This document shows positions 1 through 40,226 of a stretch of 40,226 nt of DNA, in pieces. The DNA is taken from the NCBI GenBank assembly GCA_035291705.1, contig DATDRM010000037.1, forward strand, positions 1-40,226, in the 5' to 3' direction. The stretch is from Anaerolineales bacterium (GTDB lineage: Bacteria; Chloroflexota; Anaerolineae; Anaerolineales; UBA4823). How positions within the stretch are numbered: position 1 is the first letter of the stretch; every line of letters begins with the position of its first letter. The notes beneath the pieces are model-generated. The model was given only the letters and a program-made list of their open reading frames with translations, was not told the origin of the DNA and searched no databases. The position numbers and the translations under genes are program-made.

Positions 1-1
1 T

Positions 2-1585
2 GACTGGCCTGGAGTGGATATCGAGATCGAATCGGTGCGTGATTATCCGACCAGTGCGCTGACAGCTGCCATAGTAGGCTTCCTTGGCCCGATCTCCGAC
101 AAAGAAGAACAATATTTCCTCGACCGCCGCTTTGTCCCCAATCGTGACAAAGTGGGCTATTCCGGTGTGGAACGCTTCTTCCAGAGCTTCCTCGGTGGCC
201 GAAACGGGCGTCGCCTGGTGGAGGTGGACGTTGCCGGGCAAGTCCTGCGCGATACCACCCCCCCGGTCGAGCCGGAGCCCGGTTTTAACCTACGCCTGAC
301 CCTCGATACACGCCTGCAAATGGCCGCTGAAGCGATCTTGATTAACGAAATCGAATTTTGGAATACATACCTGGGCTCGATCCGCTCCACCAGCGGAGTG
401 GTGATCGCCATGAACCCAAAAACCGGCGAAGTCCTGGCGATGGTTTCTTACCCCGCATACGAGAACAACCGCATGGCGCGCGTGATCCCTCAATATTACT
501 ACCAGCAACTGTTTCAGGATCCGCGTAATCCGCTGCTCAACCACGCCGTGGGCGATGAACTGCCCGCGGGTTCTGTTTTTAAGCTGGTCACCGCCGTCGG
601 CGCGCTGAATGAAGGCGTAGTCACTCCCGAACAGATCGTAAAAGCCCCACCCAAGATCACCATCGAGGACAAATCGGTGGTAAATGAGCTCAACCCGCGG
701 CCGCGGGAGTTTGTCGATTGGAACGAGAATGGCTTCGGAGAGATCGACTTCGTCCACGGGCTGGCCAATTCCAGCAATGTCTATTTCTACAAGCTGGGCG
801 GCGGATTTGAGGATGAGGTGCCAGAAGGACTGGGCATCTGTCGCCTGGGTACGTACGCCCGCGCCCTGGGGTATGGCGCTACTCCCGATATCGAACTACC
901 TCTGGTCGAAGATGGGTTGATCCCCGACCCGACCTGGAAACGCATCAACCAGGGGCAAAACTGGTCGCTTGGCGATACGTATATCGCCGGCGTCGGGCAG
1001 GGTTACGTCATCGCCACGCCGATCCAGGTGCTGCTCTCGGCTACCACGATTGCCAACGATGGCGTGCTCATGCGCCCCACCATCCTGCGTGACATCCTGG
1101 ATAGCGAAGGGAATGTGATTAAGGACTTCCTTCCGGACCCGCAGTGGGATGTTACCAAGGACCCTATGATCGATGTCTTCACTGACCCCACCAGTCCTGG
1201 AGGCTGTGAAAACAAAATCACTGGCGAGAAGAAGACCGTCCAGCCATGGGTAATCGAAAAAGTCCAGGAAGGCATGCGCCTGGCAGTGCTGGAGGGTACG
1301 CTCGCCAAGGAATTTAAAAACGTTACCATCGCCGCGGCGGGCAAGACTGGAACGGCCGAATATTGCGATAAATATGCTAACGAAAAGAACCTGTGTATCC
1401 CGGGAAGCTGGCCCACCCATGCCTGGACCGTCGCTTATGCCCCCAATGACGATCCCGAGATAGCCGTGGTGGCTTTCGTCTACAACGGCGGTGAAGGCGC
1501 CAGTGTCGCCGCACCCATCGTCCGCCAGGTGCTCGAGGCATATTTTGAGCTCAAAGCCGCCGACACCGCTGCCGTCAGCCCCTGA
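2..1585 (+). CDS. mrdA: Penicillin-binding protein 2 (class B transpeptidase), 5'-truncated by window edge
   Basis: Transpeptidase motifs SVFK (SxxK), SSN (SxN) and KTGTA (KTG). The frame is open back to nt 2 and the listed GTG at 14 leaves too short an N-terminal domain. Followed by minCDE and rodA. Confidence 0.85.
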   Translation, partial: DWPGVDIEIESVRDYPTSALTAAIVGFLGPISDKEEQYFLDRRFVPNRDKVGYSGVERFFQSFLGGRNGRRLVEVDVAGQVLRDTTPPVEPEPGFNLRLTLDTRLQMAAEAILINEIEFWNTYLGSIRSTSGVVIAMNPKTGEVLAMVSYPAYENNRMARVIPQYYYQQLFQDPRNPLLNHAVGDELPAGSVFKLVTAVGALNEGVVTPEQIVKAPPKITIEDKSVVNELNPRPREFVDWNENGFGEIDFVHGLANSSNVYFYKLGGGFEDEVPEGLGICRLGTYARALGYGATPDIELPLVEDGLIPDPTWKRINQGQNWSLGDTYIAGVGQGYVIATPIQVLLSATTIANDGVLMRPTILRDILDSEGNVIKDFLPDPQWDVTKDPMIDVFTDPTSPGGCENKITGEKKTVQPWVIEKVQEGMRLAVLEGTLAKEFKNVTIAAAGKTGTAEYCDKYANEKNLCIPGSWPTHAWTVAYAPNDDPEIAVVAFVYNGGEGASVAAPIVRQVLEAYFELKAADTAAVSP

Positions 1586-1592
1586 AAGTTCA

Positions 1593-1601
1593 TGCTATAA
1601 T
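1593..1601 (+). promoter_or_regulatory. Possible extended -10 promoter element (TGcTATAAT) ahead of minC
   Basis: TGCTATAAT lies in the 83-nt spacer after the mrdA stop. No good -35 seen. Confidence 0.3.
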
Positions 1602-1668
1602 CACTTTCAAAGAAGCCAAGTGCCGGGTATTCTCATTGCGCGCCGATCCTGGCCGATACTTGAAATAA

Positions 1669-2355
1669 GTGATGGAAGAGCACCCAAAGGTGCAGATAAA
1701 AGGCATCCGCGAGGGGTTATTGATCACCCTGGAAGAGGAAAGCTGGCCTGATGCACGAGCGGCCTTACTGGAGCATGTGATAAACCAGGCTGACTTCCTG
1801 CGCGGCGGGCGCTTGATACTGGATATCGGCAACCACGTGTTACATGCCGCAGAATTAGGCCAGTTGCGCGACATGCTCTCCGAGAACGGTTTATCCTTGT
1901 GGGCGGTATTGAGCGGTTCCCCCGTCACGCAACAGAACGCCCAGACGCTCGGACTGGCCACACGCATCACTAAACCCACACCAGAACGAACTACTCCTTC
2001 CCTGGAGACTGCGCTAAGCGGCGAACAGGCTGTATTGGTGCGCCGCACCTTGCGCTCAGGTTTCAGCCTACAGCACATCGGCCATGTGATCGTCATCGGG
2101 GACGTCAACCCAGGAAGCGAGATCGTTGCCGGAGGCGATGTCGTCGTATGGGGTCGGTTGCGCGGTATGGTCCACGCTGGGGCGCAGGGCGAAGAAACCG
2201 CGGTGGTGTGTGCCTTGGATCTTTCACCCACCCAACTACGGATTGCCGGACAGATCGCCGTGACCCCCAAACGGCGCGGCAGATCCTTACCAGAGTTGGC
2301 GCGCCTGATCGACGGACAGGTTGTGGCAGAACCCTGGAATCCAAAAGGGAAATAG
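1669..2355 (+). CDS. minC: Septum site-determining protein MinC
   Basis: C-terminal beta-helix signature GHVIVIGDVNPGSEIVAGGDVVVWGRLRGMVHAG. Immediately upstream of minD and minE. Start is GTG 1669 or ATG 1672. Confidence 0.85.
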   Translation: MMEEHPKVQIKGIREGLLITLEEESWPDARAALLEHVINQADFLRGGRLILDIGNHVLHAAELGQLRDMLSENGLSLWAVLSGSPVTQQNAQTLGLATRITKPTPERTTPSLETALSGEQAVLVRRTLRSGFSLQHIGHVIVIGDVNPGSEIVAGGDVVVWGRLRGMVHAGAQGEETAVVCALDLSPTQLRIAGQIAVTPKRRGRSLPELARLIDGQVVAEPWNPKGK

Positions 2356-2368
2356 TTAGGGAAGATAG

Positions 2369-3172
2369 ATGGCAGCAAAAGTAGTGACAGTTACCTCTGG
2401 GAAGGGTGGAGTCGGTAAAACCACCGCCACCGCTAACTTGGCCTCCGCCCTGGCGGCTGAAAACTTTAAGGTGGTGTGTATCGACGCCGATATCGGCTTA
2501 CGCAACCTGGATGTCGTGTTGGGTCTGGAGAACCGCATCGTCTATGATCTGGTGGACGTGGTTGAAGGCCGCTGTCGCCTTAGACAGGCAATGATCCGCG
2601 ACAAACGCTTACCCGAACTCTACCTGATCCCGGCCGCGCAAACCCGAGATAAAAGCGCCGTCTCTCCCAGCGATATGGTGCGTTTGTGCGACGAGCTGCG
2701 ACCAGATTGTGACTGGGTGCTGATCGACTCGCCAGCCGGCATCGAGCGCGGCTTCCGCAATGCGATCGCCCCAGCCGACATTGTGATCGTCATCACAAAC
2801 CCGGAGGTCTCGGCCGTGCGGGATGCCGACCGGATCATCGGCCTGATCGAAGCCGAAGAAAAAGGGCCAGCGCGCCTGATCATCAACCGGTTAAAGCCAG
2901 CCATGGTAAAGCGGGAGGAGATGCTATCTCCCGACGACGTGTTAGAACTGCTGGCTGTCGAACTGATCGGCATCGTCCCGGAAGACGAGAACGTTACTTT
3001 GAGCATCAACCGCGGACTGCCGATCGTGCTGGATGGCAAGAGCCGGGCTGGTCTGGCCTTCCGCAACATTGCCGCCAGGCTGCGCGGCGAACAGGTACCC
3101 TTCCTTGACCTCAACGACCAGGGTGGCTTGTTGGGCCGGCTGGCTCGCCTGATCCGCCCAGGAGGAGCATAA
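2369..3172 (+). CDS. minD: Septum site-determining ATPase MinD
   Basis: Deviant Walker A SGKGGVGKTT, 267 aa, C-terminal amphipathic tail, minC/minE neighbours. Confidence 0.95.
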   Translation: MAAKVVTVTSGKGGVGKTTATANLASALAAENFKVVCIDADIGLRNLDVVLGLENRIVYDLVDVVEGRCRLRQAMIRDKRLPELYLIPAAQTRDKSAVSPSDMVRLCDELRPDCDWVLIDSPAGIERGFRNAIAPADIVIVITNPEVSAVRDADRIIGLIEAEEKGPARLIINRLKPAMVKREEMLSPDDVLELLAVELIGIVPEDENVTLSINRGLPIVLDGKSRAGLAFRNIAARLRGEQVPFLDLNDQGGLLGRLARLIRPGGA

Positions 3173-3173
3173 G

Positions 3174-3443
3174 ATGAGCGCCATTCTGGACAGGCTCCTC
3201 GGGCGGAAGAAGAAGAGCGCCCGCCAAGCCAAAGAACGCCTGAAACTGGTGCTGATCCACGATCGCACCGATTTGAATCCTGGCACGTTGGAATTACTGA
3301 AAGACGAGTTGATCTCCGTTATTTCCAGGCATGTAGACATCGATCCGGCCGCGGTGCGCATCGAGATGACACAGGATGGCCGCCAACAACGACTGATCGC
3401 TGATATCCCGCTTAACCCGGCTGGGAGACGACGGGTAAGATAG
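3174..3443 (+). CDS. minE: Cell division topological specificity factor MinE
   Basis: 89 aa with an N-terminus typical of MinE (LLGRKKKSARQAKERLKLVLIHDR). Starts 2 nt after the minD stop. Confidence 0.9.
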   Translation: MSAILDRLLGRKKKSARQAKERLKLVLIHDRTDLNPGTLELLKDELISVISRHVDIDPAAVRIEMTQDGRQQRLIADIPLNPAGRRRVR

Positions 3444-3446
3444 ACA

Positions 3447-4556
3447 ATGGATAGTACAAAAACCTCCTGGCGAACTTTCGACTTCTGGCTGCTGGGAGCT
3501 GTGGCGATCTTAACCATCTTTGGCATCGCCATGATTCGCTCAGCGGTGGCTGGCAATATTGAGCTGGCTGAGCTGGATCTGGTGCGGCGCCAGATCATTT
3601 TTGTGATCGTCGGTTTTGCCATCGTGCTGATTGCAGCCTGGATCGATTACCACATTTGGGCAGCCATCAGCCGGCCGATCTATTTCCTCATGATTGGCAT
3701 CTTAGTGGTGCTCTTCGTCGTCGGTACAGCCTTGTTCGGTTCGGCGCGCTGGTTCGAAACCCGGTATTTCTTTATCCAACCCTCCGAACCAGCCAAGATC
3801 ATCATGATCTTGGTGTTGGCCGATTATTTCACTCGCCACCAGGCTCAAATGCACGCGTTAAAGTGGGTTATCCGGAGTTTCCTGCTCACCTTAGGGATGA
3901 TGATCTGGATCTTGCTGCAACCCAACCTGAGCACCTCCATCGTGATCCTGGTGATTTGGTTTGCCTTGCTGTGGGCTAGTGGCTTGCGCTTCAAGCATTT
4001 GCTCCTTTTTGCGGGGGTTGGCGTAGTCGTGCCGGTGGCCAGTTTCCCTTTCCTGGTAGATTACCAGAAACAGCGCATCCTGAACTTCCTTTTCCCTGAC
4101 CCTAACGCCCGCCATGGCGATATCTACAACATCCAACAAGCCCTGATCAGCATCGGGTCGGGAGGTTGGTTTGGCAAAGGGTATGACCTGGGTACTCAAG
4201 TCCATCTACGGTTCCTGAAAGTTCGTCACACCGACTTCATCTTCTCCGCACTGGCCGAGGAATTTGGCTTCCTGGGCACAGTGTTGATGATGCTCCTGAT
4301 ATTATTTGTAATCTTCCGCTGCCTGCGGGCCGCCCGCCTGGCGCGGGACACATTCGGTGCCCTGATCTGCTACGGCGTGGCGACTATGCTCGCCTTTCAG
4401 GCGATGGTCAATATAGGGGTTAATCTCAACCTGTTGCCAGCCACTGGCTTGACCTTGCCCTTCGTCAGCTACGGCGGCAGTTCGCTGCTGTCGATGATGA
4501 TCGGCATTGGGTTGGTGGAAAGCGTCATCCTGCGCTGCAAATCCTTGGAATTATAG
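3447..4556 (+). CDS. rodA: SEDS-family peptidoglycan glycosyltransferase RodA (FtsW/RodA family)
   Basis: 369-aa polytopic membrane protein ending in the SEDS-type motif PATGLTLPFVSYGGSS. Same gene string as mrdA. Confidence 0.88.
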   Translation: MDSTKTSWRTFDFWLLGAVAILTIFGIAMIRSAVAGNIELAELDLVRRQIIFVIVGFAIVLIAAWIDYHIWAAISRPIYFLMIGILVVLFVVGTALFGSARWFETRYFFIQPSEPAKIIMILVLADYFTRHQAQMHALKWVIRSFLLTLGMMIWILLQPNLSTSIVILVIWFALLWASGLRFKHLLLFAGVGVVVPVASFPFLVDYQKQRILNFLFPDPNARHGDIYNIQQALISIGSGGWFGKGYDLGTQVHLRFLKVRHTDFIFSALAEEFGFLGTVLMMLLILFVIFRCLRAARLARDTFGALICYGVATMLAFQAMVNIGVNLNLLPATGLTLPFVSYGGSSLLSMMIGIGLVESVILRCKSLEL

Positions 4557-4641
4557 ACGTGGTACGCGAAACGTGATCCGTGATGCGTACTGCGTAATAC
4601 GTTATCCAGAATGTGCAATAATGTCTGTCTCGAGGAACTCC

Positions 4642-6144
4642 ATGCCAGAAGCCGCCGCAGCCAAACCCGCCCGCACCCGGTTCGCACCCTCGCCTACCGG
4701 CCGCACTCATTTGGGCAGCGGGCGCACCGCCCTCTATGATTTCCTCCTGGCGCGCCAGACCGGCGGCCAATTCATCCTGCGCATCGAGGACACCGACCGC
4801 AAACGCTATAAACCCGAATCGGAGAAAGAACTGATCGACAGCCTGCACTGGCTTGGACTGGAGTGGGATGAAGGCCCCGACATCGGAGGACCGCACGCCC
4901 CCTACCACCAATCGAAACGGAAGGAGATTTATCAGGACCATGCTCGCCAACTGGTCCAGGCGGGCCATGCTTACTACTGTTTTTGCTCTCGGGAGCGATT
5001 GGAGCGCGTACGCCAGGAACAGCACCGTCGAAAAGAGCCCCCCCAATACGACGGCACCTGCCGCCGGTTAGATTCTGACGAAGCTGCCGAGCGTGTGGCA
5101 GCTGGCGAACGGCATGTCATCCGATTCAAAATCCCGCCAGAAGGCGCGATCAAGATGATCGACCGCCTGCGCGGGACGATCTCCGTCGAAAACCAGAATA
5201 TAGATGACTATATCATCGTCAATTCAGACGGGTGGGCGCTCTACCACCTGGCGGCGATGGTCGACGACCACTTGATGGGCATCACGCATGTGATCCGCGG
5301 CTCGGAATGGCTGCCAACCTTCCCGCTCCACGCCCACATCGTGCGCGCCTTCGGCTGGCAAGAACCGGAGTGGGTGCACCTTTCAATTTTCTTGAAGCCC
5401 AGCGGCAAAGGTAAGATGAGCAAACGGGATACGGCCGACTTGATGAAAGATGGCTATTCGATCTATATCACCGACCTGCGAGCGATGGGCTACCTGCCGG
5501 AAGCCGTCGTCAACTGGACGGCGTTGATGGGCTGGAGTTATGACGACCGGACCGAATTCTTCACCCTGCCCGACCTGGTCGATAAATTTAATCTGGACCG
5601 GCTGAACCCTGCCCCGGCAGCGATCAATTTCACCAAACTGGATCACTTCAACGGGTTGCATCTCCGCAAACTACCCATCGCCGACCTAGCCACCCGCATG
5701 AAACCTTTCTTTCAGAAAGCTGGCTATAACGTTGACGATAAAAGACTATTGAATATCACTCCCCTCGTCCAACCGCGCATTGGCACGCTGGACGATGCCC
5801 CAGTCATGGGAGGTTTCTTCTTCGAAGAAGAAGTCAGCCCTGACCCGGAGGAGCTGGTCGGCAAGCTGATGACGCCAGCCGAGTCAGCAGAAGCCCTCCG
5901 CCGGGCCTACCAGATCCTTGAAAGCCTGCCCGAGATCAATCGCGAGACCGCCGAGGAGCCGGTACGCCGGCTGGCGGAAGAGCTGGGCTACAGCGCCGGA
6001 CAGGTGTTCGCAATTTTACGCTCAGCCGTCACCGGAAAAACGGTCAGCCCACCGCTGTTCGAGTCCATGGCGGTGATTAGGAGAGAGAAGGTGCTGGAGA
6101 GGGTGAGGGAAGCGATTGGGGTGCTTGAGAAATTGGGTAGCTAA
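4642..6144 (+). CDS. gltX: Glutamyl-tRNA synthetase
   Basis: RTRFAPSPTGRTHLGSGRTALY (HIGH-type) and KMSKR (KMSKS) motifs. ATG 4642 is preferred because GAGGAA lies 4 nt upstream. The tracked start 4507 overlaps rodA and 4621 is an alternative. Confidence 0.9.
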   Translation: MPEAAAAKPARTRFAPSPTGRTHLGSGRTALYDFLLARQTGGQFILRIEDTDRKRYKPESEKELIDSLHWLGLEWDEGPDIGGPHAPYHQSKRKEIYQDHARQLVQAGHAYYCFCSRERLERVRQEQHRRKEPPQYDGTCRRLDSDEAAERVAAGERHVIRFKIPPEGAIKMIDRLRGTISVENQNIDDYIIVNSDGWALYHLAAMVDDHLMGITHVIRGSEWLPTFPLHAHIVRAFGWQEPEWVHLSIFLKPSGKGKMSKRDTADLMKDGYSIYITDLRAMGYLPEAVVNWTALMGWSYDDRTEFFTLPDLVDKFNLDRLNPAPAAINFTKLDHFNGLHLRKLPIADLATRMKPFFQKAGYNVDDKRLLNITPLVQPRIGTLDDAPVMGGFFFEEEVSPDPEELVGKLMTPAESAEALRRAYQILESLPEINRETAEEPVRRLAEELGYSAGQVFAILRSAVTGKTVSPPLFESMAVIRREKVLERVREAIGVLEKLGS

Positions 6145-6188
6145 TCGGCTTCTCTCGCAACTGCCAACTTCATACTTTATACTTTCTT

Positions 6189-7895
6189 TTACTTCCCCCT
6201 AACCACCCCTTCAACCTTCGCCCAGCTGTCTTTAAGCGAGACCGTGCGGTTGAACACCAGCATCTCAGCGGTGCTATCCTTCGCATCGACACAGAAATAG
6301 CCCTGTCTTTCGAACTGGTAGATACTTCCCGGGGCGGCGCCTGCCAGCCCTGGCTCAACAAAGCACCCTTTAAGGACTTCTAACGAATTTGGATTCAAAT
6401 TAGATTTGAAGTCAGCGCCGGCCTCCACCTCATCCGGATTTTCTTTGATAAACAAACGATCATAGAGGCGGGTTTCAACTTCTAAGGCGTGGGCAGCTGA
6501 GAGCCAATGCAGCGTCGCCTTGACTTTGCGTCCGTCCGGCGCGTCGCCGCCCTTCGTCGCTGGATCGTAGGTGCAGTGCAGCTCGATCACCTCACCCGTT
6601 TTTTCATCCTTGACAACCCCGACACAGGTAATGAAATAGGCATAGCGCAGCCGCACCTCCCGTCCGGGGGCCAGGCGGAAGAATTGCTTCGGGGGATCCT
6701 CTCGGAAATCATCTCGCTCGATATAGAGCACCCGCGAAAAAGGAACCTTGCGCGTACCCATGCTCGCGTCCTCGGGATTGTTCACAGCCTGCATCTCTTC
6801 TACCAGGTCTTCAGGGTAATTCAAGAGCACTACCCGCAGCGGGCGCAGCACGCCCATCACACGTGGGGCGCGGCGATTCAAATCCTGGCGCACAAAGTGC
6901 TCAAGCAGGGCGATCTCGATAATGCTGTTGGCCTTGGCAACGCCGATCTGATTACAAAAGTCGCGGATCGCCTCTGGAGGATAGCCCCGCCTGCGAATGC
7001 CTGAAAGGGTTGGCATGCGTGGATCGTCCCAGCCGCTGACAATGCCGTCTTGCACCAACTGCAGCAATTTTCGCTTGCTGAGCACTGTGAAGCTGAGATT
7101 TAAGCGGGCAAACTCAATTTGCTGGGGGTGATACACCTCCAACTGATCCAGCACCCAATCGTATAACGGGCGATTATTTTCAAATTCCAGCGTGCAGATC
7201 GAATGCGTGATCCCTTCGATGGAGTCGGAAAGGCAATGGGTGAAGTCATACATCGGGTAGATACACCACTTATCGCCGGTGCGATGGTGGGAGGCTTTCA
7301 GGATACGATACAGGACGGGGTCGCGCAGGGTGATATTCGGCGAGGCCATGTCGATCTTGGCGCGCAGTGTGCGGGAGCCGTTTGGGAATTCACCGGCCCG
7401 CATCCGGGCAAATAAGTCCAGATTCTCCGCGACGGTGCGCTCTCGGTACGGGCTCTCCTTACCGGGCCGGGTCAGGGTGCCGCGGTATTCGCGGATTTCG
7501 TCAGCGCTCAGATCGCAAACATACGCCTTGCCTTTTTTAATCAATTGGACTGCGTATTCATATAGCTGCTCGAAATAATCCGAGGCGTAGAATAATCGGT
7601 CGCCCCAATCGAATCCAAGCCAGCGCACATCTGCCTGGATTGATTCCACATATTCAACCTCTTCCTTGCTAGGATTGGTATCGTCGAAGCGCAAATTACA
7701 CAGGCCATTGTAATCGGCGGCAATCCCAAAATTGAGGCAGATCGATTTGGCGTGTCCAATATGCAAGTAACCATTCGGCTCGGGTGGAAAGCGAGTGTGC
7801 ACCCGTCCGCTATATTTGTTCGTGCTTAGATCTTCATTAACAATAGTGCGGATAAAGTCAGTCAAAGGGGATAGATCAGTCTGGGACATCTTCAT
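6189..7895 (-). CDS. glnS: Glutaminyl-tRNA synthetase
   Basis: [18 protein letters not shown] class I signature, VLSKRKL (KMSKS variant), GlnRS-typical length of 568 aa and C-terminal beta-barrel region. Confidence 0.9.
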
Positions 7896-7992
7896 TCCTT
7901 AACCGGTACCTCGATTATAGCCGAGAACCTTTCGGGAAGATTTATCATTCCCGCTATTATATCCAGGTCGAAAGAAATGCGGGGTTTTTATC

Positions 7993-8021
7993 TTTTCATT
8001 TGTCCCCAGGAATGGTAAAAT
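7993..8021 (+). promoter_or_regulatory. Candidate promoter for tRNA-Gln (TTTTCA - 17 nt - TGgTAAAAT)
   Basis: Extended -10 TGGTAAAAT at 8013-8021 with a weak -35 at 7993-7998, about 17 nt before the mature tRNA 5' end. Confidence 0.3.
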
Positions 8022-8037
8022 ACCTCATCTCGAAAGT

Positions 8038-8108
8038 TGGGGGTTCGTCTAGTGGTAGGACAGCAGACTCTGGATCTGTATGCCGAGGTTCGAATCCTCG
8101 ACCCCCAG
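8038..8108 (+). tRNA. tRNA-Gln (anticodon CUG)
   Basis: Hand-folded cloverleaf. Acceptor TGGGGGT/ACCCCCA, D stem GTCT/GGAC, anticodon stem GCAGA/TCTGT, loop CTCTGGA with CTG at 8070-8072, T arm CGAGG-TTCGAAT-CCTCG, discriminator G. CCA is not encoded. Confidence 0.9.
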
Positions 8109-8122
8109 CAAGGACATTTATC

Positions 8123-8157
8123 AACAAGGATTGGTGGCAAAGCCACCAATCCTTGTT
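8123..8157. terminator. Perfect 16-bp hairpin, bidirectional terminator between tRNA-Gln (+) and the ZIP gene (-)
   Basis: AACAAGGATTGGTGGC-AAA-GCCACCAATCCTTGTT lies between convergent genes and is followed by a T-rich TTCTT. Confidence 0.7.
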
Positions 8158-8158
8158 C

Positions 8159-9448
8159 TTAGAATTTAACCAGGAAAGCCGTCAGGTACATGATCGCCAA
8201 GCCGGCCAGGAATCCAGCCACGTTGACCCATGAGAACAGGGGCGTTCCTTCCCGTTCTGCATAGCCGCGTAGCAGCGCCATGACCTCTACAATCACCTGC
8301 CAGATGGCGCCCAGGCCAATCCCCAGGAACAAAGCCGCCAGCAAGGGTGAGAAAGCAAAACCACCCACCCAGGCCCCCAGGATGGCTGGCGCGCCAGCCA
8401 GCAATGTCAACCCCAGGAAGGTAGCCAGCCGCGGGCCTTCGACAACCTCCTGATCGCCGGAAACGTCACTCCGCCGGGTGGAGGGCACCAGGGGAGCAAC
8501 GATCCCCACCCCTTCGGTGACATTGTGGAGCATAAACCCGATCACCAGGAACGAACCGAGCGCCGCCTCGCCGATCGCAAAGGCAGCGCCGATCGCCAAG
8601 CCTTCCCCCAGATTGTGCAGCCCGATGCCGAAAGCGATCAGGCCGGCAAGGTACAGGCCTCTCCGGGCTGGAGCTAAATTCGAGGTGGGCCTGCGGCGCG
8701 CCCCAATCGCCAGCAGAGCCAGCCAGGTGATCAAGCCTGAAAACAACACCAAGGGGACGCCCTGGAACACCCCCGGCAGTTCACCCGCCATCTCGAATGA
8801 TTCTAATAGGGTGTCGATCAGTAAAAACACCAGCAGGCCGATAGTGAGCGCCAGGATTGCCCCCAGCCACTTGCGTCCCATCTTTTTCATCGCTGGGAAC
8901 CACAGCATCCCCAAGCCCACCGGGAGGATGCCCACATAAATCCCCAGGAGTCCGTAGGCCAGGAACTCATCCAAACCAGGCGTGGGGGAAAGAGTCGCCA
9001 GGGCGACATCACCGCTGAAAGTCACCCCTGTGACAGTGATGACTTTAATCACGTTCGGCTCGTTTTCCACCCAGGGATAGGCGATGTGCAGCCTGGCGCG
9101 CCCCAGACGCGGGATGGTCTGTGAGGGGGTCATTTCGAAATGCCAGTAGGCGTCGTCCACGGTCACCTGCGCGACGGTGACTGGATCTGGCCCGCCATTG
9201 ACCAGTGTGATTTCAAAGCCGCCCTCCACGACGCGGATACGCTCAAGATTAATGTTTTCGACCGGGGGTAGGTTGGCGGAAAACAACGCCAGCGGATTTC
9301 CAAATGCAAACACCGCGAGCATCAAGCCGAGCGCCAGCAGCGGGATCAGCCCGGCAACCCACCAAGGCAGGCCGGCCAGGCGAGTGGATAATTTCCTCTC
9401 TAATATCGTCATTGTCTCATCTCCAGGTTTCTCGTTTGGTGAAATCAT
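8159..9448 (-). CDS. ZIP-family divalent metal transporter with an extra N-terminal extracytoplasmic domain
   Basis: Two ZIP signatures, GLHNLGEGLAIGAAF and MLHNVTEGVGI, in a polytopic C-terminal half. One N-terminal TM helix plus a ~130-aa soluble domain. Alternative start at 9412. Confidence 0.75.
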   Translation of the reverse strand: MISPNEKPGDETMTILERKLSTRLAGLPWWVAGLIPLLALGLMLAVFAFGNPLALFSANLPPVENINLERIRVVEGGFEITLVNGGPDPVTVAQVTVDDAYWHFEMTPSQTIPRLGRARLHIAYPWVENEPNVIKVITVTGVTFSGDVALATLSPTPGLDEFLAYGLLGIYVGILPVGLGMLWFPAMKKMGRKWLGAILALTIGLLVFLLIDTLLESFEMAGELPGVFQGVPLVLFSGLITWLALLAIGARRRPTSNLAPARRGLYLAGLIAFGIGLHNLGEGLAIGAAFAIGEAALGSFLVIGFMLHNVTEGVGIVAPLVPSTRRSDVSGDQEVVEGPRLATFLGLTLLAGAPAILGAWVGGFAFSPLLAALFLGIGLGAIWQVIVEVMALLRGYAEREGTPLFSWVNVAGFLAGLAIMYLTAFLVKF

Positions 9449-9470
9449 TGGTTGCCTTCACCCGGTGACT

Positions 9471-10622
9471 TCACCCAGTGACTTCGAAGAAACCCATCCA
9501 GCCCAGCTCGGCCAACTCGCTTTGATGGGCGTGGAACATATACAACCCTGGCTCAAATCCCTTGAAAGAAAACTCCAGGATGCCCCGCTGCGCCTGGCAA
9601 AGCATAACCGTATCTATGATCTTATGAGTCGGCTTGAGCGTCGTGCCATGATCGTAATAATCGAAGAAGTTGGCGTGAAGGTGGATTGAGTTAATCGGAT
9701 CAAATTCGGTGATGTTGACCAGGTAGAGCCGCTGGAGCTGGTCTTGTTTAATCTTGATCGGTTGGTTCATGTAAGCAAAAGCCACCGAATTCACCGCATA
9801 CACTTCGTTCTCTCCATCAAAGTTGGTATCGAAGCCGTTCATCACCATCACCATCTCATTGATTTCCTGGGTTTCAGGATACATGTGATTGCGAGCCTTG
9901 GCAAGCTCGTGTTCCTCCCCTTGATACTTCTCGGGGTCAGGGTCGATGACAAAGGCTCCATACAATCCCTTGTGAATGTGCCGTTTGAGCGGGTTGGCAT
10001 GGCAGTGGTAAAGGTGGCAGCCGAAAGGATAAGCGTCGAACTCGTAAATTGTTTCTTCCCCGGGAGCGATCTCGCCCGCGCCGACTCCCGGTACTCCGTC
10101 CATTCGCGCCGAGTGGATTCCGTGAAAGTGGATCGTATGCGGGTGGCTGCCGGCGTTGACGAACTTAATGCGGATGCGCTCCCCCTCTACGCAGCGCAAG
10201 CTAGGACCTGGAACACGTTGGTTATACGTCCAGGCTGGGAAGAACACACCTGGGGCGACCTCAATTTCTTTATCAACCGCGGCAATGTGGAATTCACGCA
10301 ACGTTTGTCCACCCGGCAAGGTGCTGACCTGGCCATAATCCCAATCAGAGAGCATGGCTGTCGGATCAAAGCCGTTGGCGGCGTGGTCTACCTGCCCGAC
10401 CGTGCCTGTCCCACCGTGTGCATGTCCCGTGACCGGTGTTGATCTGTTGGTATGCGCGGTGTGACCTTCGGTTGAGTGAGAGGCGGCGTGGCGCGAGGCC
10501 ACCCCGCCCCGGCTGGCCACCACGCCGCTGGCTGCCACACCGGTAGCCGCCAGCCCACCCCCCAAGAGCGTTTTTAAGAAATCGCGACGTGTAAAAGGTC
10601 GGAGAATACGCTTATCATTCAT
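9471..10622 (-). CDS. Tat-exported two-domain multicopper oxidase (cupredoxin x2)
   Basis: Twin-arginine signal TRRDFLK, a His-rich stretch after the signal, copper motifs HTIHFHGIH, YHCHANPLKRHIHKGLYG (HCH), HLHANF and MFHAHQ. RBS GAGGAAA upstream. Confidence 0.75.
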   Translation of the reverse strand: MNDKRILRPFTRRDFLKTLLGGGLAATGVAASGVVASRGGVASRHAASHSTEGHTAHTNRSTPVTGHAHGGTGTVGQVDHAANGFDPTAMLSDWDYGQVSTLPGGQTLREFHIAAVDKEIEVAPGVFFPAWTYNQRVPGPSLRCVEGERIRIKFVNAGSHPHTIHFHGIHSARMDGVPGVGAGEIAPGEETIYEFDAYPFGCHLYHCHANPLKRHIHKGLYGAFVIDPDPEKYQGEEHELAKARNHMYPETQEINEMVMVMNGFDTNFDGENEVYAVNSVAFAYMNQPIKIKQDQLQRLYLVNITEFDPINSIHLHANFFDYYDHGTTLKPTHKIIDTVMLCQAQRGILEFSFKGFEPGLYMFHAHQSELAELGWMGFFEVTG

Positions 10623-10640
10623 AGAAATTTCCTCATAAAA

Positions 10641-10662
10641 AATCTAAATTATTAATTAGATT
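10641..10662. promoter_or_regulatory. Palindrome AATCTAA-N8-TTAGATT just upstream of the oxidase RBS
   Basis: Perfect 7-bp arms in the AT-rich divergent intergenic region, 19 nt from the oxidase start codon. Confidence 0.3.
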
Positions 10663-10817
10663 AGACTAAATTTACCTGATTTATTATATATGTTCATCCC
10701 CTATTCGTCAAGACCCAGCCCAGAGAAGCGTCTTTCCAGGCAGGTGTGACAAATATCCAAACTATTCGTGACAGGTGGTACTAAAAACAATCCGAAGGCC
10801 TATTTATACTATATCTA

Positions 10818-10837
10818 GGGAAATAGCCAGATTTCCC
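10818..10837. promoter_or_regulatory. Palindrome GGGAAAT-N6-ATTTCCC upstream of the CODH/ACS operon
   Basis: Perfect 7-bp inverted arms 47 nt before ATG 10884 and just downstream of a TATACT -10-like hexamer (10805-10810). Confidence 0.3.
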
Positions 10838-10883
10838 GACATATTAACTAGCGAGGAAACAATCTAACCAGGGAAAGGTGCCC

Positions 10884-11279
10884 ATGAAAAAGACCACACT
10901 TGAACTTCCAACCATGTATGGCGATCACCATGTCCTCGAAGTGAGGAGCATCCTGTTGGCGATACCCGGCGTAAGCGAGGTGTATGCCAGCAGCGGCTTC
11001 CAGGTGGTTGAGGTGACGTACGACCCGGATAAAGTGAACGATCTTGAAATTGCCTCGAAACTCGACGAAGCGGGCTATCTTGGCGAATGGTCGGTTGTCG
11101 GTGAAAAAGGTACCCCAGCCACCTCCAAGAACGGCGATGAAACCTTCTTCCGTCACACCGCTGTCTACGAGCAGACCAAGCAGGTGGTTAGCTTCGCGCA
11201 GAATGTTGGAGAAGTTGGACGTCCATTGTGGCCTTGTCCTGGGATGGGCGTCATCAAAACCATGGATGAGGAGAATTAG
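10884..11279 (+). CDS. Small HMA-fold-like protein lacking CxxC (MYGDHH in its place), first gene of the CODH/ACS operon
   Basis: The pattern LELPTMYGDHHVLEVRSILLAIPGVSEVYAS...VEVTYDPDKV...IASKLDEAGY matches a ferredoxin-like heavy-metal-associated layout. RBS GGGAAAGG lies 5 nt before ATG 10884. The stop is 2 nt before cooS. Confidence 0.5.
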   Translation: MKKTTLELPTMYGDHHVLEVRSILLAIPGVSEVYASSGFQVVEVTYDPDKVNDLEIASKLDEAGYLGEWSVVGEKGTPATSKNGDETFFRHTAVYEQTKQVVSFAQNVGEVGRPLWPCPGMGVIKTMDEEN

Positions 11280-11281
11280 CG

Positions 11282-13294
11282 ATGGCTCAGAAAAGAAGCC
11301 TTGAGGAAAAAACGATCGACCCCGCAGCACAAGCCATGCTGATCCGGGCTGACGAGCTGGGCATCAGCACAGCCTTCACCCGGGCAGATAATCTTGCCCC
11401 CTGCAATATCGGTGGAGCCGGTATGTGCTGCAAATTGTGCGGGATGGGGCCTTGTCGCTTGACCAAAGACGGGCAAACTGGCATTTGTGGCGCAACTATC
11501 GATACGATCCAGGCGCGCAACCTGATCCGCGCCATCGCCGCCGGCAGCGCGGCCCACTCAGACCACGGGCGGGACATGGCCTTCACCCTCAAAGCCGTAG
11601 CCGAAGGGGTAGCGGAGGGTTACCGAATCAAGGATGTGGCTAAGCTGCGCACGATTGCCGCTAAATACGACATTCCCATCGAGAAGCGCTCTCCCGAGGA
11701 GATCGCCAACGACCTGGCCGATCTGTATATCTCACAATTCGGCCAGCAAAAAGGCGCTCTCGCTCCGATCATCCGCGCCCCCAAGAAACGCCAGGAGTTA
11801 TGGAAAGAGCGCGGTGTGATCCCGCGCGGCATCGACCGGGAAGTCGTCGAATCCTTGCACCGCACCCATATCGGTGATGACCAGGATCCGGAACACATCC
11901 TGCAACACGCCATCCGCACGGGATTGGCCGATGGTTGGGGCGGCAGCATGATCGCTACCGACGTGGCCGACATTCTGTTCGGGACGCCCGCCCCACTGCT
12001 CGGACAGGCCAACCTGGGCGTGCTTAAGGACGACATGGTCAACGTAGTCGTCCACGGTCACGAACCAACCCTGAGCGAAATGATCGTCACCGCTTCGCAG
12101 GACCCCGAGATCATCGAATACGCCAAGGCCGCCGGATCGAATGGTGTTAACCTGTCAGGCATCTGCTGCACGGCGAACGAGATCCTCATGCGCCAGGGCA
12201 TCCCCGCGGCTGGCAACTTCCTCCACCAGGAACTGGCCATCCTGACCGGGTCGGTCGAAGCCATGGTAGTAGATGTTCAGTGCATCATGCAAGCCCTGGT
12301 CGATCTGGCTGGGAATTTCCACACCAAAGTGATCACCACCTCCCCCAAGGTGAAGATCAAAGGCGCCACCCATATCGAGTTCGACGAGCACAAGGCGCTG
12401 ACCATCGCCAAGCAAATCCTGCGCACCGCCATCGACAATTATAAGAACCGTGGTGTGACCCACATCCCGCAGGTGCGTGAAGACCTGATCCCAGGCTTCT
12501 CCCACGAATATATCAACTACATGCTAGGCGGTTCCTACCGGGCCTCCTTCCGGCCGCTCAATGACGCCATCATGACCGGCAGGATCCGCGGCGTGGCGGC
12601 GATCGTCGGATGCAACAACCCGCGCAGCTCGCAAGACTACCTGCACACCAAAGTCGTCCGGGACCTTCTGAAACAAGACGTGTTGATCGTGCAGACCGGT
12701 TGTGGTGCCATCGCCAGCGCCAAGCTGGGCTTGCTGCTCGGCGAAGCCGGCCTCGACCAGGTTGGCCCAGGCTTGCGTGAAGTGTGCGAAGCTGTTGGCA
12801 TCCCTCCTGTACTTCACATGGGTTCTTGCGTGGACAACACCCGCATCCTGACCGTGCTCACCCAGATGGTCGAGGAAGGTGGTCTGGGCGACGATATCGA
12901 TCAGGTGCCGGCGGTTGGATTGGCGCCGGAATGGATGAGCGAGAAAGCCCTGGCCATCGCTACGTATTGTGTCGCTTCCGGCGCGTATGTCATCTTCGGC
13001 GGGTCTTCCCCAGTGAGCGGCATGCCTGACCGGGTCGAAGATAGCGACATCGTGCTACGTTATCTCAGCGAAGGCTGGGAAAAACTGTATGGCGGCAAGC
13101 TGGAGTTTATCGCCGATCCCGACGAGATGATCCGCCTGACACTCGAGCATATCGACAAAAAGCGTGCTGCTCTGGGATTGCCCGTCTACGATGCAAATCG
13201 TTTCGGAAAGAGCGGCGACACACGCATGCTTGAACTCGAGGGACTGCCGCTCGAGCAACGCGTGGCTGCCCTTTATGGTGTAGCTGCGGACTAG
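11282..13294 (+). CDS. cooS: Ni-dependent anaerobic carbon monoxide dehydrogenase catalytic subunit
   Basis: CNIGGAGMCCKLCGMGPCRL (B/D-cluster cysteines), HGHEP, GICCTANE, GCNNP and GSCVDN C-cluster motifs. 670 aa, directly upstream of acsB. Confidence 0.95.
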   Translation: MAQKRSLEEKTIDPAAQAMLIRADELGISTAFTRADNLAPCNIGGAGMCCKLCGMGPCRLTKDGQTGICGATIDTIQARNLIRAIAAGSAAHSDHGRDMAFTLKAVAEGVAEGYRIKDVAKLRTIAAKYDIPIEKRSPEEIANDLADLYISQFGQQKGALAPIIRAPKKRQELWKERGVIPRGIDREVVESLHRTHIGDDQDPEHILQHAIRTGLADGWGGSMIATDVADILFGTPAPLLGQANLGVLKDDMVNVVVHGHEPTLSEMIVTASQDPEIIEYAKAAGSNGVNLSGICCTANEILMRQGIPAAGNFLHQELAILTGSVEAMVVDVQCIMQALVDLAGNFHTKVITTSPKVKIKGATHIEFDEHKALTIAKQILRTAIDNYKNRGVTHIPQVREDLIPGFSHEYINYMLGGSYRASFRPLNDAIMTGRIRGVAAIVGCNNPRSSQDYLHTKVVRDLLKQDVLIVQTGCGAIASAKLGLLLGEAGLDQVGPGLREVCEAVGIPPVLHMGSCVDNTRILTVLTQMVEEGGLGDDIDQVPAVGLAPEWMSEKALAIATYCVASGAYVIFGGSSPVSGMPDRVEDSDIVLRYLSEGWEKLYGGKLEFIADPDEMIRLTLEHIDKKRAALGLPVYDANRFGKSGDTRMLELEGLPLEQRVAALYGVAAD

Positions 13295-13307
13295 AGGAGA
13301 GGAGACT

Positions 13308-15596
13308 ATGTCTAAATACATCGCTACGCGCGCCATTCGCGGCGCTAACGCCCTGGTCACCGAAGCTGAGCTGATGCTCCAAAAGGCATTGCGAGAAAAA
13401 GGGCCAGAGACTCTGGTTTCCTTCCCCAACACGGCCTATTACCTGCCCTTGATTCTCGGTATGACGGGAGTCCAGATCGAGACCCTTGGGCAGCTGCAGC
13501 CGGTCATCCAACACGCTCGAGAGCTCTTGCATCCCACCCCCTCCTTCAAGCACTGGACGCCCTACCTGGGGGAGACCCTGGACAGCGGCATGGCGACTCT
13601 GATCGCCGCGGAGACGATTGAGGCGGTGCGTTTCGCCTATCACCTGCAACCGGAATCCATGCCCGGTTTCAAACTGGCCGGCGGCACGGCTTTCACCAGC
13701 CCTGACGCTGGCGCGGGAGGCAACGGTGCCGACGGTCACCTGAACGGCCCGATCGACGATATCCAGTTGCGCTCCTGGGGCATCCAGCTGGTCGACGGGC
13801 GCATGCCAGGTTTCGCAGCCATTGTCGGCGCTGCCAGGACTAACGAGGTGGCAGTTAAAATCGTGCGCGAGCTCCAGCGGCGCAATATCCTTACATTCCT
13901 ATCTGGCAATGTGAACGGGCGCAGTATCATCCACCAGTTGAATGAGGAAGGCGTCGAACTGGGCTATGACACCTACACGGTGCCATTCGGCACCGATACG
14001 ATCAGCGCTATCTATGCCCTGGGCTTTGCCGTCCGCTCGGCGTTGACCTTCGGCGGCTTAAAGGGAGGTATGGCGCGCGATATCCTGCTCTACAACAAGA
14101 ACCGCGTCTTCGCCTTTGTGCTCGCCCTGGGTGAGGTGGACGACTTGAAGTACGCCGCCGCAGCTGGAGCGATAAACTTCGGCTTCCCGGTTATCGCCGA
14201 TACCGTTATCCCCGAGATACTGCCGACTGGAGTCACCACTTACGAGCACGTTGTCAGCATGCCTTTCAACGAAATCGAGGGCAAAGACGATCTCGAACGC
14301 GCCGAACGGCTGGTACAGAAGTGCATTGAGGTGCGCGGCGTCAAGGTCAAGATGGCCGATGTCCCCGTACCAGTACCTTACGGATCAGCCTTCGAAGGCG
14401 AGGTGGTGCGGAAATCCGATATGCGCATCGAGTTCGGCGGCAAATATTCGCGCTGCTTCGAATATCTGCGCATGGCCCCCCTGGACGAAGTCGTAGACGG
14501 CAAAGTCGAGGTCGTGGGTCCTGGTTTCGAAACCGTGCCGCCGCAGGGCAGCCTGGATATGGGCATCGTGGTGAGAGTCGCCGGCCGGCAGATGCAGGAA
14601 GACTTCGAGCCAGTGCTAGAACGCCAGATCCACTACTTCGTCAACGGCGCTTCCGGTATCCAGCATATCGGGCAACGCGACATCGCTTGGATCCGCATTT
14701 CCAACGCTGCCGCCGATAAGGGTTTCAACTTAGAACACTTCGGCAAAATCTTGCATGCCCGCTTCCACGCCGATTTCGGAGCGATCGTGGACAAGGTGCA
14801 GGTCACCATCTACACCGAACCTGCGTTGATGCAGGAATGGCTGGGCAAAGCTCGCCAAGCTTACGATTACCGCAACAAACGCCTGGCTGACCTGGTCGAT
14901 AGCTCTGTCGAGGAGTTCTACTCGTGTACCTTGTGTCAGTCCTTTGCCCCGAACCACGTTTGTGTAGTCAGCCCGGAACGGCTGGGACTGTGCGGCGCAT
15001 ACAACTGGTTGGATTGCAAGGCCTCCTTTAGCATCAATCCCACCGGACCTAACCAGCCGATTAAACTGGGCAAATCGGTCGACCCGCTCAAGGGATATTG
15101 GACCGGCACCAACGACTATGCTAAGATCGGTTCGCACGGCGTAGTGCAAGAAGTAGCCATGTACTCAATCATGGAAAACCCGATGACGGCCTGCGGCTGC
15201 TTCGAGTGCATCGTCATGCTGATCCCGGAAGCCAATGGTGTGATGGTGGTCAGCCGCGAAGACACCAGCATGACCCCGGCCGGGATGACCTTCAGCACGC
15301 TGGCCGGCGTCGCCGGCGGCGGCCTGCAGACTCCTGGCGTGATGGGTGTCGGCAAGTACTACCTGATCAGCCCCAAGTTCATCTACGCCGATGGCGGCTT
15401 CAAGCGCGTGGTGTGGATGAGCAAAGTGCTCAAGGAGAGTATGGCCGAAGAGTTCCAGGCAGTCGCAATCCGTGAAGGCGATCCCGACTTGATCGACAAG
15501 ATCGCCGACGAACGGAATGCCACCACAGTAGAAGAATTGCTCGCCTGGATGGAAGAAAAAAGCCATCCAGCGCTGGTAATGGATCCGATTTTTTAA
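13308..15596 (+). CDS. acsB: Acetyl-CoA synthase (A-cluster subunit of CODH/ACS)
   Basis: SFPNTAYYLPLI N-terminus, CTLCQSFAPNHVCVVSPERLGLCGAYNWLDC and the CGCFEC A-cluster motif. 762 aa. Confidence 0.95.
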   Translation: MSKYIATRAIRGANALVTEAELMLQKALREKGPETLVSFPNTAYYLPLILGMTGVQIETLGQLQPVIQHARELLHPTPSFKHWTPYLGETLDSGMATLIAAETIEAVRFAYHLQPESMPGFKLAGGTAFTSPDAGAGGNGADGHLNGPIDDIQLRSWGIQLVDGRMPGFAAIVGAARTNEVAVKIVRELQRRNILTFLSGNVNGRSIIHQLNEEGVELGYDTYTVPFGTDTISAIYALGFAVRSALTFGGLKGGMARDILLYNKNRVFAFVLALGEVDDLKYAAAAGAINFGFPVIADTVIPEILPTGVTTYEHVVSMPFNEIEGKDDLERAERLVQKCIEVRGVKVKMADVPVPVPYGSAFEGEVVRKSDMRIEFGGKYSRCFEYLRMAPLDEVVDGKVEVVGPGFETVPPQGSLDMGIVVRVAGRQMQEDFEPVLERQIHYFVNGASGIQHIGQRDIAWIRISNAAADKGFNLEHFGKILHARFHADFGAIVDKVQVTIYTEPALMQEWLGKARQAYDYRNKRLADLVDSSVEEFYSCTLCQSFAPNHVCVVSPERLGLCGAYNWLDCKASFSINPTGPNQPIKLGKSVDPLKGYWTGTNDYAKIGSHGVVQEVAMYSIMENPMTACGCFECIVMLIPEANGVMVVSREDTSMTPAGMTFSTLAGVAGGGLQTPGVMGVGKYYLISPKFIYADGGFKRVVWMSKVLKESMAEEFQAVAIREGDPDLIDKIADERNATTVEELLAWMEEKSHPALVMDPIF

Positions 15597-15632
15597 AAGA
15601 TGAAGGTGAAATGATGTAGGAAGGGGTTTAGA

Positions 15633-15678
15633 GATAGGGGATTCGCTTCGAAGCAAGCCGGATCCCCTATCCCTTTTT
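15633..15678 (+). terminator. Intra-operon hairpin plus T-tract after acsB (partial terminator or attenuator candidate)
   Basis: GATAGGGGAT / ATCCCCTATC 10-bp stem with a loop containing the palindrome GCTTCGAAGC, followed by CCTTTTTG. Confidence 0.5.
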
Positions 15679-15803
15679 GAACGAAATAGATAAGCATTAT
15701 CCCAAGCTAACCTCAATACCTGGACAACGCAAACCAGTCGTTAAAACCGACACTGTGACCAGGAAACTATGAGACTATTCGACTAAAGAAGGAGTATAAG
15801 CCC

Positions 15804-16778
15804 ATGCCCATCGAAATACCCATGGATAAGTGGCCTGGCGCTATCCGCACTATCACCTTGGGGGCGACGGCTGCGGAGGGTGGCACACGATCTCGGACGA
15901 TCACCGTCGGCGGCGAGAAATCCCTGCCATTCTTGCACTTCGAAAGCGAAATGCCCAACCCGCCGGCGATCGCGGTGGAGATCAAGGATCGCCGCCCGGA
16001 TGATTGGTCGCCCCTGCTGCTTAAAGCCTGGGGCGAGGCAGCCGAAAACCCGGTCAGCTGGGCGAAAGCCGCCGAAGCCGCGGGTGCAGACCTGATCCAA
16101 CTCTCCCTCAGCCTGACCGACGCGGCGGGCAACCCCAATACCCCCCAGGCCGCCGTGGCCGCCGTCAAGGCCACCCTCGCAGCCTGCGGCCTGCCTCTGC
16201 TCGTCTTCGGCCCCGGGCAGGCTGAAATGGATAATGAATTGCTGGTAGCTGTAGCCGAAGCGACCAAGGGTGAACGCCTGGTACTGGGCTTGTGCGAAGA
16301 CAAGAATTACCGCACCATCGTGGCCACCGCCATGGCAAACGGTCACCTGGTCAGCGCCCGCACCCCAATGGATGTCAACCTGGCCAAGCAACTCAATATT
16401 CTGATCAGCGATATGGGCTTTCCGCTCGATCGTATTCTGATGGACCCCACCACTGGCGCGCTGGGATACGGCATCGAATATGGCTTTTCGGCGATGGAGC
16501 GGTTGCGCCTGGCGGCCTTGCAAGGTGACTCGATGACCCAACTGCCGATGATCGTCACGCCCGGCTTCGAAGCCTGGAAGGCCAAGGAATCCAAAGTTGG
16601 CGAAGGCGTCCCTGAAGCCTGGGGAGACTGGCTGGGACGAGCGATCAACTGGGAGACTTTGACCGCCACTGCCCTCCTGGAGTCCGGTGCCGATATTTTG
16701 GTACTCCGCCACCCGGAGAGCGTCAGGCGCCTCAACACCGTGATCGCCGATCTGATGGCGGCACCTGTAACCGCATAG
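15804..16778 (+). CDS. acsD: Corrinoid iron-sulfur protein small subunit (CFeSP delta)
   Basis: 324-aa TIM-barrel-type sequence with a typical AcsD N-terminus (MPIEIP...WPGAIRTITLGAT). AAGGAG RBS. Between acsB and acsC. Confidence 0.9.
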   Translation: MPIEIPMDKWPGAIRTITLGATAAEGGTRSRTITVGGEKSLPFLHFESEMPNPPAIAVEIKDRRPDDWSPLLLKAWGEAAENPVSWAKAAEAAGADLIQLSLSLTDAAGNPNTPQAAVAAVKATLAACGLPLLVFGPGQAEMDNELLVAVAEATKGERLVLGLCEDKNYRTIVATAMANGHLVSARTPMDVNLAKQLNILISDMGFPLDRILMDPTTGALGYGIEYGFSAMERLRLAALQGDSMTQLPMIVTPGFEAWKAKESKVGEGVPEAWGDWLGRAINWETLTATALLESGADILVLRHPESVRRLNTVIADLMAAPVTA

Positions 16779-16779
16779 A

Positions 16780-16839
16780 GACGAACGACGAACGACCAAG
16801 GACCAAAGTAGAACAATCCTTCTTCCTTCGTCTTTCGTC
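16780..16839 (+). repeat. Inverted heptamer arrays forming a ~23-bp imperfect hairpin in the acsD-acsC spacer
   Basis: The 5' arm GACGAAC GACGAAC GACCAAG GA (16780-16802) pairs 19/23 with TCCTTCTTCCTTCGTCTTTCGTC (16817-16839). Loop is 14 nt and both arms have 7-nt periodicity. Confidence 0.65.
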
Positions 16840-16860
16840 ATTTGTCGATTGGAGAGAACC

Positions 16861-18201
16861 ATGGCACTATCTGGAATCCAAATTTATAAACTCCTGCCCC
16901 AAACGAACTGCAAAGATTGCGGCTTCCCGACTTGTCTGGCCTTTGCCATGAAGCTGGCCGCCAAGCAAGTAGAGCTTTCGGCCTGCCCGCATGTCAGCGA
17001 GGAATCCAAAGCCCAGCTAGCCGAATCGGCTGCCCCACCGATCCGCCTGGTGGTGCTGAAATCCGATGGCTATGAGGTAAAAGCTGGCAACGAAGTTGTC
17101 TTATTCCGGCATGAGAAGACTTTTTACAACAAGCCGGGCTTGTTCATCCGCGTTCACGACTCGCAAACTCCAGAAGAGATCAAAGCTAAGGTGGCGCATG
17201 CCGATGGTTTCAAAGTAAATTATGTCGGCATCGACCTGGTCCTGGATGGATTCGCAGTCGCTTCGGTTTCTGGCGATGCCGCCGCTTTCTCTGCAGCGGT
17301 CACTGCGGTCCGCCAGGCGAGCCACCGCCCCCTGATCTTGATGAGCCGGGATCCCGAAATCCTGGCTGGCGGGCTGCAGGCAGTCGACGGCGAAAGCCCG
17401 TTGATTTATGGGGCAGATGCACAGAACTGGGAAGCGATGGCCGATCTTGCCAAAAAGCACCATGCAGCCCTGGCGGTGATCGCCAGCACGTTGGAGGATC
17501 TGGCTGATCTCACTGAGAAGATCAAGTCCAGGGGCGTGGAAGACCTGGTGCTCGACCCCGGTGGGCGCACCTTCGGCCCGGCTTTGACAAACAGCACTCA
17601 AATCCGCCGCCTGGCCCTTAAAAAGAACTTTCGCCCTCTCGGCTACCCCGTGATCACCTTCCCAGGCGATGTCGGCGACCCAACCCTGGAACCCATGTTG
17701 GCGGCTCAATCGATCGCCAAGTACGCCGGTTTCATCGTGATGGACCAATTTGCCCCAGAGGCGATCTATCCTTTGCTGGTCTTGCGCCAAAACATCTATA
17801 CCGACCCGCAGAAGCCAATTCAGGTCCAGCCGGGTCTATATGAAATCAATAACCCCAAACCAGAAGACCCGGTGCTGGTCACAACCAACTTCAGCATCAC
17901 TTATTTCAGCGTCGCCAACGAAGTCGAAGGCTCCGGACTGCCGGCCTGGTTGGTTGTCACCGACGCAGAGGGGATGAGCGTGCTGACTGCCTGGGCGGCG
18001 GGGAAATTCGACGCCGAACGGATCGCCAAAGCGGTAAAAGGCTTCTCTGTGGCCGATAAAGTCAGCCGAAAGCGCGTTGTGATCCCAGGCCATGTGGCGG
18101 TGCTCTCCGGCGAGCTGGAAGAGGAGCTGCCCGGCTGGGAGATCCGGGTTGGCCCGCGCGAAGCGGTGGATATACCGACCTTCATGAAGCAGGCGCTTTG
18201 A
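16861..18201 (+). CDS. acsC: Corrinoid iron-sulfur protein large subunit (CFeSP gamma)
   Basis: N-terminal [4Fe-4S] motif NCKDCGFPTCLAFAMKLA...CPHV and a C-terminal corrinoid-binding region. ATG 16861 is preferred over TTG 16849 because GGAGAG lies 4-5 nt upstream. Confidence 0.9.
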   Translation: MALSGIQIYKLLPQTNCKDCGFPTCLAFAMKLAAKQVELSACPHVSEESKAQLAESAAPPIRLVVLKSDGYEVKAGNEVVLFRHEKTFYNKPGLFIRVHDSQTPEEIKAKVAHADGFKVNYVGIDLVLDGFAVASVSGDAAAFSAAVTAVRQASHRPLILMSRDPEILAGGLQAVDGESPLIYGADAQNWEAMADLAKKHHAALAVIASTLEDLADLTEKIKSRGVEDLVLDPGGRTFGPALTNSTQIRRLALKKNFRPLGYPVITFPGDVGDPTLEPMLAAQSIAKYAGFIVMDQFAPEAIYPLLVLRQNIYTDPQKPIQVQPGLYEINNPKPEDPVLVTTNFSITYFSVANEVEGSGLPAWLVVTDAEGMSVLTAWAAGKFDAERIAKAVKGFSVADKVSRKRVVIPGHVAVLSGELEEELPGWEIRVGPREAVDIPTFMKQAL

Positions 18202-18204
18202 GAG

Positions 18205-18239
18205 TTGCGATTTGCAAATTGCGGGATGCGAATTGCGAA
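18205..18239 (+). repeat. Five tandem heptamers TTGCGAT TTGCAAA TTGCGGG ATGCGAA TTGCGAA in the acsC-RACo spacer
   Basis: Exact 7-nt register read directly from the sequence. The last unit supplies the A of the ATG at 18239. Contains the palindrome ATTTGCAAAT. Confidence 0.6.
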
Positions 18240-20179
18240 TGGCTGAGCATACTGTCCACTTCGATGGAGTCTCTACCCCGGTGAGTGTCCCGACTGGCAC
18301 ACTCCTGGCCGAAGCCGCGCGCTCGGCCGGGGTAGAGCTGATGCAACCCTGTGGTGGACAGGGACGCTGCGGCCGGTGTGCGCTCCAGGTCATTTCCGGG
18401 AACGTCCGGCGGCGAAGCACCATCCGCCTATCTGAGGAGGATATCGCCCAGGGATTTGCCCTGGCCTGCCAGACCGTGATCGAGGGGGATATCTCCATCG
18501 CCATCCCGCCCCAAGAAAAAATCGAACGGCTCCTGACCAGCGACCGCACTGCCGGTGAGGTGACCGTCCCACCAGGCTACGACGCCACCTACGATCAGAC
18601 GATCCAAGCCGTAACGATCACCTTGACGCCCCCGGACATGAGCGACCAGCGGGACGACTGGAGCCGTCTCCAGACCACACTTCGTCAGCAAGCTGGTATT
18701 GAAGATATGCATGCCTCGCTTGGGCTGATGCGACATCTGAGCGATGTTCTTCGCCAAAGCGAGTGGTGCGTCTCTGCCATCCTGGACACGCAAGCCTGGG
18801 ACCGACCGGGATCGCCGCCGCGCCTGATCGACATTCGCCCTGGCTCGCCCCTGAGCGAGACGCCCTTGTGGGGAGCAGCCATCGACATCGGGACGACCAC
18901 GGTGACTGTATGGCTGGTTGACTTGTTGAGCGGCAAGGTAGCTGCCCAGGTGGCTCAATATAATAAGCAGATCGCCCGCGGCGAAGACGTGGTATCAAGA
19001 ATTATCTACGCCAGCAAAGACAGCGGCGGTGAACAGATGCGCTCCCTGGTGTTGGAGACGGTCAACGAGCTGCTCGGCCAGGCCTGTAAACGGGTCAAGT
19101 CAGACCCGCCACTCGACCCCAAGGACATCGTCAAAGCAAGCGTGGTTGGCAACAGCACCATGATCCATTTGTTGTTGGGCATCCCCGCCGGGAACATCCG
19201 CATGATGCCGTTCATCACGGCCGTGAATCAGATTCCCACCCTGACCGCAGGCGAGGTTGGGATAGACATTCATCCCGACGGGACGGTGGATTGTCTACCT
19301 GGGGTCGCCAGTTTTGTCGGAGCGGATATCACCGCTGGGGTACTATCTTCCGGGGTGGACGACGCCGAAAAGATCACCCTCTTCATGGACGTGGGAACCA
19401 ACGGGGAAATCGTGCTGGGCTCGCGCGAATGGCTGGTCACCTGCGCCTGCTCGGCCGGTCCGGCATTCGAAGGCGCGGGAGTCATGCACGGCATGCGCGC
19501 CACCAAGGGCGCCATCGAAGACGTGTGGATCAACGGTGACACATTCGATCCAACCTACCGCGTGATCGGGGGAGCTAGGCCGCATGGCCTGTGCGGAAGT
19601 GGATTGATCGCCCTGCTGGCAGAGATGTTCTTAACCGGCGTGGTCGACAAATCTGGCAACTTCAATTACCAATTGAATATCCCACGCATCCGTGAAGGCG
19701 ATCACGGCTGGGAGTATGTCATCGCCTGGGCAGCAGAGACGGGACACGGCAAGGACATCGCTATCACCCACGTGGATGTCGACAACCTGTTGCGCGCCAA
19801 GGCAGCCATTTACGCCGGCTTCACCATCCTCGCCAACAGTGTCGGCATCCCCCTGGAATGGGCAGAGCAAGTCCTGATTGGCGGCTCTTTTGGCAAGTAC
19901 ATCAACGTTGAAAAGGCGATCGATATCGGCCTGCTCCCGGATTTACCCTGGGAAAGATTTCAATTCCTGGGCAATACCGCGGTGCGCGGCGCTTACCTGG
20001 CTTTGTTAGATCGCCAGGCGCGGGCGCGCGTCAGGGAAATCGCCTCCCGGATGACTTACATAGAGTTGTCCGCGGATAACACATTCTATGAAGCGTTTAT
20101 GTCAGCACTGTTTTTACCGCATACTGACCTCTCCCGCTTTCCAACGGTAGAGGCAGCCATATCCAACAAGAAAATTTAA
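18239..20179 (+). CDS. acsV: Reductive activator of the corrinoid Fe-S protein (RACo; [2Fe-2S] ferredoxin + ASKHA ATPase)
   Basis: N-terminal plant-type ferredoxin motif CGGQGRCGRCAL...C, then an ASKHA-like body (AAIDIGTTTV, DVGTNGEIV). Sits between acsC and acsE. ATG 18239 preferred over TTG 18212. Confidence 0.85.
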   Translation: MAEHTVHFDGVSTPVSVPTGTLLAEAARSAGVELMQPCGGQGRCGRCALQVISGNVRRRSTIRLSEEDIAQGFALACQTVIEGDISIAIPPQEKIERLLTSDRTAGEVTVPPGYDATYDQTIQAVTITLTPPDMSDQRDDWSRLQTTLRQQAGIEDMHASLGLMRHLSDVLRQSEWCVSAILDTQAWDRPGSPPRLIDIRPGSPLSETPLWGAAIDIGTTTVTVWLVDLLSGKVAAQVAQYNKQIARGEDVVSRIIYASKDSGGEQMRSLVLETVNELLGQACKRVKSDPPLDPKDIVKASVVGNSTMIHLLLGIPAGNIRMMPFITAVNQIPTLTAGEVGIDIHPDGTVDCLPGVASFVGADITAGVLSSGVDDAEKITLFMDVGTNGEIVLGSREWLVTCACSAGPAFEGAGVMHGMRATKGAIEDVWINGDTFDPTYRVIGGARPHGLCGSGLIALLAEMFLTGVVDKSGNFNYQLNIPRIREGDHGWEYVIAWAAETGHGKDIAITHVDVDNLLRAKAAIYAGFTILANSVGIPLEWAEQVLIGGSFGKYINVEKAIDIGLLPDLPWERFQFLGNTAVRGAYLALLDRQARARVREIASRMTYIELSADNTFYEAFMSALFLPHTDLSRFPTVEAAISNKKI

Positions 20180-20191
20180 GAGAGGGCCCCT

Positions 20192-21115
20192 ATGTATATC
20201 CTTGGAGAGAATATCCACATCATCTCAGATAAAGTCAAGGAGGCGCTCGCCGCGAAGGACGCCCGTTTCTTCCAGGAACTGGCGGTTAAACAGGTCGAGG
20301 CTGGAGCTTCCGCTTTAGATCTGAACCTGGGACCACGCAAGAAAGACGGGGAAGAAGTCTTTCCGTGGATCGTCGAGACGGTCGAAGCGGTGGTCGACAT
20401 CCCACTCAGCTTCGACTCCACCAACTTGCTCGGCATTGAAGCCGGTCTGAAGAAAATCAGCAAGGCTCAGCCGATCATTAACTCCACCTCGGCTGAACCC
20501 GAACGCCTGGAGAAAGTGCCTCTGGTGGCTAAAAAATACGACACGCGCCTGATCGCCCTGACGATGGGGGCCAGCGGGATCCCGGTCGCGGCTGATGAAC
20601 GCGTGAATATCGCCCTGGAGAAATTGATCCCGCGCATGATGGAGATCGATTTTCCAATGCAAAACCTGATTATCGATCCCCTGGTGCTGACCGTCTCAGG
20701 TTGCCAGGAGTATTGCCCGCAGCTGATCGAGGCCGTGCGCACCCTGCAATATGCCTGGGATCCACCTCCCACCATCTCCATCGGTCTTTCCAACGTATCC
20801 AACGCCGTGCCACGCGATAACCGGCCGTTGATCAACCGGGTTTACTGCGCCATGGTGATGGGCGTCGGTCTGAATATGATGATCGCAGACCCCCTCGATA
20901 AAGAATTGGAAGAGACAATCCATATCATTGAAGCACGTGACGACTCCACCCCTGTCGGCCGTCTTTATCTGAAGATCGCCGACCGCATCGCCGCGATGGA
21001 AGAGCCAACGATCGATGATGTTGACTTGAATGACCCGGAACAACTCGCAATCTGGAAAACAATCCAGATCCTGCTTAACAAGGTGATCTATGCTGACTCG
21101 TATCTGCAACAATGA
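20192..21115 (+). CDS. acsE: Methyltetrahydrofolate:corrinoid/iron-sulfur protein methyltransferase
   Basis: Pterin-binding (DHPS-like) barrel of 307 aa with LGENIH...LDLNLGP...INS...GLSNVS. In the acs cluster. Confidence 0.9.
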   Translation: MYILGENIHIISDKVKEALAAKDARFFQELAVKQVEAGASALDLNLGPRKKDGEEVFPWIVETVEAVVDIPLSFDSTNLLGIEAGLKKISKAQPIINSTSAEPERLEKVPLVAKKYDTRLIALTMGASGIPVAADERVNIALEKLIPRMMEIDFPMQNLIIDPLVLTVSGCQEYCPQLIEAVRTLQYAWDPPPTISIGLSNVSNAVPRDNRPLINRVYCAMVMGVGLNMMIADPLDKELEETIHIIEARDDSTPVGRLYLKIADRIAAMEEPTIDDVDLNDPEQLAIWKTIQILLNKVIYADSYLQQ

Positions 21116-21168
21116 GTTTTGGATAAAAACAATCCAACCACCTCCCCACGGATTCAAGGAGAACAATC

Positions 21169-22530
21169 ATGTTGAATGAAAAAGATCCGATCACTGTCGA
21201 TCAACTGCTAGCCAAAGCAGCCAAACCCTCGGCGGATGCGATGATCCTGCATCCCTTCTACCGCGGCAAAGTGGAGACGACGCTCAAGTGCTGCGTGCGC
21301 GATTTCAACGACTTCGCCATCTGGTACACCCCTGGGGTAGCTGCGCCTTGCAGAGCGATCGCCGCCGACCCGGAAAAGGTGTATGACTACACCAACAAGT
21401 GGAACACGGTGGCGGTTGTCAGCGATGGCACGCGTGTCCTGGGACTGGGGGATATCGGTCCCAAGGCAGGCCTGCCAGTGATGGAAGGTAAAGCACTGCT
21501 ATATAAATACCTTGGCGGGGTGGATGGGGTGCCGATCATGATCGACACGAAAGACCCCGACCAGATCATCAACACGGTCTTGATGTTGCAGCCCGGTTGG
21601 GGAGGCGTCAACCTGGAAGACATCTCCCAGCCCAAGTGCTTCCGCATCCTGGATACCCTGCGTGAAAAGGCTGAAATCCCGGTCTGGCACGACGACCAGC
21701 AGGGCACTGCCACCGTTACTCTGGCAGGCCTGATCAATGCCTTGAAGGTTGTCGGTAAAAAGATGAGCGAAGTTCACATCGCTTTTATCGGCAGCGGAGC
21801 CTCCAACGTGGCCTGTTCGCGGTTGATCTTCGGTTGGGGTGCTGATCCAGCCAAGTGCTTCATGGTGGACAGCAAGGGCATCCTCGGCAAGCACCGCCGC
21901 GATCTGGAGATGCGCAAAGCAGAGTACGTGGATAAGTGGCACCTATGCCAGGTCACCAATGCTGAAGGGCGCGAAGGTGACATCGGCGAAGCAATGAAAG
22001 GTGTTGACGTGGTGATCGCCCTTTCCCGCTCCGGTCCAGGAGTGATCCAGCCAGAGTGGGTGAAAACAATGACCAAAGATGCGATCCTCTTTGCCTGCGC
22101 TAATCCGGTGCCAGAGATCTGGCCCTGGGAAGCGAAAGAAGCTGGCGCCAGGATCGTGGCTACCGGGCGCTCGGACTTTCCCAACCAGGTCAACAACTCG
22201 TTAGGCTTCCCAGGCATCTTCCGCGGTGCGCTGGATGTGCGCGCCCGCACCATCACCGATAACATGTGCTTTGCTGCTGCTGAAGCGCTCGCCAAACAAA
22301 TCGGTGACCGGTTAGATGAGGAGCACATCCTGCCCACGATGGACGATTGGGAAGTCTTCCCGCGTGAGGCAGCCGCTGTGGCGATGAAAGCGCAGGAACA
22401 GGGTGTTGCCCGCCTGACGATGAGTTACGAAGAGCTCTACGAGCATGCCCGCACAGTCATCAAACGCTCGCGTGACCTGACGCAAATGATGATGAACGAA
22501 GGATACATCGCTGAAGCTCCAGAAGAATGA
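21169..22530 (+). CDS. NAD(P)-dependent malic enzyme (short form)
   Basis: [31 protein letters not shown] and GSGASNVA dinucleotide motif. 453 aa, AAGGAG RBS. Confidence 0.9.
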
Positions 22531-22571
22531 TAACGGACTTTTTTCTCACTATCTACCCTACGAGGTGACCC

Positions 22572-23477
22572 ATGTATGACCTGATTGTAATTGGTGGCGG
22601 CCCGGCCGGGCTTACGGCAACAATTTACGCAATCCGCAAGAGATTGAATGTCCTGCTAGTATCCAAGGATTTGGGCGGCAAAACCAATTACCGCCTGGCC
22701 TTGCCATGGATCGAAGATTACCAGGTGATCCGCGGGCTTGAAATCGTCAACAAGTTCCGCAGCGAACTGGAATACTTAAAATTCGCCCGACACATGGAAC
22801 CAGTCGAGCAGATTGAGAAGCAAGCGGACGGTTTTGTAATCAAAACCCGTGGAGGTGGCGAACTTCACGCCAAAGCAGTGATTATCGCCACTGGCACCAA
22901 ACAGCAACGCCTGACCGTGCCTGGCGAAAAGGACTTCATCATGCGCGGCCTGTGCTACTCGGCGCTAAGCTACGCCCCGCTCTTCATCGATCGAAAAACC
23001 GTGGTGGTAGGCGACGGAGACCTGGCCTTGCGCTCAGCGGCCGAGCTCTCCACCGTAGCCAAGCACGTCCACCTGGTCGGCGCAAGCGGTGACGTGCTCA
23101 CTTCTGACCTGGGCAAGAAGCTGGTCAACGCCCCAAACGTCACTGTACTGGAAAAATATAAAGTCACAGAAGTCAAGGGCAATGGCTTTGCCGACCGGGT
23201 GGTGGTCAAGAGTCCTGAGGGGGAAGAGAAGGTGATCGATGCCGAGGGTACTTTTATCGAGATGAACCTGATCCCCAACTCTCAGATGGTCGCTCAGCTG
23301 GTCGAACTCGACGAGCAAGGCCGCATTAAGATCGATTGCTACGCCCGTACCAGCGTGCCTGGCCTTTTCGCGGCGGGCGACGTCACCGACACCTACGCTG
23401 AACAGGTATTGGTCGCAGTGGGTGAAGGTGCCAAGGCAGCCCTGAGCGCTTACGATTACCTGCTACCCAGATTATAA
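22572..23477 (+). CDS. TrxR/AhpF-C-terminal-like FAD-dependent oxidoreductase lacking the redox-active CxxC
   Basis: IVIGGGPAGLTA FAD motif and FAAGDVTD. The position of the CxxC dithiol reads CYSALSYAPLF, with Ser/Ser where AhpF has CPHC. Second Rossmann motif is degenerate (VVVGDGDLALRSA). Confidence 0.7.
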   Translation: MYDLIVIGGGPAGLTATIYAIRKRLNVLLVSKDLGGKTNYRLALPWIEDYQVIRGLEIVNKFRSELEYLKFARHMEPVEQIEKQADGFVIKTRGGGELHAKAVIIATGTKQQRLTVPGEKDFIMRGLCYSALSYAPLFIDRKTVVVGDGDLALRSAAELSTVAKHVHLVGASGDVLTSDLGKKLVNAPNVTVLEKYKVTEVKGNGFADRVVVKSPEGEEKVIDAEGTFIEMNLIPNSQMVAQLVELDEQGRIKIDCYARTSVPGLFAAGDVTDTYAEQVLVAVGEGAKAALSAYDYLLPRL

Positions 23478-23482
23478 ATGCT

Positions 23483-23524
23483 CAGGGGGCTGGTTCCGAG
23501 TGGGATGGGAACCAACCCCCTGAC
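23483..23524 (+). terminator. Strong GC-rich hairpin at the end of the acs operon (no clear U-tract)
   Basis: TCAGGGGGCTGGTTCC / GGAACCAACCCCCTGA pairs 15 of 16 with a 10-nt loop, 6 nt after the stop codon. Followed by an AT-rich promoter-like spacer. Confidence 0.55.
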
Positions 23525-23607
23525 CTGTTAGCCTCGAGCGATGAAGTCGGGATAAATGACCTTGTTTTTATTGACGAATGACATATACCTTTTTACAGGT
23601 GAGTCTC

Positions 23608-23613
23608 TATAAT
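23608..23613 (+). promoter_or_regulatory. Consensus TATAAT -10 hexamer in the AT-rich spacer ahead of the hdrA-like operon
   Basis: TATAAT sits in a 180-nt AT-rich region. No consensus -35 at 17 nt, though TTGACG lies 31 nt upstream. Confidence 0.3.
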
Positions 23614-23709
23614 CATTATAGATAAGATAAGTGATTATTACCCTATTCGTCATAAAGACATCGGGGTAGTCTCGCAACTCAGTTCGCCTGAGGGGAGGCA
23701 CGATTGCAA

Positions 23710-26700
23710 ATGGTAAAAACCCGGATAATCCGTGGTGAGCCCGCCGCGACCCTGGTGGTAGGCGGTGGTATTGGGGGTATGCGCGCCGCGTTGGATCTGG
23801 CTGATGCTGGGCTGAAGGTATACCTGGTTGAACAGACGCCCTGCCTGGGAGGCCGGGTCGCCCAACTCGGTTATATGTTCCCGCAACACGATTGCGTGCT
23901 CTGCCGGGGCACCGCCGACCATGGCTATGGCTGCACGCGTCCTTCCATTTCCCCGGCCTATATCCAACATAACCAGCACCCAAACATCGAAATCCTGACC
24001 AATACCCGCATCCTGGAAGTGGAGGGCGAGGCCGGCGACTTCACCGTATCCTTGCGCCAGGAACCACGTTACGTCGATCCAGTGCATTGCACAAGTTGCG
24101 GCCTGTGCGCACAGGTCTGCCCGGTCGAACTCCCCAACAGCTATCAATTGGGGATGACCATGCGCAAAGCCGCCTACAAAGTGGCGGCGCGGGCCACACC
24201 AGACGCTTACTGCATCGACAAAGGGCCATATTGCGAAACCTGCGGCGAATGCGTCAAGGCCTGCCCAACCGGGGCGATAGACCTGCACGAGCAGCCTCGC
24301 CTCTTAACCGTCGAGGTTGGGGCGATTATCCTGGCGCTCGGTTTCAAGGTTTACGACTCCAGCGAGATGGAAGAATTGGGGCATGGTCGTTATCCCAATG
24401 TCCTGGCGGCCATGCAGTACGAACGTCTGGCGAGCCGCTCCGGCCCGACCGAAGGCCTCATCACCCGCCCCTCCGATGGGCAAACTCCTCGTTCCATCGC
24501 CTGGCTGCAGTGTGTCGGTTCACGCGACCAAAACAATGCCTTCTGTTCGTCGATCTGCTGCATGTATGCCACCAAGGAAGCCATCCTCGCAAAACAGCGC
24601 CTGGGGAACGAAATTGGTTGCAGCGTCTTTATCATGGACGAACGCGCTTTCAACAAAGAGTATAGCGCCTACTTTTCCACCGCCCGCCAGCAGCATGGAA
24701 TCCAATATAACCATTGCCGGGTGTCCTCGATCCAGGAAGACCCATCTACACACGATTTGATCTTGTATTCGGCGGACCCCAACGGGAAACTCCGCCAGGA
24801 ACGGTTCGAGATGGTGGTACTGGCAACCGGCCTGCAGCCACCCGAGTCTGCCAGAGACCTGGCTAAAAACCTGGGCATTGAACTAAACCAATACGGGTTC
24901 TGCGAGACCGATAAATTTACACCTCTGCAAACTACACGACCTGGCGTCTTCGTATGCGGCGCCTTCTCCTCACCCAAAGAGATCGTTGAAACGATCATCG
25001 ATGCCAGCGGTGCGGCCGCCGAAGTCATGCGACTGCTCAACGATCGACTGCACACCTACACATACTCCCGCGCCTGGCCTTTCCTCTCAACCGATGATTT
25101 CCGTCCTGAAAAGGATGTCAGCCGGGAACCCGTGCGGGTTGGCGTCTTCGCTTGCAGTTGCGGGGATACTCTCAACGAGGTGATCGACATCCCCGCATTG
25201 TTGCACCAGGCCAGCCAGGTGCCGGGAGTGGTGCACGCCGAGATTCTGGACTACGCCTGCTTCCCAGAGAACCAGGAATACTTAAGGCAACGGATTCAAG
25301 AGGCGGACCTCAACCGGGTAGTGGTTGCCGCCTGCAGCAACCGCACCCATGAACCCCTTTTCCAACGCACCATCCGCATAGCAGGCCTTAATCCCTACTT
25401 GCTCGAAGTGGTCAACCTGCGCGAGCAATGCGCCTTCGTCCACCAAACTCAACCCCAGCTGGCGAACCGTAAAGCCATTGAGTTAGTGCGCGTCGCCGTT
25501 GGGCGCGTCTCGTCTGCACAACCAGTGAATAAGGATAAGCACCGCTGCCTGCCTTCTGCGCTGGTGATCGGAGGCGGTGTGGCAGGAATGTCTACTGCCC
25601 TGGCTATCGCCGACAGCGGCTACGATGTGCACCTGGTTGAACGGTCCGAGATGTTGGGGGGCAACCTGCGTAACCTGTACTACGTCGCCGAAGGATATAA
25701 CCCTCAGCGCTTGCTGCGCGACCTGGTCAACCGGGTGCGCGCCCACCAACGCATCAAGGTTTATATCCGCACGGAAATGATCAACCACAGCGGGCATGTA
25801 GGCCATTTTCGCAGTGAACTACGCGCCCAGCATAACGATCACATGGAAGTCATCACCGTCGAACACGGTGTGACAATCGTGGCGACGGGGGCGCAAGAAG
25901 CCAAGGGTTATCCTCTGCTGGAATTTCCCCTGGTCATTACCCAACAAGAGCTGGAAGAGAAAATCATTCACCACCCCGAGGAGATCGCCGCGCTCAAGCA
26001 TGTCGTCATGATCCAATGCGTGCGCACGAAGGGCGCGCCGGATTATTGCTCACGGGTGTGCTGCACAAATACGATCAAGAACGCAGTGCGTTTGAAGCTC
26101 TTCAACCCGACCTGTCAGGTCAGCGTACTCTATAAGAACATCGTTACCTACGGTTTCCGTGAGGAATACTACGAGGAAGCCAGAAAGCTGGGTGTGGTCT
26201 TCATCCGTTATACAGACGAACGGCCGCCAGAGGTGCTTTTAGAGGACAACCGGTTGGTCGTCAGGGCGTACGACCTGTCCCTGGATCGCTGGTTGCGACT
26301 GCCAGCCGACCTGATCCCGATGAGTATGTCAATCCTTCCTGCTGAGGGCACTCAAGAGCTTTCACGTATGCTGCGCGTGCCGATATCCAGCGAAGGGTTC
26401 TTCGAGGAGGCGCAAATGAAGCTGCGCCCGATGGACTTTATGCGCGACGGCATCTTCCTGGCCGGCATGGCCCACTATCCTAAATTTATCGAAGAGAGCA
26501 TCAGCCATGCTCTGGCGGCAGCCGGGCGCGCCTTGACTTTGCTCTCACAAGAGACGCTTTATTTGGGTGGTGTAATCGCGCAGGTGGATCCAAACAAGTG
26601 CGTCGGCTGCCTGACCTGCACGCGCACCTGCCCCTTCCAAATCCCGCAAATCATCTACCTGGAAGGGCGCACTGGCGTCGGTGAATTGGGCGGAGCGGCC

Positions 26701-26856
26701 TACATCGATCCAGCTCTTTGCCAGGGGTGCGGCACCTGTACTGGTGAATGCCCAGCCAATGCCATCCAGTTGGTCAACTATACCGATGAGCAGATGATGC
26801 TGCACGCGATTGGAGGATTAGGTAGCTGGAAAGTGCCGGTGGCCAGTATTCAGTAA
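23710..26856 (+). CDS. Double HdrA-like flavo-iron-sulfur oxidoreductase (two fused HdrA-type units, no NAD(P)H module)
   Basis: Two FAD motifs (VVGGGIGGMRAALDLADAGLKVYLVE and VIGGGVAGMSTALAIADSGYDVHLVE). HdrA signatures FPQHDCVLC, LQCVGSRDQNNAFCSSICCMYATKEA and MIQCVRTKGAPDYCSRVCC. Several CxxCxxCxxxCP ferredoxin motifs. TTG 23704 is an alternative start and GGGGAGG lies upstream. Confidence 0.8.
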   Translation: MVKTRIIRGEPAATLVVGGGIGGMRAALDLADAGLKVYLVEQTPCLGGRVAQLGYMFPQHDCVLCRGTADHGYGCTRPSISPAYIQHNQHPNIEILTNTRILEVEGEAGDFTVSLRQEPRYVDPVHCTSCGLCAQVCPVELPNSYQLGMTMRKAAYKVAARATPDAYCIDKGPYCETCGECVKACPTGAIDLHEQPRLLTVEVGAIILALGFKVYDSSEMEELGHGRYPNVLAAMQYERLASRSGPTEGLITRPSDGQTPRSIAWLQCVGSRDQNNAFCSSICCMYATKEAILAKQRLGNEIGCSVFIMDERAFNKEYSAYFSTARQQHGIQYNHCRVSSIQEDPSTHDLILYSADPNGKLRQERFEMVVLATGLQPPESARDLAKNLGIELNQYGFCETDKFTPLQTTRPGVFVCGAFSSPKEIVETIIDASGAAAEVMRLLNDRLHTYTYSRAWPFLSTDDFRPEKDVSREPVRVGVFACSCGDTLNEVIDIPALLHQASQVPGVVHAEILDYACFPENQEYLRQRIQEADLNRVVVAACSNRTHEPLFQRTIRIAGLNPYLLEVVNLREQCAFVHQTQPQLANRKAIELVRVAVGRVSSAQPVNKDKHRCLPSALVIGGGVAGMSTALAIADSGYDVHLVERSEMLGGNLRNLYYVAEGYNPQRLLRDLVNRVRAHQRIKVYIRTEMINHSGHVGHFRSELRAQHNDHMEVITVEHGVTIVATGAQEAKGYPLLEFPLVITQQELEEKIIHHPEEIAALKHVVMIQCVRTKGAPDYCSRVCCTNTIKNAVRLKLFNPTCQVSVLYKNIVTYGFREEYYEEARKLGVVFIRYTDERPPEVLLEDNRLVVRAYDLSLDRWLRLPADLIPMSMSILPAEGTQELSRMLRVPISSEGFFEEAQMKLRPMDFMRDGIFLAGMAHYPKFIEESISHALAAAGRALTLLSQETLYLGGVIAQVDPNKCVGCLTCTRTCPFQIPQIIYLEGRTGVGELGGAAYIDPALCQGCGTCTGECPANAIQLVNYTDEQMMLHAIGGLGSWKVPVASIQ

Positions 26857-26919
26857 TTAGTTGCCAGTAGTCAGTGGGAAGAAAACTGACTACTAACTAC
26901 CGACTACTAATTACTAGAG
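26857..26919 (+). repeat. Inverted heptamer arrays / hairpin in the hdrA-like to mvhD spacer
   Basis: AGTAGTCAGT (26866-26875) pairs perfectly with ACTGACTACT (26885-26894) around a 9-nt loop. The stem extends via TAGTT/AACTA with a GCC bulge. The 3' side reads ACTGACT ACTAACT ACCGACT ACTAATT ACTAGAG, 5 units in 7-nt register. Confidence 0.65.
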
Positions 26920-26927
26920 CAAAGGTA

Positions 26928-27467
26928 ATGATGACAATCAAACCAGCCATTCAAACCTTCGAGCCCGAGATCACCGCCTTTTTCTGTATTTACTGCGGTT
27001 ATATGGCCGCGGATACGGCCGGGGCACTGCATATCCAATATCCGGCTAACGTCAAATTTATCCGCATGCCCTGCACGGGAAAAACCGATATTCGTTACTT
27101 ATTAGAAGCTTTTGAGCAAGGCGCTGACGGCGTCTACGTAGTAGCCTGCCCGATCGGCAACTGCCATCACGTGCGCGGCAATGAACGCGGATGGGCCAGG
27201 TTGAAACGCGCCCAGAAAATCTTGGACGAAGTCGGGATCGGCGGCGAGCGCCTGGACATGTTTTTTATGTCCGGCAGCCAGGCCCACACCTTTGTCTCAG
27301 CTGTCCAAAACATGACGGCACGCATCCGCAAGCTGGGTCCGAACCCGCTGAAAGCCAAGGATGAAGGCAGAAGGGTGAAGGCTGAGAAAGTAATAATTGA
27401 ACCCGAAGAAGAAGTTGGATTTAGGGGTAGACCCCCCCGATCAGTCAAATCCAAGAAGGAAAGGTAA
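26928..27467 (+). CDS. mvhD: MvhD-like protein (methyl-viologen-reducing hydrogenase delta subunit family), Cys-type
   Basis: ITAFFCIYCGY...MPCTGK...GADGVYVVACPIGNCHH family pattern. The stop overlaps the next start (TAATG). ATG 26931 is an alternative. Carries a charged C-terminal extension. Confidence 0.8.
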   Translation: MMTIKPAIQTFEPEITAFFCIYCGYMAADTAGALHIQYPANVKFIRMPCTGKTDIRYLLEAFEQGADGVYVVACPIGNCHHVRGNERGWARLKRAQKILDEVGIGGERLDMFFMSGSQAHTFVSAVQNMTARIRKLGPNPLKAKDEGRRVKAEKVIIEPEEEVGFRGRPPRSVKSKKER

Positions 27468-30400
27468 TGGTTCGGAAAGCGGGCGATACCAGTGCAGTGC
27501 TCCCCGTCGGCGCGGTGATGGTCGTCGGGGGTGGGATCGCGGGTATGCAAGCCTCCTTAGACCTGGCCGATCAAGGCTTCAAGGTCTACCTGGTTGAAAA
27601 TAAGTCCGCCATCGGAGGGAAGATGGCGCAGCTCGACAAGACCTTCCCGACCAACGACTGCGCCATGTGCACCATCTCGCCCAAGCTGGTCGAGACTGGT
27701 CGCCATCCGAATATCGAGATCCTGACCAATACCAATGTGCTGGACGTCAGCGGGCAGGCCGGGGACTTCACCGTCACGGTGGAGCGCCAGCCCCGCTATG
27801 TCGACCTGAGCAAGTGCATCGCCTGCGGGGATTGCATCAAGGTCTGCCCGGTCATCGTCCCCGACACCTTTAACGAAGGACTGGCTCCTCGCCGGGCGGT
27901 CTATAAACTCTACCCGCAAGCCGTCCCCAACGCGTTTGCCATCGAAAAGCGCGGCATCGCCCCCTGCCGGGACGCCTGCCCATCCGGGCAGCGCGCCCAA
28001 GGCTACATCGCTCTGATCCGGGAGGGACGCTGGGAGGATGCTTTGCGGGTGATCAAAATGGACAATCCCTTTCCGGGCATCTGTGGGCGGATCTGCAACC
28101 ATCGCTGTGAAACGGCCTGCAACCGCGGCCAGGTCGACGAACCGATCAATATCCGCGCCCTGAAGCGCTTCGTCACCGATAAAGTCTACGCCTCGCCACG
28201 CCAACCGCTCGATCCAGTCGAGATTAAATACCCTGACCGGAGAGTCGCCATCATCGGCGCAGGACCATGCGGCCTGACGGCCGCCCAGGATGTCATTCGT
28301 GCCGGATACCCGGTGACGATCTTTGAAGCCATGCCCGTCGCAGGCGGCATGCTGCGCCTGGGCGTTCCCGAATACCGCCTGCCCGCCGAGGTCATCGAAC
28401 GCGAGGTGCAAGATGTCGTCGACCTGGGTGTTGACCTGCGCCTGAACACGCAAGTCAACAACTTGGACGACCTTTTCGAGGAAGGGTTTGCCTCTGTTCT
28501 GATCGCCGTCGGCGCTCACGAGGGTATCCGCCTGCCGATCCCAGGCGCCAACCTGGAGGGCGTGCTGATCAATACACATTTCCTGCGGGACGTCCGGCTG
28601 GGAAGGTACTCGAAGAAGGATGAAGGGGTGCCGGAGCTGGGGCAAAATGTATTAGTGCTCGGCGGCGGGAACGTGGCGATCGATGTCGCCCGCAGTGCAG
28701 TCCGCCTGGGTCGCCAGGTCTCAATGGCCTGCCTGGAAAGCGGCGAGCAGATGCCTGCCCACCCCTGGGAGATCCAGGCAGCCGAAGAGGAGGGCGTCGC
28801 CCTTTACCCAGGGCGCTCCTTCGAACGCGTCCTCCCAGACGAAAACGGCCGGGCCTGCGGCGTCGAGTGCATGCAGGTCAGCTCTTTCAGTTTCGACGAA
28901 GCTGGCCGCCTATCCGTCGAAAAGGCCCCTAATTCGAAGCATGTCATCGCCTGCGACACGGTGATCTTCTCGGTCGGTCAGCGCGCCGGCCTGGCTTTCA
29001 TTCCGGACGATGCTGGCGTTGGCCTGACCGAGCGCAAGACCATCGCCATCAATCCAAATACCTTTGCTGCAACTCGTCCAGGTGTGTTCGCAGCCGGGGA
29101 TAGCGTCTCCGGCACGGCCTTCGTGATCGAGGCGGTGAACAGCGGGCACAAAGCTGCCGAATCCATCCTGCGCTTCCTGCGCAGTGAAAACCTGGAGACG
29201 CCTCCCAAGCCGAAGTTGCCTGTGGTGCGCCTCACACGCCAGGAGCTCGAGGAACGGATGGGGCGTGGCGAGATCCACCGCAAGGGACGCATACCCCTGC
29301 CAGAGCTGCCCGTAGCGCAGCGGGTTGACAATTTCGCCGAAGTCGAAGGCGGATACGACGATGAGAGCGCCCAGGCCGAAGCCGCCCGCTGCCTGGCCTG
29401 TGGGATCTGCTCGGAGTGCATGTCCTGCGTCTTTGCCTGCGGGCGGAACGCCATTGACCATGATGACCTCCAACGCATCGAATCGCTGCAGGTCGGCGCG
29501 CTGATCCTCGCCCCAGGTTATCAGATTTACAACGCGCACCTGTCCGAAGAATATGGGCTGGGTCGCTACTCCAACGTGGTCACCGCTTTACAATACGAGC
29601 GGATGCTCTCCGCCAGCGGCCCCACCAAAGGACATGTCGAACGCCCCTCCGACGGGCACAAACCCAAGCGGATCGCCTTTTTACAGTGCGTTGGCAGCCG
29701 CGACCAAAGCCACGATTACTGCTCGTCGGTGTGCTGCATGTACGCAGCCAAGGAAGCCATCATGACCGTCGAGCACGCCAGGGCGGAGGCGCGCTCCGGA
29801 AATGGCGATGGCCAGGTGTCCTGCCAGGTCTTCTTCATGGACACGCGCGCCTTCAGCAAGGGGTACGAAGAATATTACCGCCGGGCGGAAGGCAAATACG
29901 GAGTCAAGTATACACGCTGCCGGCTGAGCGACCTTAAAGAAGACCCCCTCACCCACAACATCAGAGTCCGCTATGCTGCTCCATACCAGGGTATTCACGA
30001 GACCATCGAGGAAGAGTTTGACCTGCTGGTGTTATCCGTGGGGATGGAGATATCCGAGCCGGTTAAGGAACTCGGCCGGAACCTGGGGATCGAGCTCGAC
30101 CCTTACGGCTTTTGCCACACCACCCTATTTAATCCCTTGCAAACCAGCCGGGCTGGCATTTTTGTCGCCGGGCCCTTCCGTGAGCCAAAGGACATCCCCG
30201 AAACCGTGATGGAGGCCAGCGGGGCGGCGGCGAATGCGGCGCGCTTGCTCGCCCCGGCCCGCAACACCCTGGCCCAGGTACGCAGTTATCCGGACGAACG
30301 CGATATCATGGCAGAGGCCCCACGCGTCGGGGTGTTCGTCTGCCACTGCGGGAGCAATATCGGCGGTTTTCTCGACGTGCCCGGGGTGGCCGAGTACGCC

Positions 30401-32095
30401 CGCACCCTGCCCGGCGTGGCGCACGCCGAGGACAATCTCTACACCTGTTCCCAGGATACGATCGCCCATATTATCGATCAAGTTAAACAGCTGGAGTTGA
30501 ACCGGGTGGTGGTCGCTTCGTGCACGCCGCTCACCCACGAACCGCTCTTCCAGGATGCCATCCGCCAGGCCGGGCTTAACCCGCATCTCTTCGAGATGGC
30601 CAATATCCGCAACCAATGTTCGTGGGTGCACTCCTCTGATTGGGAAGGAGCGACCGCCAAGGCCAGGTCGATGGTACGCATGGCGGTGGCGCGCGCCAGT
30701 GAGCTGCAGCCACTGAAGACCTCCGAAGTGCCGGTCAACCATGCCGCCCTGATCATTGGCGGCGGGATAGCCGGGATGACTGCTGCACTCACGTTGGCCG
30801 ATCAGGGCTTTCCAGTCCATCTCATCGAGCGGGAAGAACAACTGGGCGGCAATCTGCGTCACCTGCACTACTTCCTGCCTGCAACTGCGTCTCTGCCGCT
30901 TCCTTTTCCCTCCCCTCAAGAATATCTCGCCGAAACGGTCGCCCAGGTCACCCGGCACCCAATGATCCAGGTTTACACGCAAGCTGAATTGATCGAGACC
31001 GGCGGATTTAAAGGCAACTTCACCTCCACGATCCGCCGGGATGAGGGCACATTCCAGGTGGGACATGGCGTGATCCTGATCGCCACGGGCGGCGTCGAAT
31101 ACAAGGGACGTGAATACGGCTACGGCACGCATCCCGGGATCCTTACGCAACTGCAATTCGAGGATTTCCTCGCCAACCAACCAGCTGAGATCAGCGACCT
31201 CCAATCTCTGGTCATGATCCAATGTGTTGGCCCAGGCGAGAAGTATTGCAGCCGCCTGTGCTGCACCACCGCCCTAAAGAACGCCCTCAAACTCAAGGAA
31301 CTCAACCCGCAAGCCCAGATCACGCTGCTCTACCGTGATATCCGCACCTATGGATTCAAGGAGCGCCTGTACACTGAGGCGCGGCGAGCGGGGGTCAGGT
31401 TCATCCACTTTGATTTTGATCGCAAGCCGGTAGTAAGAGTCAGTGAACAGCAAGATGCAAGCCGCAATCTGGGATCGATTACTGTCGAGGTGTGGGAGCC
31501 GCTGCTTGACAGGGAGATCACGCTGGAACCGGATCTGCTCGTGTTGAGCACACCTGTCGTCCCACCAAGCGGGGCGCGCGAGCTGGCTAGCCGGCTCAAG
31601 CTGCCGGTAGACATGGACGGTTTCTTCCTGGAGGCGCACGTCAAGTTGCGTCCGGTAGACTTCTCTGCAGACGGTGTCTTTATGGCCGGCCTGGCGCATT
31701 ATCCCAAGTTCCTCGACGAAACGATCGCCCAGGCCCAGGCAGCAGCCTCGCGGGCTGCCAATATTCTTTCACAGGAATTCATGCTGACAAACGCCCGCGT
31801 GGCGGTGGTAGACCCGCTAAAATGCGTCGGTTGTTTGACCTGTGTCCGGATTTGCCCTTACGATGTGCCGCGCGTGCGCGCTGACTTTGCCGGTGTTGGC
31901 AGTATCAGCGGCGCAGCGTATGTCGAGCCAGCCATCTGCCATGGATGTGGTACATGCGCCGCGGAGTGCCCAGCGCAAGCCATTCAGCTGATGCACTACA
32001 CCGACGCACAGACCCTGATGAAGCTGGATGCGCTTTTCAGACGCCAACCGGAAAAGGCAGGTTTTGTGCCCGTGACAAGCATAGAGGTACGCTGA
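27467..32095 (+). CDS. Giant HdrA-like / GltD(NfnB)-like / HdrA-like fusion oxidoreductase (HdrL-like), 1542 aa
   Basis: HdrA N-terminus (VVGGGIAGMQASLDLADQGFKVYLVE, FPTNDCAMC). Inserted GltD-type module (CRDACPSGQ...ICGRICNHRCETAC, VAIIGAGPCGLTAA, VLVLGGGNVAIDVA, FAAGDSVSG). HdrA core (FLQCVGSRDQSHDYCSSVCCMYAAKEA, FVCHCGSNI). Second HdrA-like unit (IIGGGIAGMTAALTLADQGFPVHLIE, MIQCVGPGEKYCSRLCC). C-terminal 2x[4Fe-4S] motifs. Confidence 0.85.
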   Translation: MVRKAGDTSAVLPVGAVMVVGGGIAGMQASLDLADQGFKVYLVENKSAIGGKMAQLDKTFPTNDCAMCTISPKLVETGRHPNIEILTNTNVLDVSGQAGDFTVTVERQPRYVDLSKCIACGDCIKVCPVIVPDTFNEGLAPRRAVYKLYPQAVPNAFAIEKRGIAPCRDACPSGQRAQGYIALIREGRWEDALRVIKMDNPFPGICGRICNHRCETACNRGQVDEPINIRALKRFVTDKVYASPRQPLDPVEIKYPDRRVAIIGAGPCGLTAAQDVIRAGYPVTIFEAMPVAGGMLRLGVPEYRLPAEVIEREVQDVVDLGVDLRLNTQVNNLDDLFEEGFASVLIAVGAHEGIRLPIPGANLEGVLINTHFLRDVRLGRYSKKDEGVPELGQNVLVLGGGNVAIDVARSAVRLGRQVSMACLESGEQMPAHPWEIQAAEEEGVALYPGRSFERVLPDENGRACGVECMQVSSFSFDEAGRLSVEKAPNSKHVIACDTVIFSVGQRAGLAFIPDDAGVGLTERKTIAINPNTFAATRPGVFAAGDSVSGTAFVIEAVNSGHKAAESILRFLRSENLETPPKPKLPVVRLTRQELEERMGRGEIHRKGRIPLPELPVAQRVDNFAEVEGGYDDESAQAEAARCLACGICSECMSCVFACGRNAIDHDDLQRIESLQVGALILAPGYQIYNAHLSEEYGLGRYSNVVTALQYERMLSASGPTKGHVERPSDGHKPKRIAFLQCVGSRDQSHDYCSSVCCMYAAKEAIMTVEHARAEARSGNGDGQVSCQVFFMDTRAFSKGYEEYYRRAEGKYGVKYTRCRLSDLKEDPLTHNIRVRYAAPYQGIHETIEEEFDLLVLSVGMEISEPVKELGRNLGIELDPYGFCHTTLFNPLQTSRAGIFVAGPFREPKDIPETVMEASGAAANAARLLAPARNTLAQVRSYPDERDIMAEAPRVGVFVCHCGSNIGGFLDVPGVAEYARTLPGVAHAEDNLYTCSQDTIAHIIDQVKQLELNRVVVASCTPLTHEPLFQDAIRQAGLNPHLFEMANIRNQCSWVHSSDWEGATAKARSMVRMAVARASELQPLKTSEVPVNHAALIIGGGIAGMTAALTLADQGFPVHLIEREEQLGGNLRHLHYFLPATASLPLPFPSPQEYLAETVAQVTRHPMIQVYTQAELIETGGFKGNFTSTIRRDEGTFQVGHGVILIATGGVEYKGREYGYGTHPGILTQLQFEDFLANQPAEISDLQSLVMIQCVGPGEKYCSRLCCTTALKNALKLKELNPQAQITLLYRDIRTYGFKERLYTEARRAGVRFIHFDFDRKPVVRVSEQQDASRNLGSITVEVWEPLLDREITLEPDLLVLSTPVVPPSGARELASRLKLPVDMDGFFLEAHVKLRPVDFSADGVFMAGLAHYPKFLDETIAQAQAAASRAANILSQEFMLTNARVAVVDPLKCVGCLTCVRICPYDVPRVRADFAGVGSISGAAYVEPAICHGCGTCAAECPAQAIQLMHYTDAQTLMKLDALFRRQPEKAGFVPVTSIEVR

Positions 32096-32580
32096 TGGCC
32101 GATCAAGACTTCCAACCCGAGATTATCGCCTTCTGCTGTCACTATTGCGCCTATGCCGCCGCCGACCTGGCTGGTTCCATGCGGCTGGAATACCCAACCT
32201 CGATCAAGGTGATCGAACTACCCTGCTCCGGCAAACTCGACGTGCTGTATGTCCTGCGCGCCTTCGAGGACGGTGCTGACGGGGTAATGGTGGCTGGCTG
32301 ACTGGAGGGCGACTGTCATTACCTGGAAGGTAATCTCAACGCCCGGCGGCGAGTTGAATACGCCCAGAAGTTGCTGAAGGAGATCGGCCTGGAAAGCCAG
32401 CGGATCCAGATGATCAATATCTCCTCAGCGATGGGCGGCCAGTTCGCCTGGTCAGCCGCCGAAATGACGGCCGAGATCAAGCGTATCGGAGCCAACCCGC
32501 TGAGGCAGAATGGAACTGAGGATCATTTGACCCAGGAAACCCCACCAGCTGAGGCCAGCCTGGGAAACGAAGGATTGTAG
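32095..32580 (+). CDS. mvhD: MvhD-like selenoprotein, in-frame UGA (32299-32301) read as selenocysteine
   Basis: Track ORFs 31945..32301 and 32371..32580 are in the same frame. The read-through gives ...GADGVMVAG-U-LEGDCHYLEGN..., collinear with the Cys paralog ...GADGVYVVA-C-PIGNCHHVRGN... through the shared C-terminal G(P/A/S)NPL motif. Hairpin downstream. The start overlaps the upstream stop (TGATG). Confidence 0.8.
32307..32344 (+). promoter_or_regulatory. SECIS-like stem-loop 5 nt downstream of the UGA
   Basis: GGGCG-ACTGTC-ATTACC-TGGAA-GGTAAT-CTCAA-CGCCC, with outer stem 32307-11/32340-44 and inner stem 32318-23/32329-34. The same architecture occurs in the second UGA-containing paralog and is absent from the Cys paralog. 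Confidence 0.55.
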
Positions 32581-32591
32581 GAGGCTACGAC

Positions 32592-32996
32592 ATGGCAGAG
32601 ATGGAGAAAAGATCCTATATCCTGATCGTCGACGATGACCCGGACATCCTGGAGGGCATCGTCACTATCCTGGAGTCACAACCCTATCGCCTGGCCACGG
32701 CGCGGGATGGGAAAAAATGCATGGAGATGATCACACAGGAAATCCCGGATCTCTTGATCCTGGACCTGCTCATGCCGCGCATGGACGGTTGGGGCGTGAT
32801 TCGCGAGATGCGCAGCGAACCACGCTACACCCACGTTCCGATCATGGTGCTGACCACGGTCATTGAGGATGCCAGCCGGCGGCGCTATGAACTCGAGACC
32901 GGGATGGCGATGGACATCCAGGACTTCGTCCAAAAACCGGCTAACCCGGCAGATTTACTACAACGGGTAGAGAAACTGCTAAAAATCCATGTTTGA
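32592..32996 (+). CDS. Stand-alone response regulator receiver (CheY-like, no output domain)
   Basis: ILIVDDDPDI, phospho-acceptor context LLILDLLMPRMDG, conserved T (VLTT) and K (QKP). 134 aa, GGAGG RBS. Confidence 0.85.
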   Translation: MAEMEKRSYILIVDDDPDILEGIVTILESQPYRLATARDGKKCMEMITQEIPDLLILDLLMPRMDGWGVIREMRSEPRYTHVPIMVLTTVIEDASRRRYELETGMAMDIQDFVQKPANPADLLQRVEKLLKIHV

Positions 32997-34206
32997 AGTG
33001 TCTGCGCGCTCTCTCACGGTAACTGCAGAGCGGTTGCGCCGCTCAGAAATCTTCAGCGAACTATGCGATGAGGATTTAATCGCCATCGCCGAATTTTGTC
33101 GTGAGCAAACTTTCCACGAAGGTGAATTTGTGCTGGTGGAGGGCGCGCCCGCCGAGACCATGTTCATCGTAGAGCGCGGCAAACTGGCCCTGGAAAAGAA
33201 AATCCAGATCGGGCGGCACTCGACGCCGCGCAACGCGACCATCGGATACGTTGAACCAGGTAAGATCGCCGGCTTCTCTACCCTGACGATGCCCGATGAA
33301 TATTCCACCTCTGCCGTGTGCCTCGAACCCACCCGCGTCATTGCAGTCGATGGGAAAGCCTTGCGCGCCTTCCTGGAAACCCACCCGGCAGCCGGTCTCA
33401 AGGTGATGAGGATTCTAGCAATGCTGGTCGGCGGTCGCTATCGCAACGCAACCAACACCCTTACTTACTTCCTTTCCATTGTCTCGCACGAACTGCGTGG
33501 GCCTCTGGCAGCCATTGAGAACTATTTACAAACGATGCTCGGAGGCTTCGCCGGGGAGCTCAACCCAAAACAAAAACGCATGATAGAACGCAGCATCCTG
33601 CGCGTGGTCGACCTGCGCACCCTGATCGGCGACGTGGTCGACCTGGCGCGCATGCGCCCGGAACAGATCCAGGCCGATTTCGAATGGTGCAACCCAGGCG
33701 AAATAGGTACCGAATCGGTCGAGGATGCGCGCCTGGCAGCAGCCGAGAAAGGCATTCGCTTGATCATCGAACCGCCGCCCAAGTTCGAACCTATCGTTGG
33801 AGCGCGGCGACGATTACGGCAGGTTTTCACCAACCTGCTAAACAACGCCATAAAATTCTCACCCCCGGACAGCCGAGTGTTTTTTCGCGCCTGGTATGAA
33901 CAAGAAGCGGTCGTCTTAGAAGTCGAGGACGAAGGCCCGGGCATCCCCGAAGAAGACCTGCCCCATATCTTCAAAGATTTCTTCCGCGCCAGCAACGTCG
34001 AACAGACTCAAGGCGCGGGACTCGGCCTTTCGATCGCCATGAAAATCATTGAAGCTCACAATGGAAGAATCCTGGTCAGGAACTTGACTGGCGAGGCCGG
34101 CAAAACCGGCACCCGCTTTACTGTCTACATCCCCCGCGATCTGCTGACGCCTGAGATGCGTCGCAGGGAGTGGATAGCGACGGAAAGCGACCAGCTCAAA
34201 GGGTAG
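32989..34206 (+). CDS. Soluble sensor histidine kinase with an N-terminal CAP_ED (cNMP-binding-like) domain
   Basis: Crp-type beta-barrel pattern (IFSEL...F.EGEFVLVEGAPAETMFIVERGKLAL). H-box SIVSHELRGPL, N-box NLLNNAIKFSP, G1 EDEGPGIP, G2 GAGLGLSI. No TM segments. The start overlaps the receiver stop (ATGTTTGA). Confidence 0.85.
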   Translation: MFEVSARSLTVTAERLRRSEIFSELCDEDLIAIAEFCREQTFHEGEFVLVEGAPAETMFIVERGKLALEKKIQIGRHSTPRNATIGYVEPGKIAGFSTLTMPDEYSTSAVCLEPTRVIAVDGKALRAFLETHPAAGLKVMRILAMLVGGRYRNATNTLTYFLSIVSHELRGPLAAIENYLQTMLGGFAGELNPKQKRMIERSILRVVDLRTLIGDVVDLARMRPEQIQADFEWCNPGEIGTESVEDARLAAAEKGIRLIIEPPPKFEPIVGARRRLRQVFTNLLNNAIKFSPPDSRVFFRAWYEQEAVVLEVEDEGPGIPEEDLPHIFKDFFRASNVEQTQGAGLGLSIAMKIIEAHNGRILVRNLTGEAGKTGTRFTVYIPRDLLTPEMRRREWIATESDQLKG

Positions 34207-34226
34207 CTTCAGGTGAACTGAGAACG

Positions 34227-37200
34227 ATGAATAAGAGTGATTCGGCCATGATTAAATTAAACACAGCCGCACAAGTCGGCCCGGTCGGCGCCGTCCTGGT
34301 GGTCGGCGGCGGCATCGCTGGGATGCAAGCGGCGTTAGACCTGGCCGATCAGGGCTTCAAGGTATATCTCGTCGAGGAGAAATCGGCCATTGGCGGGCAC
34401 ATGGCCCAGCTCGACAAGACCTTCCCCACCAATGACTGCGCCATGTGCAACATCAGCCCCAAGCTGGTGGACACCGGGCGGCACACCAATATCGACATCC
34501 TCACCAATAGCGACGTGTTGAGCGTCGAGGGGCAAGCTGGCAATTTCACCGTGACCCTGCGTCGCAGGCCGCGCTACATCGATGTCGACAAGTGCGTGGG
34601 GTGTGGAGATTGTGCCGAGGTTTGCCCGGTTTCTATCCAGGACCTCTATGAAGAAGGATTGAAGGAGCGGAAAGCCGCTTATCGCCTCTACACCCAGGCA
34701 GTCCCCGCAGCTTACGCCATCGAGAAGCTCGGGATCGCTCCCTGCCGGGGGAGCTGCCCGGCCGGGCAACGCGCCCAGGGGTATATCGCCCTGATCGCCG
34801 AAGGCAGGTATCGCGAGGCACTGCGCGTCATCAAGGAGGATAACCCCTTCCCGAGCGTCTGTGGGCGAACCTGTCACCATCCATGCGAGGGCAGCTGCTC
34901 ACGTGCCCTGGTCGACCAGGCAGTGGGTATCATGTCGCTGAAGCGCTTCGTCGTCGACTACGCCCTGGCGTATGGACGGGAAAAGGTGGAACCAGTTCCC
35001 CGCACCCGTGCGGAATGGATTGCCGTGGTCGGTGCCGGGCCAGCCGGGTTGACCGCGGCGCATGACCTGGTGAAGCTCGGCTACGGGGTGACCGTCTACG
35101 AGGCGCTGCCGGTGGCCGGCGGCATGATGCGCGTCGGCATCCCGGCTCACCGCCTGCCTAAAGGCGTCCTTCAACAAGATATCGACGACATCCTTGCCCT
35201 GGGAGTGATGCTCAAGACAAACACCCCGGTTAAAGACCCGACGGCGCTGCTCAAGCAGGGATATGACGCAGTCTGCCTGGCGACCGGCATATCCTCCCCT
35301 GACCATTCCCTCGGCATCGACGGCGAGGAAGCGGACGGCGTTCTTTCAGCGGCCACCTTCTTACGTAAAATCAACCTCGGCGAGAAAATCACCATCGGAG
35401 AGCGTGTAGCCGTGGTGGGTGGTGGGATCACCGCCTTGGACACCGCGGCGGTTGCCAGGAGGTTGGGAGCGCAGGCGGTCTATCTGGTTCTCGACCGCCC
35501 ACGCGGTGAGCTGCCCGCTTACCATTGGGAGATGGCAGCAATTGAAGCGGAAGGCATCCATTTACACGAGCGCACCACTGCCATCCGCGTCCTGTCAGCC
35601 GGTGGTAAAGTAGTTGGCATTGAGCTCGCCCAAGCCAGCCAGGGTATAGAAGTGGATGCCAGCGGGCGGCGGCGTCCAAAGGTCAAAACTGGCTCGGAAT
35701 TCATCCTGGATGTCGACACGATCATCGGAACGGTGAGCCAGTTTTCAGATTTGAACTACCTGGATTCCCGCTTCGACGATCTGGCCGGCGATCCCCAGAC
35801 CCTGGCTAGCAAGGTCCCCGGTCTGTTCGTGGTCGGCGGCCGCAAGACCGGCGCCAGTTATATTATTGAAGCAGTGGCTCTCGGGCACCGGGTGGCCCGC
35901 TCTATCCACCAATTCCTGCAAAAACAACCGCTGGACCAGCCTGATCCACCGGCGCCACCCGTCGTGAAGTTCACCCGCCAGGAACTGGCCGAAAAAGTGG
36001 CAGCGGGTGAGATTCAACCGCAGGCGAGGATTGAACCCGCGCTGCTGCCAATGGAAGAGCGGGTGACCAGTTACCGCGAAGTTGTCCTCGGGCTGACTGA
36101 ACACCAGGCGCGGGCGGAAGCCCAACGCTGTCTGCAATGTGGCATCTGCTCAGAATGCCTGGCGTGCGTTTATGCTTGCGGAGTGAATGCCATCGACCAC
36201 AACATGGTGACGCGCCAGGAGCAGCTCAACGTGGGCGCAGTCATCCTGGCCCCTGGCTACCAGGTTTACCACGCCGAACTTTCAGAGGAATTTGGGTTTG
36301 GACGCTTCCCGAACGTAGTCACTGCCCTGCAGTTCGAACGCCTGTTATCAGCTTCCGGCCCGACGATGGGCCATATCAGCCGGCCTTCTGACCACAAAGC
36401 CCCCAGCCAGATCGCTTTCCTGCAGTGCGTGGGTTCCCGTGACCAGAGCCATGACTACTGCTCGGCGGTGTGTTGCATGTACGCCACCAAAGAAGCGGTG
36501 ATCGCCAAAGAACACCTGCCCGGCCTGGATGTGCATGTCTTTATGATGGATATGCGCGCTTTCTCCAAGGGATATTGGAGCTACTTCGAGCGAGCCCGCG
36601 ACCGCTATGGCGTCCACTACCACCGCAGCCGGATCAGCAGCTTATGGGAAGATGCTGAATCCCATGACCTGCTCCTGAATTATCTGGACGAGGGCGGGGT
36701 ACTGCACTCCGAACGCTTCGATATGGTTGTTCTTTCAGTGGGCATGGAGATCTCGGAATCCGTGCGCCAGATGGGACTTCGCCTGGGAATAGAGCTGGAT
36801 GAATATGGCTTCTGTCACACAACCCAATTCAACCCGTTAGAGACCAGCCGCCCCGGCATTTTCGCAGTTGGCCCATTTCGCGAGCCAAAGGATATCCCCG
36901 AATCTGTCGTCGAGGCTAGCGGAGCAGCCGCCACCAGCGCAGCCTTACTCGCTGGTGCACGTGGGTCGCTGACCCACATGCGTGAATACCCCGTTGAACG
37001 GGACGTTTCCGCAGAGCCACCGCGCATCGGGGTTTTCGTCTGTCATTGCGGTTCGAACATCGCCGGCTTTCTCGATGTGCCTGGCGTGGCCGGGTACGCG
37101 CGCCGGCTTCCCGATGTCGTTCACGCAGAAAATACGCTCTACGCCTGCTCTCAAGATTCGATTAAGTTAATTTCTCAGCGCATACAAGAGCTCAGCCTGA

Positions 37201-38762
37201 ACCGGGTCGTCGTGGCCAGTTGCTCGCCGCTCACTCACCAACCCCTATTCCAGGACAGCCTCCGGGCAGCAGGTTTGAACCCCTACCTGGTGGAAATGGC
37301 CAATATCCGCAACCAGTGCTCTTGGGTACACTCTGATGATTGGGAAGTAGCCACAGACAAGGCAAAAGAGCTGGTGCGTATGGCGGTAGCGCGGGCGGCC
37401 TTGCTCGCGCCGCAAACGACCATGACCGTCCCGGTGCAACGGGCCGCGTTGGTGGTCGGCGGTGGCGCAGCCGGAATGACCGCTGCCCTGGCGCTGGCCG
37501 AGCAGGGGTTCCCGGTACACCTGGTGGAAAAAGAGGCCGAATTGGGCGGTAACCTGCGGCAAATATTTACTTCGCTGCCACCTTCCGGAGTGGAGCAGCC
37601 CCAAGACCCGCAAGCCACCTTGCAACGCCTGGAAAGGTTAGTCCTTTCCCACCCAACTATTTCCTTGCACTTGAAGAGTAAAGTAGTTGCCACTTCCGGC
37701 TTCATGGGGAACTTCACCACCACGATCCTCCACGCCGATGGAGAGCGGGTTGCAGTAACCCATGGAGCGACGATCCTGGCAACCGGTGGCCAGGAATACC
37801 GCGGTCCTGAGTATGCCTACGGCACGCATCCGAAGGTCATCACGCAACAGAAGTTCGAGGCATTCCTTGCCAATCAGCCATCAGGGATCAAAAACATTAA
37901 ATCTATCGCCATGATCCTGTGCGTTGGGCCTGCGGAAAAATACTGTAGCCGCATCTGTTGCTCGGTCAGTCTCAAGAACGCCTTGCGGCTGAAGGAGATA
38001 AATCCGCAGGCGGAAGTCATGCTCCTTTATAAGGACATTCGCACCTACGGCTTTAAAGAAAGACTATATGCAGAGGCCCGCAAACACAACATCCTTTTCG
38101 CCCGCTACGACGACGCCCACCCTCCGCAAGTAGCGGCAGGGCAAGATGATATCTTGCCCTACGACGGTCTGACTGTTCGTGCTTGGGATGCCTCCCTGGA
38201 CAATTGGTTCACTTTGCAGCCGGATATCCTGGTGTTAAGCATGCCTATCGTCCCACGGCCTGAAACCGCTGATGTATCCAGGCTGTTCAAAGTCCCTACG
38301 GACAGGGATGGCTTCTTCCTCGAAGCCCACGTCAAGCTCCGCCCGGTGGATTTCTCCTCGGATGGGGTCTTCATGGCCGGCATGGCGCATTACCCAAAGC
38401 TGTTGGACGAAACCCTGATCCAGGCCCAGGCAGCCGCGGCGCGAGCGGGGCGTGTACTCAGCCGGGAGGCATTGACCGCCGGTGGACGGGTAGCTGTGGT
38501 GGATCCAAAATTGTGCACCGGCTGCCTGACTTGCGTGCGCATTTGCCCTTATGGCGTGCCAAAGATCCAGGCAGACCTGACTGGGGTAGGCGGCATCGTG
38601 GGTGCAGCCTTTATCGAAGCCGCCGTGTGCCTTGGCTGCGGCTCGTGTGTAGCCGAATGCCCGGCGCGCGCCATCCAGCTGATGCATTACACCGACGCGC
38701 AAATGAAGGCCAAGGTGGCGGCGTTATTCGTATCGTTGCCGGTTAATACGACCGAGGGTTGA
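34227..38762 (+). CDS. Second giant HdrA-like / GltD(NfnB)-like / HdrA-like fusion oxidoreductase (paralog of 27467..32095)
   Basis: Collinear with the upstream giant protein, with the same motifs in the same order ([35 protein letters not shown]...[81 protein letters not shown]; C-terminal ferredoxin motifs). The tracked start 34170 overlaps the kinase. ATG 34227 or 34248 is more likely. Confidence 0.85.
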   Translation: [1511 protein letters not shown]

Positions 38763-38791
38763 AGGAATTAGCAGATCATGAACAGGTCCAT

Positions 38792-39205
38792 ATGAATGCG
38801 CCAAAGTTGCAGATCATCAGCTATTGCTGTGAACACTGCGCCTACGCAGCTGCGGACCTGGCTGGGGGGCTCCGCCTGCAGTACCCGCCAGTCATCAAGA
38901 TCGTCCTGCTGCCCTGCACTGGCAAGCTAGATTCATTGATGGTGCTCCAGGCCCTGGAAGACGGCGCGGACGGTGTGATGGTGGCAGGCTGACTGCCTGG
39001 CGACTGTCATTACCAGTTAGGTAATGCCAACGCCAGACGCCGGATAAAGCGACTTAAAACATTGCTGGCCGAAATTGGCCTTGAGCCAGGGCGGGTGCGC
39101 ATGTTCAACCTGTCGTCGGCCATGGCGGGCGAGTTTGTTGCGGCGGCAAAAGACATGACGGAAACTATCGAAGATCTGGGGTCAAACCCCTTAAGGAAAG
39201 TATGA
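38792..39205 (+). CDS. mvhD: MvhD-like selenoprotein, in-frame UGA (38990-38992) read as selenocysteine
   Basis: Track ORF 38759..38992 stops at TGA. Continuing in frame gives ...GADGVMVAG-U-LPGDCHYQLGNANARRRIKRLKTLLAEIGLEPGRVRMFNLSSAMAGEF...GSNPLRKV, collinear with both other MvhD copies. The 3' half is missed by the track, which reports only an antisense shadow ORF 39010..39258. Confidence 0.8.
38997..39036 (+). promoter_or_regulatory. SECIS-like stem-loop 4 nt downstream of the UGA
   Basis: CTGGCG-ACTGT-CATTACC-AGTTA-GGTAATG-CCAA-CGCCAG, with a 6-bp outer stem, a 7-bp inner stem and a 5-nt apical loop. Confidence 0.6.
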
Positions 39206-39231
39206 AGGCTGAAGGCTGAAGGATGAAGGAT
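39204..39231 (+). repeat. Four tandem heptamers GAAGGCT GAAGGCT GAAGGAT GAAGGAT (left arm)
   Basis: Exact 7-nt register overlapping the mvhD stop codon. Reverse complement of the array at 39608-39635. Confidence 0.75.
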
Positions 39232-39246
39232 GATAGCTGAAATTAA

Positions 39247-39603
39247 ATGAATGAGCAAGATTTGAAAGTGAGGACCAAGAGCTTCGCGTTGATGGTGATC
39301 AAGCTTTACAGTATGTTACCCAAAACAACAGTGGCACAAGTTCTTGGCAAGCAAGTCTTGCGATCCGGCACATCGGTTGGAGCTCAATATCGAGAAGCAC
39401 AACGGGCGAAGTCTGATGCCGATTTCATAAACAAGATCGAAGGGAGCTTACAAGAACTAGAAGAAACAGCTTACTGGTTAGAACTTATTGAAGAAGCCGG
39501 TATCATATCAGAAGACAAGTTGGCGTTACTACTAAAGGAAACTAATGAACTTACGGCTATATTCGTCTCAATCGTTAGAAAAGTTAAGACTAAAAGAAGG
39601 TAA
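39247..39603 (+). CDS. Four-helix-bundle protein (23S rRNA intervening-sequence protein / Avd-like family)
   Basis: 118 aa with the family-typical pattern K.F.L.V..L...LPK......LG.Q..RSGTSVGA.Y.EA.RA.S..DF..K......EL.ET.YWLEL. Visibly more AT-rich than all flanking genes. Confidence 0.85.
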   Translation: MNEQDLKVRTKSFALMVIKLYSMLPKTTVAQVLGKQVLRSGTSVGAQYREAQRAKSDADFINKIEGSLQELEETAYWLELIEEAGIISEDKLALLLKETNELTAIFVSIVRKVKTKRR

Positions 39604-39607
39604 CCGC

Positions 39608-39635
39608 ATCCTTTATCCTTCATCCCTCATCCTTC
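39608..39635 (+). repeat. Four tandem heptamers ATCCTTT ATCCTTC ATCCCTC ATCCTTC (right arm, inverse of 39204-39231)
   Basis: ATCCTTC is the reverse complement of GAAGGAT. About 24 of 28 positions can pair with the left arm, counting G-U. Confidence 0.75.
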
Positions 39636-39650
39636 CTTCGGAGGTGGATC

Positions 39651-40226
39651 ATGATTGTTGCTGAACAAAAGACTTTAGAAGAGATTAAATCCCTGGTCGG
39701 GAGTGCCAAGAACGTATTGGTTATGGGCTGTGGCACGTGCGTGACGGTGTGCTTTGCCGGCGGTTCGCGCGAGGCCGCCATCCTATCCTCATCCCTGCGC
39801 ATGACGTCCAAGCTCGACGGCGCCCCGAAAAATGTCACTGACGTGACCGTCCAACGCCAGTGTGAATGGGAATACCTGGATGCGGTCGCCGAGCAGGTAA
39901 AAGAAGCGGACGTCGTGCTTTCGTTAGGCTGTGGGATCGGGGTGCAGGCGATCGCCGAACACTTTCCCAACACCTGGGTGGTGCCAGGATTGAATACCAA
40001 GTTCCTGGGGCTGCCCCTTGAGCAAGGGATATGGGCAGAGCGCTGCGCAGCGTGCGGTGACTGCATCCTCGGCCTGACCGGAGGTATCTGCCCGATCGCC
40101 CGCTGCTCCAAATCGCTGCTCAACGGCCCGTGCGGCGGCTCAGAGGACGGCCATTGCGAGATCAGTCCGGAAACCCCCTGCGCCTGGCAGTTGATTTATG
40201 ACCGGTTGAGCAGTCTGGGCAAGCTG
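39651..40226 (+). CDS. metV: MetV-like protein (methylenetetrahydrofolate reductase C-terminal-domain / zinc-ribbon FeS subunit), 3'-truncated by window edge
   Basis: Not in the ORF track because there is no stop before the window end. My translation reads MIVAEQKTLEEIKSLVGSAKNVLVMGCGTCVTVCFAGG...CAACGDCILGLTGGICPIARCSKSLLNGPCGGSEDGHCE...CAWQLIYDRL. GGAGGTG RBS lies 4 nt upstream. The antisense ORF 39620..40123 is its shadow. Confidence 0.8.
   Translation, partial: MIVAEQKTLEEIKSLVGSAKNVLVMGCGTCVTVCFAGGSREAAILSSSLRMTSKLDGAPKNVTDVTVQRQCEWEYLDAVAEQVKEADVVLSLGCGIGVQAIAEHFPNTWVVPGLNTKFLGLPLEQGIWAERCAACGDCILGLTGGICPIARCSKSLLNGPCGGSEDGHCEISPETPCAWQLIYDRLSSLGKL

Follow-up and report, generated by a model that had tools for sequence, protein, structure and literature searches.

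The stretch of DNA analysed here (the window; 40,226 nt, positions 4613-44838 of a 46,233-bp contig) contains the following features.

11282-21115, + strand: acs set (cooS/acsA, acsB, acsD, acsC, acsV/RACo, acsE); NCBIfam
21169-22530, + strand: malic enzyme; family matches
22572-23477, + strand: TrxR-like flavoprotein, 301 aa; family matches
23710-26856, + strand: double HdrA, 1048 aa, without GltD insert; Pfam/NCBIfam, 5ODC_A alignment, cysteine map
26928-27467, + strand: MvhD-1, 179 aa, Cys type (VACPIGNCHH); FlpD 1.1e-41
27467-32095, + strand: HdrL-a, HdrA-GltD-HdrA, 1542 aa; Pfam/NCBIfam, solved-structure matches
32095-32580, + strand: MvhD-2, 161 aa, predicted Sec at TGA 32299-32301 (VAGULEGDCHY); FlpD 3.5e-48, VhuD 6.3e-46
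32307-32344, + strand: SECIS-like hairpin of MvhD-2; folding -20.5 kcal/mol, z = -1.95
32592-32996, + strand: receiver-only response regulator, 134 aa; Response_reg 8.5e-25
32989-34206, + strand: soluble histidine kinase, 405 aa; HATPase_c 6.4e-29, cNMP_binding 9.9e-12, HisKA 2.3e-11
34248-38762, + strand: HdrL-b, HdrA-GltD-HdrA, 1504 aa; Pfam/NCBIfam, alignment to HdrL-a
38792-39205, + strand: MvhD-3, 137 aa, predicted Sec at TGA 38990-38992 (VAGULPGDCHY); FlpD 2.2e-45
38997-39036, + strand: SECIS-like hairpin of MvhD-3; folding -21.9 kcal/mol, z = -2.93
39204-39635 (gene 39247-39603), + strand: four-helix-bundle/23S-rRNA-IVS-family cassette; PF05635 6e-20, TIGR02436 1.4e-25
39651-40226, + strand: MetV, first 192 of 227 codons, continuing past the window end; PF12225 2.9e-33

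[quoted passage not shown] Gene coordinates in conjunction with Pfam and NCBIfam families bear out the order proposed in an earlier note on this DNA, namely double HdrA, MvhD (Cys), HdrA-GltD-HdrA, MvhD (Sec), receiver, kinase, HdrA-GltD-HdrA, MvhD (Sec), four-helix-bundle insert and MetV, all on the + strand. The HMM domain annotation that the note had suggested for the three large proteins returned the HdrA and GltD/NfnB families far beyond chance (E-values of 1e-242 to 1e-278 for the HdrA2 model and about 1e-150 for GltD/NfnB-type models), as did FlpD for the MvhD proteins (1e-41 to 1e-48). Because the genes share one strand, start and stop codons overlap by 1 nt at mvhD1/hdrL-a and hdrL-a/mvhD2, the other gaps are at most 71 nt and a scan of the locus gave no terminator signal above chance, the hdr/mvhD/met genes are likely to be co-transcribed; the same scan found no clear promoter between the HdrA/MvhD modules.

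Each large HdrA protein has its own downstream [2Fe-2S] MvhD. In the double HdrA, unit 1 (about residues 1-455) comprises a TrxR/FAD domain, Cys194/Cys197 and an inserted ferredoxin domain, and aligns to residues 144-560 of 5ODC_A, while unit 2 aligns to residues 3-234 and 379-642. Outside the GltD insert this protein is 45% identical to HdrL; its ferredoxin domain is plain, whereas in both HdrL proteins the GltD module is spliced into that domain. In HdrL-a (5ODC_A, 1.7e-177), an NfnB/GltD-like module with two [4Fe-4S] motifs and FAD and NAD(P)H folds occupies about residues 160-660, between the two four-Cys motifs of the inserted ferredoxin domain, and matches the NfnI large subunit 5JCA_L over residues 164-574 (5.6e-76). 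HdrL-b is a paralogue of the same architecture (56% identity), with LDRPRGE at the beta-2 motif of the NAD(P)H site in place of ACLESGE. The cysteine map and alignment revealed complementary cysteine and domain patterns between the units of all three proteins, and equivalents of E356/K409 are retained in all six TrxR units. Judged from sequence, all three large proteins are asymmetric pseudo-dimers of two covalently joined HdrA units, both of which have a predicted FAD fold with the E/K signature that marks bifurcating HdrA flavins. There is precedent both for a fused HdrA that functions as a heterodimer by itself and for NfnB inserted into HdrA (bioRxiv 10.1101/2021.09.25.461819).

The reading of both in-frame TGA codons as selenocysteine is supported by the alignment of MvhD homologues, in which the position is TGA in 42 and TGC/TGT in 52, and by a hairpin specific to the TGA sites: a perfect 6-bp stem was present at 38/38 distinct TGA sites vs 2/51 Cys sites. 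The MvhD-2 hairpin begins 8 nt downstream of the TGA with the apical stem AUUACCU/AGGUAAU, and in L062 an A-U pair of the stem is replaced by U-A, a compensatory change. The MvhD following the double HdrA has Cys at the equivalent site in all loci.

The earlier note had described three HdrA/MvhD modules without HdrB/HdrC, and the ORF and profile search indeed found neither gene within the window; however, the window ends within metV, which accounts for their apparent absence. As the note had anticipated, metF (342 aa, PF02219 1.3e-37) follows the full-length metV (227 aa, 7.3e-38) on the same contig, 3 nt away, and an HdrC-like gene starts 44 nt past metF and runs for 70 codons (CYQCVKCTSGCP...) to the contig end, which is as much of hdrCB as the contig holds for this genome. 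In contigs of 92-95% identity a 474-aa gene opens with exactly these 70 residues, and in those relatives, as in 37 of 80 related genomes, the gene after metF encodes an HdrC-HdrB fusion of 465-515 aa. The L008 homologue, which shares 70% identity across this 70-residue stretch, contains an HdrC-type dicluster followed up by two CCG domains; among solved proteins it matches HdrC (6e-13) and the whole length of HdrB (about 1e-39). Of the two neighbours whose presence beside metF would speak against a self-contained NAD(P)H/ferredoxin/MvhD wire, hdrBC was thus found downstream and a conventional hdrA was not. Since the gene after metF is an HdrCB fusion, the locus belongs with the Moorella-type MetFV-HdrABC-MvhD reductase clusters.

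That wire, with MetFV receiving its electrons directly from the second HdrA unit and the GltD module in lieu of a thiol/disulfide module, is left unsupported by hdrCB following metF. Two Desulfobacterota loci (L050 and L057) do show HdrL-MvhD-MetV-MetF without adjoining HdrCB, in its favour along with the lack of hdrB/hdrC in the window, but hdrCB is complete in close relatives with both CCG domains, and the HdrA of Moorella is likewise described as an HdrA-GltD-HdrA fusion, oxidising NADH in a MetFV-HdrABC-MvhD complex that still retains HdrB and HdrC (Kremp 2022; PMC9430772). We therefore consider this explanation highly improbable.

The comparison of 80 species-level related genome loci (labels up to L086) supports the link between HdrA/MvhD and MetV/MetF, which the earlier note had put forward as candidate flavin-based bifurcating partners: metV-metF comes after an HdrL-MvhD pair in 45/80, HdrCB directly follows MetF in 37/80 and nine more loci end at MetF. 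The Moorella order hdrC-hdrB-hdrL-mvhD-metV-metF occurs in L062, L083 and L086. Two HdrA/MvhD modules (double HdrA-MvhD-HdrL; 35/80 loci) are the rule in Anaerolineae, and a third module with the kinase and receiver-only regulator 5' of it was found in 13-17 loci, two HdrL genes with REC/HK between them in 13/80. One HdrCB and one MetVF accompany three HdrA modules in this locus type, the full hdrCB being seen in relatives.

Such a cluster, which includes an hdrC-hdrB fusion and a two-component system, is known from marine Anaerolineae (Sewell 2017; PMC5736913), and the name HdrL, used correctly in the earlier note, was given in Desulfobacterium to HdrA/glutamate-synthase fusions followed by mvhD (Strittmatter 2009; PMC2702500). 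The HdrA-GltD-HdrA architecture seen here matches that HdrL and, by published description, the layout of Moorella HdrA. The note's view that the arrangement is uncharacterised thus holds for the multiplication of modules, as no description of duplicated or triplicated HdrA/MvhD modules was found in the searchable literature, but not for the cluster type; the novelty appears to be confined to multiplicity, with three HdrA/MvhD modules here against one HdrA in Moorella.

Our data suggest that the region quite probably encodes the electron-transfer half of a methylene-tetrahydrofolate reductase locus of the Hdr type (Moorella-type, "type IV") in a member of the Anaerolineae (Chloroflexota) with the Wood-Ljungdahl pathway. 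MetV, MetF and the fused HdrC-HdrB, encoded straight after the third MvhD, would form the catalytic core, on which the three HdrA/MvhD pairs may serve as parallel input modules, bound together or alternately. The GltD-like module of HdrL would take electrons from NAD(P)H, an Fe-S chain would carry them to the HdrA flavins, and these may pass them on to the flavin of MetF by way of HdrCB, MvhD-MetV or both to reduce methylene-THF, with reverse flow possible. Flavin-based bifurcation or confurcation might reduce or oxidise a second, low-potential partner; the site most likely to face ferredoxin is the ferredoxin domain that is left plain in the double HdrA. Subunits of the S. ovata complex interact physically (PMC9430772). 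The bifurcation step is conjecture, because NADH-to-methylene-THF transfer was never observed with the Moorella enzyme, for which ferredoxin failed as second acceptor and a quinone has been proposed (PMC9430772, PMC5861303; complex biochemistry in PMC5861303).

It is also conceivable that one or two of the pairs are independent or have other partners, for instance as an Nfn-like NAD(P)H:ferredoxin oxidoreductase, a source of electrons for CODH/ACS or for formate dehydrogenase, or a donor to some disulfide at HdrCB, and are co-located through shared Wood-Ljungdahl regulation. HdrL-MvhD occurs without MetVF beside separate hdrC/hdrB and a GltD-like gene in Syntrophales (L075-L081) and beside dsrABC in D. 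autotrophicum (PMC2702500), and therefore linkage is no proof that all three modules serve MetF. In S. fumaroxidans, HdrL-MvhD is found with HdrABC and is abundant during sulfate reduction. In Moorella a single HdrA suffices (PMC9430772); the double HdrA-MvhD pair sits after hdrCB in L022 and on the opposite strand in L043, and a formate dehydrogenase cluster lies 5' of the first module in L006. However, the Chloroflexota modules are tied to metVF-hdrCB in dozens of species, with start and stop codons overlapping, and no other acceptor gene adjoins consistently, which makes separate partners rather unlikely.

As to the embedded regulators, the kinase combines a cNMP-binding-like sensor with HisKA and HATPase_c, and a Pfam search found no second domain in the 134-aa receiver, orthologues of which occur either as a REC-REC fusion or as a pair of separate REC genes. 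Within the reductase reading they would be part of the third module, probably tuning its use. A possible alternative, to which we give some weight, is that REC-HK-HdrL-b-MvhD is a conditional isoenzyme of the second module, differing for example in pyridine nucleotide or redox poise, and is switched by the two-component system rather than added as a subunit. The identity and shared architecture of HdrL-a and HdrL-b are consistent with this, as are the position of REC/HK, always directly 5' of the extra HdrL, and the sufficiency of two modules for most Anaerolineae (17 complete two-module loci). In a rough neighbour-joining tree, most HdrL copies after REC/HK group as a separate clade, and the NAD(P)H-site motifs differ by clade (ACLE(S/P)R vs LDRPRGE, with the canonical YRR in NfnB-like copies), although the link from motif to specificity is drawn by analogy with NfnB/GltD. 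Against it, no lineage has a DNA-binding domain in this regulator, so that classical transcriptional switching is not evident, and the modules are not separated by a terminator or clear promoter.

The four-helix-bundle cassette is flanked by 29-nt inverted repeats of 7-nt GAAGGMT units (86% complementary) and occurs in L001-L005 only, being missing from L006-L086; it probably lies outside the reductase, and in this lineage an insert with such a long inverted repeat may keep transcripts of metVF-hdrCB apart from those of the hdr genes. The malic enzyme and TrxR-like flavoprotein genes lie between acsE and the first HdrA. The flavoprotein has no CxxC motif, and among solved structures it comes closest to low-Mr thioredoxin reductases and to ferredoxin-NADP reductases of the TrxR type. 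The same pair was found 5' of the double HdrA in L014, L018, L035, L038, L042, L070, L071 and L085.

ORF listing and profile searches bore out the gene order that had been read from the sequence, with three HdrA/MvhD modules placed between the acs genes and metV.

Features of the window around the HdrA/MvhD modules
11282-13294, +, cooS; acs set downstream to 21115 (acsB, acsD, acsC, acsV, acsE)
21169-23477, malic enzyme gene and gene for a 301-aa TrxR-like flavoprotein, between acsE and the first HdrA gene
23710-26856, +, double HdrA, 1048 aa
26928-27467, +, MvhD with Cys
27467-32095, +, HdrL-a, HdrA-GltD-HdrA, 1542 aa
32095-32580, +, MvhD with in-frame TGA
32592-32996, +, receiver-only response regulator
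32989-34206, +, soluble histidine kinase with cNMP-binding-like domain
34248-38762, +, HdrL-b, HdrA-GltD-HdrA, 1504 aa
38792-39205, +, second MvhD with TGA
39247-39603, +, four-helix-bundle/23S-IVS-family gene, 118 aa
39651 to window end, +, MetV, first 192 codons (PF12225, 2.9e-33)

The large proteins matched HdrA2/HdrA models at 1e-180 to 1e-278, and the three MvhD copies, each adjoining an HdrA gene, matched the FlpD family ([2Fe-2S]) at 1e-41 to 3.5e-48; the MvhD at 32095-32580 also matched a VhuD model at 6.3e-46. At mvhD1/hdrL-a and hdrL-a/mvhD2 the stop codon of one gene overlaps the start codon of the next by 1 nt, and the remaining gaps are at most 71 nt; because a scan of the window for terminator and promoter signals gave none above the shuffled expectation, we infer the operon structure from gene spacing only. 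The first part of the window (14-10622) holds unrelated housekeeping genes (PBP transpeptidase, minCDE, ftsW/rodA, and GltX-type and GlnS-type tRNA synthetases on opposite strands), with tRNA-Gln(CTG) at 8038-8109, a weak ZIP-transporter-like protein and a multicopper oxidase/nitrite-reductase-like protein.

The window corresponds to positions 4613-44838 of a 46,233-bp metagenomic contig (ENA ERZ27254791 k141_690399), on which metF starts 3 nt past metV, as had been expected; the full MetV has 227 aa (PF12225, 7.3e-38) and MetF has 342 aa (PF02219, 1.3e-37). A further ORF opens 44 nt past metF and reaches the contig end, leaving 70 residues that read ...ENVYLCYQCVKCTSGCPVGQYFDWQPNQIMRAL... and that are identical in the gene past metF of two close relatives (L004 and L005, HdrL-a 95% identical). 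This gene encodes 474 aa with Fer4_8/Fer4_17 and CCG domains in the 92-95%-identical relatives and 479 aa in L006, a 77%-identical relative on a 367-kb contig. The homologue in locus L008, 70% identical to the 70-residue fragment, combines an HdrC-type dicluster domain (Fer4_17) with two CCG domains, and matches solved HdrC at 6e-13 (residues 13-105) and full-length HdrB at about 1e-39 (residues 190-470). Because an hdrC-like ORF start lies past metF and complete homologues exist in the relatives, the cluster does include the thiol/disulfide module HdrBC, in the form of one HdrC-HdrB fusion gene outside the window. The absence of HdrB and HdrC asserted in the earlier note was thus an effect of the window end, since hdrCB starts 44 nt past metF; its link of the modules to MetFV and electron bifurcation was right, and the HdrBC-less design that it derived was wrong. 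All parts of an Hdr-type methylene-THF reductase (MTHFR) lie in one tightly packed, same-strand cluster adjoining the acs genes, and we consider the locus, from its gene content, to be a multi-module form of this known cluster, widespread in Anaerolineae.

To place this arrangement, one genome per species was scanned, which gave 80 loci, mostly from Anaerolineae and other Chloroflexota MAGs, with some from Desulfobacterota, Dehalococcoidales, a Bacillota MAG and others; their arrangements were counted by ORF calling and BLASTP against the window proteins.

Gene arrangements among the 80 related loci
45/80, HdrL-MvhD followed by MetV-MetF
37/80, HdrCB fusion directly past MetF; 9 further loci end at MetF
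35/80, double HdrA-MvhD directly ahead of HdrL
17/80, complete two-module cluster, double HdrA-MvhD-HdrL-MvhD-MetV-MetF-HdrCB
13/80, two HdrL genes with REC/HK between them; 4 more truncated cases
8/80, three-module type, HdrL-MvhD-REC/HK-HdrL-MvhD-MetV-MetF-HdrCB; double HdrA in front in only some
3/80 (L062, L083, L086), Moorella order, hdrC-hdrB-hdrL-mvhD-metV-metF

These counts indicate that the layout of the window is recurrent and conserved and therefore no one-off. Most HdrL copies behind REC/HK form a clade of their own in a rough neighbour-joining tree, and those of L037, L041, L047 and L084 fall outside this HdrL-b clade; because the tree is rough and some REC/HK-linked copies lie elsewhere in it, we make no claim of a single origin for the third module. 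Some Anaerolineae loci carry a further HdrA set, in which two HdrA-like proteins of about 360-640 aa are encoded separately and accompanied by an MvhD and sometimes by small HdrC/HdrB-like genes; this set lies upstream of the double HdrA in L029, L052, L056, L079 and L082, so that the HdrA modules per locus can exceed three, and it also occurs in L064, L067 and L072.

The three large proteins share one plan. HdrL-a and HdrL-b share 56% identity from end to end, and the 1048-aa protein corresponds to an HdrL minus the GltD insert (45% identity). They are HdrA homologues with FAD-binding TrxR-like domains and Fe-S cluster ligands. When each half was aligned to 5ODC_A, the HdrA of Methanothermococcus thermolithotrophicus (matched by HdrL-a at 1.7e-177), the N-terminal half (unit 1) and the C-terminal half (unit 2) showed a complementary pattern common to all three.

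Elements of HdrA in the two units of each large protein
N-terminal cluster domain: unit 1 absent; unit 2 present (Cys11/13/46/71/103 equivalents)
Cys194/Cys197 pair: unit 1 present; unit 2 absent
Inserted ferredoxin domain: unit 1 present, all 8 Cys; unit 2 absent
TrxR-domain cluster cysteines (386/399/403/404): unit 1 present; unit 2 present
C-terminal 2x[4Fe-4S] ferredoxin domain: unit 1 absent; unit 2 present

In archaeal HdrA, Cys197 of the partner protomer completes the N-terminal cluster. By sequence, each HdrA here is an asymmetric pseudo-dimer with one MvhD, and an NAD(P)H-FAD module is present in two of them. Fused or tandem HdrA proteins and HdrA-NfnB insertions have been described in ANME archaea (Chadwick et al., bioRxiv 10.1101/2021.09.25.461819), where the N-terminal domain and Cys197 are likewise complementary between the units of a fused HdrA, argued to act as its own heterodimer, and where a roughly 500-aa NfnB-like insertion similarly lies in the inserted ferredoxin domain. 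By analogy, their reasoning would apply here although the unit order is reversed, the unit with the N-terminal domain coming first in ANME; fusion and NfnB insertion also occur in different ANME proteins, none of them metF-linked in ANME-1. In both HdrL proteins the NfnB/GltD module of about 500 residues (5.6e-76 against 5JCA_L; Fer4_20 and Pyr_redox_2) splits the inserted ferredoxin domain between its two 4-Cys motifs. All six TrxR units keep the Glu and Lys (E356/K409) that serve as the mark of bifurcating HdrA flavins under the criterion cited in PMC9430772; in HdrL-a these are E711/K762 and E1232/K1271. The end of beta-strand 2 of the NAD(P)H fold (HdrL-a residues ~393-441, window ~28643-28789; HdrL-b equivalent ~35430-35570) reads ACLE(S/P)R in the HdrL-a clade, with ACLESGE at the NAD(P)H site of the window HdrL-a, and LDRPRGE in the HdrL-b clade, whereas Desulfobacterota HdrL and some second-copy HdrL proteins have the canonical YRR(S/T). 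Judging from what is known of NfnB/GltD, NADH/NADPH specificity may differ between the clades, in that ACLES and LDRPR would point to a preference for NADH and YRR to one for NADPH.

Two other identities were considered for this set of proteins. The methanogen MvhADG-HdrABC complex (PDB 5ODC and others) shares with the locus homologues of HdrA, HdrB, HdrC and MvhD with conserved cluster ligands, but its HdrA is a homodimer rather than a fused asymmetric pseudo-dimer, and the window locus has neither MvhA/MvhG hydrogenase nor CoM-S-S-CoB metabolism; this identity was ruled out because no gene annotated in the window or in L003-L006 encodes an MvhA/MvhG [NiFe]-hydrogenase. An NfnAB transhydrogenase was likewise ruled out, since the NfnB-like part is present only as the HdrL insert and no NfnA-type gene ([2Fe-2S], FAD, NAD) was found in the window or the locus.

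The known system closest to the multi-module Hdr-type cluster is the MetFV-HdrABC-MvhD methylene-THF reductase of Moorella thermoacetica (Mock et al. 2014), also called "type IV" or "Hdr-type" MTHFR. Its six protein families and its linkage to the Wood-Ljungdahl pathway are those of the window locus, but it has only a single pair of HdrA and MvhD, its hdrC and hdrB genes are separate, and its gene order is hdrCBA-mvhD-metVF; the window locus differs in its three HdrA/MvhD pairs (one without GltD), in hdrC-hdrB being fused behind metF, in the Sec of two MvhD proteins and in its embedded two-component system. In the 162.8-kDa Moorella HdrA, GltD, which binds [4Fe-4S], FAD and NAD(P)H, interrupts the N-terminal TrxR-like domain and the ferredoxin domain, while the C-terminal HdrA is without an inserted ferredoxin domain and the E/K signature occurs at both flavin sites, E696/K750 and E1204/K1246 (PMC9430772). 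Matched through this domain description and these residue numbers, it has the HdrL architecture of the window. Sewell, Kaster and Spormann (2017, PMC5736913) reported an hdrA-mvhD-metVF-hdrBC cluster in marine Anaerolineae (single-cell genome DscP3, An-B22 and SM23 bins) and took it for a bifurcating MTHFR of the Moorella type; it comes from the same phylum and class and shares with the window the translational fusion of hdrC to hdrB and an internal two-component system, and its layout is reproduced in L026, L046, L048 and L056. In that cluster hdrA is single, metVF is present as two pairs and the two-component system flanks metF, whereas the window has a double HdrA and two HdrL proteins, one metVF pair and the kinase and receiver ahead of the third HdrA. 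It was called unique to marine subphylum-I Chloroflexi (PMC5736913), but the related loci of the present scan belong to many Anaerolineae MAGs and also to other phyla. Thus, although the earlier note took both for uncharacterised, the HdrA-GltD-HdrA fusion is contained in the Moorella description (PMC9430772) and the cluster type in the Anaerolineae one (PMC5736913); for duplicated or triplicated HdrA/MvhD modules, no description was found in the open-access literature searched by cluster name and by Anaerolineae, hdrA, mvhD and metF.

The double HdrA and the HdrL proteins each have further counterparts. In Sporomusa ovata, the HdrA of HdrCBA-MvhD-MetVF is a 101-kDa double-TrxR protein without GltD, and pull-downs showed contacts among MetV, MetF, HdrA, HdrB and MvhD (Kremp et al. 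2022, PMC9430772). The 1048-aa double HdrA likewise has two TrxR-like units and no GltD, but the S. ovata protein reportedly lacks the inserted ferredoxin domain and has E/K in one unit only, whereas unit 1 of the double HdrA retains the inserted ferredoxin domain with all 8 Cys, and both of its units carry E/K. The name HdrL, which the earlier note gave correctly, was coined by Strittmatter et al. 2009 for HdrA/glutamate-synthase fusions followed by mvhD (PMC2702500), and the 1542-aa and 1504-aa proteins, with Fer4_20 and Pyr_redox_2 inside HdrA and mvhD next to each, are of this kind. The HdrL genes of Desulfobacterium autotrophicum and Syntrophobacter fumaroxidans are similarly always followed by mvhD, with Sec in several MvhD (PMC2702500; PMC5947623), but they adjoin dsrABC or hdrABC and have been considered in connection with sulfite/DsrC reduction rather than with metVF; two D. 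autotrophicum HdrL proteins contain Sec themselves, unlike both HdrL proteins of the window.

Sec-containing MvhD/VhuD is a selenoprotein family already known (PMC2702500). Across all fetched loci, the same position in the MvhD motif ...DG[VI]x[VI]xG(C/U)xxGxCH is TGA in 42 cases and TGC/TGT in 52; MvhD behind a double HdrA always has Cys, and MvhD behind HdrL usually has TGA. Hairpins lie downstream of both window TGA codons (32307-32344 and 38997-39036), and their 6-bp apical stem, AUUACC/GGUAAU, is perfect at 38/38 distinct TGA sites versus 2/51 Cys sites, with one compensatory change (A-U to U-A) in the stem of L062. Because a scan of the window against Rfam gave no SECIS family, its sole match being tRNA-Gln, the Sec reading rests on the Cys/TGA and hairpin comparison, by which it is well supported. 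[quoted passage not shown]

The two-component systems embedded in the reductase loci (window 32592-34206; L010 7897-9971; L037 12784-14744; L026 18066-21755) all lack a DNA-binding output. The regulator is a single receiver (window), a REC-REC fusion of 257-268 aa or two separate receiver genes, and the kinase is soluble with a cNMP-binding-like N-terminal domain, or membrane-spanning in the L026 type. Because the regulator never has a DNA-binding output, this composition suggests that control is exerted through a phosphorelay or directly on proteins and not by classical switching of transcription. The third module stands behind the kinase and the receiver-only regulator and has LDRPRGE at the NAD(P)H site instead of ACLESGE or YRR, and for these reasons it may be a variant with a different nucleotide preference.

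[quoted passage not shown] For the multi-module cluster, we propose that NAD(P)H would be oxidised at the GltD-like insert of HdrL and that electrons would reach the HdrA flavins through the ferredoxin-domain clusters, passing on to HdrCB and/or MvhD-MetV, the MetF flavin and methylene-THF (E0' -200 mV); an HdrA flavin would couple this exergonic step to the reduction of a low-potential carrier. The best candidate site for that carrier would be the double HdrA, because it keeps in plain form the inserted ferredoxin domain, which faces ferredoxin in the archaeal enzyme. Double HdrA-MvhD and HdrL are strictly co-conserved and translationally coupled, which argues that at least these two modules work together; the three modules may bind one core either jointly or alternately. 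A stronger proposal, which we think unlikely, is that the double HdrA and the HdrL protein or proteins co-assemble on one MetVF-HdrCB core into a megacomplex with pyridine-nucleotide and ferredoxin sites, that is, a complete NAD(P)H-dependent, ferredoxin-reducing, bifurcating methylene-THF reductase, on which the receiver-only regulator would act directly and not through transcription. If true, this would provide a "second acceptor" site, which for the Moorella-type enzyme has been missing since 2014. The coupling of methylene-THF reduction to energy conservation is an open point of the Wood-Ljungdahl pathway, and the Anaerolineae loci, in which an intact ferredoxin-type HdrA and one or two NAD(P)H-module HdrA proteins with differing nucleotide-site motifs share a single MetVF-HdrCB core, are a natural experiment that gives concrete predictions on which module binds which carrier and could help to identify the redox partners of Hdr-type methylene-THF reductases. 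They also correct the idea that such clusters can lack HdrBC and extend the cluster type widely among Chloroflexota MAGs, beyond marine lineages.

The genes inserted into or flanking the cluster vary among loci. A four-helix-bundle cassette (window 39204-39635) is inserted between mvhD3 and metV, and its gene, of a four-helix-bundle/23S-IVS family that presumably includes DGR Avd-like proteins, is present only in the closest relatives (L001-L005); the same spot holds an acetyltransferase gene in L006 and is empty in most loci. Because 29-nt inverted repeats (86% complementary, with tandem 7-nt GAAGGMT units) bracket the gene, the transcript could fold into a long stem enclosing the ORF, in the manner of ribosomal intervening sequences. 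The pair of malic enzyme and TrxR-family flavoprotein occupies the same position in eight loci (L014, L018, L035, L038, L042, L070, L071 and L085). The 301-aa TrxR-like protein was rejected as a disulfide partner of HdrCB, having no CxxC motif; because its solved relatives include TrxR-type ferredoxin-NADP reductases, it may be part of NADPH/ferredoxin balancing for the pathway. In L006 (629-5256), the genes ahead of the three-module cluster are not the acs set; they encode a NuoE/F-like protein, an Fe-S protein and a cluster of the molybdopterin formate-dehydrogenase type, likewise a redox enzyme related to the Wood-Ljungdahl pathway.

Follow-up and report, generated by a model that had tools for sequence, protein, structure and literature searches.

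A probable selenocysteine-containing MvhD with a sequence-invariant SECIS-like hairpin in an Anaerolineales genome

The window analysed here, 40,226 nucleotides of an Anaerolineales genome (contig DATDRM010000037.1), harbors a module of three tandem units, two of which contain an mvhD gene of the selenocysteine (Sec) type. The genes considered all lie on the forward strand: a cysteine-type (Cys-type) MvhD paralog without the hairpin described below (26928..27467, TGC at 27147-27149), a giant HdrA-like flavoprotein (27467..32095) directly upstream of the first Sec-type paralog (copy 1, 32095..32580, UGA at 32299-32301), and a further giant HdrA-like flavoprotein (34170..38762) upstream of the second (copy 2, 38792..39205), which is 60% identical to copy 1. 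Both flavoproteins were recognized by Pfam and NCBIfam matches; the one at 34170..38762, which combines HdrA, a GltD/NfnB-like module and ferredoxin domains and has no in-frame UGA, is the probable redox partner of copy 2. HdrA here is of the Cys type and forms a fusion with a GltD/NfnB-like NAD(P)H module; tblastn against 80 loci revealed no Cys-aligned TGA in the three HdrA-like proteins, and neither hdrB nor hdrC lies beside the hdrA-like genes in the window. The gene order hdrA-like, mvhD, metV (PF12225), metF (PF02219) is found in the near-identical assembly L081 and in loci L205-L211, and in L081 the copy 2 unit adjoins a Wood-Ljungdahl (CODH/ACS, acs) cluster. The Cys-type paralog is called in L081 as a 179-aa product.

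Copy 2 is a complete coding sequence for a Sec-type MvhD/FlpD [2Fe-2S] protein, as judged from its translation and from Pfam and structure matches. The product has 137 residues, with U at residue 67, and the frame contains one internal stop only, a TGA at 38990-38992 (context VMVAG-*-LPGDCHY); the gene's own stop codon is also TGA (39203-39205). With Cys put in for the UGA, residues 8-130 match Pfam PF02662 (FlpD) in one stretch covering profile positions 1-123 of 123 (E = 2e-45; 154 bits against a curated cut-off of 22.3). The NCBIfam VhuD model NF045873, which represents the exact archaeal protein, gives 144.5 bits, under its strict 215-bit cut-off. Matches to solved MvhD/VhuD chains extend across more or less the whole protein, with E = 1e-36 to 2e-29 (7bkb_F, E = 1e-36; 9sfi_K, E = 3e-32; 5odc_D, E = 6e-31), all six Cys/Sec columns of these proteins (CCxxC, PC, C/U, xxxxC) are conserved in copy 2, and its tblastn orthologs span residues 1-136. 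A prior, sequence-only reading of this DNA had described 38792-39205 as a UGA-recoded MvhD paralog with about 70 collinear codons past the TGA and a 3′ half missed by the ORF list. The full-length PF02662 match and the TGA at the conserved Cys column bear out that description; exactly 70 in-frame codons precede the gene's own stop, and the forward ORF does end at 38992, the list otherwise holding a 47-aa remnant (39062-39205) and an antisense shadow of 82 aa (39010-39258). Assembly error as the source of the TGA was ruled out by L081, an independent metagenome assembly in which 3 of 1435 bases differ and TGA and hairpin are both retained.

The UGA of copy 2 aligns with the conserved Cys of Cys-type homologs, while residue 67 aligns with the ‘X’ (Sec) in the archaeal VhuD chain 9sfi_K, one of two Sec residues in the solved VhuD structure; the published accounts consulted cover the VhuD cluster and a Sec in HdrA and do not describe this VhuD Sec, for instance as a [2Fe-2S] ligand. 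Of the 80 best homologous loci from species-dereplicated genomes, mostly Anaerolineales/Chloroflexota MAGs, 64 have TGA in this column, and a metagenome search returned 122 matches in 120 contigs with a UGA-containing MvhD whose downstream frame is conserved. Among Sec-type orthologs, conserved residues 3′ of the UGA show high synonymous codon entropy, and this freedom of synonymous change at conserved codons argues that the downstream half is translated. The aligned Cys/Sec column, the orthologous TGA codons and the downstream conservation together point to Sec at 38990-38992.

Downstream of this codon lies a short hairpin, the putative core of a Sec insertion element (SECIS), at 39009..39025 on the forward strand, marked by invariant arms, a loop G and its fit to the bacterial SECIS (bSECIS) model. 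In copy 2 it consists of a 5′ arm ATTACC (39009-39014), a loop AGTTA (39015-39019) and a 3′ arm GGTAAT (39020-39025), with C39008-G39026 as a seventh pair; the copy 1 minihelix (32318-32334) reads ATTACC-TGGAA-GGTAAT, which is the family consensus. No other copies of the motif were found in the window. RNAfold recovers both hairpins, at -20.3 kcal/mol for copy 2 (56 nt; z = -2.85) and -20.5 kcal/mol for copy 1 (z = -1.88). These single-sequence z-scores are moderate, and the evidence that the hairpins are not due to chance is comparative. Rfam scans of the window, at the gathering threshold and again with E values up to 10, yielded no SECIS family; as none of the Rfam models reached threshold for the minihelix, this null result says little.

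The arms AUUACC/GGUAAU are identical in all 64 TGA loci among the best 80 homologous genome loci, in all 66 TGA-type genes when genome set and window are taken together, and, when every distinct Sec-type sequence is counted, in 158 of 175; they recur in Sec-type MvhD genes whose proteins are only 33-38% identical to copy 2. All six inner pairs are present in 60 of 60 distinct orthologous sequences, for which RNAalifold gives as consensus exactly the inner stem of 6 bp and a covariation term of 0. The corresponding codons, CAT TAC CTG GAA GGT AAT (positions +6 to +11 from the UGA), show no synonymous variation in 61 TGA-type genes, Glu excepted (GAA in 50, GAG in 4): the codons for His, Tyr, Leu, Gly and Asn have zero entropy, against 0.5-2.4 bits at the other conserved degenerate codons of the gene, every one of which varies. 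Cys-type genes vary at positions +6 to +11, and the local hairpin averages -3.5 kcal/mol in them versus -6.4 kcal/mol in Sec-type genes. The earlier statement that structure is kept while sequence changes is reversed in Anaerolineae, where the inner stem is kept in sequence and, being invariant, shows no covariation within the set. Six contigs carry AUUUCC/GGAAAU, in which a Tyr-to-Phe change (UAC to UUC) is compensated by Gly GGU to GGA; by its substitution pattern this is a real compensatory change, and it lies outside the outer stem. In about eight contigs a different 8-bp hairpin, GCCACUAU-GGU/GUU-AGUGGC, occupies the same place. Both variants speak for selection on the structure.

The extended hairpin of copy 2 (38997..39036, forward strand) includes an outer stem in which CTGGCG (38997-39002) pairs with CGCCAG (39031-39036); its counterpart in copy 1 is GGGCG/CGCCC, and the stem and loop sequences first reported for both copies all check out. 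The outer stem is predicted by RNAfold as a real structure here and is not conserved in orthologs: the RNAalifold consensus does not retain it, and 41 of 60 distinct orthologous sequences leave pairs 8-47 and 9-46 open. The compensatory change claimed for the outer stem, a U-A versus a G-C pair at columns 9-46, does not survive this comparison. The association between columns 9 and 46 follows two paralog clades, LPGD and LEGD: LPGD genes mostly have AAA or AGA at the partner codon, whichever Pro codon they use, and LEGD genes mostly have CGN, with Glu GAG and GAA alike. The remaining outer pairs are about equally frequent in Cys-type genes, which indicates that they follow from the codons for G-D...N-A. 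As the alignments have it, the outer stem is a copy-specific extension, largely due to the Gly-Asp...Asn-Ala codons, and no conserved part of the element.

The E. coli fdhF element depends on its apical minihelix alone; its lower stem can be dispensed with. The non-conserved outer stem described here matches that dispensable lower stem. As quoted in PMC13188914, the criteria of the bSECIS model include a loop of 3-9 nt on an upper stem 4-16 bp long, a G at loop position 1, position 2 or both (as a rule with G or U after it), and a minimum free energy (MFE) of -7.5 kcal/mol or lower. Copy 2 falls within these bounds, with a 5-nt loop, a 7-bp stem (6 bp in the family) and an MFE of -7.8 kcal/mol for the 25-nt core; the 22 nt between the UGA and the start of the loop at 39015 are within bSECIS spacing. 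The copy 1 core of 25 nt alone gives -5.5 kcal/mol, the lower value cited above being reached with its flanks. The loop pattern N-G-[G/U]-N-N, which accords with the loop-G criterion, is shared by all 164 hairpins compared, 148 of which have G and 16 U at position 3; the copy 2 version, A-G-U-U-A, is unique among those examined. Like the bSECIS elements of Zhang and Gladyshev, with E. coli fdhF and fdnG as prototypes, the MvhD minihelix forms a stem-loop within the coding region immediately 3′ of the UGA; its sequence is unrelated to the E. coli elements, and its arms are unusually invariant, the same 12 nt being kept down to 33% protein identity. Copy 2 is therefore best read, from these sequence comparisons, as a member of the FrhD/MvhD/VhuD selenoprotein family with a bacterial SECIS. 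Our main reading, to which we assign a probability of roughly 0.9, is that copy 2 encodes a selenocysteine-containing MvhD in which Sec insertion at the UGA would be directed by the short downstream hairpin.

Several other accounts of the UGA and the hairpin have to be weighed. The UGA could be a true stop in a pseudogene or split gene, or be decoded as Trp, Gly or Cys by reassignment or near-cognate read-through, and gene callers do give products of 66-68 aa, database entries P0020, P0036 and P0041 put Trp at the codon (L212 confirms TGA), and the 40-kb window contains no selA, selB, selC or selD and, as its only tRNA, a tRNA-Gln. We nevertheless consider this highly improbable, since about 190 genes overall retain TGA at exactly the same column with the frame beyond it under purifying selection, the column is Cys in homologs and Sec in the solved VhuD structure, and a hairpin specific to UGA-type genes stands at SECIS distance; in a split gene the first in-frame start, 24 codons past the UGA, would drop the conserved CHY..GN motif. 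Global reassignment of UGA was ruled out, as TGA terminates 9 of 25 window genes, copy 2 among them. The hairpin, for its part, might be a by-product of the conserved protein sequence (C-H-Y-x-x-G-N and G-D...N-A) without selection on the RNA. Outer-stem pairs 10-45, 11-44, 12-43 and 13-42 are about equally frequent in Cys-type and Sec-type genes, and folds of 60 nt are as stable in Cys-type as in Sec-type genes (-19.1 versus -17.9 kcal/mol), as such an origin would predict. For the inner stem, however, Cys-type genes use CAC, TAT/TTY, GGC/GGG and AAC for the same residues for which Sec-type genes use only CAT, TAC, GGT and AAT (61/61) while other synonymous sites vary, and the loop Leu codon is always CTG and the Glu codon nearly always GAA. 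The Cys-type paralog in the window reads CAT CAC GTG CGC GGC AAT, with which the stem is impossible, as the sequence-only reading had noted. Judged by codon usage, protein conservation is refuted as the source of the inner stem and stands as that of the outer stem; for the element as a whole it is a very unlikely explanation, and the initial proposal that the hairpin is selected as RNA is upheld by the codon invariance described above.

The minihelix might also have a function independent of Sec, such as pausing the ribosome while the cluster is inserted, stabilizing the mRNA or binding another factor, with a coincidental UGA; some Cys-type genes do keep the stem. The hairpin is intact in Cys-type genes L025, L206, L207, L208 and L211, and L205 (U.G) and L210 (UUC...GGG, giving U.G) maintain it through G.U pairs, so that seven examined Cys-type genes in all retain the six pairs. 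For L205, L206 and L207, 55-72% of 4-fold sites differ from the nearest sampled Sec-type gene, which is near saturation and speaks for such a function; as evidence for selection on the hairpin in Cys-type genes, L205 and L206 are weak (p of about 0.1, a rough estimate), and their Cys codons differ (TGC and TGT), consistent with independent conversions. Against Sec-independence, all six pairs are present in 64 of 64 TGA genes but only 2 of 16 Cys genes in the unbiased, species-dereplicated genome set (Fisher p = 8e-14), and both the position and the loop of the minihelix match the bSECIS model. Hairpin-bearing Cys proteins, which carry the motif HYLE, are polyphyletic, each being nearest to a different Sec-type lineage (mean identity 81%), and the overall nearest neighbor is a Sec-type gene for 12 of 30 HYLE Cys-type proteins. 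Cys-type proteins with an altered motif share 70-73% identity with any Sec-type gene and cluster with Cys forms only; at greater distance from Sec-type genes, the motif is lost. Tyr-to-Phe replacement, seen in 6 of 175 Sec-type sequences and always compensated there, occurs in about half of the Cys-type genes, indicating that the constraint is relaxed in the latter. Finally, remnant SECIS elements in Cys converts of FrhD/MvhD have already been described (PMC1794560). We thus regard a Sec-independent function as unlikely. Given their polyphyly and closeness to Sec lineages, the hairpin-bearing Cys orthologs appear to have switched from Sec to Cys recently and to carry the SECIS as a fossil. The sequence-only reading had named Cys orthologs with the same stem as evidence against its case; such orthologs literally exist, yet they do not overturn it, as they are polyphyletic and close to Sec lineages. 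In some Cys-type genes the hairpin may also have been retained for a remaining function.

Modeled on the established bacterial pathway, Sec insertion in copy 2 may proceed as follows. When the ribosome reaches the UGA at 38990-38992, the mRNA 16 nt downstream would fold into the 17-nt minihelix AUUACC-AGUUA-GGUAAU, whose apical part (with G as second loop base and G or U as third) would be bound by the SelB.GTP.Sec-tRNASec complex. SelB, competing with RF2, would then bring Sec into the A site, and translation would run on for 70 codons to the true stop, a UGA without a hairpin. The resulting small [2Fe-2S] subunit would pass electrons to the flavin of an HdrA-type bifurcating enzyme. We infer Sec insertion, SelB binding and the presence of selA, selB, selC and selD in the source genome; Anaerolineales single-cell genomes encode SelB and Sec-type FDH, and SelB is also found in A. 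thermophila (PMC4959059). Copy 2 would thereby be an ordinary case of a long-known selenoprotein family, leaving the understanding of Sec decoding unchanged.

The FrhD/MvhD/VhuD family, delta subunits of F420-non-reducing hydrogenase/heterodisulfide reductase complexes, was recognized as a selenoprotein family around 2004-2006; many genomes have more than one copy, and its known Sec-containing hosts are Methanococcales, Deltaproteobacteria and Clostridia (Syntrophobacter, Syntrophus, Moorella). Among bacterial selenoprotein families FrhD/MvhD ranks third in number, single genomes carrying up to 8 copies, and the Moorella selenoproteome includes one HdrA and one FrhD/MvhD (PMC1794560); switches from Sec to Cys recur and leave remnant SECIS elements (PMC1794560; PMC13188914). 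Copy 2 resembles the family in its full-length Pfam domain, in Sec at the column of the archaeal VhuD Sec (9sfi_K), in its location after an hdrA-type gene, and in the presence of several paralogs with Sec and Cys forms side by side. It differs in its Anaerolineae (Chloroflexota) host, in having a single Sec where archaeal VhuD has two, and in its partner, which is no [NiFe] hydrogenase but a giant fusion of HdrA-GltD-like type, linked to metV-metF and to a cluster for the Wood-Ljungdahl pathway. According to a 2026 review, Sec-containing hydrogenase subunits of this family occur exclusively in sulfate reducers and methanogens (PMC13188914); the Anaerolineae Sec-MvhD data do not fit this restriction.

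A family that is mostly treated in connection with methanogens, sulfate reducers and syntrophs would thus extend to Anaerolineales, where Sec-MvhD is the majority state in our sample, implying a selenium requirement for the pathway. It is conceivable, although we hold it doubtful, that the minihelix AUUACC-NG[G/U]NN-GGUAAU is a sequence-invariant SECIS of the whole family, shared across subfamilies about 33% identical. If so, bacterial MvhD would be ancestrally a Sec protein, with most Cys forms arising as repeated one-way derivatives in which the SECIS decays in a clock-like fashion; alternatively, Sec-type mvhD would have spread horizontally along with its own SECIS. The data also provide a clean example of how a SECIS within a coding sequence may fix both codons and amino acids (His-Tyr-Leu-Glu-Gly-Asn), a constraint that seems to relax after conversion from Sec to Cys. 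In current annotations both Sec-type mvhD genes are trimmed by gene callers to 66-68 residues, or Trp is placed at the UGA. As a result, the HdrA-MvhD-MetVF module of Anaerolineae genomes seems to have a defective electron-input subunit, an error that touches metabolic reconstructions of how subsurface Chloroflexota fix carbon by the Wood-Ljungdahl pathway.

The mvhD gene at 38792-39205 on the forward strand (copy 2) translates to 137 residues with a single internal stop, a TGA at 38990-38992 lying between VMVAG and LPGDCHY, after which 70 codons follow in frame; the gene ends at a second TGA (39203-39205). When Cys is substituted for the internal stop, the Pfam FlpD/MvhD profile PF02662 matches unbroken from position 1 to 123 of 123 (E = 2e-45), solved MvhD/VhuD chains match over their full length (E = 1e-36 to 2e-29), and residue 67 is the exact alignment partner of one of the two Sec residues of VhuD 9sfi_K. 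The sequence-only reading had proposed a TGA at the Cys-equivalent position with about 70 in-frame codons beyond it, and both points hold, as does its remark that the 3' half is missing from the ORF list, where the forward ORF ends at 38992, accompanied by a 47-aa in-frame remnant and an 82-aa antisense ORF. Copy 1 (32095-32580, +), which it had named as the first UGA-bearing MvhD gene, indeed carries a TGA at 32299-32301 and is 60% identical to copy 2; a third MvhD paralog (26928-27467, +) has TGC in the same column. Genes with TGA or with TGC/TGT in this column are referred to below as Sec-type and Cys-type, respectively. Global reassignment of UGA was ruled out, since UGA is the ordinary stop codon of 9 of 25 window genes; neither tRNA-Sec nor sel genes were found within the 40-kb window.

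The three mvhD genes belong to tandem units, in each of which a giant HdrA-like flavoprotein gene (23704-26856, 1050 aa; 27467-32095, 1542 aa; 34170-38762, 1530 aa) precedes the MvhD gene. In the two larger HdrA-like ORFs a GltD/NfnB-like NAD(P)H module is inserted, and both give a weak match to NCBIfam ‘diclust_near_Sec’. Units 2 and 3 are separated by genes for a response regulator and for a histidine kinase that bears a cNMP-binding domain (32592-34206), and no hdrB or hdrC adjoins the hdrA-like genes in the window, which also encodes a complete CODH/ACS (Wood-Ljungdahl) cluster (11282-21115), cell-division proteins and aminoacyl-tRNA synthetases. An independent metagenome assembly (L081), differing from the window at 3 of 1435 nt, extends farther and places metV (PF12225) and metF (PF02219) 3' of copy 2; in this assembly, gene callers cut the Sec-type mvhD genes to 68 and 66 residues. 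Clusters of the hdrA-mvhD-metVF kind are on record from marine Anaerolineae (PMC5736913), and the [2Fe-2S] cluster of MvhD/VhuD feeds the bifurcating FAD of HdrA (PMC6019823; PMC13518236).

Between copy 2 and metV lies a 118-aa ORF (39247-39603) of the ‘23S rRNA-intervening sequence protein’ family (PF05635, E = 6e-20). It is flanked by a heptamer array (TGAAGGC x5.6, 39198-39241) that begins at the copy 2 stop codon and, on its far side, by an inverted counterpart (CATCCTT x4.1, 39607-39635); the arrays make up inverted arms of 29 nt with 86% complementarity, and the whole resembles an inserted element with inverted repeats at its ends. Near 27370-27390, the 3' end of the Cys-type paralog contains a comparable TGAAGG-rich sequence. 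Elsewhere, in the interval from GlnRS to the CODH/ACS cluster and directly downstream of tRNA-Gln, a 429-aa ORF without a Pfam match (8159-9448, -) adjoins a two-domain multicopper oxidase (9471-10622, -).

Taking one genome per species, we compared the 80 best homologous loci, nearly all from Anaerolineales or other Chloroflexota MAGs; the Sec/Cys column is TGA in 64 and TGC or TGT in 16, and the 122 codons around it align without gaps. Across 61 Sec-type genes, conserved degenerate codons on both sides of the UGA change synonymously with an entropy of 0.5-2.4 bits, which shows that translation continues through the half downstream of the UGA and that selection acts there at the protein level. 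The block of six codons from +6 to +11 (CAT TAC CTG GAA GGT AAT) departs from this: entropy is zero for each of His, Tyr, Leu, Gly and Asn, and Glu is encoded by GAA in 50 genes and by GAG in 4. In Cys-type genes, these residues are specified by CAT/CAC, TAY/TTY, GGC/GGG and AAT/AAC. That these codons are fixed in Sec-type and variable in Cys-type genes is the real evidence for selection on the hairpin as RNA. The codon context of the UGA (window site 38987-38995) is itself conserved: the preceding Gly codon is GGT in 42/61 Sec-type genes, the base 3' of UGA is C in 54/61, and where a Leu codon comes next it is CTG in 51 of 56 cases, a pattern that may reflect a weak-termination context. One locus (L070, ~3181-3240) has TAT (Tyr) for the conserved Cys five residues past Sec (LEGD-Y-HYLEGN) with TGA and hairpin kept, which could be explained by a sequencing error or by gene decay.

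The hairpin of copy 2 consists of an inner stem (ATTACC, 39009-39014; loop AGTTA; GGTAAT, 39020-39025) flanked by an outer stem, CTGGCG/CGCCAG; copy 1 has the same inner arms around TGGAA, within GGGCG/CGCCC. RNAfold yields both structures as the sequence-only reading had drawn them (-20.3 kcal/mol, z = -2.85 for copy 2; -20.5 kcal/mol, z = -1.88 for copy 1). All six inner pairs form in 60/60 distinct orthologous sequences, and RNAalifold recovers the 6-bp inner stem and 5-nt loop with no further pairs. In the genome set, the six pairs are present in 64/64 TGA genes versus 2/16 Cys genes (Fisher p = 8e-14); the mean local hairpin energy is -6.4 kcal/mol in Sec-type and -3.5 kcal/mol in Cys-type genes, while across the full 60 nt folding is equally stable in both types.

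The outer stem behaves differently. The pair that distinguishes the copies (columns 9-46; U-A in copy 2, G-C in copy 1) had been read as compensatory, but pairs 9-46 and 8-47 are unpaired in 41/60 distinct sequences. LPGD genes mostly have AAA/AGA as the partner codon, with Pro CCC or CCT alike, and LEGD genes mostly CGN, with Glu GAG or GAA alike; the association at columns 9/46 is thus due to two paralog clades. Pairs 10-45, 11-44, 12-43 and 13-42 are about as frequent in Cys-type genes, and hence a consequence of the Gly-Asp...Asn-Ala codons. The central argument of the sequence-only reading, compensatory change in the outer stem, is thus not supported, and this stem is a copy-specific extension; its reading of copy 2 as a UGA-recoded gene with a hairpin selected as RNA holds. 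In E. coli fdhF, the apical minihelix and its spacing from the UGA are the sole features known to matter, and the copy-specific outer stem of copy 2 is in line with this behaviour.

A degenerate DNA pattern (G-[AV]-D-G-x4-G-TGA-x2-G-x-C-H) matched at least 120 metagenome contigs; the matches listed, combined with the genome set, gave 175 distinct Sec-type 60-mers. Among these, 158 carry the arms AUUACC/GGUAAU, including genes of the U-H-x-G-[DE]-C-H-Y subfamily, whose proteins are just 33-38% identical to copy 2. Six of the contigs listed (L098, L105, L126, L135, L194, L204; motif Q-C-H-F-L-E-G-N) have AUUUCC-UGGAA-GGAAAU, in which pair 23-33 changes from A-U to U-A through Tyr UAC to Phe UUC and a synonymous Gly GGU to GGA, so that here both sides of the SECIS stem have changed in a genuinely compensatory way. 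A second SECIS type, an 8-bp hairpin (GCCACUAU-GGU/GUU-AGUGGC) at the same distance from the UGA as the common type, was found among the matches listed in 7 of 8 contigs with the motif U-H-P/L-G-[DE]-C-H-Y-[GVI]-S-G-N (L088, L144, L154, L163, L156, L147, L181); the eighth, L112, has a different fold. Neither type was found in Sec-type L178, L192 and L202. The claim that structure is kept while sequence changes is thus valid in other lineages and not between the two window copies. Among the matches listed, the common-type loop is N-G-[G/U]-N-N, with G at position 2 in 164/164 hairpins and G (148) or U (16) at position 3; the second type likewise has G followed by G or U. The copy 2 loop, AGUUA, fits this consensus, yet occurs once in the 164 hairpins listed.

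The bSECIS consensus model, as quoted in a 2026 review, specifies a loop of 3-9 nt with G in its first two positions, usually followed by G or U, an upper stem of 4-16 bp, a UGA-to-loop distance of 16-37 nt and an MFE of -7.5 kcal/mol or lower (PMC13188914). Copy 2 satisfies all of these, with a 5-nt loop beginning A-G-U, 7 bp, a spacing of 22 nt and -7.8 kcal/mol for the 25-nt core; no Rfam model detects the hairpin. We regard copy 2 as a predicted selenoprotein gene with a bSECIS (probability about 0.9).

Cys-type orthologs that retain the stem, which the sequence-only reading had named as contrary evidence, do exist, and would be expected if the hairpin had a role independent of Sec. Protein database matches were mostly full-length, and hence Cys-type; Sec-type MvhD entries are elsewhere cut to ~66 residues, and three entries (P0020, P0036, P0041) have Trp at the UGA position, possibly through an alternative genetic code picked by the gene caller, the DNA for one (L212, 314-724) being TGA. 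In the DNA of seven Cys-type matches (L205-L211), the hairpin is intact in L206, L207, L208 and L211, as it is in L025 from the genome set, has pair-preserving G.U variants in L205 and L210, and is weakened in L209. A Sec-independent role is nonetheless very unlikely given how these genes are distributed. The 30 Cys-type HYLE proteins are scattered, each with a different nearest Sec-type lineage (mean identity 81%); a Sec-type gene is the overall nearest neighbour of 12, L208 is 98% identical to Sec-type L011, and L205 and L206 differ in their Cys codon (TGC vs TGT). Cys-types with altered motifs (HFLE, HYQQ, HFQQ and others), in contrast, are 70-73% identical to any Sec-type gene and sit within Cys-only clusters. 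This pattern suggests recent, recurrent Sec-to-Cys conversion followed by decay of the hairpin, and the polyphyletic hairpin-bearing Cys-types (L025, L205-L211) point to many independent replacements. Remnant SECIS elements in Cys converts of the FrhD/MvhD family were already reported in 2006, together with three Sec-to-Cys and three Cys-to-Sec events (PMC1794560).

FrhD/MvhD/VhuD (PF02662) is a classical selenoprotein family, listed in current reviews; in 2006 it was the third most numerous in bacteria, with at most eight copies per genome, and included a Moorella thermoacetica selenoprotein (PMC1794560). Single-cell Anaerolineales genomes encode SelB and Sec-type formate dehydrogenases (PMC4959059). 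The novelty here is modest: Sec-MvhD is the majority form in Anaerolineales in the sample examined, at odds with a review that restricts Sec-containing hydrogenase subunits of the FrhD/MvhD/VhuD kind to sulfate reducers and methanogens, and the sequence of the SECIS arms varies unusually little between distant MvhD subfamilies.

Follow-up and report, generated by a model that had tools for sequence, protein, structure and literature searches.

The junction between mvhD and metV in an uncultured Anaerolineae bacterium holds a 446-base insert in which the gene for a small four-helix-bundle protein (family PF05635) lies between inverted arrays of a heptamer. In our reading, the insert is a cassette resembling the intervening sequences (IVSs) of 23S rRNA, which was gained as a unit, with its own inverted heptamer arrays, into a translationally coupled gene junction. 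It is a presence/absence polymorphism spread by recombination, with arms that may pair as a stem in the transcript. We give this reading as a whole a probability of about 0.6. The window in which the cassette was found is a stretch of 40,226 nt (contig DATDRM010000037.1 of GCA_035291705.1). Its source is a metagenome-assembled genome (Chloroflexi/Anaerolineae) whose 372 contigs total 3.3 Mb, 83% complete and with 55.8% GC.

To our knowledge, 23S rRNA IVSs that carry an open reading frame (ORF) have been a puzzle since the 1990s: where they come from, whether they move and what their S23p protein does. The locus described here offers an IVS-type module that lives in an ordinary operon with its protein under selection, and the same spacer has been occupied a second time in another clade. 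It also illustrates how two translationally coupled genes can accommodate an insert between them and remain intact. New here are the clean, arm-less empty allele, carried by a strain that is otherwise identical, and the finding of both kinds of empty site, arm-less and hairpin-bearing, at one junction. Two ideas can now be tested: that the abundant heptamer hairpins of bacterial genomes are derivatives of such cassettes, and that the cassette protein recognizes its own repeats.

The cassette and its place in the operon

The features of the locus are collected in Table 1. Both host genes, mvhD and metV, are ones that we take to be acetogenesis genes. Tandem Repeats Finder describes the left array (39203–39241) as 5.6 copies of a period-7 unit, TGAAGGC, and the right array (39607–39635) as 4.1 copies of the period-7 unit CATCCTT. 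The two strands of the closing stem are separated by 374 nt.

Table 1. Coordinates of the features at the mvhD–metV junction, with the PF05635 copies of the source genome
Feature	Position	Strand	Remarks
hdrA-like gene	34170–38762		upstream neighbour of mvhD
mvhD (FlpD family)	38759–39205	+	PF02662, E 2.8e-45; in-frame TGA at 38990–38992
Whole cassette, arms and gene	39194–39639	+	446 nt; the stretch absent from the empty allele
Left arm	39194–39241	+	purine-rich TGAAGGM heptamer array; Tandem Repeats Finder and inverted-repeat pair
mvhD stop codon TGA	39203–39205	+	within the first heptamer of the left arm
Closing stem, 5' strand	39204–39232	+	29 nt, 86% complementary to 39607–39635
Four-helix-bundle protein gene	39247–39603	+	118 aa; PF05635 / TIGR02436
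Right arm	39607–39639	+	CATCCYT heptamers; reverse complement of the left arm
Closing stem, 3' strand	39607–39635	+	pairs with 39204–39232
metV Shine-Dalgarno GGAGGTG	39640–39646	+	intact, directly 3' of the insert
metV, methylene-tetrahydrofolate reductase C-terminal domain protein	39651–40226	+	PF12225, E 2.9e-33; runs past the window end
PF05635 copy C37 (window)			unit TGAAGGM; between mvhD and metV
PF05635 copy C91			unit GCGGTTA
PF05635 copy C219			unit GACGRAN
PF05635 copy C362			unit GAACGTTY (8-mer); between dnaK and dnaJ

An earlier, sequence-only reading of the window had described a 118-aa ORF bracketed by inverted heptamer repeats in the spacer between mvhD and metV, and the inverted repeats and the location both hold. 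The limits that it gave to the arms (39204 and 39635) were too narrow, as the arms reach 39194 and 39639. A further correction is that the mvhD stop lies inside the first heptamer. Translation and comparison with the empty allele show that the last three codons of mvhD (RKV) are derived from the insert. The same reading had remarked on the lower GC of the body, and the values bear this out: 0.385–0.45 across 39200–39699 versus 0.54–0.655 on either side. At third codon positions, the cassette ORF has a GC of 0.43 versus 0.73 in metV.

The bracketing is exceptional for this genome. With a flank inverted-repeat score of 19.0, the cassette ORF ranks first among 4,365 mechanical ORFs of 90–160 aa, and 20,000 intervals placed at random in the source genome with matching geometry give a mean of 5.57 (sd 1.05) and a maximum of 15. 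Other spacers of the window do contain heptamer hairpins with short loops, as had also been pointed out before, at 26846–26917 and 16776–16845. An intrinsic terminator was considered and rejected: no terminator-like site is found at the cassette arms, and what follows the right arm is CCTTCGGAGG, so that the combination of a GC-rich stem and a subsequent T run is absent. A promoter scan found no sigma-70-like promoter in 38700–40226.

The encoded protein

The cassette ORF belongs to the 23S-IVS protein family, as had been proposed from its sequence. It matches PF05635 (E 6e-20; 71.9 bits against a cut-off of 33.8), TIGR02436 (E 1.4e-25; 89.6 bits against a cut-off of 24) and the PDB entry 2rld (E 7.7e-22). 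The nearest named relative at the protein level is from 'Chloroflexi bacterium RBG_19FT_COMBO_55_16'. A weak Shine-Dalgarno sequence precedes the start of the ORF. Solved relatives of this four-helix-bundle protein form a pentameric ring, and we know of no catalytic activity in PF05635. No insertion enzyme is recognizable among the coding content of the cassette, and the PADLOC defence-system models gave no match.

Compared with its orthologues, the ORF has a dN/dS of 0.10–0.15 at a dS of 0.33–0.39 (dN/dS is 0.04–0.05 for metV and 0.11 for mvhD), and its dS is about equal to that of the flanks. The protein is therefore under selection, and the cassette is as old as the split of the lineages compared. 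Judged by this purifying selection, the protein appears to be functional.

The empty allele

A Logan contig from run X1 joins the end of mvhD straight to the Shine-Dalgarno sequence of metV, with the cassette absent. The close empty allele was located only via a search for the predicted MvhD C-terminus. This protein, P0122 (MvhD ending ...GLGPNPLGGGS), is encoded on five JGI contigs from five samples (L153–L157), and one of the five shares its metagenome with a copy of the window. In all five, ...CCATTA is joined directly to GGAGGTGGATCATG, and the junction has neither arms nor a hairpin. The stop of mvhD and the start of metV overlap as ATGA, and the Shine-Dalgarno sequence of metV falls within the last codons of mvhD. 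Since the empty junction is arm-less, the unit of gain or loss is 39194–39639, that is, arms plus gene (446 nt), and the arms are part of the element at this locus, a result that does not agree with insertion into a hairpin already resident there. The cassette looks selfish. We rejected a deletion artefact of assembly as the source of the empty allele, which occurs in five samples and diverges by 2–9% from the filled allele around the site.

The ATGA overlap recurs at the junction in several clades (L074, L075, L120, L098, L132, L087 and L142), and 21 other genera, from within the same family and order, all lack the cassette and gave no close empty site. From the widespread overlap and these 21 genera, the empty state looks ancestral and the cassette derived. 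A MetV scan of metagenomes yielded, beyond one copy of the window, only relatives at 88% identity or less.

Recombination at the junction

The window and empty allele A (L154 together with L153) are 100% identical over 36400–38399 and over 1.6 kb downstream of 40200, but only 91–99% identical within 38400–40199. Such a profile indicates a recombination patch of ~1.8 kb centred on the indel. L155, a second empty contig, combines window-like with L030-like segments in a mosaic, and its junction-proximal sequence is that of allele A. A flank tree of mvhD, metV and metF (2,145 columns, with the cassette columns left out) groups the window with empty L153 (support 95/99) and empty L155 with filled L030, L031 and L033 (88/100), and monophyly of the filled alleles is rejected by an AU test (p 6e-38).

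Taken from these alignments and trees, the pattern is that of an old presence/absence polymorphism shuffled by homologous recombination, and not of fresh transposition; no de novo insertion of the cassette was seen among the filled and empty alleles compared. Allelic replacement accounts for the difference between filled and empty alleles in near-identical strains, and a single old precise deletion could formally also have given rise to the empty alleles.

Arms and cargo across the genome and the order

The source genome has four PF05635 genes, and all four lie between inverted tandem arrays, each with a different unit. A count of family copies and their flanks, suggested by the sequence-only reading as a check, thus finds the three other copies armed as well. 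When the whole genome is searched for inverted pairs of period-7/8 arrays, two classes emerge by loop length. In the short-loop class, nine pairs with loops of 0–23 nt are gene-less, and one of them (on C22) is built from the same unit as the window cassette. The long-loop class has four pairs with loops of 365–472 nt. In one of these (on C275), 8-mer arms enclose a TIGR04256 GxxExxY / PF13366 gene, not PF05635.

Among 300 other genomes of the order, close homologues of the cassette protein (58–71% identity) occur in the families f4, f15, f10, f7 and f12; the family of the window itself, with 31 genomes, has none. In 26 of the 29 homologous loci, the flank inverted repeats exceed the 99th percentile of a same-geometry control. 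The layout of a gene in a long stem, first noticed in the window, is therefore found at these loci and in the orthologous cassettes of close relatives. Counter-examples had been named in advance (the ORF at this locus without flanking inverted repeats, other genomic copies without a flanking stem, and continuous unprocessed transcripts), and none was encountered among those that could be examined.

Arms and gene go together in several respects. Over 36 cassettes, cognate arms pair better than non-cognate ones (16.7 versus 10.9; permutation p < 1e-4). The arm-unit classes (AAGGATG, AATGCAG, AATTCAG, AAAGGAK, TAGATTT and five others) require 10 changes on the protein tree; the fewest that 10 classes allow is 9, and shuffled labels need 19–21. 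A vertical series at a single site (L045, L058 and L059 versus L055, L056 and L061) switched its unit in both arms together. By these comparisons, arms and gene are inherited and diverge together; being physically linked, they can do so without this being proof of a functional interaction.

Of 301 genomes, 50 contain exact TGAAGGA 16-mers, chiefly in four families (f4 7/7, f15 18/31, f10 9/23, f7 8/32), and at the family level the unit co-occurs with the window's protein subfamily (f4, f15, f10 and f7). A hand tally of the 301 genomes, which are related so that the counts are descriptive, has 34 with both, 29 with the protein only, 16 with the array only and 222 with neither. Some genomes contain 50–100 TGAAGGA arrays and only 1–5 gene copies (e.g. 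G070, with 5 matches to the protein and 90 exact 16-mers). Over the left arm, the depth summed for the source soils is ~7,000, versus ~26 over the cassette body.

The second cargo shows the same arrangement with other repeats. PF13366 genes of the order are armed at 20 of 28 loci (above the control threshold), and their arm units of ~8 bases are unlike those of PF05635 (CACAGAGN, CGCAAAGN and CACGAATN). That two unrelated cargos each have an arm repertoire of their own speaks for arms that are part of the cassette, and against a shared pool of hairpins serving as targets. The upstream neighbour, when oriented by its longest open frame, is co-directional in 10 cases, opposite in 1 and unclear in 18, a method that is ambiguous in GC-rich genomes.

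Orthologous cassettes and the second clade

Metagenome contigs L029–L042 encode proteins 95% and 91% identical to that of the window at the same mvhD–metV junction. These orthologous cassettes of close relatives are 89–92% identical and have identical junctions. Within one population, the number of perfect units in the right arm is either 4 or 5. The left arm is more degenerate in L029–L038, and in L039–L042 the ORF is stopped early, at codon 97.

We compared 98 mvhD–metV loci from genomes and metagenomes. Five are filled, and they fall in two separate clades only: four in the window clade, plus L078, which lies in a separate clade (support 97), encodes a protein 71% identical to that of the window and has TGAAGGA arms. 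In the sister group of the L078 subclade (L081, L090 and L093), the 76-nt spacer is a short-loop TGAAGGA hairpin, gene-less and with inner-arm motifs in common with L078. Within the subclade, L099 keeps a single AAGGATGAAG. There is next to no spacer in the third branch of the clade, where L120 shows the ATGA overlap and L123 a gap of 2 nt. Loss of the gene from a cassette and gain of a gene into a hairpin are equally compatible with the gene-less hairpin in this clade. In both clades the insert ends directly before the metV GGAGG. This is about the only harmless position in the junction, so selection can explain the shared site with no need for targeting.

These loci bear directly on the interpretation offered by the sequence-only reading. 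On that view, long hairpins come first and the gene, or a cassette with it, is inserted into their loops, the arms being the target site. An empty site with a short-loop hairpin had been predicted. It does exist in the same spacer, in the other clade (L081, L090 and L093, with the motifs common to L078), but the nearest empty alleles (L153–L157) have no hairpin. Gene-less heptamer hairpins are certainly plentiful in the genome and in the community, and genomes rich in arrays and poor in gene copies would also suit such targeting. Even so, we consider it unlikely: the arm unit tracks the protein tree over at least five host families and different sites, each of the four copies in the source genome has a unit of its own, and the GxxExxY cargo of the same order uses units of its own.

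Other explanations

The arms could also be the terminal inverted repeats of a MITE-like transposon, moved by a transposase acting in trans, with the gene as a passenger. Inverted repeats that extend to the very ends of the insert, the presence/absence polymorphism and the AT-rich, foreign-looking body all have a place in such a scheme. We judge it improbable, because filled and empty junctions compared show no target-site duplication (a 3-nt TTA microhomology is seen in L039 alone), and the sole transfer observed is by homologous recombination. In addition, one transposase could not serve genomic copies of which each has different arms.

Quite doubtful, too, is a resident accessory gene with a regulatory or mRNA-stabilizing hairpin, immobile and left patchy by vertical descent and repeated loss. 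Purifying selection, a dS that speaks for a long stay at the site and gene-less hairpins of the same build in many operon spacers are what one would expect of it. Against it stand the presence of the cassette in only two separate clades among the 98 loci, empty states that match the widespread ATGA overlap, and the GC3 of the ORF compared with that of metV. Moreover, the closest protein relatives are in other families at unrelated sites, and none is among the 31 genomes from the family of the window.

An Avd-type accessory protein of a diversity-generating retroelement, the further link once drawn for this ORF, was rejected as scarcely credible: the fold family is the same and the paralogue C91 has a weak DivGenRetAVD match (31 bits versus a cut-off of 80), but the cassette protein has no match to that model (NF033474), the source genome (83% complete) has none to the reverse transcriptase model RVT_1, and the neighbours are hdrA, mvhD and metV.

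Comparison with known systems

The IVS-like cassette is best compared with the 23S IVS of Coxiella burnetii, which lies in helix 45, is 428 nt long, and has a 28-bp stem and tandem heptamers before its S23p ORF (PMC4990558). RNase III cleaves it at the first repeat (Warrier et al. 2016, PMC4990558), and its ORF is reportedly in decay and probably not expressed (PMC4990558). ORF-bearing 23S IVSs are also known from Leptospira, Brucella and Xanthomonas (PMC4990558). The likeness begins with the S23p/PF05635 protein and the size (428 versus 446 nt). A terminal stem of 26–28 bp closes both elements, tandem heptamers of strain-variable copy number stand just before the start codon, and both have a weak Shine-Dalgarno sequence and an AT-rich body. 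The cassette departs from the defining feature of a 23S IVS in its host, which is the protein-coding operon junction of mvhD and metV and not an rRNA helix. Purifying selection acts on its ORF, in contrast to the decay reported for that of Coxiella, and RNase III cleavage, shown for Coxiella, would apply to the cassette by analogy. No 23S rRNA gene is present among the assembled contigs of the source genome, and Rfam gave no match in 20 homologous loci. Operon-borne armed cassettes are not described in the literature that we found on PF05635, TIGR02436, the family names and GxxExxY; in print, we found the layout of a gene in an armed loop for 23S rRNA IVSs only.

The gene-less hairpins of this genome have counterparts elsewhere. 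Xanthomonas has GGGAATC arrays, convergent pairs of heptamer repeats in intergenic regions (Rehm et al. 2015, PMC4692102), and Geobacter metallireducens has heptanucleotide elements in intergenic regions (PMC2700814). Like the hairpins seen here, these arrays have some four units of 7 bases each and frequently form inverted pairs that separate co-directional genes. They are not linked to any gene family (PMC4692102, PMC2700814), whereas the arrays described here enclose a PF05635 gene and co-diverge with it.

A different parallel is found in Ssn nucleases, small proteins framed by the NTS repeats on which they act (PMC11893778). In both systems the repeat that flanks a single protein gene, or a few, is also frequent where the gene is missing, and the protein clade goes with the repeat type. 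The cassette thus has the repeat-framed layout known from Ssn/NTS and REP/RAYT, with its repeat also dispersed in gene-less form and its type tied to the protein clade. Its arms differ in being tandem heptamers and not a single palindrome, and PF05635 differs in being a family without known catalytic activity.

On this analogy, we tentatively suggest that the protein might recognize the heptamer arrays of its own cassette, with each subunit taking one unit. Gene and arrays would then form a self-specified repeat system in which the cassette is the master copy, the gene-less hairpins are its dependants and the 23S IVS is a special landing place. This is a conjecture with the odds against it; if true, the system would be comparable to Ssn/NTS or RAYT/REP, on a non-enzymatic fold.

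RNA stem and proposed mechanism

The cassette stem is paired in both the minimum-free-energy and the centroid folds. The duplex energy of the window arms is -39.4 kcal/mol, and the orthologous cassettes reach -35 to -43 kcal/mol despite their differing arm sequences. The fold of the whole cassette is not much better than that of shuffles (z -1.75). Arm pairing with G-U wobble favours the sense over the antisense strand (21 versus 15, p 0.03), a weak difference obtained with long flanks and related rows.

From these elements, the following course of events can be proposed. Prior to the insertion, mvhD and metV would have been translationally coupled by the ATGA overlap. The cassette would have entered as a single unit directly 5' of the metV Shine-Dalgarno sequence; its first heptamer supplies a new stop for mvhD, and the ribosome-binding site of metV is unharmed. 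In the operon transcript, the arms may pair into a stem of ~26 bp that closes off the 376-nt body and would bring the mvhD stop beside the metV Shine-Dalgarno sequence. By analogy with the ORF-bearing IVSs of 23S rRNA, this stem is likely to be a substrate of RNase III; the sequence-only reading had added that such processing may uncouple metV from the upstream transcript. Between strains, the cassette passes by homologous recombination of the flanking host DNA. The source genome has a gene for RNase III (C253:4816–5190).

Heptamer hairpins without a gene

Hairpins of the TGAAGGA heptamer are extremely abundant in the source community. Over the array (window 39210-39260), summed contig depth in soil and sediment metagenomes reached ~7,000 (runs X1, X3, X4 and X5, with ~1,800 for X5, the smallest run) versus ~26 for the cassette body, and many of the metagenome contigs covering the array consist of an arm, a 15-30-nt loop and an arm. 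Gene-less hairpins and arrays are also found in operon spacers of the window and elsewhere in its genome, one of them on the same contig as the C219 cassette, 4.5 kb away. In several of these spacer arrays, the first repeat unit contains the stop codon of the upstream gene and the 3' end lies directly before the ribosome-binding site of the next gene.

Gene-less repeat hairpins and genes enclosed by repeat arms in the window and its genome (C, contig; L, compared locus)
Feature	Location	Repeat unit	Setting
Gene-less heptamer hairpin/array	window 16776-16845		operon spacer
Gene-less heptamer hairpin/array	window 18205-18240		operon spacer
Gene-less heptamer hairpin/array	window 26846-26917		operon spacer
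Gene-less heptamer hairpin	C22:1409-1469	TGAAGGA, as in window cassette	operon spacer
Gene-less heptamer hairpin	C219:3991-4065	that of C219 cassette	operon spacer
PF05635 cassette	C362:340-654 (L002)	GAACGTTY	exactly between dnaK and dnaJ
GxxExxY/PF13366 (PD-(D/E)XK-like) gene, 124 aa	C275:182-654 (L005)	8-mer	384-nt loop of inverted arrays

Genes within repeat arms

Repeat arms also enclose a gene of a second family, GxxExxY/PF13366, whose arms on C275 are built from the 8-mer AGGAAGCC and its complement. This family is very widespread, being present in 94 of 151 genomes of the order (150 others plus that of the window), with up to 16 copies per genome, and 20 of the 28 loci examined across the order carry inverted tandem arms; their units are ~8 bases long and unlike those flanking PF05635 genes.

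In one lineage with the orthologous cassette (L039-L042), the four-helix-bundle gene is interrupted by a premature TAG at codon 97. The arms there are still pairable (-42.6 kcal/mol), and the lineage may represent the onset of gene decay within an intact hairpin.

The mvhD-metV junction

Very long hairpins of other heptamers occupy the mvhD-metV spacer in other Anaerolineae (L101, L140 and L129); in L101 the spacer is 262 nt long and the hairpin has ~13 AGTRATC-type units per arm. The junction seems to draw heptamer arrays repeatedly. Of 98 loci, 17 (L008, L015, L022, L025, L026 and 12 metagenome loci) have a gene of ~600 nt separating mvhD from metV; judged by its translation it is a putative acetyltransferase, and L025 carries two tandem copies.

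Upstream, mvhD contains an in-frame TGA (window 38990-38992; translated context …VAG-TGA-LPGDCHY…), followed ~20 nt 3' by a small hairpin, CATTACC…GGTAATG. The TGA is conserved, since gene callers cut mvhD in two at this position in all close relatives, and the genome encodes a tRNA-Sec with anticodon TCA (C299:23759-23854); MvhD is therefore probably a selenoprotein.
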